Assembly (NCBI GenBank): GCA_039931165.1
Contig: JBDTSL010000001.1
Location: 66,214-130,213, forward strand
Length of the DNA: 64,000 nucleotides
DNA from: Candidatus Doudnabacteria bacterium
GTDB lineage: Bacteria > Patescibacteriota > Doudnabacteria > UBA920 > O2-02-FULL-48-8
Reading direction: 5' to 3'
Part shown: positions 1 through 64,000 of the stretch, one piece after another
Position numbering within the stretch: the first letter of the stretch is position 1
Layout of the letters: the number at the start of each line of letters is the position of its first letter
Notes under the pieces: generated by a model
The model's input: the letters and a program-made list of their open reading frames with translations, nothing else
Told to the model about the DNA's origin: nothing
Database searches by the model: none
Position numbers and translations under genes: made by a program

Positions 1-289
1 TCGCTAAATTGGCTATTCCTTCCGGTTTCAAGCTTTCTAAAAACCATTTTATATATGGACCGGGCAGTTTATCTTTGAGGCATTCCAGATATAAAGAAGT
101 ATCTTCCACAATTATATTGGTTTCCGAATTAGTCAGCGCTTCCTGCAGTTTATGGCGTATGATTTTGTGGGCATCCAGGGACTGGATTTCGGCCAGATCC
201 ACGTCTAATTGTTCTACTTCGACCGGGGACAGCATTTTTTTCACTTCTTCCAGTTTATTCGCATTGCCGGTGATAAATTTTACTTTCAT
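1..289 (-). CDS. rdgB: Non-canonical purine NTP pyrophosphatase (Ham1/ITPase family), N-terminal ~96 aa; the gene runs past the window start
   Basis: Manual minus-strand translation from ATG at 287-289: MKVKFITGNANKLEEV...IVEDTSLYLECLKDKLPGPYIKWF. Matches Ham1/ITPA motifs. Absent from the ORF track because the window edge truncates it. Confidence 0.75.
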   Translation of the reverse strand, partial: MKVKFITGNANKLEEVKKMLSPVEVEQLDVDLAEIQSLDAHKIIRHKLQEALTNSETNIIVEDTSLYLECLKDKLPGPYIKWFLESLKPEGIANLA

Positions 290-843
290 CAGAGCCCTAT
301 CTCCTGAGCATTCTCTTTCATGGCCTGAAGAGAAATTTCCACCAATTCCGGCAGATCCATATTAATGTATTCTTTACAGAGCATTATAATCTCACGGTTG
401 ACTCCGGCGGCGAAACTTTTTTGCTTGAATTTTTTCAGGACCGATTCCGCAGAGACAGAGGCCAATTTTTTGTTCGGCTGGACCAGAGCAGCAGCCGTGA
501 TCAATCCCGATAATTCCTCCACACAATACAAAGTTTTTTCCAGAAGAGTTTCCGGTTTTATCTCATGGGCCCAGTTGTGGACGTAAATTGCGTTAATAAT
601 TTCGGGTTTCAGATCGGTTTTCTCCAAAATTTCTTTAGAAACCTTCGTATGATTCTTAAAATCGTCTTTCGTTTTTTCCCAATCCAAGTCATGGAGCATG
701 CCGGCCAATTCCCAGTCGTCCTGATTTTCGCCAAATTTGCCGGCCAAAGCCCTCATAATAAATCCCACTGCCAGATTGTGCCGGATCAGGTTCTGGTTGG
801 TAATATGCTCGCTTAAAAGCTTAACTGCTTCATTTCTTGTCAT
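289..843 (-). CDS. HD-domain phosphohydrolase (HDIG-like)
   Basis: 184-aa ORF with an HD-type motif region (GMLHDLDW). A 1-nt stop/start overlap with the downstream Ham1 gene suggests translational coupling. Confidence 0.6.
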   Translation of the reverse strand: MTRNEAVKLLSEHITNQNLIRHNLAVGFIMRALAGKFGENQDDWELAGMLHDLDWEKTKDDFKNHTKVSKEILEKTDLKPEIINAIYVHNWAHEIKPETLLEKTLYCVEELSGLITAAALVQPNKKLASVSAESVLKKFKQKSFAAGVNREIIMLCKEYINMDLPELVEISLQAMKENAQEIGL

Positions 844-2302
844 CTTCTTCTTTCATAGGAGGAAATACCACTGTTTCGCGCAAAGATTTATCCATCAACA
901 CGGCAAACACGCGCTCGCTCATGCCAAAACCCACAGCCGGCGGCATGCCGTATTCCAGAGCTTCGACATAATCCGCGTCCAGCATCTGGGCTTCCTTATC
1001 CCCGGCTTCGCGCAATTTCATTTGCTCCATAAAACGCATCAGCTGATATTGCGGGTCATTCACTTCGGAGAAACCATTGCCCAGTTCGGATTTGCCGGCC
1101 ACAACCTGGAAGCGTAGAACTTTTTTGGGATTTTCGGGGTCCATTTTTGCCAAAGGAGAAATTTCCACGGGGTGTCCTACCAGAAAACACGGCTGAACCA
1201 GTTTCTGGCGCACGGTTTTTTTATAGATAGCGTCGATCATACGCCCTTTGCCGTAATTTTTATTGTAAGACACTTTCAATTCCTGGGCTTTTTTTATCAC
1301 ATCTTCAAAAGACGCCGAATTCAAATCCAATCCGGTTTCTTTTTTAAAAACATCGAAATAATCTACGCGCGGCCAGGCCTTGCCCCAGTTGAGCTTGTGC
1401 CCTTCATATTCCGTTTCCATGCCGCCCGCCACATTCTTGACAATTTTTTTATAAAGTTTTTCCACCAGTTCCATCCCTTTTTCATGGTCCGAATAAGCCC
1501 AATAAAATTCCATGTCATCGTATTCCTGCAGATGCTCGCGGTCGATGCCTTCGTTGCGGAACAGCCGGCCGATCTCGAACACTTTTTCAAATCCGCCGAC
1601 CAGCATCCGTTTCAGAGGAAGTTCCAGCGAGATCCGCAAATAAAAATCCCTGTCCAGAGCATTGTGGTGAGTGACGAACGGTTCGGCATCAGCTCCTCCC
1701 GGGATATTTTCTAAAACCGGCGTCCAAACTTCCAAAAAATCTTCCTCAACCATAAAATTTCTGACTGTCTGCCAAAAAACCGCTTTTTTTCTGAATAATT
1801 CGCGAGTGTCCGGATTGGCGATCATATCCAGATATCTTTTGCGCAGTTTGGTCTCAGTATCCTTCAGACCAAAATAATTTTGCGGGACAGGGCGGAGTGA
1901 TTTGGTCAGCAACGAGCAGTTGGTGGTTTCCAAAGTCTTTTCTCCTGTCTTTGACAACGTCAGGGTGCCTGTGACTTGAATAAAATCGCCGATGTCAATA
2001 AGCTCGTTGAATTCTTTAAATGCTTTTTCTCCCAGCGCGTCATTGCGCAATAAAAACTGAATGGCCCCGCTGCCATCTTCAAGGTTGCCGAAAGTCAGTT
2101 TTCCGTGCGTGCGGATCGAGCGGATTCTGCCGGCGAGCGTGATTGCCGGCTTGGAACCTGCCAAACTTTCAAACTTTTCAACGGCTTCGGCGATCGTATG
2201 AGTCCGCCCCGTGTGGACAGGATACGGGTCAATCCCGTCTTTTTTAAGCTGTTCAAGTTTAAGGATGCGAACTTGCCGTAATTCTTCGATTTTTTCGGTC
2301 AT
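830..2302 (-). CDS. lysS: Lysyl-tRNA synthetase, class II
   Basis: 505-aa ORF carrying class II motifs (FRNEGIDREHLQEYDDMEFYWAY, GGADAEPF...). Start chosen at MTEKIEEL. Confidence 0.9.
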   Translation of the reverse strand: MTEKIEELRQVRILKLEQLKKDGIDPYPVHTGRTHTIAEAVEKFESLAGSKPAITLAGRIRSIRTHGKLTFGNLEDGSGAIQFLLRNDALGEKAFKEFNELIDIGDFIQVTGTLTLSKTGEKTLETTNCSLLTKSLRPVPQNYFGLKDTETKLRKRYLDMIANPDTRELFRKKAVFWQTVRNFMVEEDFLEVWTPVLENIPGGADAEPFVTHHNALDRDFYLRISLELPLKRMLVGGFEKVFEIGRLFRNEGIDREHLQEYDDMEFYWAYSDHEKGMELVEKLYKKIVKNVAGGMETEYEGHKLNWGKAWPRVDYFDVFKKETGLDLNSASFEDVIKKAQELKVSYNKNYGKGRMIDAIYKKTVRQKLVQPCFLVGHPVEISPLAKMDPENPKKVLRFQVVAGKSELGNGFSEVNDPQYQLMRFMEQMKLREAGDKEAQMLDADYVEALEYGMPPAVGFGMSERVFAVLMDKSLRETVVFPPMKEEDDKK

Positions 2303-2353
2303 TTGATTGCATTTACTAGTCCATATTATACCATAAAAAAGCGCCAAATAAAA

Positions 2354-3052
2354 CTATTTTGACAAATATTCTTTACGCCTTTTTTCCGGAAACCTTTCAA
2401 TAGCATAACGCAAGGCAGTCCTGGGCATTTGGCGGCGATATTTATCCAAAAATTTCACCAGAACTTTTTCATCTCTTTTGCCGACTTCTCGCAACATCCA
2501 GCCTACGGCTTTATGGATCAGGTCGTGCCTGTCTTCCAGAAGCATTTTGGCGATCTCCAAAGTTTTGGCAAATGAATGGCGGTAAATAAACTGATAGGTG
2601 GCTACTATCGCGATCCTCCGCTCCCAAATATTTTTCGATCTGGCCAGCTTATTCAAAATATCTTTGGGCTTGTCATGCAAGTACGCCCCGACTATTTTTG
2701 GAGCGGACAGGTCCACCAGGTCCCAATTGTTCACAAACCTAGTGGAATTCAAATAAAATCGATAGATCCTGGCCTTCTCGGATTGTTTGGCTTTCTGGAA
2801 ATTATGAACCAAGATCAGAAGCGCGATCAACCGCTGTTCGTGATATTTTGACTTGAGTAGCAAATTAATCTCTGCCAAACTAGAACCTGCGTGCTTTTTG
2901 GCCAAAATCCGGGACGCAGGAACCCTGATCCCCATAAACACATCGCCTTCCGCATATCCCCCTCTCCCGGTCTTGAAATATCGCTGCATAAACTTAGCTT
3001 GAGGCGGATCGGCCTGTTTTTTTATTTCCCGGCGAAGGGATGACAGTGACAT
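2354..3052 (-). CDS. DNA alkylation repair protein (AlkD-like HEAT-repeat family)
   Basis: Whole-length resemblance to the AlkD/DNA alkylation repair enzyme family. Start chosen at MSLSSLRREIKK. Confidence 0.55.
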   Translation of the reverse strand: MSLSSLRREIKKQADPPQAKFMQRYFKTGRGGYAEGDVFMGIRVPASRILAKKHAGSSLAEINLLLKSKYHEQRLIALLILVHNFQKAKQSEKARIYRFYLNSTRFVNNWDLVDLSAPKIVGAYLHDKPKDILNKLARSKNIWERRIAIVATYQFIYRHSFAKTLEIAKMLLEDRHDLIHKAVGWMLREVGKRDEKVLVKFLDKYRRQMPRTALRYAIERFPEKRRKEYLSK

Positions 3053-3054
3053 GG

Positions 3055-3987
3055 TCACTTTATCCCGCACAATTTTTTGACCGCGGAAATATCATCGGTT
3101 GTCAGCTTGTCATTTTTTCCCTGGTTCAGATAGTACATAATCGCCGCGGGATCAGTCACAATATGCTCCAACCCCAAGGCATGACCGAGCTCGTGGGCCA
3201 GAACGCGGATCAGTTTATACTGATCGTCGAATTCGTAGATGTCGATCTGCTGGCCTGATGAATCGGACTTGTACAGCCCTTCTTCAAACTCATTCCCCAG
3301 CGATGAGCCGACAGTGTTGTATTGCGATACGTTCAAATTCAGCGCGGTCCCAAGCCTGTTAAGCGTGCTGGCCAAGGCATTGATCTGGTCCACTAAAGCG
3401 TTGAATTGTTCCTTTTCCCGGTTGAGGGCTACGGCATCGGCGTTGAGCTGGCTGCGCTGCGCGTTTAACTGCGCTACAATGCCGGGGCTCGCACCGCCTT
3501 TGCTGTTCCAATAATTCACCTGCTGCTCGTAATTTTTACGGCGCTCCTCATAACTTGCGATATGGGCATCCAGTTGTTTTTTGAGCGAACCGTAATCGGC
3601 GCTTAAAGTATCATAGCGCTTCTTCAGGTTTTCGTAAGAGGATTTGGAATCATCAATAGTCAAACCCAGCGCCCTTAGCTTGTCGGTTGCTTCCTGCCGG
3701 TAATCATAAATTAAATTAATCTTCAGCCGGCCGTTTGGAGAATACCGGAACAGATCCTTGTCGACCGCTGCGTCCCAAATGCCCGCGGCCTGATTGATGT
3801 CGGCCAGAAACTTCTCCTCTGTAACGCCGAACTTTGGGTCAATACTGCCGATTGAATAGGTAATTGGGCTTAAGCAAGGTTTGAAAAACAGGTTTAGGTT
3901 CTTTGTTTGGGAGTAAAAAGAAAGACCAGCAATAACAAGCAAGGCAAAAATAGATAATTTGAGAAAATTAGCTTTGGTCAGGTTCAT
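3055..3987 (-). CDS. Membrane-anchored/secreted zinc metalloprotease (matrixin-like)
   Basis: N-terminal hydrophobic anchor, central coiled-coil and a C-terminal HELGHALGLEH (HExxHxxGxxH) zinc site. Confidence 0.7.
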   Translation of the reverse strand: MNLTKANFLKLSIFALLVIAGLSFYSQTKNLNLFFKPCLSPITYSIGSIDPKFGVTEEKFLADINQAAGIWDAAVDKDLFRYSPNGRLKINLIYDYRQEATDKLRALGLTIDDSKSSYENLKKRYDTLSADYGSLKKQLDAHIASYEERRKNYEQQVNYWNSKGGASPGIVAQLNAQRSQLNADAVALNREKEQFNALVDQINALASTLNRLGTALNLNVSQYNTVGSSLGNEFEEGLYKSDSSGQQIDIYEFDDQYKLIRVLAHELGHALGLEHIVTDPAAIMYYLNQGKNDKLTTDDISAVKKLCGIK

Positions 3988-4092
3988 GTCAGGTTAAATA
4001 TAACGAGGAAAAAACAATAAGGCAATTTTTTGACTTTTGGCCGCCAATTGGATAAAATTTTATCAGAAGCCGAACATCAAGGGGGAGCGAAA

Positions 4093-4491
4093 ATGAAGAG
4101 TGAGATCATCAAGCCGACTCTCTCGCACGCGATCTCTGTCGAACGGCACACATTTGAGCGGTTCAGAGAAGTGAGAACCTGGGCCGAGGCGTTTGACCAA
4201 GTCGGACTGCTCTTTCTTCAGAAAGAACGCCGTCTGCTCTACATGATATCGCGAAGCGAGATCGGGAAGCGGGAACCGGTCAGATACGAATTGGTGGACA
4301 TGTGTCAGATCCATGAGCTGGAAGATTCCTGCCAAGATACTGTCACGGCAGTCAAATTCCAGGTCATGGACATAGAAACCAAGGAACAGGTAAGTTCCAT
4401 CGACCAGACTTTGGTCCGGGCCATCGTCCTGGTCTACATGTGCCACGACGAGTGGTTCACCGATCTGGACCTGGCTCAACTCGAGTTTTGA
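4093..4491 (+). CDS. Hypothetical protein on a plus-strand island, GC-richer than its neighbours
   Basis: ORF with a strong SD (GGGGGAG) 7 nt upstream of ATG at 4093. Followed by an intrinsic terminator. No family recognised. Confidence 0.5.
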   Translation: MKSEIIKPTLSHAISVERHTFERFREVRTWAEAFDQVGLLFLQKERRLLYMISRSEIGKREPVRYELVDMCQIHELEDSCQDTVTAVKFQVMDIETKEQVSSIDQTLVRAIVLVYMCHDEWFTDLDLAQLEF

Positions 4492-4517
4492 CAAACCGCG
4501 TACTATGCCGAATCACC

Positions 4518-4550
4518 GACCGCAAACAGAGCTTGCGGTCTTTTCTTTTT
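4518..4550 (+). terminator. Rho-independent terminator (GACCGCAA-loop-TTGCGGTC + TTTTCTTTTT)
   Basis: 8-bp perfect stem followed by a T-run directly after the plus-strand ORF. The A-run on the other side may also let it serve the convergent msrA. Confidence 0.7.
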
Positions 4551-4551
4551 G

Positions 4552-5112
4552 CTAAACTGTTTCAGGTTTCAGGAGCGGAGCAAATTTTGCCCGCAATTTG
4601 GAAATTTTAGGGTTGATGACAAATTGGCAATAAGCCTTATTTTTATTTTGTTCATAATACCGCTGATGATAGCTTTCCGCCGGCCAAAATTTGTCCAAAG
4701 CGGCAACTTCGGTCACGATTGGATCATCAAAAACTTCTTCATCTTCCAATTTTTTGATAAATGCTTCGGCTTCTTTTTTTTGTTCTGCTGTCATATAAAA
4801 AACCGCGGAACGATACTGCTCGCCGACATCCTCGCCCTGCCGGTTCAGAGTCGTCGGGTCATGCAAGGCAAAAAAAACATTCAAAAGGTCGGAATATTTT
4901 ACATTCCCGGGATCAAATTCAACCTTGATCGCTTCCGCATGCCCGGTATTTCCAATGGACACCTGTTCATAAGTGGGATTTTGGGTGTGTCCGCCGGTGT
5001 AGCCGGATTCGACCGATTCCACACCTTTCAATCTCACAAAAACCGCCTCCGTGCACCAAAAACAACCACCTCCAAAAACGGCAACCTCAAGTTTATTTTT
5101 TTTATCAATCAT
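4552..5112 (-). CDS. msrA: Peptide methionine sulfoxide reductase MsrA
   Basis: GGGCFWC active-site motif and family-wide similarity. Confidence 0.9.
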   Translation of the reverse strand: MIDKKNKLEVAVFGGGCFWCTEAVFVRLKGVESVESGYTGGHTQNPTYEQVSIGNTGHAEAIKVEFDPGNVKYSDLLNVFFALHDPTTLNRQGEDVGEQYRSAVFYMTAEQKKEAEAFIKKLEDEEVFDDPIVTEVAALDKFWPAESYHQRYYEQNKNKAYCQFVINPKISKLRAKFAPLLKPETV

Positions 5113-5122
5113 AATATTTACT

Positions 5123-5830
5123 TCAGAATCTTAAATAATTATTCCAATAATCATAAAGCTCCTTGGTCGCGAATAGATCTCCCGCGTTGTATTTTGCCAA
5201 ATCAACAAACTGCTTTTCTTTAAACATCCGGCCGACATCATCGCCGGAAATCCCGTCCGACTTCGGGCTTTTGATGCCGAACGCCCTGGAATATAAATGC
5301 AGGCTGCCTTTCCGCCGCGCCGCGCCGTAAAAAGACAGCTGGTCCATGAGGTCGATATGCTGGCTTTTTTTCTGCTGATAGAGGTAGCGCCCTTCCATCA
5401 GGTCTCTGGTCGGCTTGATCTTATGAATAGCGGAACGGATGGCCAAGAAAGGAGCATCGAACCCCCGGCCGTTGAAACTTATAAACTCCTGATATTTCAG
5501 AGCGCCTTTCCAGAAATTTTCAAGCATCTCTTTTTCGGTCATCTGTTTGTATTTGATCCCGTTTTCTTCAAATTCAGCGATGGTTTCTCCAGGAGCCTGG
5601 AAATAGACGCACCCTTGATTTTTATCGAAATCCAAAACCCCGATCGCCACGATCTGGCCGGTAAGAGGAGAAAACCCCAGGCCATTTTTCAGATCTTCAA
5701 GTGCTGCCCCGTACTCCGTGTCCGAATCCGATTCTTTTTTTATCCAACGGGTTAAAACTTCTTGCGTCGTCTCGTCAAGCTGGTCAAAATTCTCGCCGAC
5801 AGTTTCGATATCGAAAATCAATTTAGGCAT
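5123..5830 (-). CDS. RNase H-like 3'-5' exonuclease (PolB-exonuclease-domain-like, DEDD)
   Basis: N-terminal FDIET acidic motif, later YNAGD motif; 235 aa. Confidence 0.55.
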   Translation of the reverse strand: MPKLIFDIETVGENFDQLDETTQEVLTRWIKKESDSDTEYGAALEDLKNGLGFSPLTGQIVAIGVLDFDKNQGCVYFQAPGETIAEFEENGIKYKQMTEKEMLENFWKGALKYQEFISFNGRGFDAPFLAIRSAIHKIKPTRDLMEGRYLYQQKKSQHIDLMDQLSFYGAARRKGSLHLYSRAFGIKSPKSDGISGDDVGRMFKEKQFVDLAKYNAGDLFATKELYDYWNNYLRF

Positions 5831-5911
5831 AGGGTTGTATTGTACGCTGCTTTAATACTATTATTAATAACATTTTAACCGCAATCTAACAAGGTGGAAA
5901 CCTGGAAACTA

Positions 5912-5940
5912 TTAAACCAGTCTTGCCAGTTCCGGTTTTT
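5912..5940 (+). promoter_or_regulatory. Sigma70-like promoter (TTGCCA-17-TATGAT) for the plus-strand ORF
   Basis: -35/-10 hexamers with 17-nt spacing about 40 nt upstream of ATG at 5982. Confidence 0.4.
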
Positions 5941-5981
5941 TGCGCTATGATATAAGGCTGGTTTTCAATAGGAGGAAGAGA

Positions 5982-6449
5982 ATGGATCGTGAAGTGTTCG
6001 GTAAACAGGTTGACATCTACCTCAACGAACGGCCATGTGGCGATGCTGCCTCGGCCAAATTAGCGCTTGTGGCGCTATATGACTTTATCCTGACCAGGGC
6101 GCATATCGCTCTGGCACATCCAGGAGACCCGGCAACCTGGGACGAGATGTGTTACTTGGTCCTGCAGACCATGGGACGGTCGCCATTGCGCCTCATCTTG
6201 CTGGCGCTAACCAAGGACGATCTGAAGCCGATTCGCGCCGCGGCCAAATACAATCTGGCCCTAACCTCGCAGGGCTTCGAGAATGACCCGGAAGCTCTCA
6301 TGGGGGACGGGATAAATTTCCGGGTCGTGCAGTCCGGAAAAGCCGAGAAATTACTTTCGGAAATTGCCACAAGCCCGCTGGTGAAGCGCGCGGTGGCCGA
6401 ATGGGAAAAGTCTAATCCCAATCCCACTCCCACTCTCGGCGAGGAGTAG
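5982..6449 (+). CDS. Hypothetical protein, plus-strand and GC-richer
   Basis: SD AGGAGGAAG upstream of ATG at 5982. A terminator follows. No family recognised. Confidence 0.5.
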   Translation: MDREVFGKQVDIYLNERPCGDAASAKLALVALYDFILTRAHIALAHPGDPATWDEMCYLVLQTMGRSPLRLILLALTKDDLKPIRAAAKYNLALTSQGFENDPEALMGDGINFRVVQSGKAEKLLSEIATSPLVKRAVAEWEKSNPNPTPTLGEE

Positions 6450-6480
6450 GAAAAAAATACGGATTCACGAAAAAGTTTAA

Positions 6481-6508
6481 GCCTTGCAGCAACTGCAAGG
6501 CTTTTTTT
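6481..6508 (+). terminator. Rho-independent terminator (GCCTTGCAG-CAA-CTGCAAGGC + T7)
   Basis: 9-bp perfect stem plus a T-run. Sits between two convergent genes. Confidence 0.75.
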
Positions 6509-6533
6509 ATTTATTTAACTCTTTTCAAAATTA

Positions 6534-7022
6534 CTAATAATCTCGTTTATTTTTGAATTTCTGTACTACTGTGTATACCGCGATCAATGATAGCAAAAAC
6601 ATGATCGAACCATAAATGCACGGAGACTGCCAGGGGCTGGTAATCACTTTGGAAGTGCAGCCGACAATGCCTTTAGGGCTTTGGCTGAACTGATAAAGCT
6701 CATATCCCACATTCACCCAGCCGAATATGGTCGAAGCAAACAGCAGCCACATCAATTTGATGTAGGAACCGGAAATATTTTCGCGGTCAAGCGCGCGGTA
6801 AAGATAGATTGCCCAGACCAAGCAGATCAAAAACGCAATGGCCCCGTAAAAACAAGGAGTGGTCACGGGATTTGGGAACAAGCAATTTTGGATTTTAAAC
6901 AGCGTGCCTTCGTTGTTATAAAACCGGACAAAACTTTGCAGAACCGTGGTCCACGAAATTCCCACACCCACAATCAAAAACGCCATCAAACATAAAATGT
7001 ATGTTCGAATTGTTCTGGTCAT
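6534..7022 (-). CDS. Integral membrane protein with an internally duplicated C-x(9-12)-P-C-[FI]-Y-G motif; possible thiol-disulfide oxidoreductase
   Basis: 4-5 predicted TM helices. Two Cys pairs (NCLFPNPVTTPCFYG and GCTSKVITSPWQSPCIYG) in predicted loops. Confidence 0.45.
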   Translation of the reverse strand: MTRTIRTYILCLMAFLIVGVGISWTTVLQSFVRFYNNEGTLFKIQNCLFPNPVTTPCFYGAIAFLICLVWAIYLYRALDRENISGSYIKLMWLLFASTIFGWVNVGYELYQFSQSPKGIVGCTSKVITSPWQSPCIYGSIMFLLSLIAVYTVVQKFKNKRDY

Positions 7023-7025
7023 TAT

Positions 7026-7502
7026 TTATTTATTTAATTGCCAAATGGAATAGTTCAGATAAGCGACAAAACAGGTCCATACAAAATACGGGACCAATAC
7101 TATTGCCGCCAAGACGGAAATCGGGAAGATTAATAGGATCAGCGCCAACACCGATAATGCCAATGCTCCCGCTTCCAACACTGCGTAGCCTACCATGTGC
7201 AGAAAGAAAAAAATAAAACTCCAAAACACGTTCATAAGCGCGTTAAGGGTGAACATCACGATGATAAAATTAAAAACCGTTTCTTCGTGAAGAACCGCAT
7301 TTGTATTCCACACGATCAACACTGAGATCGTGGCCAGGATATAAATAACGGCCCAGACCGTTCCGATCACCTGGCCCGCGGGGCTGAACGACGGAAGCTT
7401 AAGGGATTTATACCATTTTTTCAGTCCGGCGCTGGTGAAATAGTCCCCTGTCATGGCCACAAGAAGCGCGATCAAAGGAATAAAGAAATAATTTATTTTC
7501 AT
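7026..7502 (-). CDS. tspO: TspO/MBR family tryptophan-rich sensory protein
   Basis: WYKSLKLPSFSPAGQVIGTVWAVIYIL motif and five TM segments. Start chosen at MKINYFF. Confidence 0.75.
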   Translation of the reverse strand: MKINYFFIPLIALLVAMTGDYFTSAGLKKWYKSLKLPSFSPAGQVIGTVWAVIYILATISVLIVWNTNAVLHEETVFNFIIVMFTLNALMNVFWSFIFFFLHMVGYAVLEAGALALSVLALILLIFPISVLAAIVLVPYFVWTCFVAYLNYSIWQLNK

Positions 7503-7548
7503 TTTTGTTATTAGTCTGTCTTGAGTATACTCCGCCGTGTCCACGCGG

Positions 7549-7746
7549 TCAAAGAATATTTTGCACGCGGCCGACCTGCCCGTCTTCAAGACGGACTTTT
7601 ATTCCATGCGGATGGGACGCGGAACCGGTTAAAATCTCGGCAACTATGCCGCGGGTCAGCGCTCCGGTTCCCTGGTCTGCTTTCAGTACGATTTCCACTT
7701 CTATCCCCGGTTTGATGGCATCCCTATTCTGGCCATTCATAAGCAT
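7549..7746 (-). CDS. YwbE-family small protein (DUF2196)
   Basis: 65 aa with GIVAEILTGSASHPHGIKVRLEDGQVGRV, characteristic of the YwbE family. Confidence 0.6.
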   Translation of the reverse strand: MLMNGQNRDAIKPGIEVEIVLKADQGTGALTRGIVAEILTGSASHPHGIKVRLEDGQVGRVQNIL

Positions 7747-7774
7747 TACTCATGCATAAAAGAAAGGCGCTGAT

Positions 7775-8236
7775 TTATTTTATATCAGTGATCTCGTACA
7801 TGGTCTTGCCTGCCGGAGTGTCCACAGGGATCTTATCGCCTTTTTTGGCGCCCAGTATGCTGCGGCCGACGAGTGACTCATTGGAAATTTTACCGGCTGC
7901 CGGGTTAGCTTCGTTTGCCCCGACTATCGTATATTTCAGATCGGTGCCATTGACGCGGAGCAAAACCGTGGAGCCGATCGAGACCATGCCGTTGTTTTCG
8001 CTGGGGGCGATGATCTGGGCGTTCTTGACCATTTCTTCCAATTCCTGGATGCGGCCTTCGATGAACGCCTGCTCCTCCTTGGCTTGCGCGTAATCCGCGT
8101 TTTCCGAAAGATCGCCGTGCGAGACGGCTTCCTGGATGCGCTCAACGACTTCCTTACGCTTGTCTTCTTTCAAAACCTTTAATTCGTCCTGGAGTTTCTT
8201 CAGCCCGTCTTTTGTAAGCAATACCGCTTTACTCAT
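7775..8236 (-). CDS. greA: Transcription elongation factor GreA
   Basis: N-terminal coiled-coil plus C-terminal FKBP-like domain. Family-wide similarity. Confidence 0.9.
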   Translation of the reverse strand: MSKAVLLTKDGLKKLQDELKVLKEDKRKEVVERIQEAVSHGDLSENADYAQAKEEQAFIEGRIQELEEMVKNAQIIAPSENNGMVSIGSTVLLRVNGTDLKYTIVGANEANPAAGKISNESLVGRSILGAKKGDKIPVDTPAGKTMYEITDIK

Positions 8237-8291
8237 GTTTTTATATCTTTATAAAGGTCCAAATTGAACCTTCGATTAATACGCCAGCAAT

Positions 8292-8320
8292 ATATTAAGA
8301 GATATGGACCGCTTTGTCAA
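8292..8320 (-). promoter_or_regulatory. Sigma70-like promoter for greA (TTGACA-17-TAATAT on the minus strand)
   Basis: The minus strand reads TTGACAaagcggtccatatctctTAATAT about 55 nt upstream of greA's ATG. Confidence 0.45.
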
Positions 8321-8397
8321 CTAGAAAACGTATAACGCATAACGCGAAACGTGTAACGTAAAAAAACATCTTAAAGTTTTACGTTCCAAATTACACG

Positions 8398-9675
8398 TTA
8401 CACGATTAAGAACCAAATTACCAGTATACCGGCTACGGTCATCAGGGCCGTGATCAGCCAGCCAAGTATTGTGACAAACGGATGATTGGTCCATTCCTTC
8501 ATGACCTTGCGGTCGGAAGACAAAAGCACGATCACACCGAGGATAAATGGCGAGATCAGGCCGTTAAGCACTGCCGAATAGATCAGCATCCTGATGACAT
8601 CCAAATGCAAAAAATTCATGGCAAGGCCGATGATCATGGAAACCGCGATCACTCCGTAAAAAGCATGGGCCTGCTTGAATTTCCGATATAGGCCTTCACG
8701 CCAGTGGAAACTTTCGGAAATAGCATATGACGAGGAACCGGCCAGAACCGGAACCGCCAAAAACCCGGTTCCTAGGATCCCCAAAGTAAACAAAAGGTAA
8801 GACATCCGGCCGGCCAGTGGCTTGAGAGCGGCTGCCGCTCCTGCCGCATCCTTGATGTCGGTCATTCCGTGAGAAAAAAGCGTGGCCGCGCAGACGGCGA
8901 TGATAAAAAACATAACAAGGTTGGATAAAAACATTCCTCCCCAGACATCCACGCGCATTCGGCGGATGTCCTCGGGCGAAGTTTCAATTTCGCGTTTTTT
9001 TATCGTCGTTTTCCCCTCCATGATCTGCTCTTCCACTTCCTGCGAAGTTTGCCAGAAAAAAAGATATGGTGAAATAGTCGTTCCCAACACCGCGATGAGC
9101 AGGATCAAAGATTGTTTGTTAAAGATAATTGTCGGAACAATCAGATGTTTAAGCGCATCTGCCCAGTCAATGCGCACGATCAGTCCGGATAAAACATAAG
9201 AAAGCAAAGTTAATGCCAGCCATTTCAAAACTCTGGCATAAGATTTATACGCCGTAAAAATCTGCAGATATAAACTTATGACCGCAAACCCGATCACCAG
9301 CACCGAAAAATTTATGGGTACCAACAGCCGCAAAGCTTCGGCCATGATACCCAGATCCGCTCCGATATTGAATGTATTGGCGATGAACAATAACCCGGCG
9401 CAGGTATACAAAACCCATTTGGAATTATGCCGGCCAATAGCGCCAGCCAGCCCCCGTCCGGTCACAACCCCGATGCGCGCGCACATCTCCTGAACGATGG
9501 CCATCAGCGGAAATGTCAGCAGAGCTGTCCATAAAAAATTAAACCCATACGCGGCCCCCGCCTGTGAATAAGTAGCGATCCCTGACGGGTCATCATCGGC
9601 GGCGCCGGTGGTCAACCCAGGCCCGAGCATGTTCCAGTAGTCGTACACGCTCCGCCTGTTCTCACTTTTCGCCAT
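8398..9675 (-). CDS. mntH: Nramp-family divalent metal (Mn2+/Fe2+) transporter
   Basis: GPGLTTGAADDDPSGIATYSQAGA Nramp signature and about 11 TM segments. Confidence 0.85.
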   Translation of the reverse strand: MAKSENRRSVYDYWNMLGPGLTTGAADDDPSGIATYSQAGAAYGFNFLWTALLTFPLMAIVQEMCARIGVVTGRGLAGAIGRHNSKWVLYTCAGLLFIANTFNIGADLGIMAEALRLLVPINFSVLVIGFAVISLYLQIFTAYKSYARVLKWLALTLLSYVLSGLIVRIDWADALKHLIVPTIIFNKQSLILLIAVLGTTISPYLFFWQTSQEVEEQIMEGKTTIKKREIETSPEDIRRMRVDVWGGMFLSNLVMFFIIAVCAATLFSHGMTDIKDAAGAAAALKPLAGRMSYLLFTLGILGTGFLAVPVLAGSSSYAISESFHWREGLYRKFKQAHAFYGVIAVSMIIGLAMNFLHLDVIRMLIYSAVLNGLISPFILGVIVLLSSDRKVMKEWTNHPFVTILGWLITALMTVAGILVIWFLIV

Positions 9676-10117
9676 CGATTTTGTTTAATATTTTTATGAT
9701 CAGGTTATTCTGATTTTCCAGATGCGCCAATATGGCCTCGACTTCGGCTTCTGCTTTGGTATTGACCTGGAAATCGGCTTCCGCGCGGTACTCAGCATGG
9801 CGCGACTGTAAATTTTGGCCAATCATCAGAAGCGGCATCAGAAAGATCTGAATCATATTCGAAATAAAAAGCCACAGGACGAATGCCGGCGCAGGATCAA
9901 AACGATGTTCGAATGGCCCCATGCTATTCCAGGTCAGCCACAAAATCGTCCAAGAAAAAATAATCATGAAAAAACCCATGGTGCCGACATGGTACGTGAT
10001 CCAAACCGCAAGTTTTTCCAGGCCGGACAAACTTTCACGGTGGCGTTTATTGGCGTTGACAATCGGTCCGCCAATTTTTTTGATCGCCTCAAGAGAAGGG
10101 AGTTTTTTTGATTTCAA
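9662..10117 (-). CDS. DUF1003 family membrane protein
   Basis: Two TM helices followed by a C-terminal coiled-coil, the typical DUF1003 architecture. Confidence 0.5.
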   Translation of the reverse strand: MKSKKLPSLEAIKKIGGPIVNANKRHRESLSGLEKLAVWITYHVGTMGFFMIIFSWTILWLTWNSMGPFEHRFDPAPAFVLWLFISNMIQIFLMPLLMIGQNLQSRHAEYRAEADFQVNTKAEAEVEAILAHLENQNNLIIKILNKIDGEK

Positions 10118-10298
10118 AGTGGAAATTTTAAATATGTCCTAATTATACATTATATCCGATTATATGCCCAGGACTTGACAAAATGGCCAAAAAGGAGTAT
10201 AAATGTATATTTAAATGCCACGAAGAATCTCACCGCTGTCCATTGTAGTCCGCATCAGCGGCCGTGTCCGAAAGCCGCTGCCCGAGTGAAAATTTTCG

Positions 10299-12272
10299 CT
10301 ATTTTTTATACCTGTTCTGTGCCCACCAAAGGTACCCAGCCTTAGCCACTGGCCCAGCCACGGCGTAGCCCTCACCTCCGGCTTCCACCAGCACGGTGAT
10401 GGCGATTTGCGGGTCGTCAGACGGCGCGTAGGAGGTAAACCAGGCGTGATACCGGGTTAAATCTCTTGCGTCAAACTGGGCTGTGCCAGTTTTTGCGGAT
10501 ACCTGGATCGGCAGATCGTTCAGGGAACGGCCGGAGCCTTCTGTCACGGTCTGGCGCATCCCGTCCTGGACAACTTTTATGACTTTCGGGTCAAATATAT
10601 TTTCCGCCAAAGCTTTGGGCGAACCTTTTGCCAGGACTTTGCCGTTTTGCCCCTGTACTTCATCCAGAATGTACGGCTGCATGATTTTCCCGCCATTGGC
10701 GACCGTGGAGGTCCAACTGTTGACCTGCAAAGGTGTGACCAAAACATCGCCCTGACCGATCGATTCATGATAGGTGTCTCCCAGATACCACCTTTCGCCT
10801 TTCACCCGCAGTTTCCATTCCGGGTCCGGCACCAGTCCCGGTTTTTCACCGGGCAGGTCTATGCCCAAAGTCCGGCCCAGATTAAATTTCTTAAACCAGG
10901 CAGCAATGCGTTCAGGCCCCAGTCCGGCAAATCCTGTCTTCGTATTCCCGCCGCCCACCGTATAAAAATATATATCTGAAGATCTTGCAATCGCGGAATA
11001 AATATCCATCAGACCGAGTCCCCCGTGTTCGTAGCCGTAAAAAGTAAATGCCCCGACCCGGATCACTCCGTCATCCAGGATTTTTGTCCGGGTGTTTATC
11101 ACCCCTTCGGACAAACCGGCGGTGGCCATGACCGGCTTGATGGTGGAGCCGGGCGGATAAGTGCCGCTGACTGCGCGGTTGAGAAGCGGATTGTCGGAGC
11201 CGCTGATCAGATGAGAATATTCGTCCACAGTAATGCCGCGGGCAAACATGTTGCTGTCAAATGATGGCATGGAGATGAGTGCCAGGACCTGGCCTGTTTT
11301 GGGATCCGTAGCCACCACGGTACCTTTATTTGCGCGTGCCTTGTTCATCTGGACAACCAGACTGTCATACAGAATTTTTTGGAGATCATAATCAATGTTC
11401 AGTTTTATATTATTCCCCGGTTGGGCCGGAATTTCGGCAAGCGTCCGCTTGAACAGCCCGTTGGCGTCAATTTCCGCCTGCCTTTTGCCTGGGACGCCGC
11501 GCAAGTATTGCTCGTACTGATACTCGAGGCCGGTTTTACCGATGTAATCATTCAAAGCATAATCCGCGTCCTTATGCGAACTCAGCTCGTCAGAGGTGAT
11601 TTTCCCCGTATATCCGACCAGATGGGTAAACGCCAAGGGGTCTTTATATTCCCGGATAGCGTTATTTTGCACATTAAAGCCCTTCCATTCATCCTGTTTG
11701 GCGATCAGGACCAAAGCCTGATCTTTGGTAATATCCTGAACCAGGGTCTGGGCCTGAAAGGAATCCGGATGCATTTTACTGATATCATCCTCGAGCTCAG
11801 ACTGGTCTTTACCAACCACTGCAGCAATTTGCGTAACCTGCGCCTGAAATTCAGCGGAATCTTTGGGCAGGTCGGATGTCGTCACCACCAATTCAAAGTT
11901 CGGAACATTGCCGGCGATGACTTTGCCGTAATGATCAAGCAGCAGCCCGCGGGGCGCCAGAACATCCTGCACGCGAAGCTTGTTGCCCTCAGCCAGTGCT
12001 TTATATTCAGCTCCTTTTATCGCTTCCAGATAAAAAATCCGGCCAAATAAAATCACAAGACACACAAAGGCGATTGTGCCCAGCGTCCTGTAATTCAGTT
12101 CTTCGCGCTCGTCTTCCAAAACATCCGAGTCTTCGTTTTGCAAATCCATAAACGCCTCTTCGAACGCGAGATTTTTACCGGACTTGATTTTTCGCCCCGG
12201 AGAATTATTGACTTCGAATGGGTTGCTTACCCCGCCCGAATTTATTGAAGAATTTTCTTTAAAATTAAACAT
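10299..12272 (-). CDS. mrdA: Peptidoglycan D,D-transpeptidase PBP2 (class B PBP)
   Basis: SxxK (STIK), SxN and KTGT motifs. Sits immediately downstream of mreBCD. Confidence 0.85.
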   Translation of the reverse strand: MFNFKENSSINSGGVSNPFEVNNSPGRKIKSGKNLAFEEAFMDLQNEDSDVLEDEREELNYRTLGTIAFVCLVILFGRIFYLEAIKGAEYKALAEGNKLRVQDVLAPRGLLLDHYGKVIAGNVPNFELVVTTSDLPKDSAEFQAQVTQIAAVVGKDQSELEDDISKMHPDSFQAQTLVQDITKDQALVLIAKQDEWKGFNVQNNAIREYKDPLAFTHLVGYTGKITSDELSSHKDADYALNDYIGKTGLEYQYEQYLRGVPGKRQAEIDANGLFKRTLAEIPAQPGNNIKLNIDYDLQKILYDSLVVQMNKARANKGTVVATDPKTGQVLALISMPSFDSNMFARGITVDEYSHLISGSDNPLLNRAVSGTYPPGSTIKPVMATAGLSEGVINTRTKILDDGVIRVGAFTFYGYEHGGLGLMDIYSAIARSSDIYFYTVGGGNTKTGFAGLGPERIAAWFKKFNLGRTLGIDLPGEKPGLVPDPEWKLRVKGERWYLGDTYHESIGQGDVLVTPLQVNSWTSTVANGGKIMQPYILDEVQGQNGKVLAKGSPKALAENIFDPKVIKVVQDGMRQTVTEGSGRSLNDLPIQVSAKTGTAQFDARDLTRYHAWFTSYAPSDDPQIAITVLVEAGGEGYAVAGPVAKAGYLWWAQNRYKK

Positions 12273-12298
12273 CGTTTATATTATCCGTTGATGGCTAT

Positions 12299-12835
12299 TT
12301 ATTCATACAAATTCAGGCGGGGCGAGTGCTTGCCGAACTTTTTTGTTAATTTTTCAGTAAATAGATAATATTTAAAAACAGGGTAGGTAAAAATTAAATT
12401 AAACATTAAAGTCAGCGGTAGGTCCACCTTAAAAACATAATTATAGTCCAAAGCAGTACTCAGGCGAAATATGCCGAACAACCGGTTCATTACCAGAAAT
12501 ATTATGAAATAAACGATCGTGGACGCGGCCACCGAAGTGAATAATATGATCTGGCTGGATTCGCGGGCTAAAACCGAATTGACAATAAAATAAAGCAACA
12601 AAAATACGCATACCATTGTCATGGTAACCAAGCCGTCAGGGGTTCCGGAGAGGAAATCCAAAAATAATCCTCCGGCAATGGTTAATCCAAGCCCCAGATT
12701 AAAACCTGCAAGTAGTGTGCTAACCACTGCCATGATCAAAACCAAATTCACAGGAGACAGGTGTAGGGGCATCAGCACGCCGGCCTGGACGACCAGTAAG
12801 ATGAATAAAGAAAGTAGCCAAATTGTCGGACGCAT
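12299..12835 (-). CDS. mreD: Rod shape-determining protein MreD
   Basis: Polytopic membrane protein in the conserved position between mreC and mrdA. Confidence 0.55.
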   Translation of the reverse strand: MRPTIWLLSLFILLVVQAGVLMPLHLSPVNLVLIMAVVSTLLAGFNLGLGLTIAGGLFLDFLSGTPDGLVTMTMVCVFLLLYFIVNSVLARESSQIILFTSVAASTIVYFIIFLVMNRLFGIFRLSTALDYNYVFKVDLPLTLMFNLIFTYPVFKYYLFTEKLTKKFGKHSPRLNLYE

Positions 12836-12965
12836 ACCTTATAAACCTTCAGCGAGGTCTGTTGAAAAATTAGCCTTCACAGGCCGACCTTAGTCGGCCG
12901 AGAACGCAGGCTGCGAAATTTAATGAATTTCGACAGCCGATAATTTTTCAATCAGACCGAGCGCA

Positions 12966-13766
12966 TTATTGGATCACAAACAGAAACCTGAGTCCACGGA
13001 GGTCGGCTGCCTGCGAGACAAAGGCTTTTTGGAACAATTCCGTTGTGGATGACCTGATGCCGGCCACTTCTCCGATAAATAATCCGCGAGGAAAATCATC
13101 AGAAAGCCCGGAAGTGATGACCTCATCGCCGGTTTTGATCAATTCGTTTTGCGTGACCAGGTCCAGGCTTAACCCAAGCCCGTGCTCACCGCGAACCAAT
13201 CCGCGGGCGCCTGAATCCACCACCTCGGCATTGATCACAACCGAAGGATCCGTGATCAGGGTCACCTGACTTGAGTTCGAATAAAGCTTGGTGACTTTCC
13301 CGACCAAAAGCCCCGGAGCCGCCACTATAGGCTGATAAAGGCCAATCCCTTCATTTGAGCCCTTATCAATCGTTATGACCTGAGTAAACCCGGTCGGATC
13401 GGAATTCAGGACCTCTACCGGCAAAAGCTTGAACGAAGAGGACTGCTTGAAGTTAAGCGCTTTACGGAGACCGGTATTCTCCTGCTGTGCGGATTTCAGG
13501 CGGGCATTTTCAAAAGCCAACTGATCGATTTTTTGGGATAACGCCGAATTTTCAGACGCCAAGTTCTTGATGGTGAACAATGTTTCAAAAATCCCCTTGC
13601 CGGCATTCGTAACGTTCTCAACGCGGTTTGTGATTGACCCAAAAACCCTGAAAAACCCATCCTTCAACAAACCAAGGTATCCGCGGGCATCCAGAATAAC
13701 CAATAGCGCCAGGATGACAAAGATCGTAAATATCTTGGCAAAAGTTTTGGTGTATATAAATCTCAT
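12966..13766 (-). CDS. mreC: Rod shape-determining protein MreC
   Basis: N-terminal TM helix, coiled-coil and a C-terminal beta domain. Synteny with mreB and mreD. Confidence 0.7.
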   Translation of the reverse strand: MRFIYTKTFAKIFTIFVILALLVILDARGYLGLLKDGFFRVFGSITNRVENVTNAGKGIFETLFTIKNLASENSALSQKIDQLAFENARLKSAQQENTGLRKALNFKQSSSFKLLPVEVLNSDPTGFTQVITIDKGSNEGIGLYQPIVAAPGLLVGKVTKLYSNSSQVTLITDPSVVINAEVVDSGARGLVRGEHGLGLSLDLVTQNELIKTGDEVITSGLSDDFPRGLFIGEVAGIRSSTTELFQKAFVSQAADLRGLRFLFVIQ

Positions 13767-13780
13767 AAAAAGTACATAGA

Positions 13781-13843
13781 GAGGTAGTACGTAGTAGGTA
13801 GTTTTTTCTACCTACTACCTCCCTACGTACTACTCACTACCTC
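13781..13843. repeat. GTAG-rich imperfect palindrome (GTAGTACGTAG ... CTACGTACTAC; GTAGTAGGTAG-T6-CTACCTACTAC) in the mreB-mreC spacer
   Basis: 11-bp inverted repeat pairs seen directly. Shares the 11-mer CTACGTACTAC and the 12-mer GTAGGGAGGTAG with the element at 23173-23247. Confidence 0.6.
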
Positions 13844-14895
13844 GGTATTTGTTCAAACTCTGTCAGCACCAGAACTTCTTTCAGGCTTTCCAGATCCTCG
13901 AGCACAATTCCAGTGCCCCGCACCACCGCAGTCAAAGGATCATCGGCAACCTGGACCGGCATCTGGGTTTCGTCGGCGATCATCCGGTCTAGGCCGCGCA
14001 GCAGCGCTCCGCCGCCCGCAAGCGTGATGCCCCGCTCCATGATGTCGGCTACGAGCTCGGGCGGGGTTTCTTCCACCACCGACTTGATGTTATTCACGAT
14101 CATGCGCACGGAGCGGGACAGTGCAAGCCTGATCTGCTCATCAGACACAATCACTTCTTTCGGAAGTCCTGTGACCAGGTCGCGGCCCCGGATGTGGGTT
14201 TTCATCCGCTCTTTGATCGGAATCGCCGAGCCTATCCTGATCTTCACTTCTTCCGCAGTGCGCTCGCCGACCAGCAGATTGAATTCATCGCGGGCAAACT
14301 GGATGATATTCTCGTTCATTTCATCACCGGCCACTCGGATACTGCGGGAAACCACTATGCCTCCAAGGGAAATTACCGCTATCTCCGAAGTTCCTCCGCC
14401 GATATCCACGATGAAAGAACCTTGAGGGTCCTGCACGGGCAAGCGAGCGCCGATTGCCGCGGCCATGGGCTCTTCGATCAGAAAAGCCATCCGGGCGCCG
14501 GCATTAAGCGTGGCGTCCTGCACCGCCCGCTTTTCGACTTCCGTCACCCCTGACGGAATGCCTATCACCACCCGAGGCCGGGAGAGAAATCCCAAAGCCG
14601 CCTGGTTTACTTTATCGATAAAATACCTCAGCATCTGCTCGGTGACTTCGAAATCGGAAATAACACCGTCCACTAAAGGCCGGTGGGCCACGATATGCGC
14701 GGGGGTGCGGCCGACCATGCGCTTGGCTTCATCGCCGATAGCCAGGATCTGCTTGGTTTTTTGGTTGATCGCCACAACTGACGGCTCATTAATAGCAATA
14801 CCCTTGCCTTTAACATAAACAAGGGTATTGGCCGTGCCCAGATCAATTCCTATGTCTTTGGAGAACTTGTCGAACACAAAATCGAGGATAGCCAT
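13837..14895 (-). CDS. mreB: Rod shape-determining actin homolog MreB
   Basis: IGIDLGTANTLVYV phosphate-1 motif, DIGGGTSEIAV and family-wide similarity. Confidence 0.9.
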   Translation of the reverse strand: MAILDFVFDKFSKDIGIDLGTANTLVYVKGKGIAINEPSVVAINQKTKQILAIGDEAKRMVGRTPAHIVAHRPLVDGVISDFEVTEQMLRYFIDKVNQAALGFLSRPRVVIGIPSGVTEVEKRAVQDATLNAGARMAFLIEEPMAAAIGARLPVQDPQGSFIVDIGGGTSEIAVISLGGIVVSRSIRVAGDEMNENIIQFARDEFNLLVGERTAEEVKIRIGSAIPIKERMKTHIRGRDLVTGLPKEVIVSDEQIRLALSRSVRMIVNNIKSVVEETPPELVADIMERGITLAGGGALLRGLDRMIADETQMPVQVADDPLTAVVRGTGIVLEDLESLKEVLVLTEFEQIPR

Positions 14896-15055
14896 TTGTC
14901 ATCTTCCTAAATAATTGCAGCTGGAGGGGCAGAGAGGTGGATCAAGAATTAAAGGAATCGGTACGGTTTGTTTTATTTAATTTTTTATGTTTGATTTTCT
15001 AAATTGTCGGTTAAATTTTATTTAATTGTAATGAATTTTTATTGACTGTAAATTT

Positions 15056-16513
15056 TTAATATGATTGCGCGAATAACCATCGCCGTGAGGCATTTTTTCC
15101 GCACGCAAAGCATTTTAAATCTTCTTTTTTGTTTATCAATTCTAGTTCCAAAACCCGGGGAGTGGCTTTGGTGTCGGCTTTCACCCTGGCCTCGCAGTCG
15201 GGCTGTTCGCACCAGGGTACGCGGATAAAGGCCTTTTTCTCTTCAAGAATTCTTTTAAACTCGTGGATTTCGCTGGCCTCAAATGTCAGGGCTTTTTTGT
15301 TGTCATCCGATTTCTTATAGAGATCTTTTTGGATCAAATCCAGCATATCGCTTACCGATTTGTCTATTCCTTCGGCTTTCATCTGCCCTTTTTCAAAGTT
15401 ATCCCTGCGAACGTATTGGACAGTTCCGGCTTCCAGCTCCTTACCGCCAATCTCTAATCTTAGAGGCACGCCCTTCAGCTCCCAGTCATTGATGCGGAAA
15501 CCAAGGGAAGACTTAAAATTATCGTCCAGCTCGGCTCTGATATCTTTAGTCATGAGCATGCTCATGACTTTTTGCGCAAACTTAACCACAGCTTCCTGGA
15601 CTTTGGGGTCTTTATTTGATATCGGCAATATCACTACCTGCACCGGAGCGATCTTCGGCGGCAAAACCAGGCCCGAGTCGTCGCCGTGGGTTAGGATCAA
15701 TCCGCCCACGGCCCGGGTTGAAAATCCCCAGGAAGTCTGATGCACAAACTGTTTTTCGCCTTTTTCGTCGAGATATTGCACATTGAAAACTTTTCCAAAT
15801 TTCTCGCCCAGATAATGCGACGTTGCGGCCTGCAAGGCCTTACCATCAGGCATGACAAGTTCTATGGCGTAAGTTTCCACCGCTCCGGCAAAAGTCTCAC
15901 CCCGGCTTTTCAATCCGACATACAGGGAGATGCCGTAATATTCTTCGTAGAATTTTTTATACCACCCCAGCGCTGTCAAAACCATTTTCATGGCGTCCGC
16001 GCGGTCGGCATGAGCAGTGTGCCCCTCCTGCCATAAAAATTCGGAGGTCCGAAGGAACGGGTAGGTCCGCTTTTCCCATCGAACGATATTGCACCATTGG
16101 TTCAGTTTCATGGGAAGATCGCGGTGGCTATGTATCCATTCGGCGAATTTTTGCGTGATCACGGTTTCCGAAGTCGGCCTTACAGCCAGAGGCTCGGCTA
16201 ACTTTTCCCCGCCTCCAATAGTCACCACGGCCAGTTCCGGCGAAAATCCTTCGACGTGTTCCTTTTCTTTCTGAAACAAGCTCATCGGAATAAAGATCGG
16301 GAAGTATACGTTTTGCACGCCGCCTTCCTTGAACCACGAATCCAAAACAGCCTGGGCTTTTTCCCAAATCGCATAGCCGCGGGGCCTGATGATCATGCAA
16401 CCTTTTACATCAGAGTATTCAGCGAGTTCGGCACGCAAAACAACATCATGATACCAATCAGAAATATTTTCTGATTTTTTGGTCAGCCCCTTTTTTTCAA
16501 ATGATTTGGTCAT
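15056..16513 (-). CDS. proS: Prolyl-tRNA synthetase, archaeal/eukaryotic type
   Basis: Class II motifs and a C-terminal Zn-binding CxxC...CxxC tail typical of archaeal-type ProRS. Start chosen at MTKSFEK; an alternative ATG lies at 16534. Confidence 0.85.
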   Translation of the reverse strand: MTKSFEKKGLTKKSENISDWYHDVVLRAELAEYSDVKGCMIIRPRGYAIWEKAQAVLDSWFKEGGVQNVYFPIFIPMSLFQKEKEHVEGFSPELAVVTIGGGEKLAEPLAVRPTSETVITQKFAEWIHSHRDLPMKLNQWCNIVRWEKRTYPFLRTSEFLWQEGHTAHADRADAMKMVLTALGWYKKFYEEYYGISLYVGLKSRGETFAGAVETYAIELVMPDGKALQAATSHYLGEKFGKVFNVQYLDEKGEKQFVHQTSWGFSTRAVGGLILTHGDDSGLVLPPKIAPVQVVILPISNKDPKVQEAVVKFAQKVMSMLMTKDIRAELDDNFKSSLGFRINDWELKGVPLRLEIGGKELEAGTVQYVRRDNFEKGQMKAEGIDKSVSDMLDLIQKDLYKKSDDNKKALTFEASEIHEFKRILEEKKAFIRVPWCEQPDCEARVKADTKATPRVLELELINKKEDLKCFACGKNASRRWLFAQSY

Positions 16514-16519
16514 GTGCCA

Positions 16520-16548
16520 ATTATAGCAGTTCACCGCAGGCTTGACAA
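16520..16548 (-). promoter_or_regulatory. Sigma70-like promoter for proS (TTGTCA-17-TATAAT); the -10 ends 6 nt before the ATG, suggesting a leaderless mRNA
   Basis: The minus strand reads TTGTCAagcctgcggtgaactgcTATAATtggcacATG. Confidence 0.45.
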
Positions 16549-16570
16549 AACTGTCAAAAAAGCGTATAGT
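16542..16570 (+). promoter_or_regulatory. Opposing sigma70-like promoter (TTGACA-17-TATAGT) sharing the palindromic -35 region TTGACAAAACTGTCAA
   Basis: The plus strand reads TTGACAaaactgtcaaaaaagcgTATAGT. The only plus-strand material downstream is ~100 nt of non-coding sequence ending in a T-run at ~16682. Confidence 0.3.
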
Positions 16571-16689
16571 TGATAGTCAGTAGCAATTCGCACTGGCCCA
16601 AAACCAACGTTACAGGAGAATAGCAGGAGAATATATGTCGAGGAAAGGTCATTTCGACGGCAGCAAGCATCTCGGGGTCTTTTTTTTGC

Positions 16690-17808
16690 CTAAAATATCC
16701 TTTCAAACAAATTTTTAAATTGCGTACTATAATGTCCTACGTCTTTTACCGTCACCAAAACCATCAGCAGGAGCAATAATACAAATCCCGCGGTGTTCGC
16801 CCACTGCTCGGCCATGATCGGCAATTTTTTTCTGCGGATTTTTTCAATTAACAAAAACAATATCCGCCCGCCGTCCAGCGCCGGGAACGGCACGGCATTG
16901 ATGATGGCCAAATTCGCTGACAGCACCGCTGTGAATTGCAGGATATAAATGAAACCGAGAGCCGTCACGTCTTTGGTCAGCACCGCGATTCCGACCGGCC
17001 CGGAAAGAGCGGCTGTGACAGGCTGACCATGCAAAAATTGTCCGATAATGCCCGCGAAAGCGGTAAGAGTAAAGGACATCAAATTATACGTGGCAACCGC
17101 GCCCTTATATGGCGCCTGATACCAAGGATAAGAAACATAAGCTACGCTTCCTAGTGCGATACCGAGCGCGCCTTCTCCCGCTGGAGGGTTAGCCCTGGGC
17201 GTGATGATCTTGTCAATTACATCTGTTCCTCTTTTTATAGTAAATGTTGTCGGCTGGCCGGCATCGGCCGAGGTTTGTGTTTGCATATCCTGGATCGAAC
17301 TCACCGGTTTGCCGTTGATCTTCAGGATCGAATCGCCTGGTTTAAGACCGGCAGCCGCGGCTGGAGTTTTATCCCCAACCTCCAGAATTCCTATGGTCTG
17401 ATTTTTTATATGCGCGGATGCGGGCAGTTGCTCTCCTTCGTCGATGACTGTCGGTAGCCCCAGGCCCATGCCGATCGAGATCAAAACCCAGGCCAAAATC
17501 ACGTTCATGGTCACCCCGGCGATCAAAACCGAAAATCTGCGCCAAAAACTTTTGTTGCCGAAACTTTCAGGGTCAATGGAATCTGTGCCGTCCTCGCCCA
17601 AAATTTTTACAAATCCGCCCAAAGGGATCCAATTTATCGAGTAAAGCGTCTCGCCTTTTTTTATCCCAAACAGGCGAGGAGGAAATCCAAAACCGAATTC
17701 TTCGACCCTCATCCCGGCCCTTTTTGCCATTATGAAATGCCCCAGCTCGTGTACGAACACCAGGAGGCCGAGAATTATTATAAAAACTAAAATTGCTAGT
17801 AAAATCAT
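16690..17808 (-). CDS. rseP: RIP metalloprotease RseP (site-2 protease, M50 family) with a PDZ domain
   Basis: HELGHFIMAKR HExxH in the first TM, a central PDZ domain and a C-terminal LDGG motif. Confidence 0.85.
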   Translation of the reverse strand: MILLAILVFIIILGLLVFVHELGHFIMAKRAGMRVEEFGFGFPPRLFGIKKGETLYSINWIPLGGFVKILGEDGTDSIDPESFGNKSFWRRFSVLIAGVTMNVILAWVLISIGMGLGLPTVIDEGEQLPASAHIKNQTIGILEVGDKTPAAAAGLKPGDSILKINGKPVSSIQDMQTQTSADAGQPTTFTIKRGTDVIDKIITPRANPPAGEGALGIALGSVAYVSYPWYQAPYKGAVATYNLMSFTLTAFAGIIGQFLHGQPVTAALSGPVGIAVLTKDVTALGFIYILQFTAVLSANLAIINAVPFPALDGGRILFLLIEKIRRKKLPIMAEQWANTAGFVLLLLLMVLVTVKDVGHYSTQFKNLFERIF

Positions 17809-17829
17809 AAATAGATTATAGGTTATAAA

Positions 17830-18387
17830 CTATATTGTTAAAACTTCCTTCTCTTTAGCGTCCGCTATTTTTTTGATCTGTTCGTTATATTTATCGACGA
17901 CAGCCTGCAGTTCCTCCTTGCCTGAAATCTTATCATCCTCGGAAATCTTTCCGTCTTTTTCAAGTTTCTGGATCTCTTTCCAGATCTCTTCGCGGACATT
18001 CCGCACAGCCACGCGGGCTTTCTCGCTCATTTGGGACACGACTTTCACCAGTTCCTTTCTTCTTTCCTCGGTCATTTGAGGAATGATCAGCCGGATAAAA
18101 CTTCCGTCATTGACGGGATTGATCCCCAAATTGGATGCTTGCACGGCTTTTTCGATATCTTTCAAAGCGTTCTTGTCATAAGGCTGAATCGTGATCATGC
18201 GCGGTTCAGGCACCGCGATCTGAGCCATGTGCATCACGGGGGTGGGCACGCCGTATGATTCCACCATTAAATTTTCGACCAGTCCGGCAGAAGCGCGTCC
18301 GGTGCGGAGCGAAGACAGTTCGTTTTTCATATATTCCAAGGCTTTGGCAAAGTCCGGTTCTTTTTTACTGACTATATCTGTATCCAT
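17830..18387 (-). CDS. frr: Ribosome recycling factor
   Basis: Aligns over its full length to Frr (…LRTGRASAGLVENLMVESYG…). Start chosen at MDTDIVSK. Confidence 0.9.
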   Translation of the reverse strand: MDTDIVSKKEPDFAKALEYMKNELSSLRTGRASAGLVENLMVESYGVPTPVMHMAQIAVPEPRMITIQPYDKNALKDIEKAVQASNLGINPVNDGSFIRLIIPQMTEERRKELVKVVSQMSEKARVAVRNVREEIWKEIQKLEKDGKISEDDKISGKEELQAVVDKYNEQIKKIADAKEKEVLTI

Positions 18388-18391
18388 ATAA

Positions 18392-19516
18392 TTATTGGCC
18401 GGATGCCGATTGAGCAGGCCCCATTCCGGCATAAATATTATTATTGCTTTGCGGGTCCACTAAAATTGACCGGATACCGGCGTTTGTCGGCAAAACTTTG
18501 GTTTCCCAGCTCACTCCGCCGTTCAAACTTTTAAAAATAGTGGATGAGACGGCGACGAACAGATTGTTTGAGTTGCTCGGATTCACTGCCACCGCGTGAA
18601 CTCTGGTCGAGGAACTCCGTACCGGCAGGCTTAAAAAAGCCCAGCTGGCGCCGTCATTTACGGTCCGGAATAGTCCTTGATCCGTGCCTAAATATAGCAC
18701 TCCTGACTGTCTTTTATCCAGAGCCAGATCATAGAACGCGCCGGCTGAGACAGATGTTCGGTTGCGACTGCCCAAATTGTCGGTGGTGAAAGAGTTAGAG
18801 ACGGAACTCCAACTCGAACCCTGGTCGGAACTTTTTTCCACACCTTTGCGGGCAGTTAAGGCATAAACCGTCCCAGACGAACTGAATTTAATTTGAATGA
18901 TCCGGTCCGCAAAATCCGTGGTTGCCTGCCAAGCGTGGCCGCCGTCGGTGGATCTGATGATTTGACCCGAATTAAGGCCGGCCAGCACCAGCGACGGGTT
19001 GGTTTGCGAAACTGCGATTGCCAAAACCGTATTGTTTTTCGACGGTTCGGTATAAATGTCAACCCAGGAAGTTCCGCCGTCCAGGCTTTTTATGATCTTG
19101 CCGTTGGTGCCGACAATCCCCGAAGCGTAGAGATTATTAGCCTGAAACGGGTCGATGGCAATGTCCGCCGCAGCGATGCCTGATAAAATATAGCGCCAGG
19201 TTTTCGCGCCGTCATCCGATTTATATATCCCGCTTGATGCTGCCAGGTATAAAACGCTTGAATTGCCGGTGTCAAAAACCAGGGCATTGGCCGTAACTGT
19301 GCTGATGTCCCCTTTCTTTGCCATGACTTCAGCCGGCCTGAATGTTTCGCCGCTGTCCTCAGATTTAAAAACTCCCTGAGCTCCGCCGCCGCCAAAATCA
19401 AAAATACCGTTTACCAGATCACAGCTGGCCGCGGTCAGAGAAAGTCCCAAGATTAGGATTAAAAATTTTTTTCCGGCGAAGCCGGACCCCGCTTCGCGGG
19501 ACATTTCCTTTTTCAT
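18392..19516 (-). CDS. Secreted BNR/sialidase-like repeat protein (Ycf48-like beta-propeller)
   Basis: Signal peptide, then multiple S-x-D-x-G-x-T/S-W (BNR) repeats. Confidence 0.65.
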   Translation of the reverse strand: MKKEMSREAGSGFAGKKFLILILGLSLTAASCDLVNGIFDFGGGGAQGVFKSEDSGETFRPAEVMAKKGDISTVTANALVFDTGNSSVLYLAASSGIYKSDDGAKTWRYILSGIAAADIAIDPFQANNLYASGIVGTNGKIIKSLDGGTSWVDIYTEPSKNNTVLAIAVSQTNPSLVLAGLNSGQIIRSTDGGHAWQATTDFADRIIQIKFSSSGTVYALTARKGVEKSSDQGSSWSSVSNSFTTDNLGSRNRTSVSAGAFYDLALDKRQSGVLYLGTDQGLFRTVNDGASWAFLSLPVRSSSTRVHAVAVNPSNSNNLFVAVSSTIFKSLNGGVSWETKVLPTNAGIRSILVDPQSNNNIYAGMGPAQSASGQ

Positions 19517-20316
19517 GTATTCAACATTAAATTGGTCAGCAAAAGCTTGGCGTTCGCGTTCTGGTCCAGGAATCTGCGGGCCTGGGCGACCTGCGAAATC
19601 CTGTCAGCCAAAGCTTTTCCGGCTTTGGTCTGCAAAACAGCTTGCAGCTTTACCAGCCAGGTCTCAAGCAGGTTTTTTATTTCCGGGGTTTCCATATCCG
19701 CGATCTCATAGGCGGCTATCAATTTTTCCGGAAGGGTTGAACCTATGAAGGTTCGGTAAAAATTTTCACTTGTTACGTAAGTCTCCAAAAACTCCTTGTC
19801 GTCCGCCATTTTACGCGCCAACCCCGGTTTGCCGCCGGCTTTTTCAAATTCAGGGCCCGCTACCAAGCCAAAATTAATTTTCTGCGTGCGGGAAATAATA
19901 GTTTTCGGCAGGCGATTGGAATTGCCGGTGATGAGAATGATTATCGTGGAAGGCTTTGGTTCTTCCAGACACTTAAGCAACGCGTTAGCCGCTTCTTCAT
20001 TCAGATCCTCGGCATTGTCTATCAGCGCGACTTTGTATTTCGCCTGATAGGGCAGAAGCGATAATTTATAAACCAGCTCGCGTATTTGCTCGATAACGAT
20101 TACTTTCTTATCTTCCGGACGTTCGATTATCAATAAATCGGGATGAAAGTTATTCCCGTCTGCCTGCAGCAATTCCTGCGCCAGTCTTAAGGCCACGGTT
20201 CTTTTTCCCACCGAATCGGGCCCGGCAAAAGTGTAGGCGTGGGCAAGCCTATCTCGCTTGATCGCGTTTTCGAGGAATTCAAGTTGCTTTTTGTGTCCGG
20301 AAATATCTTCAAACAT
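19513..20316 (-). CDS. holB: DNA polymerase III delta-prime subunit (AAA+ clamp-loader)
   Basis: P-loop FAGPDSVGKRT and clamp-loader similarity. Start chosen at MFEDISGH. TATAAT lies 6 nt upstream of the ATG. Confidence 0.7.
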   Translation of the reverse strand: MFEDISGHKKQLEFLENAIKRDRLAHAYTFAGPDSVGKRTVALRLAQELLQADGNNFHPDLLIIERPEDKKVIVIEQIRELVYKLSLLPYQAKYKVALIDNAEDLNEEAANALLKCLEEPKPSTIIILITGNSNRLPKTIISRTQKINFGLVAGPEFEKAGGKPGLARKMADDKEFLETYVTSENFYRTFIGSTLPEKLIAAYEIADMETPEIKNLLETWLVKLQAVLQTKAGKALADRISQVAQARRFLDQNANAKLLLTNLMLNT

Positions 20317-20473
20317 GCTCAAATTATAGCACATATGGTACTCCGACGCTTCGGTCGAAGGCCCGACTTCCTTGAATATTAATAGTAGACGTCGGGGGCG
20401 GGGTTGACAAGAAGGCCTGCATAGCATACTATTACAAGTTGCACATTCCGTGCTAACTAAGGAGGAGATACGC

Positions 20474-20779
20474 TTGGCCAAAGCCAATTTCGCTATCAAT
20501 GGCAAGGAAGTGACAGTTCTCTTTCACATCCAAGATGGTAGCGACTCGGACTGTTTCTACTGTCATCTCGATGGGGCTGTCGAACAGCACGCAGTCACCG
20601 AGGAAGTTCACATGGAAGGCGTTAAGCTCAATCGAACCTCAAAACTGTACCATGAAGCTGAGACCAAGCTCAAACAGCTCATGTTCTCTGGCCGTTCGCT
20701 CCACGTGGGCAAATCCTGCGAAGACAAGTGGATCGAAGAATTTCATTCGCATCCGGGGATAATGATTAATACTCCCTAA
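20474..20779 (+). CDS. Hypothetical protein in a GC-rich island; C-terminus ends in an FHSHPG motif reminiscent of JAB/MPN metalloenzymes but truncated
   Basis: TTG start in frame 9 nt after a strong SD (AAGGAGG). Local GC is clearly higher than the flanks. Confidence 0.4.
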   Translation: MAKANFAINGKEVTVLFHIQDGSDSDCFYCHLDGAVEQHAVTEEVHMEGVKLNRTSKLYHEAETKLKQLMFSGRSLHVGKSCEDKWIEEFHSHPGIMINTP

Positions 20780-20964
20780 GTTTCAGCCTCCGAATCCGTT
20801 AGCAAAACGGGAAAATGAGTGAATTCACTCAAGAGCAAATTGTTTTGTCAAAGCAACTGCTCAAGACTGAGTCGCTCAAGCGGTAACGCCTTATCAGCGT
20901 TCCCCCGGATACAGCTGTCGCTGTGTTCCGATTCCCGTTCGCTGACGCGAACAGGAGGTGCTCC

Positions 20965-21285
20965 ATGGCCGATCAGCATCACGTCCCCGCCAACCTGAAT
21001 ATGTTCAGGATGGATCTGAGTACAGCTCGTATCATCTCCATGGAATCGTTCCATAGAAATGGTGCCGGTCCGCTCTCAGATTACTATCCGCAGGGTCGCG
21101 ACGACATCCGCTTGGTTCTCGAACCAAGCATTGTCATAGCCACTCCTTCGGAACGGGGACGCGCCCACGTTCGTACGGTTGCTCTCAGCGAAGCAATTCG
21201 CTTTGAAACCAACCGTGGACTCTCTGACTCAATCGCCTGGGTCAGGGATCCGAACGGGTTGTGGTGCCGTCTGAGGCTTCTCTAA
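20965..21285 (+). CDS. Hypothetical protein in the GC-rich island
   Basis: ATG preceded by AGGAGG. Followed by a weak stem-loop and T-run (~21338-21370). Confidence 0.4.
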   Translation: MADQHHVPANLNMFRMDLSTARIISMESFHRNGAGPLSDYYPQGRDDIRLVLEPSIVIATPSERGRAHVRTVALSEAIRFETNRGLSDSIAWVRDPNGLWCRLRLL

Positions 21286-21476
21286 GCCCAGGCCGGCGCT
21301 TCACGCGCAAACTGACCGATTGGGCAGTCACCCGATCACCCCGACAACACTCTGTGTTGTTGGGTTTTTCTTTTGTCTGAATAAACAAAAATCAGCAAGT
21401 CTTTTCGAGTTGATCGTGCAACAGATTTGCGACGTTTCAACTGGACTTACTGATTCTTTTCTAAACGTTTAGTAGG

Positions 21477-21620
21477 CCCAGTATATCAACTTCGATAAAT
21501 GGCCGTTTCGCTTTTGCGCTTAAGTAAAATTAAACTCACAATTTTATGGTGGCAGACGATCTAGCTTTGATCGAGTCGGCCATTTGAACGCAAATGCGAT
21601 CGAAGTTGTATTACTGGGTA
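21477..21620. repeat. Large imperfect palindrome (~30-40 bp arms around a ~70 bp centre) in non-coding DNA
   Basis: CCCAGTAtatCAACTTCGATaAAATGGCCG pairs with CGGCCATTT...ATCGAAGTTGtatTACTGGG. A second arm pairing cgcttttgcg/cgcaaatgcg is also present. Confidence 0.45.
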
Positions 21621-21773
21621 GGCTTAACCTCAATCATCTTAAGATGTCCTAAAATTTGCGTCAAAAAAAATAAAAATCCGCGTAAATGCTCGGGTTTATT
21701 ATCGGATAGTGGACAATGTGTGGTTAATGCGGGGAGAAGCTGTTATATTTAATCAATTAATTTAAATACAAAC

Positions 21774-22008
21774 GTAAAAACCACCTTGCGGTGATTTTTA
21801 TTGAACCGGTGTGCTGTCGGATCCGCTAACTTCACCCTTACGGATTCCATTAGCCTGGGAATTGGTCCGAGAGGTTGCCCTTGCTCGTTCTTAACCGGAG
21901 TCGTTTCTTACTCCAGCGTACCAATTCGGATTCAACAGTGCCTGATCCTTCGAGCAGCCTTTTAGAGCCGTCCGCTTGATGAGGATTGCTCCTCACCAAG
22001 ACCATGGT
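21774..22008 (-). ncRNA. Candidate structured small RNA (~235 nt), bounded by a promoter and an intrinsic terminator; identity unknown
   Basis: Near-consensus promoter upstream. 3' hairpin AATCACCGCAAGGTGGTT plus T5. Internal hairpins are capped by GNRA loops (TGAGGA-GCAA-TCCTCA; CGAGcaAGG-GCAA-CCTCTCG). Partial resemblance to RNase P RNA motifs (GTAAGGGTGAA; GACAGcACaCCGG). Confidence 0.35.
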
Positions 22009-22014
22009 GAAAGC

Positions 22015-22043
22015 ATTATAGAAATAGAAATTATTCCGGTCAA
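22015..22043 (-). promoter_or_regulatory. Sigma70-like promoter (TTGACC-17-TATAAT) driving the candidate sRNA
   Basis: The minus strand reads TTGACCggaataatttctatttcTATAAT. Confidence 0.45.
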
Positions 22044-22164
22044 GCAAAATAAAAAATCTCTGAAAACCTAAGCAATCTTAATGATTTTATATAAATTGTG
22101 AATAACCTGTGTCTAACCTGCGGATTATCTGTTGAAGTAAAAAAGGCTAATCAGTTTTTAAAAT

Positions 22165-23172
22165 CTACTTGCTGGCCAAAATGCTTTTTTTATAGCTTTC
22201 CAGATTATCCAAAGCCACGCCTGTGCCTTTGACCACGCAGAGAATCGCGTCGTCGGCCACATATGCCGGAACACCAGTCGCCTGGCCGATCAATTTATCC
22301 AAATTCTTGAGCAGAGCCGTGCCGCCGGTCAGGACCATGCCTTTGTCTATGATGTCGGCAGCGAGCTCGGGCGGTGTCTCCTGGAGCACTGATCTTATGG
22401 CTTTGATAATTTCCCGCAGTTCTTCCTGGATCGCTTCCACGATCTCGTTGGTGGAAACCTGTATAGTCTTCGGCAGACCCTGGATCATGTCCCGGCCGCG
22501 GATCTCTATCGTGGTCTCTTTCTCCACCGGTAGGGCGGACCCGATCTTGATTTTTATCTCTTCGGCCGTCCTGTCTCCCACAGCCAGACCGTGTTTTTTC
22601 TTAATGTAATCCGCTATCGCCTGGTCCATTTTGTTCCCGGCCACCCGAACCGAGGTCTGGGTGACAATCCCGCCCAGCGACAAGATCGCGACGTCCGTGG
22701 TCCCTCCGCCCATATCAATGACCATGTTGCCGGACGGTGTGGCGATGTCAATGCCGGCGCCAATCGCCGCCGCCACGGTTTCTTTTATCACAAAGGCGGC
22801 TTTTGCACCCGCTGCCTGGGCCGCGTCGATCACCGCGCGCCTTTCGGTAGAGGTAATGCCGCCCGGCACCGAAATCATGACTTCCGGCCGAAAAAACCGG
22901 ACATTGCCCACGGTTTTATTTATAAAATAACGGAGCATGGCTTCGGTCACGCGGTAATCGGCGATCACTCCGTCCTTCATCGGCCTGTGCGCCACGATCG
23001 TATCGGGTGTGCGCCCGAGCATTTCTTTGGCCTCAGCTCCCACTGCCATGATCCGGTTATCAATAACCGAAATAGCCACGACTGTCGGCTCGTTGATGAC
23101 AATGCCTTTTTTGGGAACATATACCAAAGTATTGGCTGTGCCCAGATCAATTCCGATTTTTTTTAAAAACAT
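22165..23172 (-). CDS. Second MreB-family actin homolog (MreB/Mbl paralog)
   Basis: IGIDLGTANTLVYV, DMGGGTTDVAI. Clear paralog of the mreB at 13837-14895. Confidence 0.85.
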   Translation of the reverse strand: MFLKKIGIDLGTANTLVYVPKKGIVINEPTVVAISVIDNRIMAVGAEAKEMLGRTPDTIVAHRPMKDGVIADYRVTEAMLRYFINKTVGNVRFFRPEVMISVPGGITSTERRAVIDAAQAAGAKAAFVIKETVAAAIGAGIDIATPSGNMVIDMGGGTTDVAILSLGGIVTQTSVRVAGNKMDQAIADYIKKKHGLAVGDRTAEEIKIKIGSALPVEKETTIEIRGRDMIQGLPKTIQVSTNEIVEAIQEELREIIKAIRSVLQETPPELAADIIDKGMVLTGGTALLKNLDKLIGQATGVPAYVADDAILCVVKGTGVALDNLESYKKSILASK

Positions 23173-23247
23173 AAAATTAGTAGATAGTTAGATAGTAGGT
23201 AGGGAGGTAGACATCTACGTACTACCTATCTACGTACTACTTACTTG
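23173..23247. repeat. GTAG-rich imperfect palindrome upstream of the second mreB (GTAGGTAGGGAGGTAG; CTACGTACTAC x2; GTAGACATCTAC)
   Basis: Shares an 11-mer and a 12-mer with the mreB-mreC spacer element. Confidence 0.6.
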
Positions 23248-24498
23248 TTATTCTATTCTCTTAATCTCCGCTCCCAATTTACTTAATCTTTCTTCCAATT
23301 TCTCATACCCGCGGTCAATGTGATGGATGTCCGAAATTTCAGACTGGCCGGAAGCTGCCAACGCCGCAATGACCATGGTCATGCCCATTCGGATGTCGTA
23401 GCTTGTCATTTTAGCACCTTTCAGGGCTGTCGGGCCAATAATTTTTACCCGGTGCGGGTCCAGGATCTCGGCATTGGCCCCCATTTTTTTCAGCTGCTCT
23501 ACGTAGCCCAGGCGGTTTTCGTAAAGCCACTCATAGATCAGGGATTCGCCTGAAGCCTGTGTCGCCAGCACTGCCAGGGTCGGCATGTCATCGGACGCAA
23601 GCTTGGGATAAAGCCCGCACTGAATTTTGGCCCCGACATATTCGTCTGTGGGCGGCAAAACATGGACAAAATCCGGACCGATTTCAAAATTTACATTCAT
23701 TTTGGTAAGTTTAAGCAAAAAATCATCCATAAAATCCGGATTAAGCCCGCTGACTTTTATATCACTCTTTGTGGAGGCGGCCAGAGTGATAAAACCCGCG
23801 GCTTCGTTGGAATCGGGAATGAGGGAGATTTCCGCGCCATGTAGTTTTTTGACGCCCTCGACAACTACCGTCGTTGTTCCGATTCCTGTGATTTTCCCGC
23901 CCATCTTGTTAATGAATTCGCAAAGCTGTTGGACATGCGGCTCCATCGCTGCCAATTTGATCGTCGTTGTCCCCTCTGCCATACTTGCTGCCAAAATCGT
24001 GTTTTCGGTGGCAGTGACCGAGGATTCCTCCAAAACGATTTTATTGCCTACCAATTCCTGGGCCTGAAGCTCAATAAACCCATCCGTATGTGCGGATGCT
24101 CCGAGAGCTTCAAATGCCTTCAAATGAGCATCCACAGGCCTGCTGCCTATCAAATCCCCTCCGGGAAAAGTCATGCGGGCTTTATGTTTTCGGGCAAGCA
24201 AAGCACCCAGCAAAACAATCGAACCCCGCATTTTGGATGTGAACTCGGAGTTAAGCTCGCTTTTTTTTAAATTGCCGGCTGTAATAGAGACCGAATGATC
24301 GGAAGCTTTCACTTCTGCTCCAAGTTCTTTGATCAGCTCGAGCATTACTTCTTTGTCCTTGATTTCCGGAACATTGGTAAACCGGCAAGCTTCTTCGGTA
24401 AGAAGCGCTGCCGCAAAAAGCGGAAACACCGCGTTCTTTGAACCGGATACCTTGATTTCTCCGGTTAATTTTCTTCCGCCGTTGATAACAAATTTCAT
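23248..24498 (-). CDS. murA: UDP-N-acetylglucosamine 1-carboxyvinyltransferase
   Basis: Family-wide similarity; 416 aa. Confidence 0.9.
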   Translation of the reverse strand: MKFVINGGRKLTGEIKVSGSKNAVFPLFAAALLTEEACRFTNVPEIKDKEVMLELIKELGAEVKASDHSVSITAGNLKKSELNSEFTSKMRGSIVLLGALLARKHKARMTFPGGDLIGSRPVDAHLKAFEALGASAHTDGFIELQAQELVGNKIVLEESSVTATENTILAASMAEGTTTIKLAAMEPHVQQLCEFINKMGGKITGIGTTTVVVEGVKKLHGAEISLIPDSNEAAGFITLAASTKSDIKVSGLNPDFMDDFLLKLTKMNVNFEIGPDFVHVLPPTDEYVGAKIQCGLYPKLASDDMPTLAVLATQASGESLIYEWLYENRLGYVEQLKKMGANAEILDPHRVKIIGPTALKGAKMTSYDIRMGMTMVIAALAASGQSEISDIHHIDRGYEKLEERLSKLGAEIKRIE

Positions 24499-25592
24499 AT
24501 AGTCAAGCTAAAATAATTTTCCAGTTCTTCTTTGCCGAAACCCACCAGCTCCGGCTCAGGCATGATCTCCATGCCGGTTTTTGCGTAAACTTTCTGGCGC
24601 ACGAACTTAAATAATCCGGCCACATCGGTGGCTTTGGCCTGGCCTTGATTAACTATAACCAAAGCTTGCCTCTCCCACAACCTTACCCCTCCCAAAACCT
24701 TGCCCTTGAGGCCGCAAATATCTATTAAATATGCCGTAGGGATCTTTATTCCGCCAACCTGAGGAAATTTATCTTTTATCTCGGCCAGACGGGCCGCGGT
24801 CGCCGCTGAAAAATTCTTCCTGACGTTTTCTTCCAGCAGATCGTATTGATCTTCCGTAATCAGCAAATTTTTGAAAAATGAACCTGCCGTGCCGAGTGCT
24901 GACAGATCGGGAAACTTATTTTTCCGGATCTCGATAATCGCATTCCGAATTTCCAAAAGGCCGGGGTTTGGATGAGCCACCCGCTCAAAATATTTTTTTA
25001 CGTCAAAATAAGTAAGATTCGGCAGGCCGTTTTTACTCAGCGCCAAGGTCACGCTTAGGATAGCAAAACGATTTTTCCAAACCGTATTGAAATAACTTTG
25101 CCTATAGGCGAAACCACACTGGTTCTTTGCGAAATTCATAACTTTTCCGGTTTGCACATCCAAAACCTCAACGCTTTTTATCGTTTGGGAAACCTCCTGC
25201 CCGTACGCTCCGATATTTTGGACCGGAGCAGCGCCCATACTTCCCGGAATATCGGAAAGATTTTCAATCCCCCACAAATTCATGGATATGGACCTCTCCA
25301 CTACCGCGTCCCAATTTTCCCCGGCGCCGATCTTTAGTTCTGCTCCCCCTGCGGTTTCCGTAACCTCAAAACTCTTAATATCAAGACTGATGACCAATCC
25401 GCGGAAACCTTGATCCGAAACCAGCAGGTTGCTGCCGCCGCCCAAAATAAAAACGCTAAGTTTGCCTGACTTGGCAAAATCCAAAGCAATCCTTAGCTCT
25501 GCCAAATTAGGGACAGAAACATAATATTCAGCAGGCCCGCCGATGCGGAAAGTGGTGAGTTCTGACAGCAATTTGTTGGGAATTGGATTCAT
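24495..25592 (-). CDS. murB: UDP-N-acetylenolpyruvoylglucosamine reductase
   Basis: FAD-binding domain (GGGSNLL) and a MurB C-terminal domain. 4-nt overlap with murA. Confidence 0.85.
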   Translation of the reverse strand: MNPIPNKLLSELTTFRIGGPAEYYVSVPNLAELRIALDFAKSGKLSVFILGGGSNLLVSDQGFRGLVISLDIKSFEVTETAGGAELKIGAGENWDAVVERSISMNLWGIENLSDIPGSMGAAPVQNIGAYGQEVSQTIKSVEVLDVQTGKVMNFAKNQCGFAYRQSYFNTVWKNRFAILSVTLALSKNGLPNLTYFDVKKYFERVAHPNPGLLEIRNAIIEIRKNKFPDLSALGTAGSFFKNLLITEDQYDLLEENVRKNFSAATAARLAEIKDKFPQVGGIKIPTAYLIDICGLKGKVLGGVRLWERQALVIVNQGQAKATDVAGLFKFVRQKVYAKTGMEIMPEPELVGFGKEELENYFSLTI

Positions 25593-25626
25593 AGGTCTTG
25601 TGGTATTCTAGCAAAAAGCAGCAGGC

Positions 25627-26919
25627 TTGAAAACGCCTCAAATCTGTAGTAAAATGATGGCTATGACATTGAAATTTCGTTTTTCGCTGATTGGCTTTGG
25701 AATCATTTTATTCATGTTTATAACCCCTGTGCTGGTACTGTACGCCAGGGGGTTTCAGTTTGATTGGCATACTCATAAAATTGTAAAAACCGGGGCAATT
25801 GTTATCAAAACCGATCCTAGCGGAGCCGAGGTTTATCTTAGCGATAAAAAACAATCCGATACAACCCCGGACAGTATCCGATTTTTGCTGCCTGGGGACT
25901 ATAATCTTCGGATCGAAAAAGACGGCTATCAACCCTGGGCTAAAAGATTGACTGTCCGGGAACAATTCGTGACCAAGGCAGCCGAGGACCAAAATTTAAT
26001 AACACTGTTTTTCAAAGACCCGAAACCCGAGGAGCCTCGTGCCGCCAGCCAAATCTCGCTTTCAAAAACCGGGCAAGAAATATTTTATTTTGATGGCAAA
26101 CAAAACGCTGCCAGCATTAATACCTCAAATGGAAGCCTTACTCTCCAAGGCAACAAGGCCGACGCAAAACTTCCGTCTGTTCTGCCGGCCGCGATATTCA
26201 AATGGCAGAATGCCGCCCAATTTTTTGAACTTTTACAAAGCCGGGGCAAATGGGGACTGACCGACGAACAAATCGGCAAAGTCCAGGAGGCGGAGACCAC
26301 AGGAGCGCACAGTGCTGCTAAAATCGGGCCCGATCTGTATTCTCTGGACAATACCACTCCCGGACTTTTGGCAAAAAGTATAACCGCATTCACCCTGGAT
26401 GGCGAAAATATTTGGTATATTCAAGGAAGCGACCTTAAGCGCTTTGATTATTCCACAAACACTTCGGAAACAATCAATCAAATTGCCCCACTAGCCTCTA
26501 CCGCGAGAATTATCCGCGCGGATAATCAAATCTACGCAATTTTGGACAACAGTTTGTACGTGTTGAACGATACCTTTGAAAAAATCTACAGCCCGGTTTC
26601 TATGGCTTCTTATGACCCGGTTTCGAAACAAATGCTGTTCGGGAACAACAACGAGATTTTGATATACAAACCGGCTCAAAAAAATACTGTCCTGATCCAG
26701 CGCAGTTCAAGCGTCATAGGCAATCCGGTCCTGAATGCCGAAACCGGTTTTGTGTTTTTCCGCAATCAGGGCAAGATAAAAGCCGTCGAACTCGACGGCC
26801 GTGATCATAGAAATCTTTATACGATCGCGGACGATTTAGGAAATTTTGCAATTTCACCTGACGGCAAAACATTATACACATTCAACGATAAGCAGCTAAA
26901 AAAATATACAATTCGTTAG
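25627..26919 (+). CDS. PEGA-domain membrane protein with a C-terminal beta-propeller-like region
   Basis: TM helix, then a PEGA-like segment (VIKTDPSGAEVYL...GDYNLRIEKDGYQPW). TTG start per the ORF track; alternative ATGs at 25654-25665. Confidence 0.55.
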   Translation: MKTPQICSKMMAMTLKFRFSLIGFGIILFMFITPVLVLYARGFQFDWHTHKIVKTGAIVIKTDPSGAEVYLSDKKQSDTTPDSIRFLLPGDYNLRIEKDGYQPWAKRLTVREQFVTKAAEDQNLITLFFKDPKPEEPRAASQISLSKTGQEIFYFDGKQNAASINTSNGSLTLQGNKADAKLPSVLPAAIFKWQNAAQFFELLQSRGKWGLTDEQIGKVQEAETTGAHSAAKIGPDLYSLDNTTPGLLAKSITAFTLDGENIWYIQGSDLKRFDYSTNTSETINQIAPLASTARIIRADNQIYAILDNSLYVLNDTFEKIYSPVSMASYDPVSKQMLFGNNNEILIYKPAQKNTVLIQRSSSVIGNPVLNAETGFVFFRNQGKIKAVELDGRDHRNLYTIADDLGNFAISPDGKTLYTFNDKQLKKYTIR

Positions 26920-27323
26920 AATCCTGCCTCATCTAGCGCTTCATTGACCAACTGGTCGGCGAGCTTGTTTTTTTCGCGCGGCACGTTCCTGAATTCAACA
27001 TTTTTAATCTGGTTTTTTAACCTTATGACCTGCATCATCGGTTCCTTCAGGCTTTGTTCCCGCACTTTATATTTACCCTGTATTTGCCGGACCACCAACT
27101 CGGAATCCAAATAACAGACAACTTCTTTTGCTCCCAGCGATACTACCGCTTCTAGTCCTGCTATCAAGGCCCTGTACTCGGCCTGATTGTTGGTTGTAAA
27201 GTCGATGACGCGTCCAAAACGCTTTAATTCCTTGCCGGAATCATCATAAACCACAACGCCGATCGCGGCAGGGCCCGGATTCCCCCGAGCTCCGCCGTCC
27301 GTATAAACGATCAGTTTATTCAT
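26916..27323 (-). CDS. rnhA: Ribonuclease HI
   Basis: VYTDGGARGNPGPAA N-terminus and DEDD catalytic residues. Confidence 0.85.
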   Translation of the reverse strand: MNKLIVYTDGGARGNPGPAAIGVVVYDDSGKELKRFGRVIDFTTNNQAEYRALIAGLEAVVSLGAKEVVCYLDSELVVRQIQGKYKVREQSLKEPMMQVIRLKNQIKNVEFRNVPREKNKLADQLVNEALDEAGF

Positions 27324-29046
27324 TAAGCTTAATATCCAAAATTTTTAATTGCATTTGTTTATTTCCGTTCCATTCGTTGGCCGCAAGCTCAAAAACAACA
27401 TCAATTTTTTTTCCCGGTACCAGGCTGCCCCCAAAAAATCCCTGGCCAAAGGCAATCGCTTCCAGCATATGGACTCCAAAGCGAACCCGCAGTTTTAGGT
27501 GCTGGCCGGTGGCTCCCACCAGACGAGAGTCCAAAACCTCCATGCCGCGCCCAACAAATTTAGGCTTGGAGTTGCCAAATCCGAAAGGACCGAATCTTTC
27601 CAAATAGTTCAAATTATCCCAGGTTATATCCGAAACCTCGGCCTCGGCATCTATTTCAAGCACAGGATCACTTATCGGCATTTCCTTCAGGTCGGCATAC
27701 TCCAAAAGCTTTTGATGAAACCCGGGGATATTATCGTGGGCCAGAGTAAAACCCGCTGCCTGGGTATGGCCGCCGTATTTTTGCAAAAAATCCTTGGAAA
27801 AATTCAAAGCCGCCACCAGGTCAAAGTCGATAACTGACCTGCCCGAACCGGTTGCAACTCCGTCCACGGTGCTTAATGCCACCACCGGCCGGTTGTATTC
27901 TTCCGCCAGCCTTCCTGCCACCAGACCGACTACCCCTTTGGGCCAATCCTGGCCGACCGCCAATAAAACTTTTTTATCGCTGATCAATTCGATCTGAGAC
28001 CTGGCCTCACTGGTGATTTGTTCGGTCAACATCTGCCTGTGTTTGTTCAGGTCATTCAATTGACCGGCTAAACCCTCGGCTTCGTCGGGAGAACCGGAGA
28101 TCAACAATTTAAAAGCAATGTCCGCGTGTTTGATCCGGCCCGCGGCGTTGATCCGGGGTGCTAAAATAAAACCTAAAGTGAACGCGTCATACTTATCAGA
28201 CCTGACCTGGGCTGTGGCAAGCAAAGCTTTTAGGCCCGGCCATTTGGTTTTTGCCAGAACTTTCAGCCCAAAACTTACCAGGATCCGGTTTTCTGATGTT
28301 AAGCTCTGGCAATCAGCCACAGTGCCTAAGGCTACCAGATCAAGAAGCCATTTCTCCCAACCGGCGGCAGCCGGTTGCCCCGAGCGAGCGGAAGCGAGCC
28401 GAGGGGCCGTAAAAAGTGCCTGAACCAGTTTAAACGCCACGCCGACACCGGTCAAATAGAGAAAAGGATATTCGTCGTTGGGATTTTTAGGATTAATGAT
28501 TGCCAGAACCCGAGGCAGCTTGCCGGTCAATTCATGATGATCGGTTATTATCAGATCAACGCCGCAGGCAGCAGCAAGCTCAGCTTCGTCCACGGCATTC
28601 ATGCCGCAATCAACAGTAATAATCAGTCCGCGTTTTTCCGCGTCTTCGTTCCGCGTTTTTTCCGCGATCGATTTTATGGCTTCCTGATTTAATCCATAGC
28701 CTTCGGTAAACCGGTCCGGAATATAATAGTCGGCTTTTGCGCCGAGTTTTCTCAAGGCCAAATATAAAACCGCGCATGCGGTTATGGCATCGGCATCATA
28801 ATCCGCAAAGATCGTTATCTTTTCCTCATATTCGATCGCTTTCCAAATTCTGGTGACTGCCGTCTGCATTTGTTTGAACAGAAACGGGTCATGAAGCTTA
28901 TTAAAGTCGGGATCCAGAAAATCCCCGATACCTTCCTCTGACGCGATTCCCCGCAAACTTAAAAGCTTAAGGATCAAATTCGGGTACTGAGGCAGGTTTG
29001 GCAGAATTTTTGCGTCAAAATTCTTGACTTTCCACTGCTTCTTCAT
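27316..29046 (-). CDS. recJ: Single-stranded-DNA-specific exonuclease RecJ
   Basis: DHH (DYDADAIT; DHH) and DHHA1 (GGHTQAAG) motifs. Confidence 0.85.
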   Translation of the reverse strand: MKKQWKVKNFDAKILPNLPQYPNLILKLLSLRGIASEEGIGDFLDPDFNKLHDPFLFKQMQTAVTRIWKAIEYEEKITIFADYDADAITACAVLYLALRKLGAKADYYIPDRFTEGYGLNQEAIKSIAEKTRNEDAEKRGLIITVDCGMNAVDEAELAAACGVDLIITDHHELTGKLPRVLAIINPKNPNDEYPFLYLTGVGVAFKLVQALFTAPRLASARSGQPAAAGWEKWLLDLVALGTVADCQSLTSENRILVSFGLKVLAKTKWPGLKALLATAQVRSDKYDAFTLGFILAPRINAAGRIKHADIAFKLLISGSPDEAEGLAGQLNDLNKHRQMLTEQITSEARSQIELISDKKVLLAVGQDWPKGVVGLVAGRLAEEYNRPVVALSTVDGVATGSGRSVIDFDLVAALNFSKDFLQKYGGHTQAAGFTLAHDNIPGFHQKLLEYADLKEMPISDPVLEIDAEAEVSDITWDNLNYLERFGPFGFGNSKPKFVGRGMEVLDSRLVGATGQHLKLRVRFGVHMLEAIAFGQGFFGGSLVPGKKIDVVFELAANEWNGNKQMQLKILDIKLNE

Positions 29047-29048
29047 AT

Positions 29049-29483
29049 TTAAAGGATCGTAAAGCCTTGCCTGTCGTCTTCGTCAGGATTCAGCGCCGGC
29101 GTTTGAGGGTTGCGCGTCAGGAGCATGTCCTGGGCCTTATGCAAAATATCCACTGGCCTGTCTTGGCCCTTCACCACAAATTCGACAAACGGATAGCTTT
29201 TGGCTTTTGCACGATCCTCGGGACGTCCCAGATGCGAAAAAATAATTACAGGTGTCGTTTTGGTTGATTTGTTTGCGCGCAGTTTTTCGACCAGTTCAAA
29301 TCCGGACATATGGGGCATCTGGATACCTGTGCCGATAATATCCGGCGTGTTTTTCTGAATTTTTTCCCAGCCGTCAAGACCATCCGTGGCCGTTGTCACT
29401 TCGAAACCGGCGGTGTGGAATATCTCCCGGTACAGATCTCTCTGCACAAAATCATCATCAATAATTATTATCTTTTTGGCCAT
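29049..29483 (-). CDS. Stand-alone CheY-like receiver domain protein; the phospho-acceptor Asp appears to be replaced
   Basis: IIIIDDD acidic pocket and conserved Lys present. The segment aligning to CheY ISDWNMP reads GTGIQMP. Confidence 0.5.
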   Translation of the reverse strand: MAKKIIIIDDDFVQRDLYREIFHTAGFEVTTATDGLDGWEKIQKNTPDIIGTGIQMPHMSGFELVEKLRANKSTKTTPVIIFSHLGRPEDRAKAKSYPFVEFVVKGQDRPVDILHKAQDMLLTRNPQTPALNPDEDDRQGFTIL

Positions 29484-29485
29484 AT

Positions 29486-31096
29486 TTAGCTTTCCGTTTG
29501 TTTAATCATCTGTGGCAGAAGGCTGATGCCCGTCATTTCGGGGGGCTGCTCAATTCCCAGTAATTCTAGCATAGTCGGCGCCGCGTCCGAAAGAACGCCG
29601 ATCGGAACCAGGCCCGCCAGAGAAACCAGCCCGATTTCTTTCGGATGCCTCCTCTTGAACTGTTTGCCGATGAGCATGAATGGCACGGGGTTGGTTGAAT
29701 GCTCCTTGTTGATAGCTCCCGAGCGCACATCCAGAAGTTCCTCAATGTTGCCGTGGTCTGCCGTGATGATCAGGCAGATATCCAGCGATAGGCAAGCTTC
29801 GGAGACTTTTTTTAGGCATTCATCCACGACTTTTATCGCCTGGATCGAAGCGCTCATGTCCCCTGTATGCCCGACCATATCGGGATTGGCATAATTGACC
29901 AGCAAAAAAGTATAGCTTTCTTTTAGTTTGGACAGAAGAACTTCAGTGATCTTAAAGGCCGACATTTCAGGCACATCCGCGTAATTCTGGTAATTCGAGG
30001 CAGGCGAAGTTACGATCTCGCGGTCTTCGCCGGGAAAAGGTTTAATCACCCAGCCATTGAAAAACACCGAAACGTGGGCATATTTTTCCGATTCTGCCAG
30101 ATGATACTGCCGCAACCCCTTTTTGCTGATAACCTCAGCCATGCTGTTTTGCACTTCCAGCGGAGGGTAGGCGATTTTCACCGGCAGATCTTTGGCGAAC
30201 TCGGTCATGGTCACGAACAGCAAATTTTTAAGTTCCTTTCGCGGCTTGGCAAACTTGGTGAAATCCGGTTCGGTAAGGGCCCGTACAATCTGCAGAGCCC
30301 TGTCAGGCCGGAAATTAAAATGGATCACAGCGTCATTATCCTCAATTTTGGCGGTTGTACCGTCAGTTTGAGTTATCACGGTCGGCGGGATCATCTCATC
30401 AAAAATATGCCGGTCATAATTATCCTGGATAGCGTCTTGCGCGGAAGCCGCCTGTTTGCCTTCTCCAAAAACCATGGCCCGGTAAGTCTGTTCCGTCTGG
30501 TTCCAGTGATCTGCCCGGTCCATAGCATAAAACCGGCCCGTCACAGTGGCAATGTTGCCGACCCCGAAATTGCTGATTTTCTTGGTCAGTTTGGCCAGGC
30601 TTTCTAGCGCGATCTGGGGCGGCGTGTCCCGCCCGTCCAGGAACATCTGGATATACACTTTCGGAAGCTTGTATTCCGAGGCAAGGCCCAGGAGCGCGTA
30701 AACATGCTCATCGTAACTGTGAACTCCGCCCGGACTGATCAAGCCTACTAGGTGAAGAGCTGAATTATTTTTTTTTACGTGTTCGATAGCTTCCAAAAAA
30801 ACAGGATTTTGAAAAAAACTCCTGTCTTCTATGGCAAGCGTGATCCGCGACAGGTCTTGTCCCACGATCCTGCCGGCGCCCAAATTCAGGTGGCCGACTT
30901 CCGAGTTGCCCATTTCGCCCCAGGGCAGTCCCACCGACGGCCCCGAGGCCTGAAGCGTCGTGGCAGGAAAGTTCTCGATCATTGAATCAATGGTGGCCGG
31001 TTCGGCCATGGTCACGGGGTTTCCCTGCGACGCGGTGGCAATGCCAAAACCGTCGAGGACGACCAGAACCAATTTTTTATAAGGCTTGAAGTCCAT
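29486..31096 (-). CDS. gpmI: 2,3-bisphosphoglycerate-independent phosphoglycerate mutase
   Basis: LVVLDGFG N-terminus and metalloenzyme-domain similarity. Confidence 0.9.
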   Translation of the reverse strand: MDFKPYKKLVLVVLDGFGIATASQGNPVTMAEPATIDSMIENFPATTLQASGPSVGLPWGEMGNSEVGHLNLGAGRIVGQDLSRITLAIEDRSFFQNPVFLEAIEHVKKNNSALHLVGLISPGGVHSYDEHVYALLGLASEYKLPKVYIQMFLDGRDTPPQIALESLAKLTKKISNFGVGNIATVTGRFYAMDRADHWNQTEQTYRAMVFGEGKQAASAQDAIQDNYDRHIFDEMIPPTVITQTDGTTAKIEDNDAVIHFNFRPDRALQIVRALTEPDFTKFAKPRKELKNLLFVTMTEFAKDLPVKIAYPPLEVQNSMAEVISKKGLRQYHLAESEKYAHVSVFFNGWVIKPFPGEDREIVTSPASNYQNYADVPEMSAFKITEVLLSKLKESYTFLLVNYANPDMVGHTGDMSASIQAIKVVDECLKKVSEACLSLDICLIITADHGNIEELLDVRSGAINKEHSTNPVPFMLIGKQFKRRHPKEIGLVSLAGLVPIGVLSDAAPTMLELLGIEQPPEMTGISLLPQMIKQTES

Positions 31097-31142
31097 TTGT
31101 TAGAATATCTAAATATTAGAGTCTCTAATTAATTCAGTTTCC

Positions 31143-32396
31143 TCAATTTTTCAGCTCTTCCTCGATCTGCATCAGCCGGTTATATTTCGCCACTCGTTCT
31201 CCCCGAGCAACACTGCCGGCTTTGATATATTCTGCTCCTATGCCTACGGCGAAATCCGCGATAAAATCATCGGTCGTTTCACCGCTACGGTGGGAGGCAA
31301 CGATTTTATAATTATTTTTTTGGGCCAATGCCGCTGTAGCCAGAGTTTCCGTGATCGTTCCCACCTGGTTGGGTTTGATAATGATCGCGTTCGCGACTCC
31401 CATGTCAATCCCCTTTTTCAGCCGATCGGCGCGTGTGGCGAACAGATCATCTCCGACCAGCATCAATTTATCGCCAAGCCGGCTCTGCATCATCAACCAT
31501 CCTTCCCAGTCTTCTTCCGCCAACCCGTCTTCAATCGAAATGATCGAATATTTTTCCGCCCATTCTTTCAATAACGACACCAGCCGTTCGGCCGACAGGC
31601 TTGTGTGGTCCGCGGATAAAACATACTGGCTGTCATGCGCTTTAAACAACCCGGACGCCGCGATATCAGTGGCAATTGAAATGTCTTTCCCCAGCGCGAA
31701 ACCCGCCTCTTTTGCCGCTTCGGCTATGAAATCCAGGGCCTGGCGGTTGGATTCCACGTGCGGCGAAAAACCGCCTTCATTGCCGAGATTGGTGTTCAGG
31801 CGGCGGCCTTTCAGGACTTTTTCCAGGAAATGGAAAATTTCCGAAGCCACGCGGACATTTTCGGCCATGGAATCGAATTTGGGCACCAGCATAAATTCCT
31901 GAACATCGAGATTGGTATCCCCGTGCTGGCCGCCGTTGATGACATTGAACATCGGCTTCGGCAGTTTCAATTTCTTTTTCTTGGCCAGTGATCCAACGTA
32001 CTTATATATGGGAATTTTTTTGGCCGCCGCCGCGGCTTTTACCACTGCTCCTGAAACTCCCAGAATGGCATTGGCGCCGAGCTTTTTTTTATTTGGCGTG
32101 CCGTCCATCCCGATCATCGCTTCGTCGACGGCTTCCTGGTCAAATACGTTCATGCCTCTGATATTTTTGGCGATAACAGCATTGACGTTTGCGACAGCCT
32201 TCAGAACGCCGAGACCTCCATAATCTTTTCCTCCGTCGCGCAATTCCAAAGCTTCGGCGCTGCCTGTCGATGCTCCAGAAGGAACCCCGAAAGTCCCGCG
32301 GCCGCTTCCCGCTTCCACGGTCACTTCAACAGTCGGGTTGCCCCGAGAATCAAGTATCTGCCGAGCGAATATATTTTTGATGGGAGTGTTTGACAT
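31143..32396 (-). CDS. eno: Enolase
   Basis: ILDSRGNPTVEV and the SHRSGETED-like signature. Confidence 0.95.
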   Translation of the reverse strand: MSNTPIKNIFARQILDSRGNPTVEVTVEAGSGRGTFGVPSGASTGSAEALELRDGGKDYGGLGVLKAVANVNAVIAKNIRGMNVFDQEAVDEAMIGMDGTPNKKKLGANAILGVSGAVVKAAAAAKKIPIYKYVGSLAKKKKLKLPKPMFNVINGGQHGDTNLDVQEFMLVPKFDSMAENVRVASEIFHFLEKVLKGRRLNTNLGNEGGFSPHVESNRQALDFIAEAAKEAGFALGKDISIATDIAASGLFKAHDSQYVLSADHTSLSAERLVSLLKEWAEKYSIISIEDGLAEEDWEGWLMMQSRLGDKLMLVGDDLFATRADRLKKGIDMGVANAIIIKPNQVGTITETLATAALAQKNNYKIVASHRSGETTDDFIADFAVGIGAEYIKAGSVARGERVAKYNRLMQIEEELKN

Positions 32397-33628
32397 TATT
32401 TGGATGTTTCCAGAGCTTTAATTGCCGGCAATGGCTTTCCTGCCAGGAATTCTAGCATGGCTCCGCCTCCCGTGGAAACGTGGTCAATAAACTGCGATAC
32501 TTTCGCCTGATCCAAGACCTCAACGGTTTCGCCGCCGCCGACCACGCCGAAAGCCGGACCTTTTGACCTTGAAGCAAAAGTCAGGGCAATTGCCTTGCTG
32601 CCGAACCGGTATCGCGGATCCTCTATCAGGCCGAAAGGCCCGTTCCACGCCAGAGACCTTGCCAGTTTTATGAGGGCCGAAAATTTTCTTATGCTTTCCG
32701 GGCCTATGTCCAACATCAGATCGTTTGGCCTGACTTTATCAATATTTACCAATCTTGGCCGCGCCTTCAGGTCGGTTGCCACCACCACATCCACAGGCAT
32801 AACCAGTTTCTGCTTATAATGGCGGAGCAGATCTCTGGCCGCGGGCACATCCGAAATTTTTGACCTGCCAACCTCATAACCCAAAGCCTTCAAAAAAGTA
32901 TTGGCTACGCCGCCGCCCACAATAATATTCGAAGCGTGCTTCGCCAGGTTATGGATAGTATGAACCTTATCCTCAATTTTGATCCCGCCGATCAGAATCA
33001 CTAGAGGCGGGCGGGGATTTTTTGTGATCTTCGAAAGCGACCGGAGCTCTTTCATGAAAGAAATTCCGGCATAGGCCGGCAATTTCTTGGCCAGACCGAA
33101 AGTTGATGCTTCTTGCCTGTGCGCTACGGAAAAAGCCTCGTTGGCATAAACATCGCCGAAGCCCGCGAGAAGATCAATAAATTTTAGGTCGTTTTCTTCT
33201 TCTTCCTTATAAAAACGCAAATTTTCCAAAAATAAAATGCTGCCTGCCGGCAAATCCCGGCTGAGGCCGGAGTAATCTTTCTTCCTGATATCCGCCGGTA
33301 AAAAATTTATGGTCGGAACTTTATATCCGGAAAACTTGCTCACGATCCTGACCAGCTTATAATCTACCAGTTCGGCCAATTTAACAGCCACCGGCCACAG
33401 GCTTTTGGCTTTTTTCCAACCCTCGGGGCGGTCCAGATGCGCGATAATCACGATCTTGGCTCCTTGTTTGATCAAATACCGAAGCGTAGGCAAAATGTCT
33501 TTGACCCTGTTGTCATCCGCCACTTCCCACTCCTCGGTATGGATATTCTGCTTCAGCGGCACGTCAAATCCCGCGCGCAAAATCACGCGCCGGCCGGTAA
33601 CCCTTACTGATGTGATCGATTTGATCAT
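32396..33628 (-). CDS. pgk: Phosphoglycerate kinase
   Basis: Family-wide similarity. Start chosen at MIKSITSVRV. Confidence 0.9.
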   Translation of the reverse strand: MIKSITSVRVTGRRVILRAGFDVPLKQNIHTEEWEVADDNRVKDILPTLRYLIKQGAKIVIIAHLDRPEGWKKAKSLWPVAVKLAELVDYKLVRIVSKFSGYKVPTINFLPADIRKKDYSGLSRDLPAGSILFLENLRFYKEEEENDLKFIDLLAGFGDVYANEAFSVAHRQEASTFGLAKKLPAYAGISFMKELRSLSKITKNPRPPLVILIGGIKIEDKVHTIHNLAKHASNIIVGGGVANTFLKALGYEVGRSKISDVPAARDLLRHYKQKLVMPVDVVVATDLKARPRLVNIDKVRPNDLMLDIGPESIRKFSALIKLARSLAWNGPFGLIEDPRYRFGSKAIALTFASRSKGPAFGVVGGGETVEVLDQAKVSQFIDHVSTGGGAMLEFLAGKPLPAIKALETSK

Positions 33629-34521
33629 CTGCTGACACCTTCCACTTTCACCCAGCCTGGAGGAAGATCGCACGGTGTAGGGAAAGTTTTAACTTCCCCA
33701 GTCGCAGGATTCATTCCCGTCGTGATCACTTGGATGCAAGCAATAGGATTTTTCGGGTCAGAGATTGGGGTGATTTGTTTGGTACAATTTATTCCTGCGT
33801 CAGGGAACGAACCTTCCGAAACGCAGGTGTAGCCGGTCGTCGGGCAAGGCATACCGGCAATTCCTCCGCAAAAAACTGTGTTGGCAACTGTGAACTTGAA
33901 AGTGGAAAGGATTTGTTGAAAAATTTTAATCGCTTCTCCTTGATCCTTTACACTGAATAGCAATTCAATATCTATGCCCTCATTTAAGAGATCAACATTT
34001 TTCAAAAGTGACGCTGGTATTATTAATATGGCTATTCTTGCGGTATTATTTGGATCTATTGCAGTGGCTCCCAAATTCTCCCCATATCCGTACAGTCTAT
34101 ATCCCAAATTTTTGCCGTCTACAAGAACCGGAAATTCTTGATACTTTATAGTACCTTCTCGACAGCAATTGCTCTCGATTTGCAACTTGAATCTATTGGA
34201 AGGATCTTTAAAAGACACTACCGGAATAGAAGAAGTTGGACTGGCTTCAGACGACATAGTACTATCATTTGGATACTTAAAACTAAATCCATACTGATCA
34301 TTCGTATAAGTTTTCCAATTTGCCATTGTGTCAACTTTTTCGTGATGCACGGGAGGAATAATAACAGGCTCTGACTGGGAGACCTGGTAATAGTACGCTC
34401 CGGCAGCGATGGCGCCAAAAAGCAGGATTCCCAAAATCTCGGACATAATATGCCTGGCAAACCAGCTTTTGTGAGGTCCGAGTTCGAGTGGAGGCGGTTG
34501 TGAATTTCCTATTTCGGTCAT
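33625..34521 (-). CDS. Membrane-anchored modular protein, paralog A (TM + WKTYTN-QYGF module ending in ILSTFKFT + Cys-rich tail)
   Basis: Its first 240 nt are identical to paralog B's start. 4-nt overlaps chain A, B and C. Confidence 0.6.
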   Translation of the reverse strand: MTEIGNSQPPPLELGPHKSWFARHIMSEILGILLFGAIAAGAYYYQVSQSEPVIIPPVHHEKVDTMANWKTYTNDQYGFSFKYPNDSTMSSEASPTSSIPVVSFKDPSNRFKLQIESNCCREGTIKYQEFPVLVDGKNLGYRLYGYGENLGATAIDPNNTARIAILIIPASLLKNVDLLNEGIDIELLFSVKDQGEAIKIFQQILSTFKFTVANTVFCGGIAGMPCPTTGYTCVSEGSFPDAGINCTKQITPISDPKNPIACIQVITTGMNPATGEVKTFPTPCDLPPGWVKVEGVSR

Positions 34522-35558
34522 GGGGTGAATTTAAAGGTGGAAAGGATTTGATCCAAAACCTTTTCATCAAAATATTCTTTATCCAGAATTTTACTATTTA
34601 AAATATAAAATTCATTACTTCCAGTTTTAAAATGGTAAACAATGAGACCGCAATAATCTGACCTTGACATCATTATTCCGTTGACTAGTTTTGAGCTAGT
34701 CTTTATATCAAGACATCCCTCACCGAATCCAAATCCAGGATTATTTATCTTGATATTAAATCCATTGCTGCTTTTATTTGCATCCTCAAAGCTTATGTCC
34801 CCCCATCCGCTAGAAGAGGATTTATCTTGATAGGTTATTGACGGAGGATATTGAAACTCAAACCCGTACTGGCTGTTTGTGTAAGTTTTCCAAGTCGAGG
34901 TATCCAGAACTGAACTTGGCGTTGTGAACTTGAAGGTGGAAAGGATTTGGTTAATATAAGCAACGCTTGGCATTGTTTTCGGGTCTCCGGGGCAGTGTTC
35001 TTCATCCATAAAACTAACATCAATCAAATCTAGTCCGTCTTTAGTAATTGTCTGGAACGAGGCCTGGTCACAACCAGGAGCCCCTCCGGCAGGATTATAA
35101 AAAATATGCCAGGTCACGCCATTGATAACTTTTGAAGCAATAGAGGAAGGTGGATTTCCATAAGGATCAGTCGCAACGTCCGTGTAGCCTTTAATAATTT
35201 TTATGTCTGGTACAATATTATTTATCAATTGAATTGTCTGGTAAGTTTTTCCTGCAGTTGTCACGCTTCCAGTACCTGTAGTAGCGTCAAGAGGCATTAA
35301 TTCCACTGGAGTTTTTAACTCAAACCCATACTGATCATTCGTATAAGTTTTCCAATTTGCCATTGTGTCAACTTTTTCGTGATGCACGGGAGGAATAATA
35401 ACAGGCTCTGACTGGGAGACCTGGTAATAGTACGCTCCGGCAGCGATGGCGCCAAAAAGCAGGATTCCCAAAATCTCGGACATAATATGCCTGGCAAACC
35501 AGCTTTTGTGAGGTCCGAGTTCGAGTGGAGGCGGTTGTGAATTTCCTATTTCGGTCAT
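34518..35558 (-). CDS. Membrane-anchored modular protein, paralog B (two modules, each ending in ILSTFKFT)
   Basis: N-terminal 80 aa identical to paralog A. The second module opens with TPSS..DTSTWKTYTNSQYGFEFQYP, as in paralog C. Confidence 0.6.
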   Translation of the reverse strand: MTEIGNSQPPPLELGPHKSWFARHIMSEILGILLFGAIAAGAYYYQVSQSEPVIIPPVHHEKVDTMANWKTYTNDQYGFELKTPVELMPLDATTGTGSVTTAGKTYQTIQLINNIVPDIKIIKGYTDVATDPYGNPPSSIASKVINGVTWHIFYNPAGGAPGCDQASFQTITKDGLDLIDVSFMDEEHCPGDPKTMPSVAYINQILSTFKFTTPSSVLDTSTWKTYTNSQYGFEFQYPPSITYQDKSSSSGWGDISFEDANKSSNGFNIKINNPGFGFGEGCLDIKTSSKLVNGIMMSRSDYCGLIVYHFKTGSNEFYILNSKILDKEYFDEKVLDQILSTFKFTP

Positions 35559-36724
35559 GAGGTGAATTTAAAGGTGGAAAGGATTTGATTAGTTATTTCT
35601 TCGGTGCCCGACACTTCATAAACTTTGCCGTTTTTCTCGACATAGTAATCCGATCCGTTTGGAGTACTAAAATGCTGCCAGGATATACCCGCGACTGTCG
35701 CATTCCCTAGCTTCTTTTCATTTTTTAGAAAAGGATCATCTTTCAAAACAGTGGCCAATGTAACACTGTATATATCCACACGCCCGCTAAAATCTTGCGC
35801 GGGGTAACTAGTACGATAGATGGCTGCGAACATCCGGGAAACCGGCAAATAATCAGTTGAGCTGGCTTGTGAATCAACTACCTTTACCCATGTTTGAGGA
35901 TATTGAAACTCAAACCCATACTGGCTGTTTGTGTAAGTTTTCCAAGTCGAAGTGTCGGCAGTGGAACTTGGCGTGGTAAACTTGAAAGTAGAAAGGATCA
36001 ACTCGGCTGTTTTTTGATTGGAATCAAAATTCGGATCGGACGTAGGTGTAGCGAAATAATCACGAGATCCAAAATAAACATATGTATCGTATAAATCTGG
36101 AATAACGCCTGAATCTGGACTCTCGAAATAATCCACACCAGCTTTATTAAAACTGTATCTGATGTAATGAAAAGTTTTCCCATCCCCTCGATATACCGGG
36201 TGTTTGTAAATCTTAATTCCGCTGGAATTCGGGATAATTGACCTGGTTTTCAAAACATCAGCTTGAACACTGGCAACAGAAGTGGAATCTTGCTTCAAAA
36301 GCGCGGAGCCAGGCTCATTTATTCCCAATATTATTTGTTGTGCGCCGTCGCGGCTCAGATATACTTCATCTCCGTGACATGCAACGGCTGCCAGTGGGTC
36401 TGTTGTGGCGCAATTGTCATCAGCTGTTGTCAAAGCCAAGGCCGGGGGATATTTAAACTCCAATCCGTACTTTGTGTTGGAATACGCCTTCCAGTCAGCC
36501 ATAAAATCTTTATGCGCCGGTACTTGTAAAAATGCAGGAATCTGGCGCACGGTTTGCCAATAGTAAATTCCCGACACGATCGCGCCGACCGCGGCCAGCA
36601 AAAAAACAACGCCAAGAATCATATGCCGTGAAAACCAATTTTTATGCAGAGTATCTGTCATCGGAGTCGGGGGAACTTTGTAGGTTGGATCTGTTGGATT
36701 TTGATTTGGTTGTGGTGTATCCAT
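35555..36724 (-). CDS. Membrane-anchored modular protein, paralog C (two modules; divergent N-terminus)
   Basis: Shares module boundary motifs with A and B. Its TM anchor is homologous but diverged. Confidence 0.6.
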   Translation of the reverse strand: MDTPQPNQNPTDPTYKVPPTPMTDTLHKNWFSRHMILGVVFLLAAVGAIVSGIYYWQTVRQIPAFLQVPAHKDFMADWKAYSNTKYGLEFKYPPALALTTADDNCATTDPLAAVACHGDEVYLSRDGAQQIILGINEPGSALLKQDSTSVASVQADVLKTRSIIPNSSGIKIYKHPVYRGDGKTFHYIRYSFNKAGVDYFESPDSGVIPDLYDTYVYFGSRDYFATPTSDPNFDSNQKTAELILSTFKFTTPSSTADTSTWKTYTNSQYGFEFQYPQTWVKVVDSQASSTDYLPVSRMFAAIYRTSYPAQDFSGRVDIYSVTLATVLKDDPFLKNEKKLGNATVAGISWQHFSTPNGSDYYVEKNGKVYEVSGTEEITNQILSTFKFTS

Positions 36725-36733
36725 AAAATTTAT

Positions 36734-37810
36734 TTAATTATTTTCTTTTCCAATTAATATCGCCTGTTCCACAAATCGGTTGGCGTAGCCGAACTCATTG
36801 TCATACCAGGCGACTACTTTGACCATGTCGCCATCCACGACTTGGGTCAGGCTCAAATCCACGATGGCAGAATGCGGATTACCAATGATGTCAGTGGATA
36901 CGATCGGATCGGTCGTGACCTCCAATACGTTTTGCCACATCGGATGCTTGGACATTTCGATAAAAGCTTTATTCACCTCTTCGACCGTGGTTTTTTTATT
37001 CAAGATCAATGTAAAATCAGAGACTGAACCCACAGCGGTAGGTACGCGAAAAGCCATAGCGGTTAAAAGTCCCTTTAACTCCGGGATCACTTCAGTAGCG
37101 GAAATTGACGCGCCGCTGCTTGTGGGGATGATATTAACCGCTGCCGCTCTTGCGCGGCGCAAATCGCCTGACTTGCCGCCAGGCGGCGGTCCGTCCACCA
37201 AATTTTGTTCGGCAGTATAAGAATGGAGCGTGGACATCATCATTTTTTTCACGCCAAACTTCGAATGCAACACAGCGATGACGGGAGTAATGCAATTAGT
37301 TGTGCAGGAAGCATTGGAAATAATTTTCTCGCCTTTATACTTTTCGTGATTGACCCCGATGATAAAAGTCGGGGTAACCCCATCGTCTTTGGCCGGGGCC
37401 GAAATGATGACTTTTTTAGCCCCTGCCCGCAGGTGCGCTGAAGAAGCTTCAGTGGTGATGAATCTGCCGGTGGATTCCAAAACCACATCCACTCCCAGAT
37501 CTTTCCACGGCAGCATGGCAGGGTCTTTTTCGGCAAATATCGGGTATTTTTGTCCGCCAGCCGGCGGATCGACAATAATATTACCCGACGAAGAGATGAT
37601 CGGATTGGCCTTGGCTTTGACATTGTCAAAACCGACCTTTTTCTCATAGGGACCGTAGTTTGAATCATACCTCAGCAGCTGCGCCAGAACTTGCGGCTCG
37701 GTCAGATCATTGACCGCCGCAACTTCCAGTTCGGGCTTGGTTAAGGCGATTTTAAAAGCCTGCCTTCCGATGCGGCCGAAACCATTTATCGCGATTCTGA
37801 TCTTATCCAT
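36734..37810 (-). CDS. gap: Glyceraldehyde-3-phosphate dehydrogenase
   Basis: INGFGRIGR NAD-binding site and ASCTTNC active site. Confidence 0.9.
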   Translation of the reverse strand: MDKIRIAINGFGRIGRQAFKIALTKPELEVAAVNDLTEPQVLAQLLRYDSNYGPYEKKVGFDNVKAKANPIISSSGNIIVDPPAGGQKYPIFAEKDPAMLPWKDLGVDVVLESTGRFITTEASSAHLRAGAKKVIISAPAKDDGVTPTFIIGVNHEKYKGEKIISNASCTTNCITPVIAVLHSKFGVKKMMMSTLHSYTAEQNLVDGPPPGGKSGDLRRARAAAVNIIPTSSGASISATEVIPELKGLLTAMAFRVPTAVGSVSDFTLILNKKTTVEEVNKAFIEMSKHPMWQNVLEVTTDPIVSTDIIGNPHSAIVDLSLTQVVDGDMVKVVAWYDNEFGYANRFVEQAILIGKENN

Positions 37811-37949
37811 TTATTTTTAACAATGATACGAGAAAAGCTACCACAAACAATCCCCATACCAAAAAAATAATAAATTCCTCGGTGTTATGAAATTTAAGCT
37901 GTTCGTGTATGTGCTGATCGAGTGTTTTTCTTGTTTTGTGCTTGGCCAT
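37806..37949 (-). CDS. Possible 47-aa tail-anchored small membrane protein overlapping the gap start
   Basis: Manual translation: MAKHKTRKTLDQHIHEQLKFHNTEEFIIFLVWGLFVVAFLVSLLKING. Its stop overlaps gap codons 2-3. No SD. Below the ORF-track size cutoff. Confidence 0.25.
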
Positions 37950-37992
37950 ATTTTTTTAATTATTTTTTATTTAATGATATTGATTATTTATT

Positions 37993-38886
37993 TTACCTTA
38001 TTTTACCCGCCTTCCCATTGCACTTCAGCAATTTGATTTTGAATTCTGCCATTTGCTGCAAAGCATCGGTAGCCGGCCCCAGAAGTTTTCTGGGATCGTA
38101 GATCTGCGGGTTGTTTTTCAAGTTCGACCGAAGCGCTTTATTAAAAACCACTCGCAAATCGGTATCAATATTAAATATAGCCACGCCAAATTTTATTGCC
38201 GCCCGGATCTGCCTATCCGGCACTCCCGAGGCTCCGTGGACCACCAGCGGAATTTTGACTTTCTGGCGGATCTCTTTCAGCCGTTTCAGATCGATGTGCT
38301 CAACGAGAGTTGACATTATTTTTTTTATCTTGGGATTGACCGGGATTCCGTGGACAGAACCCAAAGCCACGGCCAAAGTATCGATCCTGGTTTCAGCTAC
38401 GAAACTGGCTGCCTGGTCCGGATCGGTCATGAGGTCATCCCCGGTTTTCACGGTCTGCCAATCCTCGCTGCCCAGAATTCTGCCTAATTCCGCCTGGACC
38501 CATACTCCCCGCTTATGCGCGTAAGCAACCACCTGTTTCGTTAATTTCAAATTGTCCTTATATTCCATTTGGGATGCATCCAGCATCACCGAAGAATAAC
38601 CGAGGTTGATCAGCTTTTTTATCAAACCAAAATCGTGGCAGTGGTCCTGGTGCAGGGCGATGGGGACCTTGGCCTTCCTGGCGTGTGTTTTTATCAGACC
38701 CACCAACTCTTCCATGCCAGCGTATTCCAAAGCGCCGACTGAAGTTTGGATGACGATCGGGGCTTTTTGCTTTTCCGCTGCCCGAACTATTCCAAGCGTG
38801 GTCTCCAGATCTTGCGTATTGAAAGCGGGTAAAGCGTACTTCCCCAGCATGTTCTTATTTATGATCCGGCCGATGTGAACTAGCAT
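37993..38886 (-). CDS. fba: Class II fructose/tagatose-bisphosphate aldolase
   Basis: Class II aldolase motifs (HQDHCHD...; VVHGASGV). Confidence 0.85.
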   Translation of the reverse strand: MLVHIGRIINKNMLGKYALPAFNTQDLETTLGIVRAAEKQKAPIVIQTSVGALEYAGMEELVGLIKTHARKAKVPIALHQDHCHDFGLIKKLINLGYSSVMLDASQMEYKDNLKLTKQVVAYAHKRGVWVQAELGRILGSEDWQTVKTGDDLMTDPDQAASFVAETRIDTLAVALGSVHGIPVNPKIKKIMSTLVEHIDLKRLKEIRQKVKIPLVVHGASGVPDRQIRAAIKFGVAIFNIDTDLRVVFNKALRSNLKNNPQIYDPRKLLGPATDALQQMAEFKIKLLKCNGKAGKIR

Positions 38887-39000
38887 AATAAAAAAATCCT
38901 AATATCTAAACTCTAAATCCTAAATAATATCCAAGCGCCAATTTTTCGAATTTTTAAAACCTTGGGATTTGTCATTTATTTAGAGTTTAGGATTTATGAT

Positions 39001-39210
39001 TTAAAACTTCACACCCGCTGTTAATATATCCCACAGGCCCGGCAATTGCGCTTTGTTGTTTTTGAGGGTGCAAAGCGCGTAGGCTAGATGGTAATTACAA
39101 CTCATTCCGCCTTTGGCCGTGATATTTTTCAGGCCGTGCCAATATAAAAATCCCAATACGACTACTACGGCCAAAATAATTTTTGTACCCCATTTTTTCC
39201 GAAAACGCAT
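39001..39210 (-). CDS. Small hypothetical membrane protein (69 aa)
   Basis: N-terminal TM helix; sits just downstream of paralog D. Confidence 0.35.
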   Translation of the reverse strand: MRFRKKWGTKIILAVVVVLGFLYWHGLKNITAKGGMSCNYHLAYALCTLKNNKAQLPGLWDILTAGVKF

Positions 39211-39218
39211 ATCAATTT

Positions 39219-40091
39219 TTATCTAATGCCTGTATCAATGCTGAAATCAAGTTTCACGCTCTGGCCCGCCTTGATAGTCACAGGCCGTGGAGCCGGACTG
39301 GTCCGAAACATGCCTACTGAACTTTTGTAAGTCACCAAATACGAGCCTGCGGGTAAATTCAAACTGTAATCACCCGATGAATCCAAAGCGGCTGAGGCAG
39401 CCACTGTCTTGGCATCATTTTTGTAAACAATAATTTGAGTGCCCGCATAAGCCTGGGGGGACGGCGGACACGGCATGCCGACCCTTTCCACCGGACAATT
39501 CGGCCCGATTGTGACATGGCCCGTGAGAGTTCCATTGCCGATTTGGACGACGGATGTAGGTGGATTATACGCTTTCAATTTATGGACGAGCTGATCAACT
39601 TCCTCCCATCCTGTTTTAAAATCATAATTATACCGGGCCGGCAGGGCTATTATATACTGCGAATTTTGGGCTAGAATACCGGGTGCGATCGGGGCTGCGC
39701 CCAGCGACATTTTTTCTTGCTGAACTAGCGTCCATTGCGAAGGTGTGAACACCATCACCGGCATATCCTCGCGAGGATCGGCCGCGGTCCAGAGTGGATG
39801 GCGCAGGGTTATCAGCGGGCCGTGGTCGAGAATTTTTCCGCTTGCCACGCTTCGCCCTTCCCATTGACTTGACTGGACCATAAATCCTTTCCAGCTGTTC
39901 GGCAAAGCAATAGAAAATCCATACTGATCATTTTTATAGGTTTGCAAATTTGCTGTTAAGCTTTCATGGATGAAAAAATAGGGCATCGACTGAGAAGCAA
40001 CTTGCCAATAATAGATCAAGCTAACCGCGGCAGCGACAGCCAATACAGCAAACAGAATTCCTAAAGCGTTATATTTATTGTTTTTTTTCAT
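39219..40091 (-). CDS. Membrane-anchored protein, paralog D of the WxTYxNDQYGF family
   Basis: TM anchor, then LQTYKNDQYGFSIALPNSW. Shares a GMPCP motif with paralog A's tail. Confidence 0.6.
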   Translation of the reverse strand: MKKNNKYNALGILFAVLAVAAAVSLIYYWQVASQSMPYFFIHESLTANLQTYKNDQYGFSIALPNSWKGFMVQSSQWEGRSVASGKILDHGPLITLRHPLWTAADPREDMPVMVFTPSQWTLVQQEKMSLGAAPIAPGILAQNSQYIIALPARYNYDFKTGWEEVDQLVHKLKAYNPPTSVVQIGNGTLTGHVTIGPNCPVERVGMPCPPSPQAYAGTQIIVYKNDAKTVAASAALDSSGDYSLNLPAGSYLVTYKSSVGMFRTSPAPRPVTIKAGQSVKLDFSIDTGIR

Positions 40092-40106
40092 AAGATTTTC
40101 TCCTTA

Positions 40107-41087
40107 TTAAATTTCTTTTGCCCTGAACTTAGGATGGGTTTTCAGATAATGCTCAATCTGAGACTTTGTGCGCAACCCGGCGTGAGGGCCGACAAACTGC
40201 ACCACGTAGCCGCCGTTAACCGTGCCCCAGGCGGCAGCTTCCTGGATCGGCTTGCCGTAAAACATGGCTGAAGTAAATGCCGTGCCGTAAGCGTCGCCTG
40301 CTCCCGTGGATTCCACGTGTGGGCCGACAAACTCATCCATATACCAAATTTTCAAAGACCCGTCGGAAGCGTATGAACCTTCCCTGCCGTCCGTGATCAC
40401 TGCGACCCGTGCCCCCAACTTATGCATGCCTGCAAGCAATGTTTTGACATTGCGGGTTTGTTGCTTCAGCACCAGCTGGGCTTCTTCGCGGTTCAGAAAT
40501 AAAATTTCCGTCCTCTTATAAATCCCTCTTAACGTGCTGGTGGCCATGCGCATCTGAAAAGTTCCGGGATTGAAAGCCAGCTTGATTTTTGGATTTTTCG
40601 CAAGCAATCCGCCAAGCTCCTTATGAAATTTTTCCGTTCCCTGGGCCATGGACGAAAAATAGATCCATTGAGTGTCCAGCTTACGCGGAAGTTTGTACGC
40701 AAACTTATTGTGCTTGATCAAAATCGTCCGCTCGCCCTGAAATGACAGAACGAAGTGAAAATTCGTCTGGACGTTTTTGTTGATATGGACAAACTGCGTG
40801 TCTATTCCCTCACGTGTCAATTCCCGGATGATTTTTTGACCGCTTTCATCGTCTCCGACCGCGGACACGAACGCATCTTTCATGCCGAGCCGGGATGAGC
40901 CCACCGCATTATTGGTGGAATTGCCAGCCGGCAGTAAGGTCAGATGTTCGTAAGGGATCTTATCAGCGAAAGACATGCATAATTGGCAGTTGGTATGATC
41001 TACGCCGCAGTGGATCGAAGCTTCATGCAATTGTATAAAAGCGTCAATGGTCGTGTCGCCGATCGATACAATATCGTATTTGCTCAT
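40107..41087 (-). CDS. PfkB-family carbohydrate kinase (ribokinase-like)
   Basis: C-terminal TGAGDAY anion-hole motif and the GG N-terminal motif. Confidence 0.75.
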   Translation of the reverse strand: MSKYDIVSIGDTTIDAFIQLHEASIHCGVDHTNCQLCMSFADKIPYEHLTLLPAGNSTNNAVGSSRLGMKDAFVSAVGDDESGQKIIRELTREGIDTQFVHINKNVQTNFHFVLSFQGERTILIKHNKFAYKLPRKLDTQWIYFSSMAQGTEKFHKELGGLLAKNPKIKLAFNPGTFQMRMATSTLRGIYKRTEILFLNREEAQLVLKQQTRNVKTLLAGMHKLGARVAVITDGREGSYASDGSLKIWYMDEFVGPHVESTGAGDAYGTAFTSAMFYGKPIQEAAAWGTVNGGYVVQFVGPHAGLRTKSQIEHYLKTHPKFRAKEI

Positions 41088-41137
41088 ACTTTTGGTTTCA
41101 AATAAGTTACTTTACAGCATTATTATAATGAATTATT

Positions 41138-41167
41138 AAATAAATGGCAAATATTTGCCATTTATTT
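41138..41167. terminator. Perfect 30-bp palindrome AAATAAATGGCAAAT|ATTTGCCATTTATTT (14-bp stem) in a spacer between two minus-strand genes
   Basis: Seen directly. The stem ends in TTTATTT on both strands. Confidence 0.5.
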
Positions 41168-41194
41168 AAGTTATGTTTTAGAGCATTTCAGGCA

Positions 41195-41815
41195 TTATGT
41201 CTTGGGAAGTTTTATGGCATAATCATAAACTTTTAAATAAACTTTGTGGATGTCGGGCTTGTCAGTTGCGGCCAGGCTAGTTTTGGCGTAGTCAAATACT
41301 TTTTTTGCCGCATCCGGTGTTTGGCCAATTATAAAGCTCTTGGAGTTAATAGACGCATCCTCTGCTGCTTTTCCAAAAGGTATAATTTGCGGAAATAAAA
41401 TTTTGTATTCCCCAAGTTCTTCATCCCATCTGACGCTGAAAATACTTTCTCCATTCTCTGTAAACTCTTCATGATATGACTTATCTGGACCCAGTTCCTT
41501 TTTTTCCTCCTCCGGTTGTTCTTTTTTCCGCGCTCCTAACAACTCTAGTTTTAGCTCTACTTTCAGTTCTGCCATTAATTCAGCTTTCAACTCTGTTTTC
41601 AGCTCATATTTTAGTTCTTTTTTTAATTCAGCTCTCAACTCTGCTTTCATCTGTTCTTTTACCCCTTGGCCCGATTCCTTTACTTCCTGAATCCTTAATT
41701 CGTATCCTTCTTTTTGTCCTGTCCTTCTAGCCTGGGCTATGCTTTCTTCAACCCCATCCTCCGGAACCTCAGCAATATTCATTTCTTCCGGCGACGGTTC
41801 ATTTTTTTCTGCCAT
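41195..41815 (-). CDS. Acidic protein with ~10 tandem tetrapeptide repeats (ELKx)n, then a globular C-terminal domain
   Basis: ELRAELKKELKYELKTELKAELMAELKVELKLEL repeat block seen directly. Confidence 0.5.
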   Translation of the reverse strand: MAEKNEPSPEEMNIAEVPEDGVEESIAQARRTGQKEGYELRIQEVKESGQGVKEQMKAELRAELKKELKYELKTELKAELMAELKVELKLELLGARKKEQPEEEKKELGPDKSYHEEFTENGESIFSVRWDEELGEYKILFPQIIPFGKAAEDASINSKSFIIGQTPDAAKKVFDYAKTSLAATDKPDIHKVYLKVYDYAIKLPKT

Positions 41816-41971
41816 AAATATTTAATTAATTATTAAATATTGAACATGTTCATTTTATTTTTTTGCTTGCCTATTTTTTACGGCGATGATGTTGCCGTGT
41901 ACACATAAACCGATTGTAGAGTAAAACCGGGCTTATCTTTCAATTGATTTATTTTCCGCCAGATTTTAATG

Positions 41972-42478
41972 TTAATTTCCTACACAATAATTCAAGGTCC
42001 ATCCTCTTCCCCAGAGATTGCCGATGATATGATAATCTTGATCCGCGGTGTTTTCCAATTTTGAACAGATGATGTAGTTATCCACGCTCGCGGCAGTCAC
42101 TCCATTGATTCCATCATATTTGTACCCGATCCCGAAATAATACCAATACCCGTCAGCTGCAACACAAAAAGGAGGCAGACCTGGGCTTAAAGGATCATCC
42201 GGCATAGAAGCGAAATATTTAGGAACCAGCGTGCTTGTCAGACCCGAAGAACAAGGATTATTCAGATGGATCCACGTACCCGCATCGTTTGGAGGCCATC
42301 CGTTATCGGATATCATCAGCTCAAAAGCTTTTTGGATTTGGTTTACGTCTACCTTGCGTCTGGCATCGCGCGCCTTGGCGCGGCCGCCACTGAGGGAAAC
42401 CAAAATAATACTGGCAAGCATGCCGATTACGGAGATAACAACCAGAAGTTCTATTAAAGTAAATCCTTTTTGATTCAT
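41972..42478 (-). CDS. Type IV pilin/pseudopilin with a prepilin N-terminal methylation motif
   Basis: KGFTLIELLVVISVIGMLA class III signal plus a Cys-containing C-terminal domain. Confidence 0.75.
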   Translation of the reverse strand: MNQKGFTLIELLVVISVIGMLASIILVSLSGGRAKARDARRKVDVNQIQKAFELMISDNGWPPNDAGTWIHLNNPCSSGLTSTLVPKYFASMPDDPLSPGLPPFCVAADGYWYYFGIGYKYDGINGVTAASVDNYIICSKLENTADQDYHIIGNLWGRGWTLNYCVGN

Positions 42479-42511
42479 TAATTTATTATGGATCCCCGCT
42501 TTCGTGGACGG

Positions 42512-43489
42512 TCAAGCTTTACGCTTGACCGCTTTTTTTACTGCCGCAATTATCGCTTTTGCATCCATTCCCCATTTGGCGATCAGTTCTTTTTGTTCCC
42601 CGGATTCCCCGAAATGATCGGGCATGCCCACAAACTCCTGAGGCACCGGAAAATTTCTTCCCAAAACCTCCGCCACCGCGCTACCCACGCCGCCTGTGAT
42701 CTGATGTTCCTCGGCCGAAACCGCGCAGCCGGTTTTTTTGACCGACGCTACCAGAGTTTGTCCATCAAACGGTTTGACTGACGCGACGTTTATCACTTCG
42801 CATTCAATTCCGACTTTACTGAGTTGATTGGCCGCATCCAAGGCATAATATACTTGCGGGCCGGCAGCCGCGATGGTACAGTCTTTTCCTTCACGATAAA
42901 CGTAGGCTTTACCGATCTCAAACGGCGTTTCGTCCGTGGTGAATTGAGGGGTTTTTTCCCGGGCCAGCCTCAGATACACCGGACCTATGATTTTCGCCGC
43001 GGCCAAAGTCGCTTTTCGGGCTTCCAAAGCATCGCATGGCACCAAAACTGTCATTCTCGGCAAAACACGCGTGATCGCGATATCTTCCATGGCCTGATGC
43101 GTAGCCCCATCCGGCCCGACCGAAATGCCGGCGTGAGAGCCCACGATCTTCACATTATTTCCGCTGTAACAGATTGAAACCCGAATCTGGTCCCAGTTCC
43201 GTCCCGGAGAGAAGGTAGCATAGGAAGTGATGAAAGGGATCTTGCCTTCATGGGCCATGCCCGCGCCCAAACCCGCCAAATTTTGCTCCGCAACCCCCAC
43301 TTCCACGAACCGCTCCGGGTACGCTTCGGCAAATTCCTGCGAACGGGTCGATTCCGTAAGATCGCAGCACAAAACCACGACTTCGGGGTTTTCCTTGCCC
43401 AAGATCATCAGTCCCTCGCCGTAACCGTTGCGGATCGGGATGTGTTTGATGTCAGGCTCGAACAAATTGTCGATTAATTTTACGGGCAT
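42512..43489 (-). CDS. Transketolase, C-terminal subunit (split transketolase)
   Basis: Pyrimidine-binding and C-terminal domains present. The N-terminal subunit is encoded separately upstream. Confidence 0.85.
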   Translation of the reverse strand: MPVKLIDNLFEPDIKHIPIRNGYGEGLMILGKENPEVVVLCCDLTESTRSQEFAEAYPERFVEVGVAEQNLAGLGAGMAHEGKIPFITSYATFSPGRNWDQIRVSICYSGNNVKIVGSHAGISVGPDGATHQAMEDIAITRVLPRMTVLVPCDALEARKATLAAAKIIGPVYLRLAREKTPQFTTDETPFEIGKAYVYREGKDCTIAAAGPQVYYALDAANQLSKVGIECEVINVASVKPFDGQTLVASVKKTGCAVSAEEHQITGGVGSAVAEVLGRNFPVPQEFVGMPDHFGESGEQKELIAKWGMDAKAIIAAVKKAVKRKA

Positions 43490-43719
43490 TAATTCACTGC
43501 ACCTTTTTCAAAATCTTTTTTTAATTTTTCTTGAGTTAAACTATCTGCTTCATTTATCAAATCCGATTCAACATCAATTTCTTTTTGTCTTTTCATCATT
43601 TCCAAAGTCATCTTATTTGGACTCCGCATTTCACTTTGTAGTTTAGCGAATTTGTTGATTACTTCTTTTTTCGTAATCTCTTCCGCGCCTTTTGGCATTT
43701 CACTTTCGCTTTGATTCAT
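43489..43719 (-). CDS. Hypothetical 76-aa charged/coiled-coil protein between the two transketolase subunit genes
   Basis: TAATG 1-nt overlap with the downstream transketolase C-subunit start. No family recognised. Confidence 0.45.
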   Translation of the reverse strand: MNQSESEMPKGAEEITKKEVINKFAKLQSEMRSPNKMTLEMMKRQKEIDVESDLINEADSLTQEKLKKDFEKGAVN

Positions 43720-43757
43720 AATTATTCCTTTCTTTTTAATTAACGAGGATACTGCGA

Positions 43758-44639
43758 CTATTCATGTTCGCTCCTGATCTTCCCTCCCAAAGTTCTTAAT
43801 TCTTTCAGGGCAATTTCGGCTTGCTGGTCTTTCGGCGGCGAACCGGACGGCTCGATCGTACCCGGCGGATTGCCGTGCCATTCAAAGCGGTATTCCATAA
43901 AATCCACTCCCTTTCCGGGAATGGTATGGCAAATTATCACGGTCGGTTTTTCGTAAATCGCTTTGGCTTCGTTGCAGGCATCGATAATTTCCCGGATATT
44001 ATGGCCGTCTATTTCCAGAACATGCCAGCCGAAGGCTTTCCATTTGTCCACAAACGGTTCCAACGGCATAATGTCTTCCGTATAACCGTCGATCTGAATA
44101 TTATTGCGGTCAATAATGCCGGTCAGATTTCGCAATTTATTTTTGGCGGCAAACATGGCAGCTTCCCAGATCTGCCCCTCTTCCTGTTCGCCGTCCGACA
44201 TAACGCAATATACTCTCCACGGTTCTTTTTTCATTTTAAGGCCGACATAAGCCATGCCGGCGGCCTGCGAAAGGCCCTGGCCCAGAGGTCCCGAGCTATT
44301 TTCGGCGCCGGGCAACTCTTCACCGTGAGGGTGCCCTTGTAGTCTGGTTCCTAATTTTCTTAAAGTCGATAACTCCGTCATCGGAAAAAAACCGGCCTCC
44401 GCGAGCGTGGCGTACCAGACGGGACAAATATGCCCGCAGGACAAAACAAACCGGTCGCGGCTTTCTAATGCCGGATTTTTCGGGTCGACGTTCATCACCG
44501 CGAAATACAGCGCGGTAAAAACATCTGTCATGCCCAAGGGTCCGGCCGAGTGGCCGGATTTAGCCGCGACAAGCATTTTGATAATGTCCTGCCTGATGTC
44601 GTTGGCTTTTTCTTCGAGTTGTTGGATCGAGAATTCCAT
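43758..44639 (-). CDS. Transketolase, N-terminal (TPP-binding) subunit
   Basis: TPP-binding GDG...N motif region and AAKSGHSAGPLGMTD. Confidence 0.85.
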   Translation of the reverse strand: MEFSIQQLEEKANDIRQDIIKMLVAAKSGHSAGPLGMTDVFTALYFAVMNVDPKNPALESRDRFVLSCGHICPVWYATLAEAGFFPMTELSTLRKLGTRLQGHPHGEELPGAENSSGPLGQGLSQAAGMAYVGLKMKKEPWRVYCVMSDGEQEEGQIWEAAMFAAKNKLRNLTGIIDRNNIQIDGYTEDIMPLEPFVDKWKAFGWHVLEIDGHNIREIIDACNEAKAIYEKPTVIICHTIPGKGVDFMEYRFEWHGNPPGTIEPSGSPPKDQQAEIALKELRTLGGKIRSEHE

Positions 44640-45298
44640 TATGCGTTTTCAATATCAATTTTAAGCGCTTCGACTGCCATGGCTTCATCTTCCGATTTGA
44701 GAATGGCGGAACCGGTGACCAAAATATCAGCGCCGGCCTTGGCGCAGGCGCCGGCAATGCCGATTTTTATCCCTCCGTCAACCGCAATTATGACACTTTT
44801 GGAAAGCTGCCGCAATTCACGGATTTTTCCGATTGTCGCAGGGATAAAAGGACGGCCCTGAAAACCCGGCTGAATACCCATCAGCTGGATCAGCGGCACG
44901 ATGTTGATAAATTTTCCGATGTCATAGAGCGGCGTTTCCGGACTCACCGACAAACCCACTTTCAGGTCCAATTTTTCCGCCTGATCGATCACCGGGGTAA
45001 TCTGCGCAATATTTCCGAACGCTTCAAACTGTAAAATTACCCACTTAAATCCGGCTTCTTTTGCGTCAATAAAATATTTTTGCGGTTCCAAGGTCATGAA
45101 ATGCGCCATCAAGGTCATGGGCGATGATTTCAAAAAACCCAGATCAGCCGGCATCACGGTTTTGTTTTCGATAAACTTGCCGTCAATAAAGTCTATGTGC
45201 AGTTTCGTGAAATAGTGGCTTACCGCAAAAAGTTCCGCGTATCTTAGGCGGAAATCCGCAACATCATTGGTTAAAATCGCAGGGGAAATTTCGGTCAT
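44639..45298 (-). CDS. rpe: Ribulose-phosphate 3-epimerase
   Basis: TIM-barrel epimerase similarity (HIDFIDG, VDGGI). Confidence 0.8.
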   Translation of the reverse strand: MTEISPAILTNDVADFRLRYAELFAVSHYFTKLHIDFIDGKFIENKTVMPADLGFLKSSPMTLMAHFMTLEPQKYFIDAKEAGFKWVILQFEAFGNIAQITPVIDQAEKLDLKVGLSVSPETPLYDIGKFINIVPLIQLMGIQPGFQGRPFIPATIGKIRELRQLSKSVIIAVDGGIKIGIAGACAKAGADILVTGSAILKSEDEAMAVEALKIDIENA

Positions 45299-45303
45299 GA
45301 ATA

Positions 45304-45756
45304 CTACAAATTTACGTCTATTTTCTTAACTTTATTTACCCTTCTGACAAACCGCTCCTCCTTCTCATCAAAAGGCGTGGTCAAAAACATATGGACCATG
45401 GCTTTGGCGCTGCCCAAAGTCACATAATCCGCAGGCAGGCACAGAATATTAGCATCGTCGTCGTTGCGCGCTGCCGCTGCCGAGTGTTCGGTCCAGGCAA
45501 GCGCGGCCCGCGCTCCTTTAGCTTTGTTGGCGACAATCGATTCGCCTTGCCCTGACCGGCAGGCCAAAATTCCGAACGCCCCTTCCGCATTACCGACTTT
45601 CACCGCGACCGGCCAGGCATAATCCGGATAGTCATCATCGGATTTAAATTCTTTCGCGCCTAGGTCCTCAAATTCAATATGCCACTCGGCCAGCCAGTTT
45701 TTTATTTCTTCTTTCAGTTTAAATCCGCCGTGGTCGGCGCCTAAATATACTTTCAT
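45304..45756 (-). CDS. rpiB: Ribose-5-phosphate isomerase B
   Basis: GADHGGFKLKE N-terminus and the RpiB/LacAB fold. Confidence 0.9.
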   Translation of the reverse strand: MKVYLGADHGGFKLKEEIKNWLAEWHIEFEDLGAKEFKSDDDYPDYAWPVAVKVGNAEGAFGILACRSGQGESIVANKAKGARAALAWTEHSAAAARNDDDANILCLPADYVTLGSAKAMVHMFLTTPFDEKEERFVRRVNKVKKIDVNL

Positions 45757-46529
45757 GTGCGATGTATCGCCTCCCGGCCGAACTCTTGCACTATTTTCCA
45801 GAAATTTTCCGCGTCCAAACTGGCGGCACCGACCAGCGCTCCGCCGATTATCGGATATTTAGCATATTCATGGACATTGGCTTGATTTACCGTGCCGCCG
45901 TATAAAACTCTGACATTCAAGGATACTTTGCCGATCCGGTGTTCCAGGAGCTGAAAAATATGCCTGACCAGCTCATGAGCGTGCTCGCCGGTGGCTGGCT
46001 CGGATTTTTTCATGCTCGAAATGGCCCAAACCGGTTCGTAAACAAACACAATTTTTTCCAGTTGTTTTTTATCCAGATCTTTTGTGGTTTTAATGAACTG
46101 CTTCGTCACCAAATTTTTCATTTCAGCCTTTATCGCTCCTTCTTCACCGCCCAGGCAGACGATGGGAGTGATTTTATGTTTTAAGGCCGCAATAATTTTC
46201 GCGTTGACCACGGAATCGGTCTCGCCTAAGAAAAGCCTTCTTTCGGAATGTCCTAAAATAACATAGTTTACATTCCAAAGTTTCAACTGAACCGCGGATA
46301 TTTCACCGGTCAAAGCGCCCTTGTCGGCCCAGCTCATATTCTGCGCTCCCATAAAAACCCGATGCGTATAGTGCAACAACGCCGGAAGATACACAAAAGG
46401 CGCGCATATCGCGACCTCGGCATCGGCTGTAGTGGTGTGCAAACGGTGCTCGAGCGAAGCCGCCAGACGCCGAGTTTCTTCTATGGTCTGAGGGTTCATT
46501 TTCCAATTGGCAATAATCAATTTTTTCAT
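45753..46529 (-). CDS. tpiA: Triosephosphate isomerase
   Basis: ANWKMN, ILGHSERR and YGGTVN signatures. Confidence 0.9.
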   Translation of the reverse strand: MKKLIIANWKMNPQTIEETRRLAASLEHRLHTTTADAEVAICAPFVYLPALLHYTHRVFMGAQNMSWADKGALTGEISAVQLKLWNVNYVILGHSERRLFLGETDSVVNAKIIAALKHKITPIVCLGGEEGAIKAEMKNLVTKQFIKTTKDLDKKQLEKIVFVYEPVWAISSMKKSEPATGEHAHELVRHIFQLLEHRIGKVSLNVRVLYGGTVNQANVHEYAKYPIIGGALVGAASLDAENFWKIVQEFGREAIHRT

Positions 46530-46530
46530 A

Positions 46531-47532
46531 TTAGGGTTGCCTGTAAATATCAGCTGCTGTTTCCGGCAAAATTGTATTCACGTATACATCCGAGCCAAGT
46601 TCAAACCCGCCCCAGACGTTCAGGCGCGGCAAAATTTCCAGATGCCAATGATAACTGCGCACGTCATACCGGGTGTGGAGAGAGTGGGAAACAGGCAAAG
46701 TATGAATATAAAAATTGTAAGCCGGGTTTTTCAGCTTAAAATAAATTTTCTGCAAAATCAGCTTCAATACCCGGGCCAGTGATCGTCTTTCGCCATCGGT
46801 CATTTCAAAAAAATTGGCCTGGTGTCTTTTTGGGATTATACGCAAGGCAAAAGGCACCCGGGCGGCAAAAGGCGAAGAAACAAAAAAATCCTTTTCATCC
46901 AAAACCACCCGCACCTGGTCGGATAATTCCTTCAAAATAACTTCACAATAAATACAGGCCCCGCTTGCCAAAAAAGAGTGATAACTGCTGACAACCTCGC
47001 CATGCAGATGCTCCGGCACGAATGGCGTGGCAAAGATCTGGGAATGGGGATGCAAAATAGAAGCGCCGCCGGCGTGACCGTGATTTTGTATGACATGGAC
47101 ATACTCGACTTCAGGATGGTTGGAAAGCTCTACCATGCGGTCCTGATACACCTTAAGCGAGGTGTCTAAGATGTCATCCGTCAAAAAACCGGTCAGGATA
47201 TTATGCGGTCTGGTGATGATCACTTCGTGGTCGCCAATACCTTCACGGACGCGGTAAAAATCGTGCCGCTCCGAGCTTCCACCGAGATGGCCTAAGGCCT
47301 CAAATTTATTCGGAATGACGCGCACTTGCCAGTTCCGGCCGTTGGGGACCGAGCAAATTTCCTGATTTTTCTCTTCATTACCGGGACAAAAAGCGCAGGA
47401 TTTGTCTACCTCAGGAAGCTGGTCTGAAGGCGGTGTTGACGGTTCAAGCTTAAAATCCTCAGGTTTTGAGGCCCGGTTGGGCGCAAACAGCACCCAATGT
47501 TTGGAGACAATGTCCTGCCGGAATTCACTCAT
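46531..47532 (-). CDS. galT: Galactose-1-phosphate uridylyltransferase (HIT superfamily)
   Basis: CAFCPGNE zinc site and the HPHSQ active-site motif. Confidence 0.85.
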   Translation of the reverse strand: MSEFRQDIVSKHWVLFAPNRASKPEDFKLEPSTPPSDQLPEVDKSCAFCPGNEEKNQEICSVPNGRNWQVRVIPNKFEALGHLGGSSERHDFYRVREGIGDHEVIITRPHNILTGFLTDDILDTSLKVYQDRMVELSNHPEVEYVHVIQNHGHAGGASILHPHSQIFATPFVPEHLHGEVVSSYHSFLASGACIYCEVILKELSDQVRVVLDEKDFFVSSPFAARVPFALRIIPKRHQANFFEMTDGERRSLARVLKLILQKIYFKLKNPAYNFYIHTLPVSHSLHTRYDVRSYHWHLEILPRLNVWGGFELGSDVYVNTILPETAADIYRQP

Positions 47533-48047
47533 CTAAACTGGAAAGTTAAAACCAGCTTCATGACCAGATTGTCCGTGCCCCGCAATTCATAAAGCTTGTT
47601 ATTGTGCTGGGCTAAGACGACAGTTTCCGAATGGCCGCCGCCGAGATCATTTATGATTTTCTGGGCCGGACTGCCGTCCACTCGAATCGTGTTTTCCTGG
47701 ACAATCTTCAGAGTTTTGCGGATGGCATTTTCCGAGGCAGGCGGCACCACCAGCACCGATACGCCTTCGTCCGAGATGGTGCTGGGGAAAATATTTATCA
47801 TCGAACTGTTGACAGCCTCAATCGACCAGTCCGCCGGAAAATGGACCCTGAATCCTAATCGGATATCTTGGAACGTATGCCATGGCTGAAATGTATTTTC
47901 TGCAATTTGAGATTCAAAGTTGACTTCCGTAACTTGAATATATCCGACCAGAGCAATTGTCACAAAAATTCCGTAAACTATTGCCCAAACCAGCCACCTG
48001 TTAGGGTGGACTATTATTTGATGGAACTTATGTAGTTTTTTTGCCAT
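47529..48047 (-). CDS. Membrane-anchored hypothetical protein, distant member (E) of the W-x-T-[FY]-x-[ND]-x-x-[YL]-G-F...P-x-x-W family
   Basis: TM anchor, then QPWHTFQDIRLGFRVHFPADWSIE. 4-nt overlap with galT. Confidence 0.5.
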   Translation of the reverse strand: MAKKLHKFHQIIVHPNRWLVWAIVYGIFVTIALVGYIQVTEVNFESQIAENTFQPWHTFQDIRLGFRVHFPADWSIEAVNSSMINIFPSTISDEGVSVLVVPPASENAIRKTLKIVQENTIRVDGSPAQKIINDLGGGHSETVVLAQHNNKLYELRGTDNLVMKLVLTFQFR

Positions 48048-48075
48048 ATTTGTTTTTTAATTTTATTTGAATGCT

Positions 48076-48495
48076 TTATTCTGCCGTTCTTGCTTTTTTT
48101 GTATCGAGGTATTGCTGGAGCATGATCTGGGCTGCAATGTTATCTTTAACCCCCCTCTGCTCTTTTTCTTTGATTCCGAGCTCTCTCAGTCTGTTCGTTG
48201 CTTCCACTGAAGTAAACCGTTCGTCTATCAGGGTTATCGGGACTTTCACAGCCTTGGAAAGATTATCTACAAAAACCTTAAGTTTCACGGCGGATTTTTC
48301 TTCTTTGCCGGCCAAATTCTTAGGCAGTCCAACCAATACCAAGCTGATTCCGAGTTCATTAATTATTTTTATTATTTCAGCTATTGCATTTTGTGTTTCG
48401 AAGAACTGTTCCAGGGGAAAAGCGATTTTTCCTTCTTCATCCGAAACCGCCGCCCCGACCCGGGCTTCTCCCCAATCAATCGCCAAAACCCTCAT
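48076..48495 (-). CDS. ruvX: Holliday-junction resolvase-like RNase RuvX/YqgF
   Basis: VLAIDWGEARVGAAVSD N-terminus (RNase H fold). Confidence 0.85.
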   Translation of the reverse strand: MRVLAIDWGEARVGAAVSDEEGKIAFPLEQFFETQNAIAEIIKIINELGISLVLVGLPKNLAGKEEKSAVKLKVFVDNLSKAVKVPITLIDERFTSVEATNRLRELGIKEKEQRGVKDNIAAQIMLQQYLDTKKARTAE

Positions 48496-48630
48496 TTACC
48501 CCCACACCAAAAGAGCTTTTGTTTCGGCAAAGCCGAAACAGTTGGCTCTTGAATTATCGCTGTTGGACTATATTCAATCATTTTATATTCATAATTATTT
48601 TACTAAATAAGCTCGTTATGGTGTGGGGGT
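48496..48630. repeat. MITE/Correia-like element, copy 1 (TIRs ACCCCCACACCAAA.GAGCTT / AAGCTCGTTATGGTGTGGGGGT; internal TTTCGGCAAAGCCGAAA hairpin)
   Basis: Fills exactly the spacer from htrA's stop (TTA at 48631-48633) to ruvX's start codon (CAT at 48493-48495). About 90% identical to copies 2 and 3. Confidence 0.8.
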
Positions 48631-49887
48631 TTATTTGCTCTCCCCTAAGGTCACCGTCAGATCTTTGGTTTTGCCGCCGCTGAAAACGGTCATTTTCACA
48701 ACATCTCCCGGATTAAAATCTTTCAGGTAGGAAGCCAAGCTATGGTCTTGATTTAAATCCTTCCCATTGATCTGCTGGATTATGTCATGTTCCTTAAGCC
48801 CGGCTTTATCCGCGGCCGAACCCGGTAAAACTGCCGGCGAGCTGATCAAGTCTCCCGAAACGATCAGCGCGCCATGGTCGACGCTTAAATTATTTTGCTG
48901 CTGGATGCTTTGGTTGATCATGACATACCTCACTCCAAGGAACGGCTTGACGATCCTGCCGACTTTTTGGAAGCTGCTGATATCTTTTTTGATGTCATTT
49001 ACCGGAATGGCAAATCCGATCAATTGTCCCTGGGAATCCATGGCGGTGTTAATGCCTATCACCGAACCGCCTATATCCAGAAGCGGACCGCCTGAATTGC
49101 CCGGATTGATCGCCGCGTCGGTCTGGATCACGCCTTCCAGTTGTTCGGAATCCGAACCGGTCTCACCGCCGGCCGTTATCGTCCGGCCGATGCCGGAAAC
49201 AATGCCTTTGGTGACAGTATTGCTATATTGGCCCAAGGAATTCCCGATCGCTATGACAGTCTGGCCGATCCGGAGACCGGAGGAATCACCCAAAGGTAAA
49301 GTTGGCAATTGACTGGCGCTTATTTTCACCAAAGCCAGATCATTGACCGGGTCGCGCGACAATACTGTCGCGTCATATTTCTTGCCGTCATTGGTCAGTA
49401 CTGTATAAGTGGCGGTTGTGTCTGCAACCACATGCTTGTTGGTCATGATCAGCCCATCGGAAGATACGATAAATCCGGAACCGCCTCCTATCTGCTGGAT
49501 ATTCGGCGTATTGTTTTTTTGGTTCTGCTGATTGCGGTTCTGAAAAAACGGGTCAAACGAAAAGGGGCCAAAGTCAAAAGGCGAGGTAGAATATCCGGGA
49601 ATTTTATTAAGATCTTTGGAAATTATGATCGAAACAACCGCCGGACTGGCATTCTTGACCACGTCAACAATCCCCGACTGTTCGTTCACGGAAACGGTTT
49701 TTATATCGCTGCCGATGCCGGAGCCAAATGAAACGCCATTATGCAATAAAAACGTTGAACCAAAAACAGCTCCTCCGATGCCAAAAAGAAAACTGAGCAA
49801 AACCACCAAAGTAATCAGCTTAATACTGGATTCCCCTGCTTCGGGCAAATCCGAAGTCAGAGCTTTTTCATTATTTAACTTTGTCAT
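48631..49887 (-). CDS. htrA: HtrA/DegP-family serine protease with a PDZ domain
   Basis: Catalytic triad context (TNKHV, GNSGGPL) and a C-terminal PDZ domain. Confidence 0.85.
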   Translation of the reverse strand: MTKLNNEKALTSDLPEAGESSIKLITLVVLLSFLFGIGGAVFGSTFLLHNGVSFGSGIGSDIKTVSVNEQSGIVDVVKNASPAVVSIIISKDLNKIPGYSTSPFDFGPFSFDPFFQNRNQQNQKNNTPNIQQIGGGSGFIVSSDGLIMTNKHVVADTTATYTVLTNDGKKYDATVLSRDPVNDLALVKISASQLPTLPLGDSSGLRIGQTVIAIGNSLGQYSNTVTKGIVSGIGRTITAGGETGSDSEQLEGVIQTDAAINPGNSGGPLLDIGGSVIGINTAMDSQGQLIGFAIPVNDIKKDISSFQKVGRIVKPFLGVRYVMINQSIQQQNNLSVDHGALIVSGDLISSPAVLPGSAADKAGLKEHDIIQQINGKDLNQDHSLASYLKDFNPGDVVKMTVFSGGKTKDLTVTLGESK

Positions 49888-49963
49888 ATTTTTATTGTGA
49901 TTTCAAAGTATGCGCTATGTACAGAACCATTAGATTATAACATATTTATGCTCAAAGGCAAAA

Positions 49964-50731
49964 TTAGACCGATGTAAGGATCTCGCAGCCGGCTTCAGTG
50001 ACCAAAACCGTATGTTCAGAATGCGCCGACCACCCGCCATCCACGGTTTTTATGGTCCAATTGTCATTTGTAAAATAAACCTTCCAGCCGCCTTCATTTA
50101 CCATTGGTTCCACCGCGATGACCATGCCTTTTACGAGTTTGGTCCCTGTTTTGGTTCGGCCAAAGCAAGGCACTTCCGGTTCTTCATGGACCGCTTTGCC
50201 GACGCCGTGGCCGACAAGCTGACGCACTACCTGAAAATCATTTTCCTGGACCTTTGTCTCGATCGCAAACCCGACGTCACCCGTATAATTGCCGGCTTTG
50301 ACCGCGGAAAGTCCGGCGGCCAAAGATTCTTTTGCGGCTTCGATCAGCTTGCGGTGCTTCTCGGTCACATCTCCGACCGGCACCGTGATAGCGGCGTCGG
50401 TGAACAATCCTTTGTATTGAACGCCCAAATCCAGGCCCACGATATCGCCGTCCTTTAAAATTTTATCCTTGTGAGGAATGCCATGAACGACTTCGTCATT
50501 GACAGACACACAAAGGCTGGCCGGAAAAGGCGGGTCGCCCGGTTCCGACCGGTAATTTTTAAAAGCCGGAATTCCGCCTCTCTTCCTGATTTCCATTTCC
50601 GCCAGTTTATCCAAATCAAAGGCCGACACTCCCGGTTTCACCTGACTAGCCGCCAAGTTTAAAACTTCGGCTAGAATCTTGCCGCCTTTGCGCAAAATTT
50701 CAATTTCTTTTGGATCGCTTGTAATCATCAA
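49964..50731 (-). CDS. map: Methionine aminopeptidase, type I
   Basis: Pita-bread fold with the metal-ligand pattern (D..D..H..E..E). Confidence 0.9.
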   Translation of the reverse strand: MMITSDPKEIEILRKGGKILAEVLNLAASQVKPGVSAFDLDKLAEMEIRKRGGIPAFKNYRSEPGDPPFPASLCVSVNDEVVHGIPHKDKILKDGDIVGLDLGVQYKGLFTDAAITVPVGDVTEKHRKLIEAAKESLAAGLSAVKAGNYTGDVGFAIETKVQENDFQVVRQLVGHGVGKAVHEEPEVPCFGRTKTGTKLVKGMVIAVEPMVNEGGWKVYFTNDNWTIKTVDGGWSAHSEHTVLVTEAGCEILTSV

Positions 50732-51287
50732 TTTTCTTTTTCATATCCAGGGCCACTTTTATGATGTCTTGGTTGCCATTGATAAACTTGACCTTGTTGA
50801 ATTTCTGAAAATATTTAATGGTTTCCATAACTTGTTTTTTGTGATACTTGATCCTCGACTTGATATAGCCCATGTCCAAATCGCTTTTTTCACGGTCCCG
50901 GTGGAATGAGCGTTTTTTTATTAACGCATCAGGGAGCCTTATATAAAGAGCGAAAAAATCGCGTTTTTTCTTATCCAACATTTTTTTCAACAAAATAGCT
51001 TCGTTTTTCAGCCGCGGATTGCCGACAAACAATAAATTTTTACTTTTCGGGGCGCGCTCAACCGCCTTTTTTATAAAATCATCAATAATTTTTGAAGGCA
51101 CCGGCAAGCCCTTATCATAAGTCTGCTTAAATATTTTTTTATACCGGGGATTTTCACGCAACCGCCGCAAATACTCTCCTGATCTGATCGGTTTCAGATC
51201 ATAATAGTTCATAAGCAAATCAGCCTGGGTATCTTTGCCTGAGGCGGGTGATCCTAAGATAATTAAATCAAATCCTAATCGCTTCAT
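50700..51287 (-). CDS. Divergent adenylate kinase-like NMP kinase, second paralog
   Basis: P-loop GSPASGKDTQ resembles the Adk GxPGxGKGTQ. Basic, lysine-rich C-terminus. 32-nt overlap with map. Confidence 0.55.
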   Translation of the reverse strand: MKRLGFDLIILGSPASGKDTQADLLMNYYDLKPIRSGEYLRRLRENPRYKKIFKQTYDKGLPVPSKIIDDFIKKAVERAPKSKNLLFVGNPRLKNEAILLKKMLDKKKRDFFALYIRLPDALIKKRSFHRDREKSDLDMGYIKSRIKYHKKQVMETIKYFQKFNKVKFINGNQDIIKVALDMKKKIDDYKRSKRN

Positions 51288-51853
51288 TTCAGTTTCTCCA
51301 TAATGTCTTTATGGACATTCTCTACGGTCTGGTCGCCGTTTATATGGATGAGCATGCCTTTTAATTCATAAAAATCCCGGATCTTGGCGGTTTTCTTTTG
51401 AAATTCGTCAAAGCGCCTCTCCACCGCCAATGTGCTCACATCATCCGCGCGGCCTTCAGTTTTACTCCGAAGCGCCAAACGGCCGAGGAGTTTCTTTTTA
51501 TCGACATCCAACAGCATAATTTTTTGATCCGTCACTTTATGCTCGGCAAGAACTCCATTAAGCATTTCCACTTGTCCCGGGGTTCTTGGAAATCCATCAA
51601 CCACTAAACCTGATTTACCCATAACCTTTGATATGAATTGATCAAACACTTGCCGCGTTAATTCATCGGAAACAATTAACCCCTGTTCGATCGGGGCCTT
51701 GATTTGCGTTCCCAACGGCGTATCCTGCCTGGCAACTTCCCGCAAAGTATCCCCCATGCTGAAATAACCGTATCCGAGTTTATCGATCAGCAATTTGCTT
51801 TGCGTGCCTTTGCCGCTCCCCGGCGGCCCCATGAGAATAATAATCTGCTTCAT
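51284..51853 (-). CDS. adk: Adenylate kinase
   Basis: GPPGSGKGTQ P-loop and NMP-binding/LID regions. 4-nt overlap with the downstream paralog. Confidence 0.9.
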   Translation of the reverse strand: MKQIIILMGPPGSGKGTQSKLLIDKLGYGYFSMGDTLREVARQDTPLGTQIKAPIEQGLIVSDELTRQVFDQFISKVMGKSGLVVDGFPRTPGQVEMLNGVLAEHKVTDQKIMLLDVDKKKLLGRLALRSKTEGRADDVSTLAVERRFDEFQKKTAKIRDFYELKGMLIHINGDQTVENVHKDIMEKLK

Positions 51854-51940
51854 GTCACTATTATAACCTAAAATCTTGGTTTAACAAAAAGCCGCCTTTC
51901 GGCGGCTTCTACTTTCTATTTTCTACTTGCTATTTTCTAA

Positions 51941-53239
51941 TTAAAAATCCTCGTAATCTCTCATTACCATCTGGGCCTGGACCTGCTTCATAACTTCGAT
52001 CACCACGGATACCACGATCAGAAGAGATGTTCCGCCCAATGTCAGCGATTGGCTGTGGGTAAATGCCTGGACAATGTTCGGCAGAACCGCGATCAGGCCC
52101 AGGAAAATGGCGCCAACCAAGGTGATGCGGTTCAGAACTTTATACAAAAATTCCGCGGTCTGAAACCCGGGGCGCAGTCCCGGAATAAATCCGCCTTGTT
52201 TCTGGATATTTTCGGAGATTTCTTCGGGATTGAATACGATGGCGGTATAGAAGTAAGTGAAAGCCACGACCAAAATAAAATATATGATGCCCTGGTAGGT
52301 CTGGTTCTGGAAAAAATTATTGATGGCGGTAGCGGCGTGGGCGACAAACTCAGTCTTGGCATTGGAAAAGAAATTGGCGATAAGACCCGGAAAAAGCAAA
52401 ATGGAAATGGCAAAAATTATAGGGATCACCCCGGCTTGGTTTACTCTCAGCGGCAAATGAGTATTCACTCCGCCGTACATTTTATTGCCTCGGATCCTTT
52501 TCGCATAAGATACGGGGATATTCCTTTGAGCTTCGGTGATCAGTACAACTCCGCCGATGACCACCGCGGCCAACGCCACATAAGATAGCGCTGTGATCAG
52601 ATTCTGAGGGCTGATGGCCGAACCCGAGCCAGATAGGCTCAAATACGCCTGTTGCACCACGGTCGGAAGCCGAGCTACTATCCCGGCAAAAATGATCAGG
52701 GAAATACCGTTGCCGATTTTGAATTCGGAAATCATCTCGCCCAGCCAGAGCAGGATCATGGTACCAGTGGTAACGGAAAGCAAAGTCACAAACCATTGAA
52801 ATGGCGAAAAACCAGACGTAATATCGATGTTGCTGGTGCGAGAAAGCAAAATAATCGTGCCATATGCCTGGATCGGGGTCAAAGGAACTGTCAAATAACG
52901 CATGTACTGGTTGATCTTCATGCGTCCGGCCTCTCCCCCTTCTTTGGACAGCTCACCGAGCTTCGGAATGATGATCGTCAGCAGCTGGATGATGATCGAA
53001 GCGGTGATGTATGGTCCCACGCCGAGCATGACAATGGAAAAATTACGCAGTCCGCCTCCGGAAAAAATATCGAATAATCCCAGCAGCTGGTTGGTGTTCA
53101 GCAAAGCCCGTAAATTCGTCACGTCTATCCCGGGGATCGGAATGTGGGCAAGAACTCTGGTCGCGACCAAAAGCAGAGCCACGAAGATGATCCTGTTGCG
53201 AAGCTCTTTAACTTTCCAGATTTGAGAAATCCTAGACAT
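51941..53239 (-). CDS. secY: Preprotein translocase subunit SecY
   Basis: 10-TM SecY family similarity. Confidence 0.95.
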   Translation of the reverse strand: MSRISQIWKVKELRNRIIFVALLLVATRVLAHIPIPGIDVTNLRALLNTNQLLGLFDIFSGGGLRNFSIVMLGVGPYITASIIIQLLTIIIPKLGELSKEGGEAGRMKINQYMRYLTVPLTPIQAYGTIILLSRTSNIDITSGFSPFQWFVTLLSVTTGTMILLWLGEMISEFKIGNGISLIIFAGIVARLPTVVQQAYLSLSGSGSAISPQNLITALSYVALAAVVIGGVVLITEAQRNIPVSYAKRIRGNKMYGGVNTHLPLRVNQAGVIPIIFAISILLFPGLIANFFSNAKTEFVAHAATAINNFFQNQTYQGIIYFILVVAFTYFYTAIVFNPEEISENIQKQGGFIPGLRPGFQTAEFLYKVLNRITLVGAIFLGLIAVLPNIVQAFTHSQSLTLGGTSLLIVVSVVIEVMKQVQAQMVMRDYEDF

Positions 53240-53304
53240 AAATTAGGTTATAGGTTATAGGTTATAGGTTGTAGCCGGTTGAGCTATAACCTATCACCTA
53301 AAAC

Positions 53305-53748
53305 CTAGTTACTGATCTTTCCTCCGGCTTTCTGCACTTTCTCCAGCGCCGAAGCTGAAAACTTGATCTTTTCAAAATTCAAGGCTTTTTTAATTTCACC
53401 TGAAGCCAGAATTTTCACTTCAAGGCTTGCGGATTTGATAAGTCCTAAATTATATAAAACTTTCGGATTGACCTTATCGCCTGCCTTAAATTTATTGTTC
53501 AGATCATCAAGGCCCAAAACTGTAAGTTTGGTATTTCTGGAAGTAAAACCCCGGCGCTTCGGCAATTGGCGCTGCAACGGCATACGGCCGCCTTCGAACC
53601 CGACCGGGATCGAAGAGCCTGAACGGGCTTTTTGGCCTTTGGCGCCGCGGCCCGAATACGTTCCGTGGCCCGAACCAACACCGCGCCCGACAACTTTGCG
53701 GCGTTTGGTGGCTCCTCTATATGGTTTAAGCTCCGATAACTTCAACAT
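53305..53748 (-). CDS. rplO: 50S ribosomal protein L15
   Basis: Gly/Arg-rich N-terminus (RGVGSGHGTYSGRG). Confidence 0.9.
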   Translation of the reverse strand: MLKLSELKPYRGATKRRKVVGRGVGSGHGTYSGRGAKGQKARSGSSIPVGFEGGRMPLQRQLPKRRGFTSRNTKLTVLGLDDLNNKFKAGDKVNPKVLYNLGLIKSASLEVKILASGEIKKALNFEKIKFSASALEKVQKAGGKISN

Positions 53749-53751
53749 ATA

Positions 53752-54273
53752 TTACTCCGTTACTTTCTGGACAGCCTTACGGCTGGCAATTTCTTCTTTT
53801 GACCGCAGTTTAGACAAAGCCAAATATGTGGCCATGACATTATTCACTTTATTCGAAGAACCGAGCATTTTTGACAGGACGTTTCTGACACCGACCAAGT
53901 CCAGCACTTGCCTGATCGCCCCGCCGGCAATCACTCCGGTGCCGGGCTGGGCGGGCTTAAGGAATACCACCGAGGATTTATATTTGAACTTGATTTCGTG
54001 AGGGATCGTGTCATTCACTATTTTGATCGGGATCATTGTTTTCTTGGCAGCAGTCACGGCCTTATTCACGGCTTCCGAAACATCCGCCCCTTTCTTGAGT
54101 CCGATGCCGACCCGGCCTTTCTTGTCGCCGATCACGACCAGAGCTCGAAAACGCATGCGCTTGCCGCCGGCAACCACGCGAGTGACGCGCTTGATCTCTA
54201 CGATCTTCTGTTCAAAATCTTTCTTTCCGCCGTCGCCCTGTCCCCGGCCGCGGCCTTGTCTTTTAAATGCCAT
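53752..54273 (-). CDS. rpsE: 30S ribosomal protein S5 (no L30 gene between S5 and L15)
   Basis: S5 dsRBD and C-terminal domain similarity. Confidence 0.9.
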   Translation of the reverse strand: MAFKRQGRGRGQGDGGKKDFEQKIVEIKRVTRVVAGGKRMRFRALVVIGDKKGRVGIGLKKGADVSEAVNKAVTAAKKTMIPIKIVNDTIPHEIKFKYKSSVVFLKPAQPGTGVIAGGAIRQVLDLVGVRNVLSKMLGSSNKVNNVMATYLALSKLRSKEEIASRKAVQKVTE

Positions 54274-54277
54274 AGGT

Positions 54278-54622
54278 TTAAAACTCCAATCCAGCGGCTC
54301 TCGCCGCTTCCGCTAATTCTTTCACACGGCCATGGTATTGATAGCCGCCTCGGTCAAATACGATTTTTTTGATGCCTAGGGCCTTAGCTTTTTCCGCGGC
54401 CAATTTACCCACAGCGGCGGCGATTTCCGATTTCTTGCCCTTGCTTTTAACTTCAGAGCTTGAAGCAGCAGCCAGGGTTTTACCGGTTTCGTCGTCGATC
54501 AGCTGGATATAAATGTGCGAAAGTGAGCGAAAAACATTCAGCCTTGGCTTGGATGAACTGCCGATGACTTTAGCGCGAACCCTTCTCTGGCGCATTTTTC
54601 GTTGTGCTTGTCTGGTATTCAT
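54278..54622 (-). CDS. rplR: 50S ribosomal protein L18
   Basis: Start chosen at [14 protein letters not shown]. Confidence 0.9.
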
Positions 54623-54761
54623 ATTTACCCCCACACCAAACGAGCTTTTCTTCCGGCAAAGCCGAAACAATTTTCCCGTGATGTGTTAATTTCTTCGTAA
54701 TCTACTAATATTCTTATAATCATAATTATTTTACTAAATAAGCTCGTTATGGTGTGGGGGT
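54623..54761. repeat. MITE/Correia-like element, copy 2
   Basis: Exactly fills the rplF stop (TTA at 54762) to the rplR start (CAT at 54620-54622). TIRs and internal hairpin as in copy 1. Confidence 0.8.
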
Positions 54762-55343
54762 TTATTTCGCTCCCACGGCCTTCACGACTTTGCCGGCTTT
54801 GCGTCTGATGACCTCATCCGAATATTTAATACCTTTGCCTTTATAAGGCTCCGGTTGCCGGTGAGAACGCACAACCGCGGCAAATTGCCCGACCGCCTGG
54901 CGGTCAGAGCCCGTGATGGTAATCGTGTTTTTCTCGACTTTCGCTTCCAGCCCCTGCGGCACTTCCATTTCGATCGGGTGAGAATAACCCAGATTTAAAA
55001 CCAATTTTTTTCCGGAAATCGCCGCCTTATACCCCACACCGTTGATCTCCAAAATTTTTGTAAACCCGGTGGTGACCCCGACGATCATATTGTTGATCAG
55101 TGCCCGGAACAGTCCCCACAAGGCACGCTGCTGTTTATTCTCACTATCGCCTACGCTAACCAGCACTTCCGAGTCTTTTTGTTCGACTTTAACTTTCGGA
55201 TGCAACGCCAAACTCAGCTCTCCTTTAGGTCCTTTGACTTGCAGGATTGAGTCCTTTCCGCCGGAGGCGGATCCGCCTTCGGCGGAGATGTCAACTGTGA
55301 CACCCGCGGGCACTGGAATTGGTTTTTTTCCTATTCTGGACAT
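54762..55343 (-). CDS. rplF: 50S ribosomal protein L6
   Basis: Family similarity. Confidence 0.9.
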   Translation of the reverse strand: MSRIGKKPIPVPAGVTVDISAEGGSASGGKDSILQVKGPKGELSLALHPKVKVEQKDSEVLVSVGDSENKQQRALWGLFRALINNMIVGVTTGFTKILEINGVGYKAAISGKKLVLNLGYSHPIEMEVPQGLEAKVEKNTITITGSDRQAVGQFAAVVRSHRQPEPYKGKGIKYSDEVIRRKAGKVVKAVGAK

Positions 55344-55378
55344 AGTTTTTTAATCTTTAATCTAAAATCTTTAATCCT

Positions 55379-55777
55379 CTACCACACCTGGCAGACAACC
55401 TCGCCGCCAATCTTGTTTTGGCGCGCTTCCTTATCCGTCATTAATCCTTTCGAGGTTGAAATGATCGTGGTGCCGATGCCTCCCATGACTTTCGGGATCT
55501 CGGTTCTGGCGGAGTAAATCCTCTGTCCGGGTTTGCTGACACGCTTGATCCCTGAAATCACAGGCAGTCCGGTCTCGTCATATTTGAGTTCCAACAACAA
55601 GCTTTTGAAACCATCGGTCTCCTTGACTTCCACTTTCTTGATATAACCTTCAGAATGCAAAACCTTGGCCAAATTATGCTTAAAATTCGAATAGGGCAAA
55701 ACCACGTCCGGTTTGCGTGCCATCAGGCCGTTGCGGATGCGGGTCAACATATCGGAAATTGTATCGGTCATGGTCAT
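55379..55777 (-). CDS. rpsH: 30S ribosomal protein S8
   Basis: Start chosen at MTMTDTISDMLTRIRN; the ORF-track GTG start at 55789 lies inside the repeat element. Confidence 0.9.
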   Translation of the reverse strand: MTMTDTISDMLTRIRNGLMARKPDVVLPYSNFKHNLAKVLHSEGYIKKVEVKETDGFKSLLLELKYDETGLPVISGIKRVSKPGQRIYSARTEIPKVMGGIGTTIISTSKGLMTDKEARQNKIGGEVVCQVW

Positions 55778-55917
55778 ATTTACCCCCACACCAAACGAGC
55801 TTCTGTTTCGGCAAAGCCGAAACAGTTTGCTCTTGAATTATTTTCTTCTCTGTTATATTCGATCATTCTTGTAGTCATAAATATTATTACTAAATAAGCT
55901 CGTTATGGTGTGGGGAT
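55778..55917. repeat. MITE/Correia-like element, copy 3
   Basis: Exactly fills the rpsN stop (TTA at 55918) to the rpsH ATG (CAT at 55775-55777). Confidence 0.8.
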
Positions 55918-56112
55918 TTACCAAGAAGCCTTAAATACGCCGGGGATCTCGCCGTTGGATGCTAGTTCCCGAAAACAAATGCGGCAAATATCAAAATCAC
56001 GCATATAGCCGCGCTTGCGGCCGCAGCGCCAACAGCGTCTGACCACGCGCGTCGAATACTTCGGGTTGGTGCGCGAACGGAATGATTTAATTGTCTGTGC
56101 TTTGGTTGCCAT
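55918..56112 (-). CDS. rpsN: 30S ribosomal protein S14, type Z (zinc-binding)
   Basis: [20 protein letters not shown] zinc ribbon; 64 aa. Confidence 0.9.
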
Positions 56113-56124
56113 ATCTTTGTAATT

Positions 56125-56664
56125 CTATTCTTTTTGAAACGGGAACCCCAGAGACTTTAATAATGCCAGCGCTTTCTTGTCGTCGTTGGTCGAGGTCTGG
56201 ATATTGACTTCAAGACCAAATACATATTCCAAATGTTCGCGGGTAGTTTCCGGAAAAACAATCTGCTCCCGAATACCGACATTATAATTGCCGTGGCCGT
56301 CAAATTTTTTCGGGGCAAGGCCCCGGAAGTCCCTCACGCGGGGCAATGAGACATTCACGAACTTATCCAAAAAATCATACATCCGGCGGCCCCTAAGTGT
56401 GACCATCAGCCCCACGACCTGGTTTTCGCGGATCTTGAATCCGGCAATTGATTTTTTCGCCATGGTCTTCACAGGTGCCTGTCCGGCGATATTTTTTACA
56501 TCTTCGATGATCGCCTCAAGCATTTTCGGATCTTTCAGCGTTTTGCCGACACCGACATTGATCACCACTTTCTTCACCATTGGCACAGCCATGGGATTGG
56601 TCAATCCGAAAGCTTTTTTCAGATCCGGCACCGATTTTTCTTTATAAATAGTCTTTAAATTCAT
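56125..56664 (-). CDS. rplE: 50S ribosomal protein L5
   Basis: Start chosen at MNLKTIYKEK. Confidence 0.9.
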   Translation of the reverse strand: MNLKTIYKEKSVPDLKKAFGLTNPMAVPMVKKVVINVGVGKTLKDPKMLEAIIEDVKNIAGQAPVKTMAKKSIAGFKIRENQVVGLMVTLRGRRMYDFLDKFVNVSLPRVRDFRGLAPKKFDGHGNYNVGIREQIVFPETTREHLEYVFGLEVNIQTSTNDDKKALALLKSLGFPFQKE

Positions 56665-56669
56665 AAGTG

Positions 56670-56990
56670 TTATCCTATGACCTTTCCGCATTGCTTACAT
56701 TTGCGCATATTCCCGGCAGCGGTCAGTTCATGACCGATCCTGGTCGGTTTACCACAATTAGAACAAATTAGCATAACTTTGGAAACATTCAAAGGAGCGG
56801 GGAGTTCCAGGCGCTGTCCTTTTTCACCTTGTTTTTTTGGCCGGGAAAAACGCACATGGATGTTCATACCCTCCACTGACAGGCGGCTTGTTTTCGGGAA
56901 CACTTCCAAAACCTTGCCGGATTTGCCTTTTTCCTTGCCGGCCAAGACTTTGACCATATCGCCTTTTTTAATGCTCATATATCGCGCCAT
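56670..56990 (-). CDS. rplX: 50S ribosomal protein L24 with a C-terminal CxxC...CxxC zinc-ribbon extension
   Basis: KOW N-terminus (KKGDMVKVLAGKEKGKSGKV). C-terminus CSNCGKP...CKQCGKV. Confidence 0.85.
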   Translation of the reverse strand: MARYMSIKKGDMVKVLAGKEKGKSGKVLEVFPKTSRLSVEGMNIHVRFSRPKKQGEKGQRLELPAPLNVSKVMLICSNCGKPTRIGHELTAAGNMRKCKQCGKVIG

Positions 56991-56991
56991 A

Positions 56992-57363
56992 TTATATTAC
57001 CTCTTCCGCCAGTGAAATTATCTTAGTGAAACCCATATCACGCAATTCGCGGGGAATCGGCCCAAAAATACGCGTACCGCGCGGTTCCTGGCTGTCCTTG
57101 CTGACAAGCACAGCGGCGTTATCGTCAAAACGGATATAAGAACCATCCGCGCGTCGGACCTCTTTATGGGTACGCACGATCACAGCATAAACTTTCTCGC
57201 CTTTTTTCACTTGGCCCTTAGGGCTGGCGATCTTTACTGAAGCTACGATCACATCACCCAAACCAGCGAAACGACGTTTATTTTTTCCATTCACGCTGAA
57301 AGCCGCGATTTCTTTCGCGCCAGTGTTATCCGCAACTTTTAATCTGGTTCTTAACTGTATCAT
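56992..57363 (-). CDS. rplN: 50S ribosomal protein L14
   Basis: Family similarity. Confidence 0.95.
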
Positions 57364-57431
57364 AAGGGTGGAATATAGAATATGGAATGTGGATTATGGA
57401 TTTTTAAATCCTATATTCCAAATTCTAAATT

Positions 57432-57668
57432 CTACATTCTATTAATTACTTTCCAGCTAACTGTCTTACTATAGGGCTTTGATTCTTCGATTACAACTTT
57501 GTCGCCAACGGAGAATTCCGTATCAGCGTGAGCCGGAAATTTTTTGAAAACCTTATAGCGCTTGTGATATTTCGGGTGGACTTTTACAATTTCAACCTTA
57601 ACTACCACAGTCTTGTTCATCTTGTTGGAGGTTACGGTGCCGGTTAATTTTCTCTTGATAGTTTCCAT
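57432..57668 (-). CDS. rpsQ: 30S ribosomal protein S17
   Basis: Family similarity. Confidence 0.9.
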   Translation of the reverse strand: METIKRKLTGTVTSNKMNKTVVVKVEIVKVHPKYHKRYKVFKKFPAHADTEFSVGDKVVIEESKPYSKTVSWKVINRM

Positions 57669-57670
57669 GA

Positions 57671-57853
57671 TTACTGTTCGTTGATTAAGGTTAAAATCCG
57701 GGCGATGTCGCGCTTGACCACTTTCAAACTATGCGTATTCTTCACTTCCCTGGAATGAAGCTTAAAAGCTAGATCACGCAGCTGTTCGCGCATCGTGGCC
57801 AGCTGCCTGACCTGTTCCGCCCGATTCATAGTTTTTAGTTCTTTAAACTTCAT
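57671..57853 (-). CDS. rpmC: 50S ribosomal protein L29
   Basis: Family similarity; 60 aa. Confidence 0.85.
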   Translation of the reverse strand: MKFKELKTMNRAEQVRQLATMREQLRDLAFKLHSREVKNTHSLKVVKRDIARILTLINEQ

Positions 57854-57858
57854 AAAAA

Positions 57859-58272
57859 TTAAATCTGATCCCTTAACACAAATCTGGTCTTGATCGGCAA
57901 TTTATGAGAGGCCAGCCTCATGGCTTCTGCCGCCTGCTCCGCAGTTACGCCGTCCATTTCAAACAGTACGCGTCCTTTTTGGACCACAGCCACAAAGTGG
58001 TCGACAGCGCCTTTTCCGCCGCCCATGGGCGATTCATTGCCGTGGGAAGTGATCGGCTTATCAGGAAAAATTCGGATCCAAACTTTACCGCCGCGCTGAA
58101 TATAGCGGGTCATGGCGCGCCTGGCAGCTTCGATCTGCCGGCTGGTGACCCAGCTATTTTCCATGGCCTTCAGGCCGAAGCTTCCGAATGCCACGAAATT
58201 GCCCGACATGGCTTTGCCGCTGGACCGTCCGCGATGATGCTTTCTATGTTTTACTTTTTTGGGAATTAACAT
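57859..58272 (-). CDS. rplP: 50S ribosomal protein L16
   Basis: Family similarity. Confidence 0.95.
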
Positions 58273-58279
58273 ATATTAA

Positions 58280-58939
58280 TTAAATTTTCAGCTTAGCTTT
58301 GCCGCCAGCGAAGACTTCCCCTTTATTGATCCAGACTTTCACCCCGATCGTGCCGTAAGTGGTAAACGCCGTGGCGCGGGCAAAATCAATGTTGGCTCTC
58401 AGGGTATGCAACGGCAGTTTTCCTTTGAACAATCTTTCGCTTCTGGCGATCTCTGCACCTCCCAGACGCCCGGCGCATTCGATTTTGACGCCCAACGCTC
58501 CGGCTTCCATGACCTGCTCGATCGAGCCTTTCATGGCGCGCCTGAAAGCAATGCGCTTTTCGATCTGGTCCACGATGTTTTGCGCGACCACCTGGGACTG
58601 CAAATTTACTTCCTTGACTTCCTCAATATTGATCTTCAGGTCAAGCTTCTTCAGTCCCAAATTTTTCAAGATCTTTTTCTTCAGATCTTCAATTCCAGCG
58701 CCGCCTTTACCGATGATCATCCCTGGTTTGGTGGTTTTCACTGTCACCACGAGATTTTGGCCGAAACGCTCGATATCAACGCGGACCAAGCCCGCTTTGC
58801 GCAGCTCATGCATCAAGAAGGCCCGGATCCTGGTATCCTGCTCAAGCCAAGCCGCAAAACCGGTTTTGGAAAGCCATTTCGACTTCCAAGTATCGGTAAT
58901 GTTCAGTCTTAAACTGCTGGCGTTTATCTTATTTCCCAT
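58280..58939 (-). CDS. rpsC: 30S ribosomal protein S3
   Basis: KH domain (GKGGAGIEDL) and C-terminal domain. Confidence 0.95.
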   Translation of the reverse strand: MGNKINASSLRLNITDTWKSKWLSKTGFAAWLEQDTRIRAFLMHELRKAGLVRVDIERFGQNLVVTVKTTKPGMIIGKGGAGIEDLKKKILKNLGLKKLDLKINIEEVKEVNLQSQVVAQNIVDQIEKRIAFRRAMKGSIEQVMEAGALGVKIECAGRLGGAEIARSERLFKGKLPLHTLRANIDFARATAFTTYGTIGVKVWINKGEVFAGGKAKLKI

Positions 58940-58943
58940 AAAA

Positions 58944-59528
58944 TTAAGGCCCGCTTCTCCGGTTGAATAATCGTCTCTTCAAATTAACCAAATTCTGCTT
59001 GATCTTCTGGCTGGACCTCGGCGCCTGCGCCGGTTTTACTTTATTCGCGGCTACTTCACCCGCTTTTGGTTCCACGATCCCGGCTTTATGCTCGGCTTCT
59101 TTGTTTATTTTCTCATCCGCGGTAAGCTTCGGCCTGATAGCAAAAATTGAGCGGGTTTTCTTATTTGTCCGTTCACGTATTCCCAAAACTACATTAATAT
59201 GGCTGGTTCTTTTCCGCTCCACGAAAGCGCGTCCCTGCGCTCTTGGCGCATAGCTTTTGAAAACCGGTCCCTGGTCTATCGTCACAGCTTTCACATACAA
59301 ATTTTCTTTCTTCATTTCAAAATTATGCACCGCATTGGCCACTGCCGAGTTTATGGCTTTGGCCAGAGGCTCTGCAGCATTTTTTGAAGAAAAGCGAAGC
59401 TGTTCCAGTGCGGTGTCAACCGGAGTTTGGCGGATCAAATTCGCCACCAGACGCAGTTTTTGCGGAGAGACGTGGATGTAGCGGGCGAATGCCTTAACCT
59501 CTATAACTTTTGATTTATCGATTGCCAT
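58944..59528 (-). CDS. rplV: 50S ribosomal protein L22 with a ~80-aa basic C-terminal extension
   Basis: Core L22 in the first ~115 aa, then a Lys/Ala-rich tail. Confidence 0.85.
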   Translation of the reverse strand: MAIDKSKVIEVKAFARYIHVSPQKLRLVANLIRQTPVDTALEQLRFSSKNAAEPLAKAINSAVANAVHNFEMKKENLYVKAVTIDQGPVFKSYAPRAQGRAFVERKRTSHINVVLGIRERTNKKTRSIFAIRPKLTADEKINKEAEHKAGIVEPKAGEVAANKVKPAQAPRSSQKIKQNLVNLKRRLFNRRSGP

Positions 59529-59530
59529 AT

Positions 59531-59875
59531 TTATTTTTTCGCCCCTTCAGCCGGTGCCTTAGCCGCTTCCAATGTCCGCTTCTCGGCTTCCTGGGCCGCG
59601 ATGGCTTCATCTTTCGCCATACGTCCGCCGTGGCGGTTAAATTTACGTGATGGAGAAAATTCGCCTAATTTGTGCCCGACCATATTTTCGGAGCAGTTCA
59701 CGGTAATAAAATTCTTGCCATTGTGGACGAGAAAAGTCAGCCCGACCATTTCCGGGAAAATTGTGGAATCCCTGCTCCAGGTCTTGATCTCTCCCTTTTG
59801 GCCAGGTTTAACCTTCTGGATCTTCTCCAGCAATTTCGGGTCTATAAACGGTCCTTTTTTCAGTGATCGTGACAT
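59531..59875 (-). CDS. rpsS: 30S ribosomal protein S19 with a short C-terminal extension
   Basis: Family similarity. Confidence 0.9.
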
Positions 59876-59939
59876 AAATTAGTTAAGATTCTTATCAACC
59901 AACAAAATTCCAATTGTAGCGACAAAAATCTTTTTCATA

Positions 59940-60770
59940 TTATTTCCTTCGCTTTACTATAAACTTGCTCGATGCTCTCTTCGGGTCGCGGGTTTTCACG
60001 CCCAAAGCATGCTTGCCCCATGGGGTTTTCGGATATTTCAACCCAATTGGGTTATGTCCTTCACCTCCGCCGTGCGGATGGTCGATCGGGTTCATGGCTT
60101 TGCCTCTGACAGATGGGCGGATGCCGCGGTGTCGCTGACGGCCAGCCTTACCGATTCTAACATACATCCAGTCAATATTGGAAACCTGTCCAATCGTGCC
60201 ATAGGCCTTGACCGGCACTTTGCGCAGTTCGCCTGAAGGAAGTTTCAAGGTCGTATACTCCGGTTCTTGCGCGGCAATGATGGCATATGTACCCGCACTG
60301 CGGGCAATCTGCCCGCCTGAATTGCCCAAAATCTCTATAGCATGGACGTTTGTGCCGATGGGAACGTTCTTCAGCATCATGCGGTTACCGGACTTCAGTT
60401 CGGCGCGTTCTGAGGTCAGTAAAATTTCCCCTACTTTCACGCCATCGGGAGCCAAAATATACCGTCTTTCACCGTCCTTGTAAGCCAAAAGAGAAATAAA
60501 AGCGCTTCGTCCGGGATCGTATTCCAAAGTTTGAACTTTAGCCGGTATATCGAGTTTGTCTCGCTTAAAATCAATCAATCTGGAGATTTGTTTATGGCCT
60601 CCGCCCTGATGGCGGATTGTGATCTTACCTTGATTGTTGCGACCTGCCGTGCGGCCGAAAGACTTCATCGAAGGCTTATGGGGCTTTACATTTTTCGTCA
60701 AAACCGAATAATCGGTCACCGAGTGGATGCGCCGACCTGCGGAAGTTGGTTTGTAAATTTTGATCGCCAT
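59940..60770 (-). CDS. rplB: 50S ribosomal protein L2
   Basis: Family similarity. Confidence 0.95.
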   Translation of the reverse strand: MAIKIYKPTSAGRRIHSVTDYSVLTKNVKPHKPSMKSFGRTAGRNNQGKITIRHQGGGHKQISRLIDFKRDKLDIPAKVQTLEYDPGRSAFISLLAYKDGERRYILAPDGVKVGEILLTSERAELKSGNRMMLKNVPIGTNVHAIEILGNSGGQIARSAGTYAIIAAQEPEYTTLKLPSGELRKVPVKAYGTIGQVSNIDWMYVRIGKAGRQRHRGIRPSVRGKAMNPIDHPHGGGEGHNPIGLKYPKTPWGKHALGVKTRDPKRASSKFIVKRRK

Positions 60771-60771
60771 A

Positions 60772-61224
60772 TTAGACTCCTTCGCTCAATCCTGCGATCC
60801 GCTCGCCTGACTTTAATGTTACGATCGCTTTCTTCCAATCCTGGGTCCGGCCTACTGATTTTCCTTGTCGACGGTTTTTACCTGAGACATTAATCATATT
60901 GACCGCCATAACGTGCACATCATATACTGCCTCGATCGCTTTTTTTACTTCGATCTTATTAGTAGATTTGGCGACTTTGAATACATAGCGGCCTATGGCT
61001 GAAAGCTGGTTGGTTTTTTCCGACAAATGATGGCGAAGCAGGATATGGTGGGCCCGGCCGGTGTTTTCCTTAAGAATTGCTTTTTGTTCAGCAGTTTTTT
61101 CCTCAGCCGGTTCTTTGACCATATCTAAAACATTCTCTTCCTTAGGAGCTTTTTTTCCGGCGGAGCCGGATCCGGCTTTGCCGGACTTTTCATCTTTCTG
61201 TTTAAATCTGTCTAGGATTCCCAT
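60772..61224 (-). CDS. rplW: 50S ribosomal protein L23, possibly with an N-terminal ~50-aa extension
   Basis: The L23 core begins near HHILLRHHLSEKTN. The true start is uncertain; an internal Met is possible. Confidence 0.8.
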   Translation of the reverse strand: MGILDRFKQKDEKSGKAGSGSAGKKAPKEENVLDMVKEPAEEKTAEQKAILKENTGRAHHILLRHHLSEKTNQLSAIGRYVFKVAKSTNKIEVKKAIEAVYDVHVMAVNMINVSGKNRRQGKSVGRTQDWKKAIVTLKSGERIAGLSEGV

Positions 61225-61248
61225 ATTCTATATTCCAAATTCTATATT

Positions 61249-61887
61249 CTACTTTAAATATGTCTTCTCGATCACCGGCAGGGCGTCTTTCAAAATCATT
61301 GTATCGTGATTCAATAAATCCAGAACATTCAGCTGGTTGGCCGGCAAAATCTTGACATGCTTTAGGTTTCTGGCGGCGCGAACCAAATCTTGATTGTGAG
61401 TCGATAAAACCAATATATATTTCTCACCCAAACCGGCCTTGGTGGCAAGTATTGCCAGTTTGACGGCCAAATCTTTGGTTTTGGCCGTCGTATCAAAACT
61501 TTCAACGATAACCAATTTATGATTATTGACCTTGTCGGTTAAAATGCTGAATAACGCTTTTCTTACTGCCGACTTATTCATTTTAAGCGACCAATTACGG
61601 GCAGAAGTCGGACCAAATGTAATTCCTCCATGCCGCCAAAGCGGCGAGCGGACCGATCCCGCGCGGGCGCGTCCGGTGCCTTTTTGCTTCCAGGGTTTTT
61701 TGCCCGAGCCGGCAACTTCCCCTCGATTTTTCGTATGGGCGATCGAAGGACGGGCGTTGTTTCTCTGCGTCCTGACCGCGGCGTGGACGAGGCTGGCGTC
61801 GATTCTATCAATGCCAAAAATCTTCGGGTTCAGGTCAAGTTCCGTGACTATTTCGCCTGTTTGATTGTAGACTGCTGTCTTGGTCAT
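61249..61887 (-). CDS. rplD: 50S ribosomal protein L4
   Basis: Family similarity. Confidence 0.9.
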   Translation of the reverse strand: MTKTAVYNQTGEIVTELDLNPKIFGIDRIDASLVHAAVRTQRNNARPSIAHTKNRGEVAGSGKKPWKQKGTGRARAGSVRSPLWRHGGITFGPTSARNWSLKMNKSAVRKALFSILTDKVNNHKLVIVESFDTTAKTKDLAVKLAILATKAGLGEKYILVLSTHNQDLVRAARNLKHVKILPANQLNVLDLLNHDTMILKDALPVIEKTYLK

Positions 61888-61888
61888 G

Positions 61889-62491
61889 TTAGTTTAATTT
61901 GGAAACAATATCTGGGTAATCCGTAAAGATTCCATCAACACCATAATTTTTTAACCGATAGAATTCTTCAGGAGTATTAATTGTGTATACATATACTCTC
62001 CAGCCCAATTCCCTAAATTTGGACATCCGATTTTCATTGACCAATTCCGGCGTGACCGAGATGGAAAAAATATTTACCTTTTTTAAAAAACTTATTACCA
62101 ATGGAAGGAGAATTCCGTATCGGGTGGCAATCACCAGACCTAGTTGGATATTTCCGTCCAAAGCCCTGATCTTCTTTAATACTAGTGGGTTCCAAGAAGT
62201 GATCAAAACCTTGTGCGCAAATCCTTTTATTGACTCTAAAACCTCGTTTTCAAACCCGCTTTCCTTGATCTCCAAATCCAGGGGCAAGGTTGCCATATGC
62301 AGTAGTTCGTCCAAACCCGTTGAATCGGAATAATCGTTTTTGCGATCATGCGATAAAACTATTTTACCGTCGGAGGTGCGTCGCAAATCGCATTCAAGCA
62401 TTTGCGCGCCGCTATCCTGAGCTTTTTTAAAAGAACGAATCGTATTCTCCGGCTCCAACCCCGCTGCTCCCCGATGCCCGATGATCAGCAT
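61889..62491 (-). CDS. Glycerophosphodiester phosphodiesterase-family protein (GDPD) embedded in the S10 operon
   Basis: IIGHRGAAGLEPENT (HR(G) GDPD motif) and the E..D metal ligands; 200 aa. Confidence 0.7.
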   Translation of the reverse strand: MLIIGHRGAAGLEPENTIRSFKKAQDSGAQMLECDLRRTSDGKIVLSHDRKNDYSDSTGLDELLHMATLPLDLEIKESGFENEVLESIKGFAHKVLITSWNPLVLKKIRALDGNIQLGLVIATRYGILLPLVISFLKKVNIFSISVTPELVNENRMSKFRELGWRVYVYTINTPEEFYRLKNYGVDGIFTDYPDIVSKLN

Positions 62492-62641
62492 ATACCCTCA
62501 CACCAAACGAGTTTAATTGCCCTGTTTGATAACATATTCGAGATTATTTAGTTTATTAAGTTAACTGCTTTTAAATAACCAATCCCGAATCGTATTTTTT
62601 ATCTAAAAAATACAATTCGAAACTCGTTCTGGTGTAGGGGT
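62492..62641. repeat. MITE/Correia-like element, copy 4 (diverged interior; TIRs kept with compensatory changes)
   Basis: Exactly fills the rplC stop (TTA at 62642) to the GDPD start (CAT at 62489-62491). TIRs are ACCCTCACACCAAACGAGTTT / AAACTCGTTCTGGTGTAGGGGT. Confidence 0.65.
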
Positions 62642-63244
62642 TTAGACAGCCTGAATCTTTACGATCCCGCCATTGGCCCCGGGTACTGCTCCCTTCACAG
62701 CGATAAGATTGCGCTTTACATCCACATCAACAACTTCCAAATTGGTAACTGTCCGCACTCCGCCCATTCTTCCGGCCATACGCAAGCCTTTTCTGACATG
62801 CTGTGGAAATCGTCCGCCGATGGCCCCTACCGCTCTTGGATGATCATGGCCGTGGGATGCCGGAGCTCCTTTAAATCCGTAACGCTTGATCGGGCCTGCG
62901 AATCCCCGCCCTTTCATTTCCGCAGTAACTTTAACCTTGTCGCCGACCATAAAAGCATCGACTTTGATCTCCTGGCCGGGCATAAACACGTCTTTGGCGT
63001 CAGTCCGGAATTCCGTCAGATTCATAAGCGCACCTGCAATTTTCCCATGGCCGAGTTCAGCCTGATTTGGTTTTGTTTTCTTGCCGAATCCGACCTGTAC
63101 CGCTGAGTACTTGTCTTTTGCCATGGTCTTGACCTGGACAACTTTTATCGGGCCTGCCTTAAGGATGGTCACAGGCACGACTTTGCCGTCTTTGGCGAAC
63201 ATTTGCGACATATTCAGTTTTTCGGCAAGGATAAACTTGGTCAT
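62642..63244 (-). CDS. rplC: 50S ribosomal protein L3
   Basis: Family similarity. Confidence 0.95.
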   Translation of the reverse strand: MTKFILAEKLNMSQMFAKDGKVVPVTILKAGPIKVVQVKTMAKDKYSAVQVGFGKKTKPNQAELGHGKIAGALMNLTEFRTDAKDVFMPGQEIKVDAFMVGDKVKVTAEMKGRGFAGPIKRYGFKGAPASHGHDHPRAVGAIGGRFPQHVRKGLRMAGRMGGVRTVTNLEVVDVDVKRNLIAVKGAVPGANGGIVKIQAV

Positions 63245-63396
63245 AATTTTGGCTAAAGAAAAGCCGCTTAGATCTCGGAAAGCTTCAGAAACCTAAGCGG
63301 TTCTTCTTTCGTGATCGTCGTTGTCCTTTCGGACCTGCACAATCTTAACTATTGATTTTTTTCTATAACCTACAACCTACCACCTACAACCTGTTT

Positions 63397-63723
63397 CTAC
63401 ATCTTTATCTCGATATCGACTCCAGCCGGAAGATTGAGGTTTGATAACGCGTCTATCGTCTTCGGGGTTGGGGAAGCGATATCAACCAAACGCTTATGGA
63501 TGCGCATCTCAAACTGTTCGCGGGCGTTCTTATGCACGAACGTCGAACGGTTGACGGTATATTTCGTCTTTTCTGTCGGAAGAGGAACCGGCCCGATGAC
63601 CGCAGCGCCAGTACGCTTGGCTGTCTCTACAATCTGCTTGGCAGACTGGTCGATCAGCTTATGGTCATAAGCTCGTATCTTGATTCGAATTCTTCCTTTA
63701 TTCTCTTCGCTGTCTTGCGGCAT
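63397..63723 (-). CDS. rpsJ: 30S ribosomal protein S10
   Basis: Family similarity. Confidence 0.95.
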
Positions 63724-63793
63724 TGGGTTTGTAAAGAATTAGGCTAAAGTCTTGCTTTTATTGGGTATTTACAACTTTCCGTGTAACTTGCAT

Positions 63794-63822
63794 ATATTAA
63801 AGGATTTTGGGCATTAGGTCAA
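63794..63822 (-). promoter_or_regulatory. Sigma70-like promoter of the S10 operon (TTGACC-17-TAATAT)
   Basis: The minus strand reads TTGACCtaatgcccaaaatccttTAATAT about 70 nt upstream of rpsJ. Confidence 0.45.
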
Positions 63823-63824
63823 GA

Positions 63825-63857
63825 GTAACAAAAGCCCAGCCCTCCTAAGGGCTGGGC
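63825..63857 (-). terminator. Rho-independent terminator after tuf (GCCCAGCCC-TTAGGA-GGGCTGGGC + TTTTGTT)
   Basis: 9-bp perfect GC-rich stem plus a T-run on the minus strand, 9 nt past the tuf stop. Confidence 0.8.
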
Positions 63858-63865
63858 GATCATAT

Positions 63866-64000
63866 TTACTTTGTAATCTTCAGCACCACGCCTGCCCCTA
63901 CGGTGTGTCCACCTTCGCGGATAGCAAAGCGCATCTTTTCTTCCATGGCTACCGGGGTAATCAGCTTAATATTCAGGGTAACTGTATCGCCGGGCATGAC
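63866..64000 (-). CDS. tuf: Elongation factor Tu, C-terminal 44 aa; the gene starts beyond the window end
   Basis: Minus-strand translation: [44 protein letters not shown]. Confidence 0.85.

Follow-up and report, generated by a model that had tools for sequence, protein, structure and literature searches.

The mreB1-mreC and murA-mreB2 spacers of this Candidatus Doudnabacteria (Patescibacteria) genome are each filled by a palindromic element, R1 and R2, respectively. The two are genuine and related to each other, as copies of an intergenic hairpin repeat that is lineage-specific and evolves fast. The reading that we favor, with a probability of roughly 0.6, is that the two are paralogs that belong to a lineage-specific palindromic repeat of short period, which falls within a class of ~7-nt arrays and has its origin at the DNA level. 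Coordinates refer to the window, i.e., the whole 64-kb stretch of DNA that was analyzed, and are listed in Table 1.

Two palindromic spacers beside the mreB paralogs

All genes around R1 and R2 are located on the minus strand. R1 lies 3' of mreB1, and R2 in the gap between murA and mreB2. The two neighboring genes had been described as mreB paralogs, and this is correct: their products are about 52% identical and both match MreB_Mbl (Table 1). MreB1 shares 89-90% of its residues with MreB of Candidatus Doudnabacteria, and the mreC product is 100% identical to a protein named MreC from this group. mreC is followed by a candidate mreD, named by its position and without a Pfam match, and a PBP2-type transpeptidase gene. 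Further upstream of the murA-like gene lies murB (domains MurB_C and FAD_binding_4), and in relatives the mreB2 orthologs (88-94% identical) also directly follow murA. Immediately before R2, with its end at 23250, there is a weak match to a promoter (9/12 positions).

Table 1. Location of the periodic elements and their flanking genes in the window
Feature	Positions	Strand	Description
R1, GTAG-unit palindromic element	13767..13836	-	70 nt, whole spacer from mreB1 stop to mreC start
R2, GTAG-unit palindromic element, paralog of R1	23173..23247	-	75 nt, whole spacer from murA stop to mreB2 start
mreB1, 352 aa	13837..14895	-	Pfam MreB_Mbl, E 5e-144; upstream of R1 in transcript
mreC, 266 aa	12966..13766	-	Pfam MreC, E 2e-36; downstream of R1
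murA-like gene (EPSP_synthase family)	23248..24498	-	Pfam EPSP_synthase, E 3e-79; upstream of R2
mreB2, 335 aa	22165..23172	-	Pfam MreB_Mbl, E 7e-136; downstream of R2
Single-arm array GGTTGTA GGTGGTA GGTTGTA GGTTATA G	63357..63397	-	S10-L3 spacer, directly after S10 stop
Array, TAGAATA-type units	61219..61255	-	Covers L4-L23 spacer (24 nt) and reaches into the coding ends on either side
Hairpin, TAGAATT-type heptad arms	57364..57448	-	Fills S17-L14 spacer
Single-arm array, AGATTAA-type units	55343..55379	-	Fills 35-nt S8-L6 spacer
Hairpin, TAGGTTA heptad arms	53240..53304	-	Fills L15-secY spacer
Single-arm array, TAGAAAA-type units	51904..51943	-	secY-adk, directly after secY stop
Long-loop hairpin, TTTAGGA-type heptad arms	38897..39014	-	Upstream of fba
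Hairpin, ACGTTAC-type heptad arms	8323..8400	-	Nramp-greA spacer, directly after Nramp stop

The preliminary description reported an 11-mer, CTACGTACTAC, and a 12-mer, GTAGGGAGGTAG, as common to both regions. Within the window, CTACGTACTAC indeed occurs in exactly four copies (13784 minus, 13823 plus, 23215 plus, and 23230 plus) and GTAGGGAGGTAG in two (13815 minus and 23199 plus), all of them in R1 and R2, and 0/100 shuffles matched either count. Two one-mismatch copies of CTACGTACTAC are present at 13791 minus and 13808 plus. The words were said to occur in each orientation, which is true for R1 but not for R2, where both are on the plus strand only. Also, R2 had been bounded correctly, but the mreB-mreC spacer spans 13767-13836 instead of 13781-13843.

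The unit of both elements is GTAG plus 3-4 nt, with a mean period of ~7.5 nt. In a lag scan, R1 (unit lengths 7-8-7) scored best at lag 7 (14/21), and R2 scored 17/21 at lag 15, with a 15-nt (7+8) unit, GTAGTACGTAGATAG, that is repeated twice. The arms of R2 run from about 23215 to 23245 on the 5' side and from about 23179 to 23210 on the 3' side. The imperfect GTAG palindromes are as described before, GTAGTAGGTAG-T6-CTACCTACTAC at 13791-13818 in R1 and GTAGACATCTAC at 23207-23218 in R2. Within the window, dense clusters of GTAG/CTAC are confined to these two spacers. The scarcity of GTAG over the window as a whole is a consequence of TA/TAG depletion (Markov observed/expected 1.4) and not of specific avoidance. 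R1 is 100% identical in a separately assembled Logan contig (L001) and is therefore no assembly artifact of the JBDTSL010000001.1 record.

Aligned end to end in the same orientation, R1 and R2 are identical at 54/71 positions (76% over 71 columns), with a score of 53 compared to 34 for the best of 2,000 shuffles (z 16.8). This collinearity includes the spacer order and the TTTT-ATG end, and the two are therefore paralogous copies. The suggestion that they form a second small repeat family is thus supported, and weaker similarities link them to other arrays.

Since R1 and R2 each extend from stop to start across an operon junction, they are presumably transcribed, and stable hairpins are predicted for them in the operon mRNA. 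On the sense strand, the fold of R1 has -35.8 kcal/mol (z -5.96), a stability that none of 200 shuffles attained, with a predicted outer stem of 19 bp, including 2 G-U pairs (13813-13831 with 13771-13789), and an inner stem (13808-13811 with 13791-13794). The stem begins 5 nt past the UAG stop and finishes 4 nt short of the AUG. In each element, the base of the predicted long imperfect hairpin sets the upstream stop and the downstream start within a few nt of each other. The antisense strand of R1 reaches -27.4 kcal/mol, and the better sense fold is due to the two G-U pairs. R2 folds at -21.5 kcal/mol (z -2.5). The statement that no T-run follows the hairpins applies to the plus strand but not to the transcribed strand, which continues with UUUUU-AUG (R1) and AAUUUU-AUG (R2). 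A terminator scan flagged neither element. Among 13 folded elements, the sense strand was better in 7 and the antisense strand in 6, and no strand asymmetry pointing to RNA-level selection was found among them.

Periodic arrays in the window and across Patescibacteria

At least eight further elements in the window are built like R1 and R2, as arrays of ~7-nt units, often with inverted arms that yield a hairpin, and they occupy stop-to-start gaps of ribosomal-protein and other operons. All ten, R1 and R2 included, are located at co-directional junctions. Apart from R2, the element most closely related to R1 is the S10-L3 array (alignment z 5.4), which in turn resembles the L15-secY element (z 9.4); a further, TAGGT-type copy is present about 2 kb outside the window (L203 398-425). 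The L4-L23 array aligns with the S17-L14 element at z 11.2. A 24-mer of the L15-secY element, CTATAACCTATCACCTAAAACCTA, has a 24/24 match at a non-orthologous site in another species (L009 18047). The secY-adk array is followed by a canonical GC-hairpin and T-run, and the element upstream of fba (fructose-bisphosphate aldolase) stops 10 nt (38887-38896) short of the start codon. Such weaker similarities tie R1 and R2 to other periodic arrays of the same genome.

With a threshold of at least 17/21 matches, the window contains 8 lag-7 segments, all intergenic, against 0-1 for lags 3-12. In 81 related loci (1.33 Mb), we found 59 lag-7 segments against 1-9 for other lags, and of 643 spacers 73 were positive at lag 7 and 43 at lag 14, against 6-20 at other lags. 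The lag-7 excess was absent in 707 kb of unrelated metagenome contigs. The spacers of 80 Patescibacteria loci show a strong excess that is specific to period 7. About a third of the arrays (21/67) have an inverted partner at most 90 nt away, and sub-families are common to sites within genomes and across species. The arrays are populous in this Candidatus Doudnabacteria genome and patchy across Patescibacteria. R1 and R2 are no clean heptad arrays, as their periods are mixed (7/8/15/4) and their lag-7 scores (14/21 and 12/21) are below the threshold; their architecture, location, and weak sequence links would place them in the ~7-nt class.

The mreB junctions in relatives and alternative explanations

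The mreB-mreC spacer is about 3-8 nt long in L002 and L004, and the two genes overlap in L211. Periodic hairpins of unrelated sequence were found at this junction in L003, L005, L008, L009, L205, L207, L208, and L210; most close relatives (7/11) carry one there. Within the same loci, periodic arrays were present at 12/74 mreB-mreC junctions and at 41/940 other co-directional junctions (odds ratio 4.2, Fisher p 2e-4), counts that are phylogenetically non-independent and based on crude gene calls. The mreB-mreC junction is therefore a recurrent host of periodic elements, with a different sequence each time. In the eight relatives that were read, the murA-mreB2 spacer was without an element throughout; it measures 1-62 nt in seven and 414 nt in L004, where it was judged non-periodic by eye. 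The R1 and R2 sequences did not occur in any relative, and the only GTAG-type candidate in the 1.33 Mb of their mreB loci was one weak GTAG-unit cluster (L038 14354).

Chance sharing of words between two independent low-complexity GTAG arrays is scarcely credible. One 4-nt core underlies both elements, so that some common words are expected, and 1/3,000 synthetic GTAG-unit palindromes equaled the R1-R2 score; however, this amounts to a unit-level null of about 3e-4, and the alignment z score and the collinearity over 71 columns both argue against convergence. The shared operator suggested in the preliminary description, at which a palindrome-binding transcription factor would co-regulate both actin-homolog genes, is very unlikely and already close to refuted, although both elements are imperfect palindromes with long exact words in common, each adjoins an mreB paralog, and a weak promoter-like site precedes R2. 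R1 is located downstream of mreB1, within the mreB-mreC-mreD operon, and in relatives only 1-10 nt separate murA from mreB2, which are thus co-transcribed and leave no room for an operator. GTAG-type sequence is found at neither junction in any relative, including upstream of mreB, where its absence had been named as evidence against the proposal, and eight unrelated junctions in the window hold elements that are built alike but differ in sequence. R1 and R2 thus do not serve mreB as sequence-specific operators. A GTAG/CTAC head is typical of REP elements, and REP/BIME elements of proteobacteria are mRNA 3'-end stabilizers in operons. Like these, R1 and R2 are short imperfect extragenic palindromes with GTAG/CTAC, inside operons and in species-specific families, with at least two dispersed copies and related sub-families dispersed within the genome. 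Mobilization as REP/REPIN-type elements by a RAYT (Y1 transposase) is nevertheless improbable: GTAG is an iterated unit instead of a single conserved head, periodicity runs through the arms, the units of sister elements are very different and lack GTAG, there are 2 copies in 64 kb, and a Pfam scan of window ORFs returned neither a RAYT (Y1) nor any further transposase.

A less remote, still tentative explanation is that R1 is a selected mre-operon hairpin that would act after mreB as a leaky terminator, 3'-end stabilizer, or RNase III site, with R2 doing likewise between murA and mreB2. The enrichment at mreB-mreC junctions, the recurrence there of hairpins with unrelated sequences, the predicted stem of R1 (19+4 bp), after which the sense strand continues with U5, and the better sense fold of R1 are consistent with this. 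An RNA-processing site, as suggested in the preliminary description, would likewise agree with the predicted hairpin stability and with the enrichment at mreB-mreC, but the folds gave no strand asymmetry that would indicate RNA-level selection. Also, Legionella pneumophila has a stem-loop between mreB and mreC in its mreBCD cluster, and its mreB mRNA is monocistronic and ends at a terminator annotated after mreB (PMC4630621). However, that terminator is conventional and backed by northern blots (PMC4630621), whereas the periodic palindrome R1 is long and AU/GU-rich and has a predicted fold, and R2 is located at another junction. Against selection further speak the lack of a consistent sense-strand advantage, the similar elements between ribosomal-protein genes, whose equimolar products give no reason to expect unequal expression, the R2 site that is without an element in 8/8 relatives, the absent or few-nt mreB-mreC spacers in L002, L004, and L211, the non-independence and crude gene calls of the junction counts, and the negative terminator scan.

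Known repeats and a proposed origin

A close parallel to the paralogous-repeat reading is found in heptameric simple-sequence repeats, which in the accounts of Mrazek 2007 given in PMC4679880 and PMC4692102 outnumber all other classes of long repeats in many bacteria, with polymerase slippage as the proposed cause. These repeats (the long repeats of Mrazek 2007, cyanobacterial STRR, Xanthomonas GGGAATC, and Nostoc GGGGA(T/C)T; PMC4692102) share with our arrays the ~7-nt units, the exclusively intergenic location, the unique over-representation of period 7, and occasional inverted arrays that can form stem-loops. In close relatives of Xanthomonas, intergenic heptamer arrays differ in length and sequence at the same junctions, as here, and some are inverted (PMC4692102). 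In contrast to their one dominant unit (PMC4692102), many unit sequences are present per genome here, the units are imperfect, with mixed 7/8-nt lengths in R1 and R2, the inverted (hairpin) form makes up about one third of the arrays, whole stop-to-start gaps are filled in very compact Patescibacteria operons, and the arrays are not G-rich and form no quadruplexes. The TAACTGA direct repeats of marine Beggiatoaceae, for which a post-transcriptional role was proposed, are likewise heptamer arrays immediately upstream of starts without a Shine-Dalgarno sequence, also inside ribosomal-protein operons (PMC4679880). They consist of one conserved heptamer and are almost only direct (169 direct sets, 1 inverted; PMC4679880), whereas here the units are diverse, palindromes are frequent, and several arrays abut the upstream stop rather than the start.

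Like these simple-sequence repeats, the elements would originate as DNA and be renewed as DNA, probably as ~7-nt units slip, arms are duplicated in inverted orientation, and copies pass from one site to another, although neither a transposase nor a target-site duplication was found in the window. Such turnover would explain why families recur within a genome, and sometimes between species, yet the element at a given junction differs among relatives. The association with mreB then has two parts, the mreB-mreC junction as a recurrent host and a lineage-specific second copy at murA-mreB2. GTAG-type copies number 2 within 64 kb (plus about 2 kb beyond), and we estimate post hoc, with about 70 junctions, that both would adjoin an mreB paralog by chance with a probability of roughly 0.03, a figure that counts against this reading.

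As for the consequences, the predicted folds suggest that the upstream cistron (mreB1, murA) may be protected at its 3' end by the hairpin as a barrier, or be leakily terminated by it, and that the downstream start codon (mreC, mreB2) may be reachable only as the hairpin opens. A role as leaky terminator or mRNA stabilizer after mreB is plausible. The persistence and enrichment of periodic hairpins at mreB-mreC could instead mean selection for function at that site. If so, the sequence would drift freely while the hairpin persists, MreB would be set above MreC, MreD, and PBP2, and translation of mreC would be coupled to that of mreB.

Relatedness of the two GTAG-unit elements

All genes in the region lie on the minus strand, and the two GTAG-unit palindromic elements, R1 and R2, each fill an entire stop-to-start gap, R2 lying within a murB-murA-mreB2 gene string. 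The identities of the surrounding genes are based on Pfam, MreB1 is 83-90% identical to Candidatus Doudnabacteria MreB proteins, and MreC is identical to a protein named as Doudnabacteria MreC. The coordinates of these and other features are listed in the table.

Features of the window discussed in the text (positions within the window)
Feature	Position	Strand	Location or remark
R1	13767-13836	-	entire gap, mreB1 stop (13837-14895) to mreC start (12966-13766)
R2	23173-23247	-	entire gap, murA-like stop (23248-24498) to mreB2 start (22165-23172)
Eight sister elements			S10-L3, L4-L23, S17-L14, S8-L6, L15-secY, secY-adk, Nramp-greA, upstream of fba
L15-, S5- and L18-like ORFs	53305-54670	-	
Overlapping ORFs	53363-54001, 54008-54316	+	the former without Pfam match
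ACCCCCACACCA(A/T)AACGAGCTT repeats	48490-48636, 54619-54767, 55774-55923, 62490-62641		ribosomal-protein operon spacers
Gap of 130 nt	12836-12965		mreC to candidate mreD
Region of 879 nt	21286-22164		downstream of mreB2
Terminator-like hairpin	21340-21364	+	within 21286-22164
Terminator-like hairpin	21800-21775	-	within 21286-22164
Promoter-like site (11/12)	22043-22015	-	within 21286-22164
Adenylate-kinase paralogues	50700-51853		two, tandem
PsbP_2-like paralogues	33625-36724		tandem
Repeats of 283 nt	34270-34552, 35307-35589		97% identical
TTTTTTTCCGGCGAAGCCGGACCCCGCTTCGCGGGAC... repeats (~49 nt)	19466-19514, 61150-61198, 55251-55299, 54646-54694		GC-rich, paired small hairpins

The words said in the preliminary description to be shared by the two gaps proved real: CTACGTACTAC has four exact copies and GTAGGGAGGTAG two, in the window they are confined to the R1 and R2 gaps, and no shuffle matched this. 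These gaps are also the only places in the window with dense GTAG/CTAC clusters, and the R1 sequence is matched at 100% by a separately assembled Logan contig. The claim that each gap carries one or both words in each orientation does not extend to R2, in which both words occur on one strand only. Aligned in sense orientation, R1 and R2 match end to end, with 54 of 71 positions identical, including the ...TACT(AA)TTTT-ATG end. The alignment score of 53 exceeded the best of 2,000 shuffles (34) and was attained by 1 of 3,000 synthetic GTAG-unit palindromes. Judged by this alignment, R1 and R2 are very probably copies of one element. A specific avoidance of GTAG in this genome was considered and rejected, as the scarcity of the tetramer is explained by trinucleotide composition, namely a depletion of TA and TAG.

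A wider class of ~7-nt-periodic elements

Imperfect units of ~7 nt build the arms not only of the relatives' hairpins but also of many further spacers of the window. Using a self-similarity of at least 17/21 at lag 7 to define a segment, the window contained eight segments, all eight of them intergenic, although intergenic DNA makes up only 9% of the window, whereas the other lags between 3 and 12 gave zero or one. The 81 related loci contained 59 lag-7 segments against 1-9 at other lags, and among 643 spacers 73 were positive at lag 7 and 43 at lag 14 (other lags, 6-20). The lag-7 excess was absent from unrelated metagenome contigs (707 kb). In about a third of the arrays (21/67) an inverted partner lies at most 90 nt away. 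The proposal of a small repeat family is supported, and it widens to a class that is genome-wide.

At lag 7 the eight sister elements score clearly, with matches at 15-17 or more of the 21 positions. R1 has unit lengths of 7-8-7 with its best lag-7 value at 14/21, and R2 repeats a 15-nt (7+8) unit twice, giving 17/21 at lag 15 and 12/21 at lag 7. Location, size, the filling of the gap from stop to start and short-unit periodic arms are common to R1, R2 and the class, and sequence links are weak (z 5.4 between R1 and the S10-L3 array, z 9.4 between that array and L15-secY). Since the periods of R1 and R2 are mixed, we infer rather than observe that they belong to the class. Array unit sequences are diverse and have no universal core: TAG or CTA is present, by eye, in most arrays of the window, and a universal TAG/CTA core was rejected, as it was not enriched across Patescibacteria arrays (28/105 versus 22 expected). 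Because the minus-strand ORFs at the L15 end resemble L15, S5 and L18 in translation and position, the TAGGTTA hairpin there was assigned to the L15-secY junction and not to a divergent promoter.

Sub-families of arrays recur inside genomes and across species. The L15-secY element of the window shares a 24/24 identical stretch with a non-orthologous site in the relative L009, and a TAGGT-type array, GTTATGGGTTGTAGGTGATAGGTTATAGAAAAAAAA, with a pattern nearly identical to that of the S10-L3 array, is found directly 3' of a gene at 398-425 of L203, a contig of the same organism, ~2 kb past the window end; the S10-L3 sub-family therefore has further copies outside the window. The GTAG type has two copies in 64 kb. 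Among the at least 120 matches listed in a metagenome scan with CTACGTACTACCTNTC, there were only chance matches or CTAC-type microsatellites, and none came from this genome. The window ORFs that were scanned with Pfam encode no transposase, Y1/RAYT included. A DNA-uptake sequence was rejected by reasoning, because unit sequences differ among the elements.

REP elements are characterized by a palindrome and a GTAG motif, and REP/REPIN sequences go together with a RAYT (Y1 transposase) gene and a high copy number. R1 and R2 resemble REP/REPIN sequences in being imperfect extragenic palindromes with GTAG, but here GTAG returns every 7-8 nt as the unit instead of forming a single conserved head, and the sister elements have no GTAG. 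LSSR/STRR arrays comprise at least three tandem copies of a ~7-nt unit; the likeness to these lies in the restriction to non-coding DNA, the over-representation of period 7 relative to neighbouring periods, and the fast divergence of arrays at one junction, in length as well as in sequence, between relatives. According to Mrazek 2007, as cited in PMC4679880 and PMC4692102, heptameric simple-sequence repeats form the most abundant class among the long repeats of many bacteria, and their proposed origin is slippage. G-rich intergenic heptamer arrays are known from Xanthomonas and Nostoc, where they differ among close relatives and in some cases are inverted (PMC4692102), and in Beggiatoaceae TAACTGA arrays stand just upstream of start codons, including those in ribosomal-protein operons (PMC4679880). 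A description of such periodic hairpin repeats in Patescibacteria was not found in the literature searched.

Other repeats and features of the window

A second repeat family has ~22-nt ends, ACCCCCACACCA(A/T)AACGAGCTT, whose inverted pairs flank inserts of 90-330 nt in spacers of ribosomal-protein operons, and it looks like a MITE. One of these spacers (62492-62641) folds over its full length (-45 kcal/mol), and a similar motif, CACCCCACACCC, adjoins a heptad array in L009 at ~18085. A very stable structure (-56.6 kcal/mol) lies in the gap from mreC to the candidate mreD, and the mreC-mreD junction of the relative L002 carries an unrelated element, 147 nt in length and bearing long terminal inverted repeats. 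Operon junctions of this clade seem to gather hairpin inserts of several kinds.

Downstream of mreB2, the 879-nt region contains no called ORF of 80 aa or more and matches neither a tRNA nor, at gathering score, an Rfam family; an unrecognised RNA could be encoded there. Of the four ~49-nt TTTTTTTCCGGCGAAGCCGGACCCCGCTTCGCGGGAC... repeats, at least three lie inside gene 5' ends (a BNR/sortilin-like gene, L23 and L6) and may code for short N-terminal insertions of low complexity. Tandem adenylate-kinase and PsbP_2-like paralogues are listed in the table.

Junctions in relatives and possible roles

The preliminary description had suggested a shared operator or RNA-processing site next to the two mreB genes, which absence of the motif upstream of mreB in relatives would speak against. 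Both GTAG words were absent from the mreB loci of relatives (80 loci, 1.33 Mb), and the orthologous spacers were either empty or filled with unrelated sequence. The mreB-mreC gap is ~3-8 nt in L002 and L004, the two genes overlap in L211, and in L003, L005, L008, L009, L205, L207, L208 and L210 the gap contains a periodic hairpin of 60-105 nt with unrelated sequence, so that this spacer changes fast in both length and sequence, from 0-8 nt up to 60-105 nt. The murA-mreB2 gap is about 1-10 nt in close relatives (1 nt in L003, about 10 nt in L005, 0-4 nt in L013), and in more distant relatives it is non-periodic, measuring 20-62 nt in L006, L012, L016 and L018 and 414 nt in L004. Moreover, R1 is located downstream of mreB1, in its spacer to mreC, and not in the mreB1 5' region. 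These findings contradict a conserved mreB site, and neither a shared operator nor any sequence-specific link of R1 and R2 with mreB is supported.

In the operon transcript, R1 is predicted to fold into a long imperfect hairpin of -35.8 kcal/mol (z -6.0; 19+4 bp stem), with a stem predicted to begin 5 nt past UAG and to finish 4 nt short of AUG, and R2 into another of -21.5 kcal/mol (z -2.5; interrupted 24 bp). An RNase III processing hairpin between cistrons would call for at least ~20 bp of almost unbroken double-stranded RNA and for cleavage in vivo. The preliminary description took the two hairpins not to be classic terminators. The consensus terminator scan reported neither, and their stems are long, AU/GU-rich and interrupted, whereas a Rho-independent terminator has a compact GC-rich stem with a short loop and, immediately 3' of it on the transcribed strand, a U-tract. 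The accompanying statement that no T-run follows does not stand on the transcribed strand, where a short U-run precedes AUG at both (U5 after R1, AAUUUU after R2); a U-rich stretch before AUG is widespread in this genome anyway. Shine-Dalgarno-like motifs occur in very few genes of the window, and regions upstream of starts are A/U-rich and often end in ...UUUU-AUG, implying that initiation is largely Shine-Dalgarno-independent. A GGGAGG in R1 was rejected as a Shine-Dalgarno motif; it is ~45 nt from the mreC AUG and on the opposite strand in R2, and the genome largely lacks such motifs. Rfam 15 gave no match at gathering score over the whole window, and a tRNA scan found nothing. Sub-threshold matches in R1 (13773-13842) to let-7 (27.4 and 24.7 bits on the two strands; gathering score 53.5) and mir-968 (24.5 bits; gathering score 88) were dismissed as chance resemblances, the former owing to the likeness of GAGGUAGUAGGU to the let-7 seed region.

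Any role of R1 and R2 at the RNA level is best regarded as putative. Among 13 elements the sense strand folds better in seven and the antisense strand in six, and this lack of asymmetry, although a weak test, suggests that DNA-level palindromes would fit better than RNA-selected structures. At the level of junctions, however, there is a link with mreB: lag-7 arrays were found at 12 of 74 mreB-mreC junctions versus 41 of 940 other co-directional junctions in those loci (odds ratio 4.2, p 2e-4, with crude gene calls and phylogenetically non-independent loci), and 7 of 11 close relatives have a periodic hairpin at the mreB-mreC junction. Occupancy was scored by lag 7 only; a comparison of hairpin energies was dropped as unusable, because the crude gene calls inflate spacer lengths. 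In Legionella, a terminator is annotated 3' of mreB, and the mreB mRNA, which is monocistronic, ends there (PMC4630621). In view of this terminator and of the enrichment at the junction, a post-mreB hairpin acting as attenuator or stabiliser is a reasonable rival, which partly complements the explanation of R1 and R2 as paralogous copies of an intergenic repeat with turnover at the DNA level.

A much broader proposal, which we consider improbable, is that Patescibacteria retain ~7-nt-periodic intercistronic arrays and hairpins by selection throughout the phylum, either read by a protein as RNA or ssDNA or serving as programmed attenuators, that mreB-mreC would be a preferred site setting the stoichiometry of cell-shape proteins, and that both MreB paralogues would be co-tuned by R1 and R2 as a lineage-specific pair. 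HutP and TRAP provide a precedent for proteins that recognise periodically spaced short motifs.

Reading R1 and R2 as paralogous copies of a DNA-level repeat removes the tempting but wrong conclusion that the mreB genes share a regulator site. The analysis also documents that the very compact operons of Patescibacteria, those of Candidatus Doudnabacteria among them, carry many fast-evolving ~7-nt-periodic hairpin repeats, which fill stop-to-start gaps even within the ribosomal-protein super-operon. Should termination, mRNA decay or translational coupling be modulated by these hairpins, regulator-poor organisms would gain a cheap means of tuning expression within operons, and the recurrently occupied mreB-mreC junction provides a concrete site at which this can be tested.

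Follow-up and report, generated by a model that had tools for sequence, protein, structure and literature searches.

The window analysed here, a 64,000-nt stretch of DNA, includes a gene cluster on the minus strand (29486-41087), identified by Pfam matches, in the order pfkB, D, a 69-aa ORF, fba, gap, C, B, A, pgk, eno and iPGM; the other genes in the window are housekeeping genes only. Genes C (35555-36724; 389 aa), B (34518-35558; 346 aa) and A (33625-34521; 298 aa) form a tandem array on this strand between gap (36734-37810) and pgk (32396-33628), and their ORFs are identical to ABI643_00530, ABI643_00525 and ABI643_00520, respectively, which are annotated by NCBI as hypothetical proteins of a metagenome-assembled genome (MAG) from an uncultured Candidatus Doudnabacteria (CPR) bacterium. 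The limits of the three genes given in the first-pass annotation agree with the ORF list, and the 4-nt overlaps by which it described them as chained are present as ATGA at C/B and B/A. These overlaps suggest that A, B and C are probably translationally coupled. The stop codon of gene A also overlaps the start of pgk (ATGA), the true start of which is at 33628.

Each of the three proteins contains a single N-terminal hydrophobic helix, in keeping with the earlier description of a membrane anchor followed by one or two modules. Gene C consists of an anchor (aa 1-77, 36494-36724), module C1 (aa 78-250, 35975-36493), a linker (35945-35974) and module C2 (aa 261-389, 35558-35944); its strongest hydrophobic 19-mer lies at aa 35-53 and is preceded by K/R/H residues. 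Gene B has the same layout, with an anchor (aa 1-68, 35355-35558), module B1 (aa 69-212, 34923-35354), a linker (34893-34922) and module B2 (aa 223-346, 34521-34892), and gene A has an anchor (aa 1-68, 34318-34521) and the single module A1 (aa 69-211, 33889-34317). The previously noticed opener, WK(T/A)Y(T/S)N..YG(F/L), and closer, ILSTFKFT, were found at the motif positions of all five modules. The related claim that every gene ends exactly at a module end does not hold for A, in which ILSTFKFT is followed by an 87-aa C-terminal tail with six Cys residues (aa 212-298, 33628-33888) that is 50-73% identical to the C-terminal ends of family members carrying different modules.

A fourth paralog, D (39219-40091, minus strand; 290 aa), which was absent from the earlier list, belongs to the same cluster, where it is flanked by pfkB and fba. 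Its protein combines an anchor at the N-terminus with a divergent PsbP-like module (LQTYKNDQYGFSIALP) and, at the C-terminus, a domain resembling CarboxypepD_reg. Upstream of pfkB lies the best promoter-like site (11/12; 41150-41122), terminator-like sites in the cluster do not exceed the chance expectation, and an Rfam search of the window yielded no match; the array may be co-transcribed with the cluster, as far as can be judged from the sequence. In a relative, L001 (85% identity in GAPDH and 63% in PGK), a single such gene is present between gap and pgk, and in two more distant Doudnabacteria there is none. A syntenic counterpart of D is also present in L001 (5735-6628), with a C-terminal domain 51% identical to that of D, whereas the module of D is not BLAST-detectable there.

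The longest repeat in the array, R, consists of two copies of 264 nt with one mismatch, 1037 nt apart from start to start. The first copy (34289-34552, minus strand) takes in the closer and stop codon of B together with all of A's N-terminal anchor and the A1 opener, and the second (35326-35589, minus strand) takes in the closer and stop codon of C together with B's N-terminal anchor and the B1 opener. A perfect repeat of 240 nt shared by A and B had been placed at 34282-34521; the repeat is real, but the exact part is 234 nt long (34289-34522 = 35326-35559), 233 nt of which lie within the genes. The 31 nt that lead up to the starts of A and B coincide with the ends of B and C, respectively, and agree at 30 of 31 positions. 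A second long repeat, missing from the first-pass annotation, connects the inter-module junctions of B (34844-34946, minus strand; ILSTFKFTTPSS..DTSTWKTYTNSQYGFEFQYP) and C (35896-35998, minus strand), which are 87% identical over 103 nt. In addition, a 19-nt sequence, TGAAAGTGGAAAGGATTTG, had been reported to recur at each module end. The module ends are indeed similar, but this 19-mer occurs exactly only once (33897), and the other four ends show 1, 2, 2 and 4 base differences from it. The mismatches between repeats show no bias toward A. The genes, overlaps and repeats described earlier are therefore real, and the account of them is partly confirmed, with these corrections.

We compared how often the same codon is used at identical amino acids with degenerate codons with the frequency expected. 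The positional borders share 73/74 codons at the N-terminus of A and B (P 4e-30), 14/15, 9/9 at the gene ends of B and C (P 2e-4) and 23/31 at the B/C inter-module junction (12.5 expected, P 6e-5). These values exclude chance as the source of the positional repeats. Non-positional border pairs in the array share codons at the chance level only, and homogenisation of all module ends is therefore not supported. Codon sharing is also at the chance level in the module interiors (0.36-0.60); the interiors of A1 and B1, directly beside the 234-nt exact match, are only 24% identical and share 8 of 22 codons.

The interiors had been regarded as unrelated, but they are better described as divergent members of a single domain family: their identity within the array is 23-25%, and with the borders included the modules are 26-35% identical (B2/C2, 35% over the full module, E 4e-15; B1/B2, 30%; B1/C2, 26%). 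The relatives of these interiors in other genomes, which occur in other architectures and positions, are 47-52% (B1), 47-51% (C1), 45-54% (C2) and 44% (B2) identical, and those of A1 are 51-54% identical from opener to closer and 55% in the interior only. Because every interior is thus closer to proteins of other organisms (44-56% overall) than to its neighbours, the interiors are stable, old subfamilies rather than the hypervariable cores proposed earlier. For the same reason, the identity of the borders must postdate the modules.

Gene A matches the Pfam family PF18933 with 27.2 bits (gathering cut-off, 27), and B, C and D remain below the threshold (C, 25.6 bits). Many homologues have precomputed matches to PF18933 or PF01789, and some are named 'PsbP-related protein' by NCBI. 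In the AlphaFold2 model of B, which has a mean pLDDT of 74.8 and values of 47-52 in parts of module 1, a helix (20-48) precedes two alpha/beta domains. A Foldseek search of the PDB with this model gave CyanoP (2lnj) as the top match (E 7e-4; TM-score 0.51 on target), followed by plant PsbP and Tsi3. A profile built from 48 modules matched only CyanoP and a cyanobacterial PsbP among all PDB sequences (E 0.02-0.035), and in the alignment the opener and closer fall on Y.D..GYEF.YP.GW and IVSSF of PsbP. On the basis of these matches and the model, each module is a complete PsbP/Mog1-fold domain of the PF18933 kind, an assignment limited by the low sequence scores (27 bits; E 0.02-0.035) and the moderate confidence of the model.

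Among the roughly 120 Patescibacteria homologues listed, in a search biased toward proteins sharing opener and closer words, the opener was found in 112/120 and the closer in 116/120. The module profile also retrieved 32,963 representatives of 50%-identity clusters (E <= 1e-3), many with two to six modules. The borders are near-invariant in the homologues listed, the family comprises some 33,000 clusters, and the opener and closer are hallmarks of the family and not locus-specific products of recombination. The view that the array itself produced the conserved borders, or uses them as a device, is not borne out, since they correspond to the opening strands and the C-terminus of the PsbP fold. 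The array proteins do not stand out within this known and very large family, and the process behind them is an ordinary evolutionary one.

We consider it likely that the array represents a lineage-specific tandem expansion of this PsbP/Mog1-fold family, combined with gene conversion at positional borders. The family (PF18933, PsbP_2) is a very large one of Patescibacteria, and its proteins are predicted to be extracytoplasmic. The predicted topology is a short basic cytoplasmic N-terminus, one membrane helix and an outward-facing remainder (N-in, C-out), so that one or two complete PsbP-like domains, plus the small Cys-rich tail in gene A, would lie outside the membrane. In each domain, strands one and two would come from the opener, and the C-terminal helix and terminus from the closer; this structural role would explain why the borders are near-invariant while the remaining sheet and loops vary by subfamily. 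The five modules are old, distinct subfamilies rather than fast-mutating cassettes, and duplication and domain shuffling would have assembled them. The short nucleotide similarity retained at their borders would have allowed adjacent paralogs to exchange tracts at equivalent positions by non-allelic homologous recombination (gene conversion). One putative tract of at least 264 nt would have given A and B the same N-terminal anchor, a second of ~100 nt would cover the B/C inter-module junction, and a third of ~30 nt the B/C gene ends. We infer that this short-tract conversion at positional borders was recent, since in this one assembled MAG sequence near-identical synonymous sites are confined to these three places.

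The same border pattern was found at other Patescibacteria loci. Of the module pairs within one locus, 12% share an extended border repeat of 90 nt or more with an identity of 80% or higher, vs 0.12% of between-locus pairs; at locus L081, 96 nt are 95% identical between paralogs with only 32% protein identity. Cassette replacement, in which imported interiors come to lie between the original borders, would be indistinguishable in its pattern from conversion of the borders. The proteins are probably constitutive surface proteins, co-expressed with glycolysis, given the position of the array between gap and pgk and the ATGA overlaps. Based on the roles of other PsbP/Mog1-fold proteins, we would guess at binding or scaffolding at the cell surface.

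The first-pass annotation had suggested that recombination or gene conversion drives surface-protein variation. Codon sharing supports conversion at the borders. An extension of that idea, in which the borders act as recombination handles for an appreciably frequent exchange of interiors within the population, would diversify the surface proteins, e.g. to aid attachment to a host or escape from phages, and we regard it as improbable. It is favoured by breakpoints that fall at the opener and closer motifs, by the recurrence of the same module subfamilies in other genomes, where their position and the accompanying anchor or tail differ, by the varying number of genes between gap and pgk among relatives (3, 1 and 0), by the failure to detect the module of D in a counterpart with a 51% identical C-terminal domain, and by the direct 264-nt repeat, through which gene B could be deleted or amplified by homologous recombination. 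However, interiors kept at 44-56% identity with orthologues elsewhere are not hypervariable, codon sharing is restricted to positional homologues, and all copies are full-length and probably translationally coupled, with no reservoir of silent or truncated cassettes. A search of the genes within about 15 kb of the array found no recombinase, invertase or reverse transcriptase, in agreement with the earlier remark on the lack of a diversity-generating retroelement (DGR). Near-identical sequences from other samples were not found, the A, B and C proteins each occurring on a single contig. A programmed variation system is thus not supported, since the genes are complete and lie in a glycolytic cluster, silent cassettes and machinery are lacking there, and the mismatches are not A-biased.

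A recent duplication of whole genes, after which selection drove a very fast divergence confined to the interiors, would require no conversion, and the tandem position, the two-module architecture shared by B and C and the similarity of B2 and C2, the closest pair, are compatible with it. This scenario is nevertheless very unlikely: the greater similarity of the interiors to proteins of other organisms implies that the paralogs split before those lineages did, synonymous sites at the borders could not have remained 93-100% identical for so long, and codon sharing between the A1 and B1 interiors is at the chance level right beside the exact match.

We also give little credence to the possibility that the long exact repeat arose during assembly or through the collapse of a strain mixture and that the true order differs (e.g. 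C-A only). The source is a MAG, no second contig carries the A, B and C proteins, and the 234-nt repeat, which is assumed to be longer than the reads, exceeds the k-mer sizes in the names of other contigs (k141 and k127). In a short-read MAG, such a repeat could conceal copy-number variation or be mis-resolved. However, the copies of R stand in different in-frame contexts on both sides, with one mismatch in the flank; the junctions C-end/R, B-end/R, R/B1 and R/A1 are all needed, which would make the assembled order the only linear path; and comparable repeats are present in other Patescibacteria that were assembled independently. Selection acting directly on the RNA or DNA, through translational-coupling signals or ribosome-binding regions at the ends of genes, could account for the 30/31 identical nucleotides before the starts of A and B, where a coupling signal would sit, but it is extremely unlikely as the source of border identity, because it leaves unexplained the 234 identical coding nucleotides past the start codon and the internal B/C junction, such stretches occur in only 0.12% of between-locus pairs, and Rfam has no match in the window.

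Among known systems, DGRs and silent-cassette systems of antigenic variation (pilE/pilS-type and vls-type) resemble the array in having a conserved framework around variable surface-protein sequence. The array differs from the former in having neither a reverse transcriptase nor a template/variable repeat pair with A-specific changes, and from the latter in having neither silent cassettes nor a single expression site. Tsi3 is a type VI immunity protein with the PsbP/Mog1 fold and an extracytoplasmic protein-binding role. Its fold (PDB 3wa5, 4luq) is similar (Foldseek probability 1.0; TM-score 0.55 on target), but the setting of the array is glycolysis, and no Tse3-like effector or secretion genes were found nearby. 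PsbP is an extrinsic subunit of photosystem II, and CyanoP is its cyanobacterial homologue. These proteins (PF01789; 2lnj, 2xb3, 4rth) provide the best structural match and the sole profile matches in the PDB, whereas their identity is 9-15%, and the array domains are arranged in tandem on a predicted surface membrane anchor. We assume that Doudnabacteria lack a photosystem as other Patescibacteria do, and a common fold does not mean a common function. PF18933 (PsbP_2, 'PsbP-like protein') is similar in its opener, module length (~100-190 aa), N-terminal anchor and frequent proteins with two to six modules; it differs in that B, C and D fall under the curated cut-off and that Pfam matches mostly the opener region, because the interiors of these subfamilies are too divergent for the PF18933 model. 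Finally, compared with concerted evolution by gene conversion in tandem paralogs, the tracts in the array are confined to the anchor and to domain borders that are structurally conserved, without specialised machinery or donor cassettes. The likeness is that synonymous-identical segments are bounded by old divergent sequence and that, in the array as at the other loci, similarity within genomes far exceeds that between genomes.

The three minus-strand paralogs reported in the first-pass annotation, A (33625-34521, 298 aa), B (34518-35558, 346 aa) and C (35555-36724, 389 aa), were all recovered as ORFs with ATGA overlaps at the C/B and B/A junctions. Their products are identical to NCBI ABI643_00520, ABI643_00525 and ABI643_00530, respectively, annotated as hypothetical on a contig of 159,654 nt from a Candidatus Doudnabacteria metagenome-assembled genome. 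A further ATGA overlap is present at the junction between A and pgk (PF00162), whose real start is at 33628. Because gap lies upstream of C and pgk follows A, the array is inserted between these two genes in a same-strand glycolytic cluster that also includes fba, the fourth paralog D (39219-40091) and then pfkB further upstream, and eno and iPGM downstream of pgk. We infer that A, B and C are co-transcribed and translationally coupled with this cluster; the best promoter-like site was located upstream of pfkB, but since neither promoter-like nor terminator-like sites exceeded chance in our scans, the operon structure stays at the level of inference.

The wider surroundings consist of housekeeping genes (transketolase, rpe, rpiB, tpiA, RecJ, a MurA-like gene with an EPSP_synthase family match, MurB and MreB), and an operon with ribosomal-protein genes, secY, adk and map is also located nearby. 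No reverse transcriptase, recombinase or transposase was found within ~15 kb of the array, and no RNA family of Rfam was detected in the window. A 430-aa protein (25627-26919, plus strand), encoded on the strand opposite to nearly all of its neighbours, contains a PEGA domain and a weak CarboxypepD_reg match and may be another envelope protein. Elsewhere in the window, an intergenic repeat of ~145 nt is present in three copies (48494-48644, 54619-54774 and 55774-55920; 81-87% identity) with terminal inverted repeats of ~20-24 nt (ACCCCCACACCAAACGAGCTT ... AAGCTCGTTATGGTGTGGGGGT). With these ends, the repeat is similar to a MITE or a long hairpin; it has no Rfam match, and one copy folds as RNA at -54.3 kcal/mol (z-score -7.4). 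Two copies lie within the operon of ribosomal-protein genes, each immediately before the start codon of a putative ribosomal-protein-like gene on the minus strand.

As the first-pass annotation stated, the opener (WKTYTNxQYGFEFKYP-like) and the closer (ILSTFKFT-like) are present in all five modules of the array (A1, B1, B2, C1 and C2). These modules are PsbP-like domains from a family that is catalogued but lacks functional characterisation. The Pfam profile PF18933 (PsbP_2) scored 27.2 bits for A, marginally over the gathering cut-off of 27, and fell below it for C (25.6 bits), B and D (15.8 bits each), and NCBIfam gave only very weak PSII_PsbP matches; for many homologues, matches to PF18933 or PF01789 had been precomputed, and some are named 'PsbP-related protein' by NCBI. 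Structure prediction, which had been proposed as a check, yielded PsbP-like alpha/beta domains. The AlphaFold2 model, run on B only with an input alignment of 45 sequences (mean pLDDT 74.8), consists of a helix (residues 20-48) followed by two alpha/beta domains; in each domain, two short strands at the start correspond to the opener, and a helix plus a short C-terminal segment at the end correspond to the closer. In a Foldseek search of the PDB, the first match was cyanobacterial PsbP (CyanoP, 2lnj; E 7.4e-4, probability 1.0, TM-score 0.51 on target), followed by plant PsbP (maize), Tsi3 and two structural-genomics proteins (3lyd among the matches). B is thus predicted, with moderate model confidence, to adopt a PsbP-type alpha/beta fold.

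A profile built from 48 modules and searched against 177,635 PDB sequences matched only CyanoP (E 0.021) and a cyanobacterial PsbP (E 0.035), both with weak scores. The opener aligned to Y.D..GYEF.YP.GW in both proteins and the closer to IVSSF in 2xb3, while the alignment of 2lnj ends at profile position 90. Judged by sequence, the modules contain the PsbP-type N-terminal motif (Y.D..GY.F.YP..W) and the C-terminal ..SF end. These alignments, together with the strands and helix of the model, indicate that the 'module borders' are the parts of the PsbP fold that are conserved at its N and C termini. The sole strong hydrophobic stretch of each protein is its N-terminal segment, which has K/R/H residues before it; no other was found in B or C, and in A a second, weaker peak follows after residue 70. 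This arrangement suggests an N-in, C-out membrane anchor for all three proteins.

Contrary to the earlier statement that every gene ends at a module end, A runs 87 residues past ILSTFKFT into a tail with six Cys. No Pfam family matches this Cys-rich tail (33628-33888). Sequences 50-73% identical to its second half (ACIQVIT..NP.TGE.K.FPTPCD.P.GWVKV) are found at the C-terminal ends of many family proteins whose modules are unrelated, and the tail looks like a small domain in its own right, as yet uncatalogued.

Among the best 120 homologues of C, the opener was present in 112 and the closer in 116, as retrieved by a word-based search that is biased towards proteins sharing these motifs. These homologues span Parcubacteria, Moranbacteria, Yanofskybacteria, Kerfeldbacteria, Doudnabacteria and further groups. 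When the module profile was used in an exhaustive HMM search, which is free of the word-search bias, cluster representatives (50% identity) numbered 32,963 at E <= 1e-3 and 9,174 at E <= 1e-10; the best matches typically contain 2-6 modules each. The exact sequence of gene B had no match in the contig index, although its protein is in NCBI. In the searchable library, we found no paper on the module motifs, PF18933 or a PsbP-like family in CPR/Patescibacteria; the one paper naming both PsbP and Patescibacteria did so in unrelated passages. The A/B/C locus itself is not exceptional, and it belongs to a family that is very large, membrane-anchored and apparently unstudied. Patescibacteria probably depend on cell-surface contacts. 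Given this assumed lifestyle and the features of the family, its members would be sensible candidates for studies of structure and binding.

The module interiors (modules minus borders), which had been described as unrelated hypervariable cores, are divergent but related. Full modules with borders share 35% (B2/C2), 30% (B1/B2) and 26% (B1/C2) identity, and interiors alone share 23-25% within the locus. With the borders removed, each interior is closer to proteins of other organisms than to its in-locus neighbours, and orthologues elsewhere are 44-56% identical versus 23-25% among the in-locus interiors. Relatives of the B1 interior (47-52%) are often single-module proteins of ~210 aa, one of them from a Moranbacteria genome, and those of C1 (47-51%) are single-module proteins or other combinations. 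The interiors of C2 (45-54%) and B2 (44%) occur elsewhere as first or second modules, and A1 (55% for the interior only, 51-54% from opener to closer) is found behind a long hydrophobic, multi-spanning-looking N-terminal region. The A tail is likewise found behind other modules elsewhere. None of the combinations C1+C2, B1+B2 and A1+tail was repeated in the retrieved proteins. The modules are old subfamilies whose combinations vary from lineage to lineage.

The expansion to three genes between gap and pgk is lineage-specific. A relative, L001 (85% identity for GAPDH, 81% for FBA and 63% for PGK), has the same order of pfkB, a D-like gene, fba, gap, X and pgk, where X is a single PsbP-like gene with a C-like anchor. 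In L002 (PGK 60%), a membrane-anchored protein without a PsbP-like module is encoded directly before pgk. In two more distant Doudnabacteria-like genomes, no PsbP-like gene is present between gap and pgk; these genes abut in L004, and the ~1 kb between them in L003 holds only an unrelated 111-aa ORF. Three related genomes encode a membrane-anchored protein in the slot just upstream of pgk, with different ectodomains: a single PsbP-like module together with a C-terminal region of no assigned family in L001 (9034-10008), an ectodomain without a PsbP-like module or Pfam match in L002 (96-881), and PsbP-like modules in the window. Similarly, the module of D had no BLAST match in its L001 counterpart, and its C-terminal domain is 51% identical there. 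These differences imply that ectodomain content at the two sites turns over faster than the housekeeping genes. Between D and fba, a 69-aa ORF (39001-39210, minus strand) was also found, the N-terminus of which (KKWGTKIILAVVVVLGFLYWHG) resembles the Y-W-motif membrane anchor of the PsbP-like family; the ORF could encode a small membrane protein or be what is left of a further family member. The corresponding 225-nt gap of L001 contains no ORF of at least 100 aa, the size range covered by the listing.

The exact match between A and B exists as noted in the first pass, but its length is 234 nt (34289-34522 = 35326-35559) rather than 240, and its coding part, which begins at the start codon, is 233 nt long. 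With one mismatch, it extends 30 nt further upstream, into the closer and stop codon of the preceding gene, to 264 nt. The inter-module junctions of B and C form a further repeat of 103 nt with 87% identity. The 19-mer reported at every module end is exact only once, and the other four ends differ by 1-4 bases.

To characterise these tracts, we calculated the fraction of positions with an identical amino acid that also have the same codon. This was 73/74 for the A/B N-terminus, 14/15 for the B2/C2 openers, 9/9 for the B2/C2 closers, 8/9 for the A1/B1 closers and 23/31 (12.5 expected) for the whole B/C junction. Border pairs that are not positional equivalents (e.g. A1/B2, B1/B2 and C1/C2) were at chance level (3-7 of 8-12), and the interiors gave fractions of 0.36-0.60. 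Identity at synonymous sites is thus found in tracts bounded by anciently diverged sequence, and these segments are more alike within than between genomes, with closer orthologues of the interiors elsewhere. Because the interiors are older than the split from other organisms, the near-identical border tracts must be recent. The simplest cause is short-tract gene conversion (or a homologous exchange equivalent to it) between neighbouring paralogs, which the codon patterns support well; the earlier proposal of recombination at the borders accordingly stands in a limited form, for positional borders only. The tracts end inside the motifs because the paralogs keep nucleotide similarity only there. 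The relatives of the A/B anchor, the B1 interior and the A1 interior are different proteins, so that the direction of conversion between A and B cannot be read from them.

Conservation of the amino acid sequence alone accounts for opener-opener self-matches of ~47 nt at 80-90%, which are not evidence of exchange. Pooled codon sharing differed only mildly within versus between loci (openers, 0.60 versus 0.53; closers, 0.67 versus 0.49) and is confounded by shared codon usage; it was therefore replaced by the positional-pair comparison and a test of extended matches. The latter found such matches around openers in 12% of within-locus pairs versus 0.12% of between-locus pairs. Repeats overlapping the borders (>=90 nt, >=80% identity) are present in 12 of the 31 multi-module loci, the window included. 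In L081, tandem two-module paralogs with 32% protein identity have a 96-nt junction in common at 95%. Border-limited gene conversion thus appears to be a recurrent feature of the PsbP-like family in several independent Patescibacteria assemblies. Long exact or near-exact direct repeats outside the motif borders were also observed in other Patescibacteria contigs that encode family members, namely L092 (227-350/1609-1732; 124 nt, 100%), L105 (1-1084/3290-4373; 1084 nt, 97%) and L155 (8257-8444/10804-10990; 188 nt, 96%), and could be recent duplications or assembly repeats.

A broader reading, which we consider rather unlikely, is that the near-invariant opener and closer serve in Patescibacteria both as structural elements and as built-in homology arms for whole-domain exchange between paralogs, and possibly between genomes. 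If this were true, the family of ~33,000 clusters would represent a recombination-assembled, combinatorial surface-protein repertoire of these reduced genomes, and A/B/C would be an example of a locus in which such exchanges took place a short time ago.

The array differs from known systems that generate protein variation. Silent-cassette variation of the pilE/pilS or vls type is not consistent with A, B and C, each of which is a full ORF that starts with ATG, overlaps the next gene by ATGA and lies within a gene cluster; the window yielded no donor cassettes or incomplete copies, its only further copy being the full-length D, and each of the three proteins was found in one sequence on one contig. 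A diversity-generating retroelement can be dismissed, because Pfam scans of 27 ORFs between 19.5 and 53.2 kb detected housekeeping families only and no reverse transcriptase, as the first pass had noted, and because mismatches in both repeats are mixed (C/T, A/G, A/C and others) with no adenine bias. The first-pass observation was largely real, with several details wrong, and its interpretation was half right, in that conversion at the borders is well supported, and hypervariable cores and a variation-generating system are not. Found throughout the family, the conserved borders are structural elements of a known domain, not a diversification device.

Follow-up and report, generated by a model that had tools for sequence, protein, structure and literature searches.

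Short inverted-repeat elements at gene junctions of a Doudnabacteria genome as probable MITEs of a Patescibacteria-wide GIY-YIG element family

The closest described system to the elements studied here is Ssn/NTS (Chenal et al. 2025, PMC11893778), whose authors note an IS-like NTS-ssnA-NTS layout and do not mention Patescibacteria. It comprises a single-domain GIY-YIG protein of ~90 aa, of CDD family cd10448, the gene of which is bracketed by inverted or hairpin-forming repeats, together with gene-less and mostly intergenic copies of the repeat; the cis element is a hairpin with oriented flanking sequence. The family described below is alike in these respects (its protein has 85 aa), but a complete hairpin stands on each side of the Ssn gene, whereas here a single long inverted repeat is split into two halves, one per side. 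The present hosts are Patescibacteria, and the nearest solved or annotated relatives of the present protein are UPF0213 (1zg2, YazA) and Slx1. The present family, unlike Ssn, has clear and documented target duplications, empty sites and insertion at start codons. The SRM motif HGTCWY..RNCYNB, which in the Ssn system flanks the gene and is dispersed through the genome, was searched with a regular expression that recovers NTS itself and was found in 0 of 88 elements with flanks and nowhere in the window, i.e., the whole 64-kb stretch of Candidatus Doudnabacteria DNA that was analyzed. No description of the present family was found in the literature.

Correia elements (CREE/NEMIS) of Neisseria have a stem of terminal inverted repeats (TIRs) that is cut by RNase III, and they can alter downstream expression. 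They resemble the window repeats as ORF-less TIR elements of ~100–150 bp that lie in or between genes, are co-transcribed, and have TIRs that form a long stem. Correia elements duplicate TA, whereas the duplication here is the 4-bp T(G/A)AA, and the sequence is unrelated and from another phylum. The term 'Correia-like', applied to the window repeats in a first-pass annotation, is apt as an analogy (a TIR stem inside operon transcripts), but not with regard to sequence, target duplication or host. Membership was rejected on the 4-bp duplication and on arms of CCCCCACACCA(T)AACGAGCTT, compared without alignment to the Correia consensus. We know of no autonomous partner of Correia elements, whereas there is a candidate partner here, and strict orientation and start-codon precision are not Correia features.

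In REP/BIME-RAYT and IS200/IS605, as in the present family, a small dispersed hairpin repeat is associated with a single small gene of nuclease type that has these repeats on both sides, and insertion is strand-specific and oriented, with subterminal hairpins. RAYT and TnpA are HUH Y1 enzymes, and IS200/IS605 elements insert without target duplication. Membership in this group was rejected, the sole ORF here being GIY-YIG and not HUH Y1, and a duplication being present in 48 of 85 sites. GIY-YIG homing endonucleases, whether free-standing or intron-borne (I-TevI, Seg proteins), have the same catalytic domain and are likewise selfish genes between conserved genes, transcribed with the host operon. 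Enzymes of the I-TevI/Seg type have ~250 aa, bind DNA through a distinct domain, and each home to a single cognate site; a homing endonuclease gene was rejected in view of the 85-aa single domain, the 85 sites, the TIRs, the target duplications and the MITE derivatives. A survey of CPR rRNA genes (PMC11270868) also reports small GIY-YIG ORFs, in insertions that belong to neither the group I nor the group II introns. Neither inverted repeats nor MITEs are mentioned in it, and none of the 18 loci screened here has an element within an rRNA gene.

The window contains four elements of 131–146 bp with 20-bp TIRs, at the HtrA|RuvX, L6|L18, S14|S8 and L3|GDPD junctions (Table 1). All four loci and, by Pfam, all flanking genes are as given in the first-pass annotation, but the sense strand of the host genes and of the four elements had to be corrected to minus. 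When up to 3 mismatches are allowed, the arm pattern CCCCCACACCAAACGAGCTT has exactly 4 matches in the window against 0.02 expected, and GGTGTGGGGGT, with up to 1 mismatch, matches exactly the 8 arms (0.47 expected). A search of the 64-kb window using nhmmer and a family model found no fifth copy. The arms, rightly described at first pass as reverse complements, pair over 20 positions: a stretch of 11 bp, one bulged nucleotide in the 5' arm (gene sense), and a further 9 bp. The element limits had included surplus bases, which are part of a direct repeat of 4 bp that reads TAAA in the sense of the genes; this duplication bounds copies 1–3, and its upstream member contains the upstream stop codon. 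Identity among copies 1–3 is 81–84% end to end and 74–80% in the interior, below the ~90% first estimated, and the copies are therefore not recent. Copy 4 has the arms alone in common with them; its interior (~51%) bears no relation to theirs. Its arms are CCCCTACACCAGAACGAGTTT and AAACTCGTTTGGTGTGAGGG, with one compensatory pair (GAGTTT/AAACTC), and in copy 3 the 5' terminal base is T in place of C. The internal hairpin, reported as perfect in copies 1–3, is so in copies 1 and 3, but has one G.U/C.A position in copy 2. Folding of each copy, as suggested at first pass, predicts strong RNA structures (-40 to -53 kcal/mol, z -5.5 to -9.4). The window elements contain no ORF, GIY-YIG or otherwise.

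Table 1. Positions of the elements, their target-site duplicates and two empty sites in the window; features are described in gene sense.
Feature	Position	Strand	Remark
MITE copy 1, 131 bp	48499..48629	-	between htrA stop and ruvX start; flanking genes by Pfam
Copy 1 downstream target-site duplicate TAAA	48495..48498	-	final A also begins the ruvX ATG
Copy 1 upstream target-site duplicate TAAA	48630..48633	-	includes htrA stop codon TAA
Copy 1 5' arm CCCCCACACCA-T-AACGAGCTT	48609..48629	-	gene sense
Copy 1 3' arm AAGCTCTTTTGGTGTGGGGG	48499..48518	-	gene sense; 1 mismatch to partner arm
Copy 1 subterminal hairpin CTGTTTCGGC-TTT-GCCGAAACA(A)	48519..48541	-	adjoins 3' arm
MITE copy 2, 133 bp	54628..54760	-	between rplF (L6) stop and rplR (L18) start
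Copy 2 downstream TAAA duplicate	54624..54627	-	precedes T and the L18 ATG
Copy 2 upstream TAAA duplicate	54761..54764	-	includes L6 stop TAA
Copy 2 subterminal hairpin, imperfect	54649..54670	-	one G.U position in gene sense
MITE copy 3, 134 bp	55783..55916	-	between rpsN (S14) stop and rpsH (S8) start
Copy 3 downstream TAAA duplicate	55779..55782	-	precedes T and the S8 ATG
Copy 3 upstream TAAA duplicate	55917..55920	-	includes S14 stop TAA
Copy 3 subterminal hairpin CTGTTTCGGC-TTT-GCCGAAACAG, 10 bp	55803..55825	-	directly adjoins 3' arm
MITE copy 4, 146 bp, diverged	62495..62640	-	between rplC (L3) stop and GDPD-gene start
Copy 4 upstream TAAA	62641..62644	-	includes L3 stop
Copy 4 downstream partner TATA	62491-62494	-	3 of 4 bases agree with TAAA
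Copy 4 internal hairpin, 20 bp, AT-rich	62581..62624	-	adjoins 5' arm, unlike copies 1–3
Empty site, L18 stop / S5 start, TAA-ACCT-ATG	54271..54280	-	orthologous junction filled in L015
Empty site, L22 stop / S3 start, TAA-TTTT-ATG	58937..58946	-	orthologous junction in L005/L055: TAAA-(element)-TAAATTTTATG

Across Patescibacteria the same arms usually bound a 301-bp unit whose sole ORF encodes a stand-alone GIY-YIG nuclease of 85 aa. It consists of a 21-nt 5' arm, the 85-codon ORF with a 10-bp subterminal hairpin in its 3' end, and a 20-nt 3' arm. The window repeats are probably non-autonomous MITEs of a Patescibacteria-wide family of which this unit is the full-length form; for the window's own lineage, the autonomous partner is a candidate only, drawn from sequences of other Patescibacteria. 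Of this unit, the window copies keep both arms, the subterminal hairpin and what is left of the beginning of the ORF; they have no ORF. In the protein, Pfam recognizes GIY-YIG (PF01541, E 4.5e-15) alone, and profile matches in the PDB are to UPF0213 (7e-13) and SLX1 (3e-4). An AF2 model predicts a confident single domain (pLDDT 96.9) that matches Slx1 at TM 0.64 and rmsd 2.2. The stand-alone GIY-YIG family numbers about 5,000 clusters (50% identity) at E<=1e-10, annotated merely as 'GIY-YIG nuclease family protein', and we know of no function assigned to the UPF0213 relatives.

A dN/dS of 0.14 (dS 1.3) indicates that the ORF is under strong purifying selection. The arms are nearly invariant and 98.8% of their cells in long elements are paired, an apparent conservation that is inflated because the collection scans needed one exact arm. 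Choosing loci by the protein alone tests the association independently of this ascertainment, and inverted arms with the core CCCC(C/T)CAC were found in 6 of 6 such loci; the association of arms and protein holds down to 56% protein identity. The 3' hairpin of the parent is retained in MITEs, five of its ten pairs covary in long elements, and compensatory changes occur among copies of the window subfamily. On one contig (L132), a full-length GIY-YIG unit and an ORF-less form are found together.

Nearly all of the 85 distinct insertion sites in Patescibacteria lie exactly at gene starts or stop/start junctions. A perfect 4-bp repeat is present in the 48 sites mentioned above (permutation mean 24, maximum 33) and missing in 37. 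The duplicated bases are mostly TGAA inside ATGAA, the target being T(G/A)AA, and rare duplications (TGCG, TGTA, TTTA, TTGA, TTCA) co-vary on both sides. In 48 of the 85 sites a host ORF starts at the junction, where the terminal G of the element and the downstream duplicate rebuild a GTG start; in the window class, an ATG is left 4–6 nt after the arm. The upstream duplicate preserves the upstream stop codon (TAA or TGA). Elements are co-directional with the downstream gene at a ratio of 56:1 (25:0 for long elements, 31:1 for ORF-less ones). This orientation is fixed despite both element ends finishing in the same GGGGG. In one sublineage, located at tRNA-Ala, the duplication is 11 bp long.

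The window elements are mobile. The L18|S5 and L22|S3 junctions, empty in the window, are filled in L015 and L005, respectively, while L3|GDPD is filled in the window and empty in L005; S8|L6 and L24|L5 also differ in occupancy among the window, L005/L055 and L015. No insertion site is common to the window, L005 and L015 genomes, and the window counterparts of sites occupied in the relatives' operon are cleanly empty. The first-pass annotation had proposed a mobile MITE at stop/start junctions and a search for further copies and empty sites in relatives. Both were found in related Doudnabacteria, and the proposal is supported by these sites together with the 4-bp duplications, the 85 sites and the protein-coding parent with the same arms. 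In one MAG, two 100%-identical 303-bp copies lie at unrelated sites, with identity stopping exactly at ATGAA...GTGAA, which is recent movement. The nuclease proteins P0067 and P0121, each identical across many samples, occupy one site each, and activity is therefore low.

We infer that the GIY-YIG nuclease drives this movement. It would act in trans and recognize the arms, possibly paired as a hairpin or cruciform, or as ssDNA together with the subterminal hairpin; such recognition would parallel that of the structure-specific Slx1 and the ssDNA-specific Ssn enzymes. The nuclease would cut at the boundary of element and target duplicate, and completing excision, as well as insertion at a cut T(G/A)AA, would fall to host ligation or repair. 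If the cut were staggered by 4 nt and left non-palindromic ends, it would account for the duplication as well as for the fixed orientation. A bolder claim, to which we give slightly less than even credence, is that the 301-bp unit is a fully autonomous transposon with the 85-residue GIY-YIG nuclease as its only protein. No smaller self-contained DNA transposon would then be known, and its mechanism would be of a new class, distinct from the DDE, HUH, serine, tyrosine and Cas1 types. Such a transposon would insert at T(G/A)AA where genes start, always in the same orientation, rebuild the start codon with its own last base, and spawn MITEs in essential operons of the reduced Patescibacteria genomes without breaking them.

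GIY-YIG enzymes are hydrolytic nucleases, and we know of no strand-transfer activity among them and of no GIY-YIG transposase. This leaves some room for an unlikely alternative, in which another enzyme (host-encoded, or an unlinked transposase or recombinase) moves the TIR element and the GIY-YIG gene is cargo or a homing-type helper that cuts empty sites. It would also accord with the results that no GIY-YIG ORF was found in the 64-kb window and, in an exact-arm scan of GTDB genomes, no full-length copy in two Doudnabacteria MAGs with the same MITE subfamily; the 11-bp duplication at tRNA-Ala misfits a 4-nt staggered cut. However, the 301-bp unit has no room for anything else, its arms accompany the protein at every protein-selected locus and down to the identity given above, the ORF is strongly constrained, and what was copied from one site to another was the 303-bp unit and nothing more.

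Eight of 33 long elements have broken or inverted ORFs, and short forms such as L010 keep the 3' end of the ORF, as would be seen if short copies were full-length GIY-YIG elements decayed in situ and the short form had never moved. We consider this very improbable, as the same deletion derivative, with a homologous interior (74–80% identical) and the same hairpin, is found at seven junctions in three genomes. Independent deletions would not be expected to converge on one architecture, and the derivative therefore moved as a MITE. MITE subfamilies of 127–128 nt, 139 nt and 147–148 nt also recur at different sites.

An origin as a host-recruited structured spacer RNA kept for operon regulation (an RNase III processing site or translational coupler), the other reading offered at first pass, would suit the strong stem, the exact stop/start position, the operon sense of all copies and the covarying subterminal hairpin, but is scarcely credible, as occupancy of orthologous junctions is not conserved, target duplications are present, the same arms surround a nuclease gene in distant classes, Rfam gave no match at the gathering threshold or E<=1, and arm mismatches have neither a G.U bias on the mRNA strand (25 vs 34) nor an excess over A.C. 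Reclassification as a known regulatory leader, also raised at first pass, found no footing in Rfam; a ribosomal-protein operon leader or autoregulatory RNA was rejected on this result and on positions that vary among relatives.

For the elements as mobile MITEs, secondary effects at the RNA level are possible. In the operon transcript, the predicted 20-bp stem would draw the stop of the upstream gene close to the start of the downstream one, which may keep their translation coupled, and RNase III could plausibly cleave it; these properties would explain why insertions are tolerated in an essential operon, although any such benefit is speculative. An SD-like motif is found in just 13 of 73 window genes.

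If the nuclease moves the element, the two form a minimal transposition system, about 300 bp long and with a single tiny protein, that belongs to none of the known transposase classes. The large family of stand-alone GIY-YIG proteins would then have a selfish-element origin, complementing the Ssn/NTS story in Proteobacteria. The design of the parasite suits essential, tightly coupled operons in genomes with almost no spare DNA, where it would be tolerated because the upstream stop survives in the duplication, the start is restored by the terminal G, and the stem links the two. A nuclease this small, specific for sequence or structure and acting at a defined site, could also be a useful tool. 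The repeats break assemblies and mislead gene callers. Many arms fall at contig ends.

The four repeat loci reported by the first-pass annotation are present in the window, and the genes named there as their neighbours (HtrA/RuvX, L6/L18, S14/S8 and L3/GDPD) were confirmed by Pfam, while the element limits were corrected to those in the table. Because the host genes lie on the minus strand, as do 67 of the 73 predicted genes of the window, the element is described here in gene sense. Each copy follows the upstream stop TAA and an A, and consists of CCCCCACACCA-T-AACGAGCTT, an AT-rich interior and AAGCTCGTTTGGTGTGGGGG, after which come TAAA and, 0-2 nt away, the ATG of the next gene. The two arms (terminal inverted repeats) pair over 11 bp, a one-base bulge and 9 bp. 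In copies 1-3 the interior is followed by a hairpin, CTGTTTCGGC-TTT-GCCGAAACAG; it had been called perfect in all three, which holds except for one non-Watson-Crick position in copy 2. Identity among copies 1-3, put at ~90% before, was measured at 81-84%, and copy 4 has only the arms in common with them. Folding energies of the whole copies range from -40 to -53 kcal/mol (z -5.5 to -9.4).

Copies of the mobile element in the window (window positions)
Feature	Position	Strand	Location
MITE copy 1	48499-48629	-	HtrA/RuvX junction
MITE copy 2	54628-54760	-	L6/L18 junction
MITE copy 3	55783-55916	-	S14/S8 junction
MITE copy 4	62495-62640	-	L3/GDPD junction

With up to three mismatches allowed, the arm 20-mer has four matches in the window (0.02 expected), and the matches of the arm-end 11-mer are exactly the eight arms (0.47 expected); an nhmmer family model found no fifth copy in the 64 kb. 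Rfam gave nothing relevant for the whole window at the gathering threshold or for 48-64 kb at E<=1, and a tRNA scan found none in the window. A promoter and terminator scan returned the element hairpin only as an antisense terminator-like site, with total counts no different from those in shuffles, and the idea of a promoter/terminator cassette was dropped.

The proposal that these are mobile miniature elements (MITEs, here the ORF-less form) is supported by orthologous junctions that are filled in some relatives and empty in others. Scanning for exact arms yielded 17 loci from GTDB genomes and 116 from JGI metagenomes; one exact arm was required, which biases the set toward canonical arms, and MAG co-assemblies may mix strains. 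Three of these loci, L005 and L015 (both labelled Candidatus Doudnabacteria) and L055, contain the orthologous ribosomal-protein operon at ~73% nucleotide identity. They carry the same MITE subfamily at other junctions, namely L22/S3 in L005 and L055, and L18/S5, S8/L6 and L24/L5 in L015, all of which are empty in the window. The empty sites read TAA-ACCT-ATG at L18/S5 and TAA-TTTT-ATG at L22/S3, and the filled L22/S3 site of L005 reads TAAA-element-TAAATTTTATG. In the reverse case, ...CCTAGCATGCTGATCATCGG in L005 corresponds to ...CTAAA-element-TATATGCTGATCATCGG in the window. No insertion site is common to the window, L005 and L015, so the insertions are younger than the divergence of these three genomes. 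Seven copies of the subfamily are homologous along their whole length; the short form itself has therefore spread, and independent decay of longer elements is rejected as the origin of these copies. Recent duplication of the ~303-bp unit into another location is directly evidenced in a single MAG, CAYNVZ01, where two contigs have copies at unrelated sites; these are 100% identical, and the identity is bounded exactly by ATGAA-C and G-TGAA. The four copies in the window are old. An arm scan of IMG/VR viral contigs gave no match, and thus no evidence of phage carriage, and a plasmid collection contained only distant YazA-type homologues.

At the majority of the other loci these two arms are ~281 nt apart and enclose a single 85-codon ORF that encodes a GIY-YIG domain (PF01541, E 4.5e-15). 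A 34-member profile searched against the PDB matched the UPF0213 protein BH0048 (E 7e-13), EF2693 and then SLX1 (E 3e-4). The AlphaFold model (pLDDT 96.9) can be superposed on 1zg2 as well as on the nuclease domain of Slx1 (TM 0.64, rmsd 2.2 A, 35% identity), and the nuclease positions GIY, YIG, Arg, His-Asn and Glu are invariant. The ORF is intact in 25 of 33 non-identical long elements and broken in 8, and it is under purifying selection (median dN/dS 0.14). With a dS of 1.3 synonymous sites are saturated, while the arms are nearly invariant. Some of this invariance comes from ascertainment, one exact arm having been required in the scans; when the bias was removed by picking loci on protein similarity alone, inverted arms with the core CCCC(C/T)CAC were present in all six, linking arms to nuclease. 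In diverged members the inner arm sequence changes jointly on both sides, for example CCCCCACACCAATTAT/ATAATTGGTGTGGGGG and CCCCTCACACGAAAACGACC/GGTCGTTTCGTGTGAAGGGG. Taken together, the four repeats are very probably mobile MITEs of this GIY-YIG/TIR family.

Searches for the nuclease family with two queries returned 321 and 926 clusters at 90% identity, nearly all of 84-86 aa, from Patescibacteria and named just 'GIY-YIG nuclease family protein' or 'putative endonuclease'; at 50% clustering there were 5,033 representatives with E<=1e-10. No GIY-YIG gene was found in the 64-kb window by tblastn, nor an autonomous copy in two related MAGs by exact-arm scan. Identical nuclease genes at multiple sites were not seen for the protein entries P0067 and P0121, each of which occurs at a single site. 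Many homologues (P0220-P0365) are 105-130 aa long with the GIY-YIG domain starting from about residue 25, the pattern that gene callers would produce by beginning at the displaced ATG of the host gene and continuing across the 5' arm. One long element has its interior, with the ORF, inverted relative to the asymmetric arms (L131:12474-12774), and another contains an additional internal arm-like hairpin (L066:71-375). In one Parcubacteria population (L144-L153, ~2400-2930) the position 3' of EF-P varies by sample, and is occupied by either a minus-strand 23S_rRNA_IVP-family gene or a 114-aa GIY-YIG gene. The contig DATEXU010000218.1 (L008 vs L016), binned as Thermodesulfobacteriota, has the same element and 25-nt flanks as Nealsonbacteria MHLY01000016.1, and this comparison of element and flanks suggests a mis-binned Patescibacteria contig.

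All sources together gave 110 paired elements at 85 distinct sites. Their lengths are 297-305 nt (48 elements), 117-150 nt (~45) or, for nine bare hairpins, 57-72 nt, and a few have other lengths. Insertion duplicates 4 bp of a T(G/A)AA target. A perfect 4-bp direct repeat stands beside the terminal C...G pair at 48 sites (permuted flanks give 24 on average and 33 at most), and the duplicated sequences are TGAA (36), TAAA (5), TTTA (2), TGTA (2), TTCA (1), TTGA (1) and TGCG (1). The co-variation of the rare duplications on both sides shows that the repeat derives from the target and not from the element. The remaining 37 sites are without a perfect repeat. Insertion is also precise with respect to gene starts: at 48 of the 85 sites the junction coincides exactly with the start of a host ORF (50 codons or more). 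There, the terminal element base (G, or A in the T...A variant) and the TG of the duplicate form GTG or ATG, and the upstream duplicate represents the original ATGAA. At 16 further sites, window class included, the start is at most 25 nt away. The upstream duplicate often contains the stop of the upstream gene, either TAA or the TGA of an ATGA overlap. None of 18 loci screened had an insertion in rRNA genes.

Elements are co-directed with the downstream gene, in the ratio 25:0 for long and 31:1 for ORF-less ones. As both element ends terminate in the same GGGGG, repair of the start codon is not sufficient to account for the bias of the ORF-less form, which reflects either strand-asymmetric insertion chemistry or RNA-level selection on the interior. 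Three loci hold tandem elements, a 67-nt bare hairpin followed by a MITE of 143-145 nt (L032:421-636, L051:2889-3106, L075:46-213), with one shared TGAA between the two, as though the second had inserted into the duplicate left by the first. A diverged GIY-YIG element sublineage with arms CCCCTCACTTGGG or CCCCTCACACGAAAACGACC (L154:1130-1550, L157:1130-1550) lies directly 5' of tRNA-Ala(TGC); its 11-bp duplication, GGGCCCTTAGC, is of the tRNA 5' end, and the first bases of the tRNA come from the element's terminal Gs.

Two structures are conserved within the element. Cells of the arm stem, in gene sense, comprise 1649 Watson-Crick, 25 G.U and 34 A.C combinations; with no strand bias in the latter two counts, nothing points to selection of the stem specifically as mRNA. 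Compensatory double changes are seen: seven elements, belonging to three or more types, have T-A in place of the terminal C-G pair, and other cases are GAGTTT/AAACTC (window copy 4), CAAG/CTTG (L132) and CCCC(A)GACACC/GGTGTCGGGG (L015). The second feature is a ~10-bp hairpin that ends 0-2 nt before the 3' arm, within the 3' end of the ORF in long elements; in these, pairing holds in 81.5% of cells, and changes on both sides are seen for 5 of the 10 pairs. Among 500 shuffles, two of five whole-structure measures were matched by none and two by 1-2, and the further-pair-types measure was matched by 32. RNAalifold on long elements recovers the closing stem only, the subterminal hairpin having been specified by hand, and support for the hairpin is moderate. 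Its uninterrupted stem is kept in ~42% of MITEs, including window copies 1-3, and L015 shows the compensatory variants GTTTTGGC/GCCAAAAC and GTTTTAG/CTAAAAC. MITEs also retain AATTATG, a remnant of the ORF start, and together with the retained hairpin this shows that they derived from the long form via internal deletion.

As to mechanism, we lean towards the nuclease itself mobilising the MITEs. Ssn nucleases, small GIY-YIG enzymes, are specific for single-stranded hairpin-containing DNA, which they cut at a fixed distance (PMC11893778). Because the nearest characterised relatives are structure-specific (Slx1) or specific for ssDNA hairpins (Ssn), the nuclease is proposed to act on extruded or single-stranded DNA, where it would recognise either the paired arms or the 3' arm with the subterminal hairpin and would cut at the boundary between element and duplication. 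Cuts with a 4-nt stagger at donor ends and at the T(G/A)AA target would create non-palindromic cohesive ends, and host ligase would join the fragment in one orientation only, regenerating the duplication and permitting precise excision. Such a model is compatible with a nuclease lacking strand-transfer activity, and leaves unexplained the longer duplication of the tRNA-Ala sublineage and the sites without a perfect repeat. On the transcript, the 20-bp stem would place the upstream stop beside the downstream start and would be opened by a terminating or leader-translating ribosome; such an arrangement may preserve coupling and account for why insertions into an essential operon are tolerated. 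In Correia elements RNase III acts on stems of such length, and the present stem is of substrate length. A role of the 3'-arm GGGGG as a Shine-Dalgarno sequence is weakened by the presence of an SD-like motif in just 13 of 73 window genes.

The closest described system is Ssn/NTS, in which the gene for a ~94-aa single-domain GIY-YIG protein is flanked by hairpin repeats, which occur in dispersed form as well, an IS-like layout remarked by its authors (PMC11893778). The present elements differ in that the SRM motif of that study is absent, a single long inverted repeat is split into halves on the two sides, the protein is closest to UPF0213 and Slx1, and the hosts are Patescibacteria, of which PMC11893778 makes no mention. 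Correia elements, REP/RAYT with IS200/IS605, and GIY-YIG homing endonucleases each have some features in common with the family, but their defining features were not found in it. In a CPR survey, rRNA insertions that are not introns were noted to contain GIY-YIG ORFs 'outside the context of homing', and inverted repeats were not mentioned (PMC11270868). No description of the present GIY-YIG/TIR element or of a CPR MITE was found in the literature, including a MITE survey of 183,232 genomes. We place the family among MITE/IS-like elements, with a small GIY-YIG nuclease of the Ssn-like kind; a categorically new reading, that of a GIY-YIG transposase in the smallest autonomous transposon, is possible but tentative.

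Other repeats occur in the window and its relatives. L055 (795-3280), a related Doudnabacteria-like contig, has a different ~180-nt repeat at S14/S8, S8/L6 and L18/S5 (e.g. 3085-3262, minus strand), with five hairpins (-81.8 kcal/mol, z -11.9) and no Rfam match; its S8 gene is duplicated, with the repeat between both. In this lineage, junctions of the ribosomal operon seem to serve generally as insertion sites of small structured repeats. A glycerophosphodiester phosphodiesterase (GDPD) gene lies between rplC (L3) and rplD (L4) of the S10 operon in the window (61889-62491), as in L005. Long direct repeats at 33889-36006, with a 283-nt pair of 97% identity (34270-34552 / 35307-35589), a 103-nt pair and families of 32-39 nt, suggest tandem paralogous genes. 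Within a minus-strand ORF, a 12-nt periodic repeat of CAACTCTAGTTT-like units (41540-41647) probably encodes a 4-residue periodic peptide. Short AT-rich repeats resembling TTCTAAAT / GATTAAAG form the intergenic spacers at 57398-57438, 61215-61255, 38886-38926 and 55344-55378.
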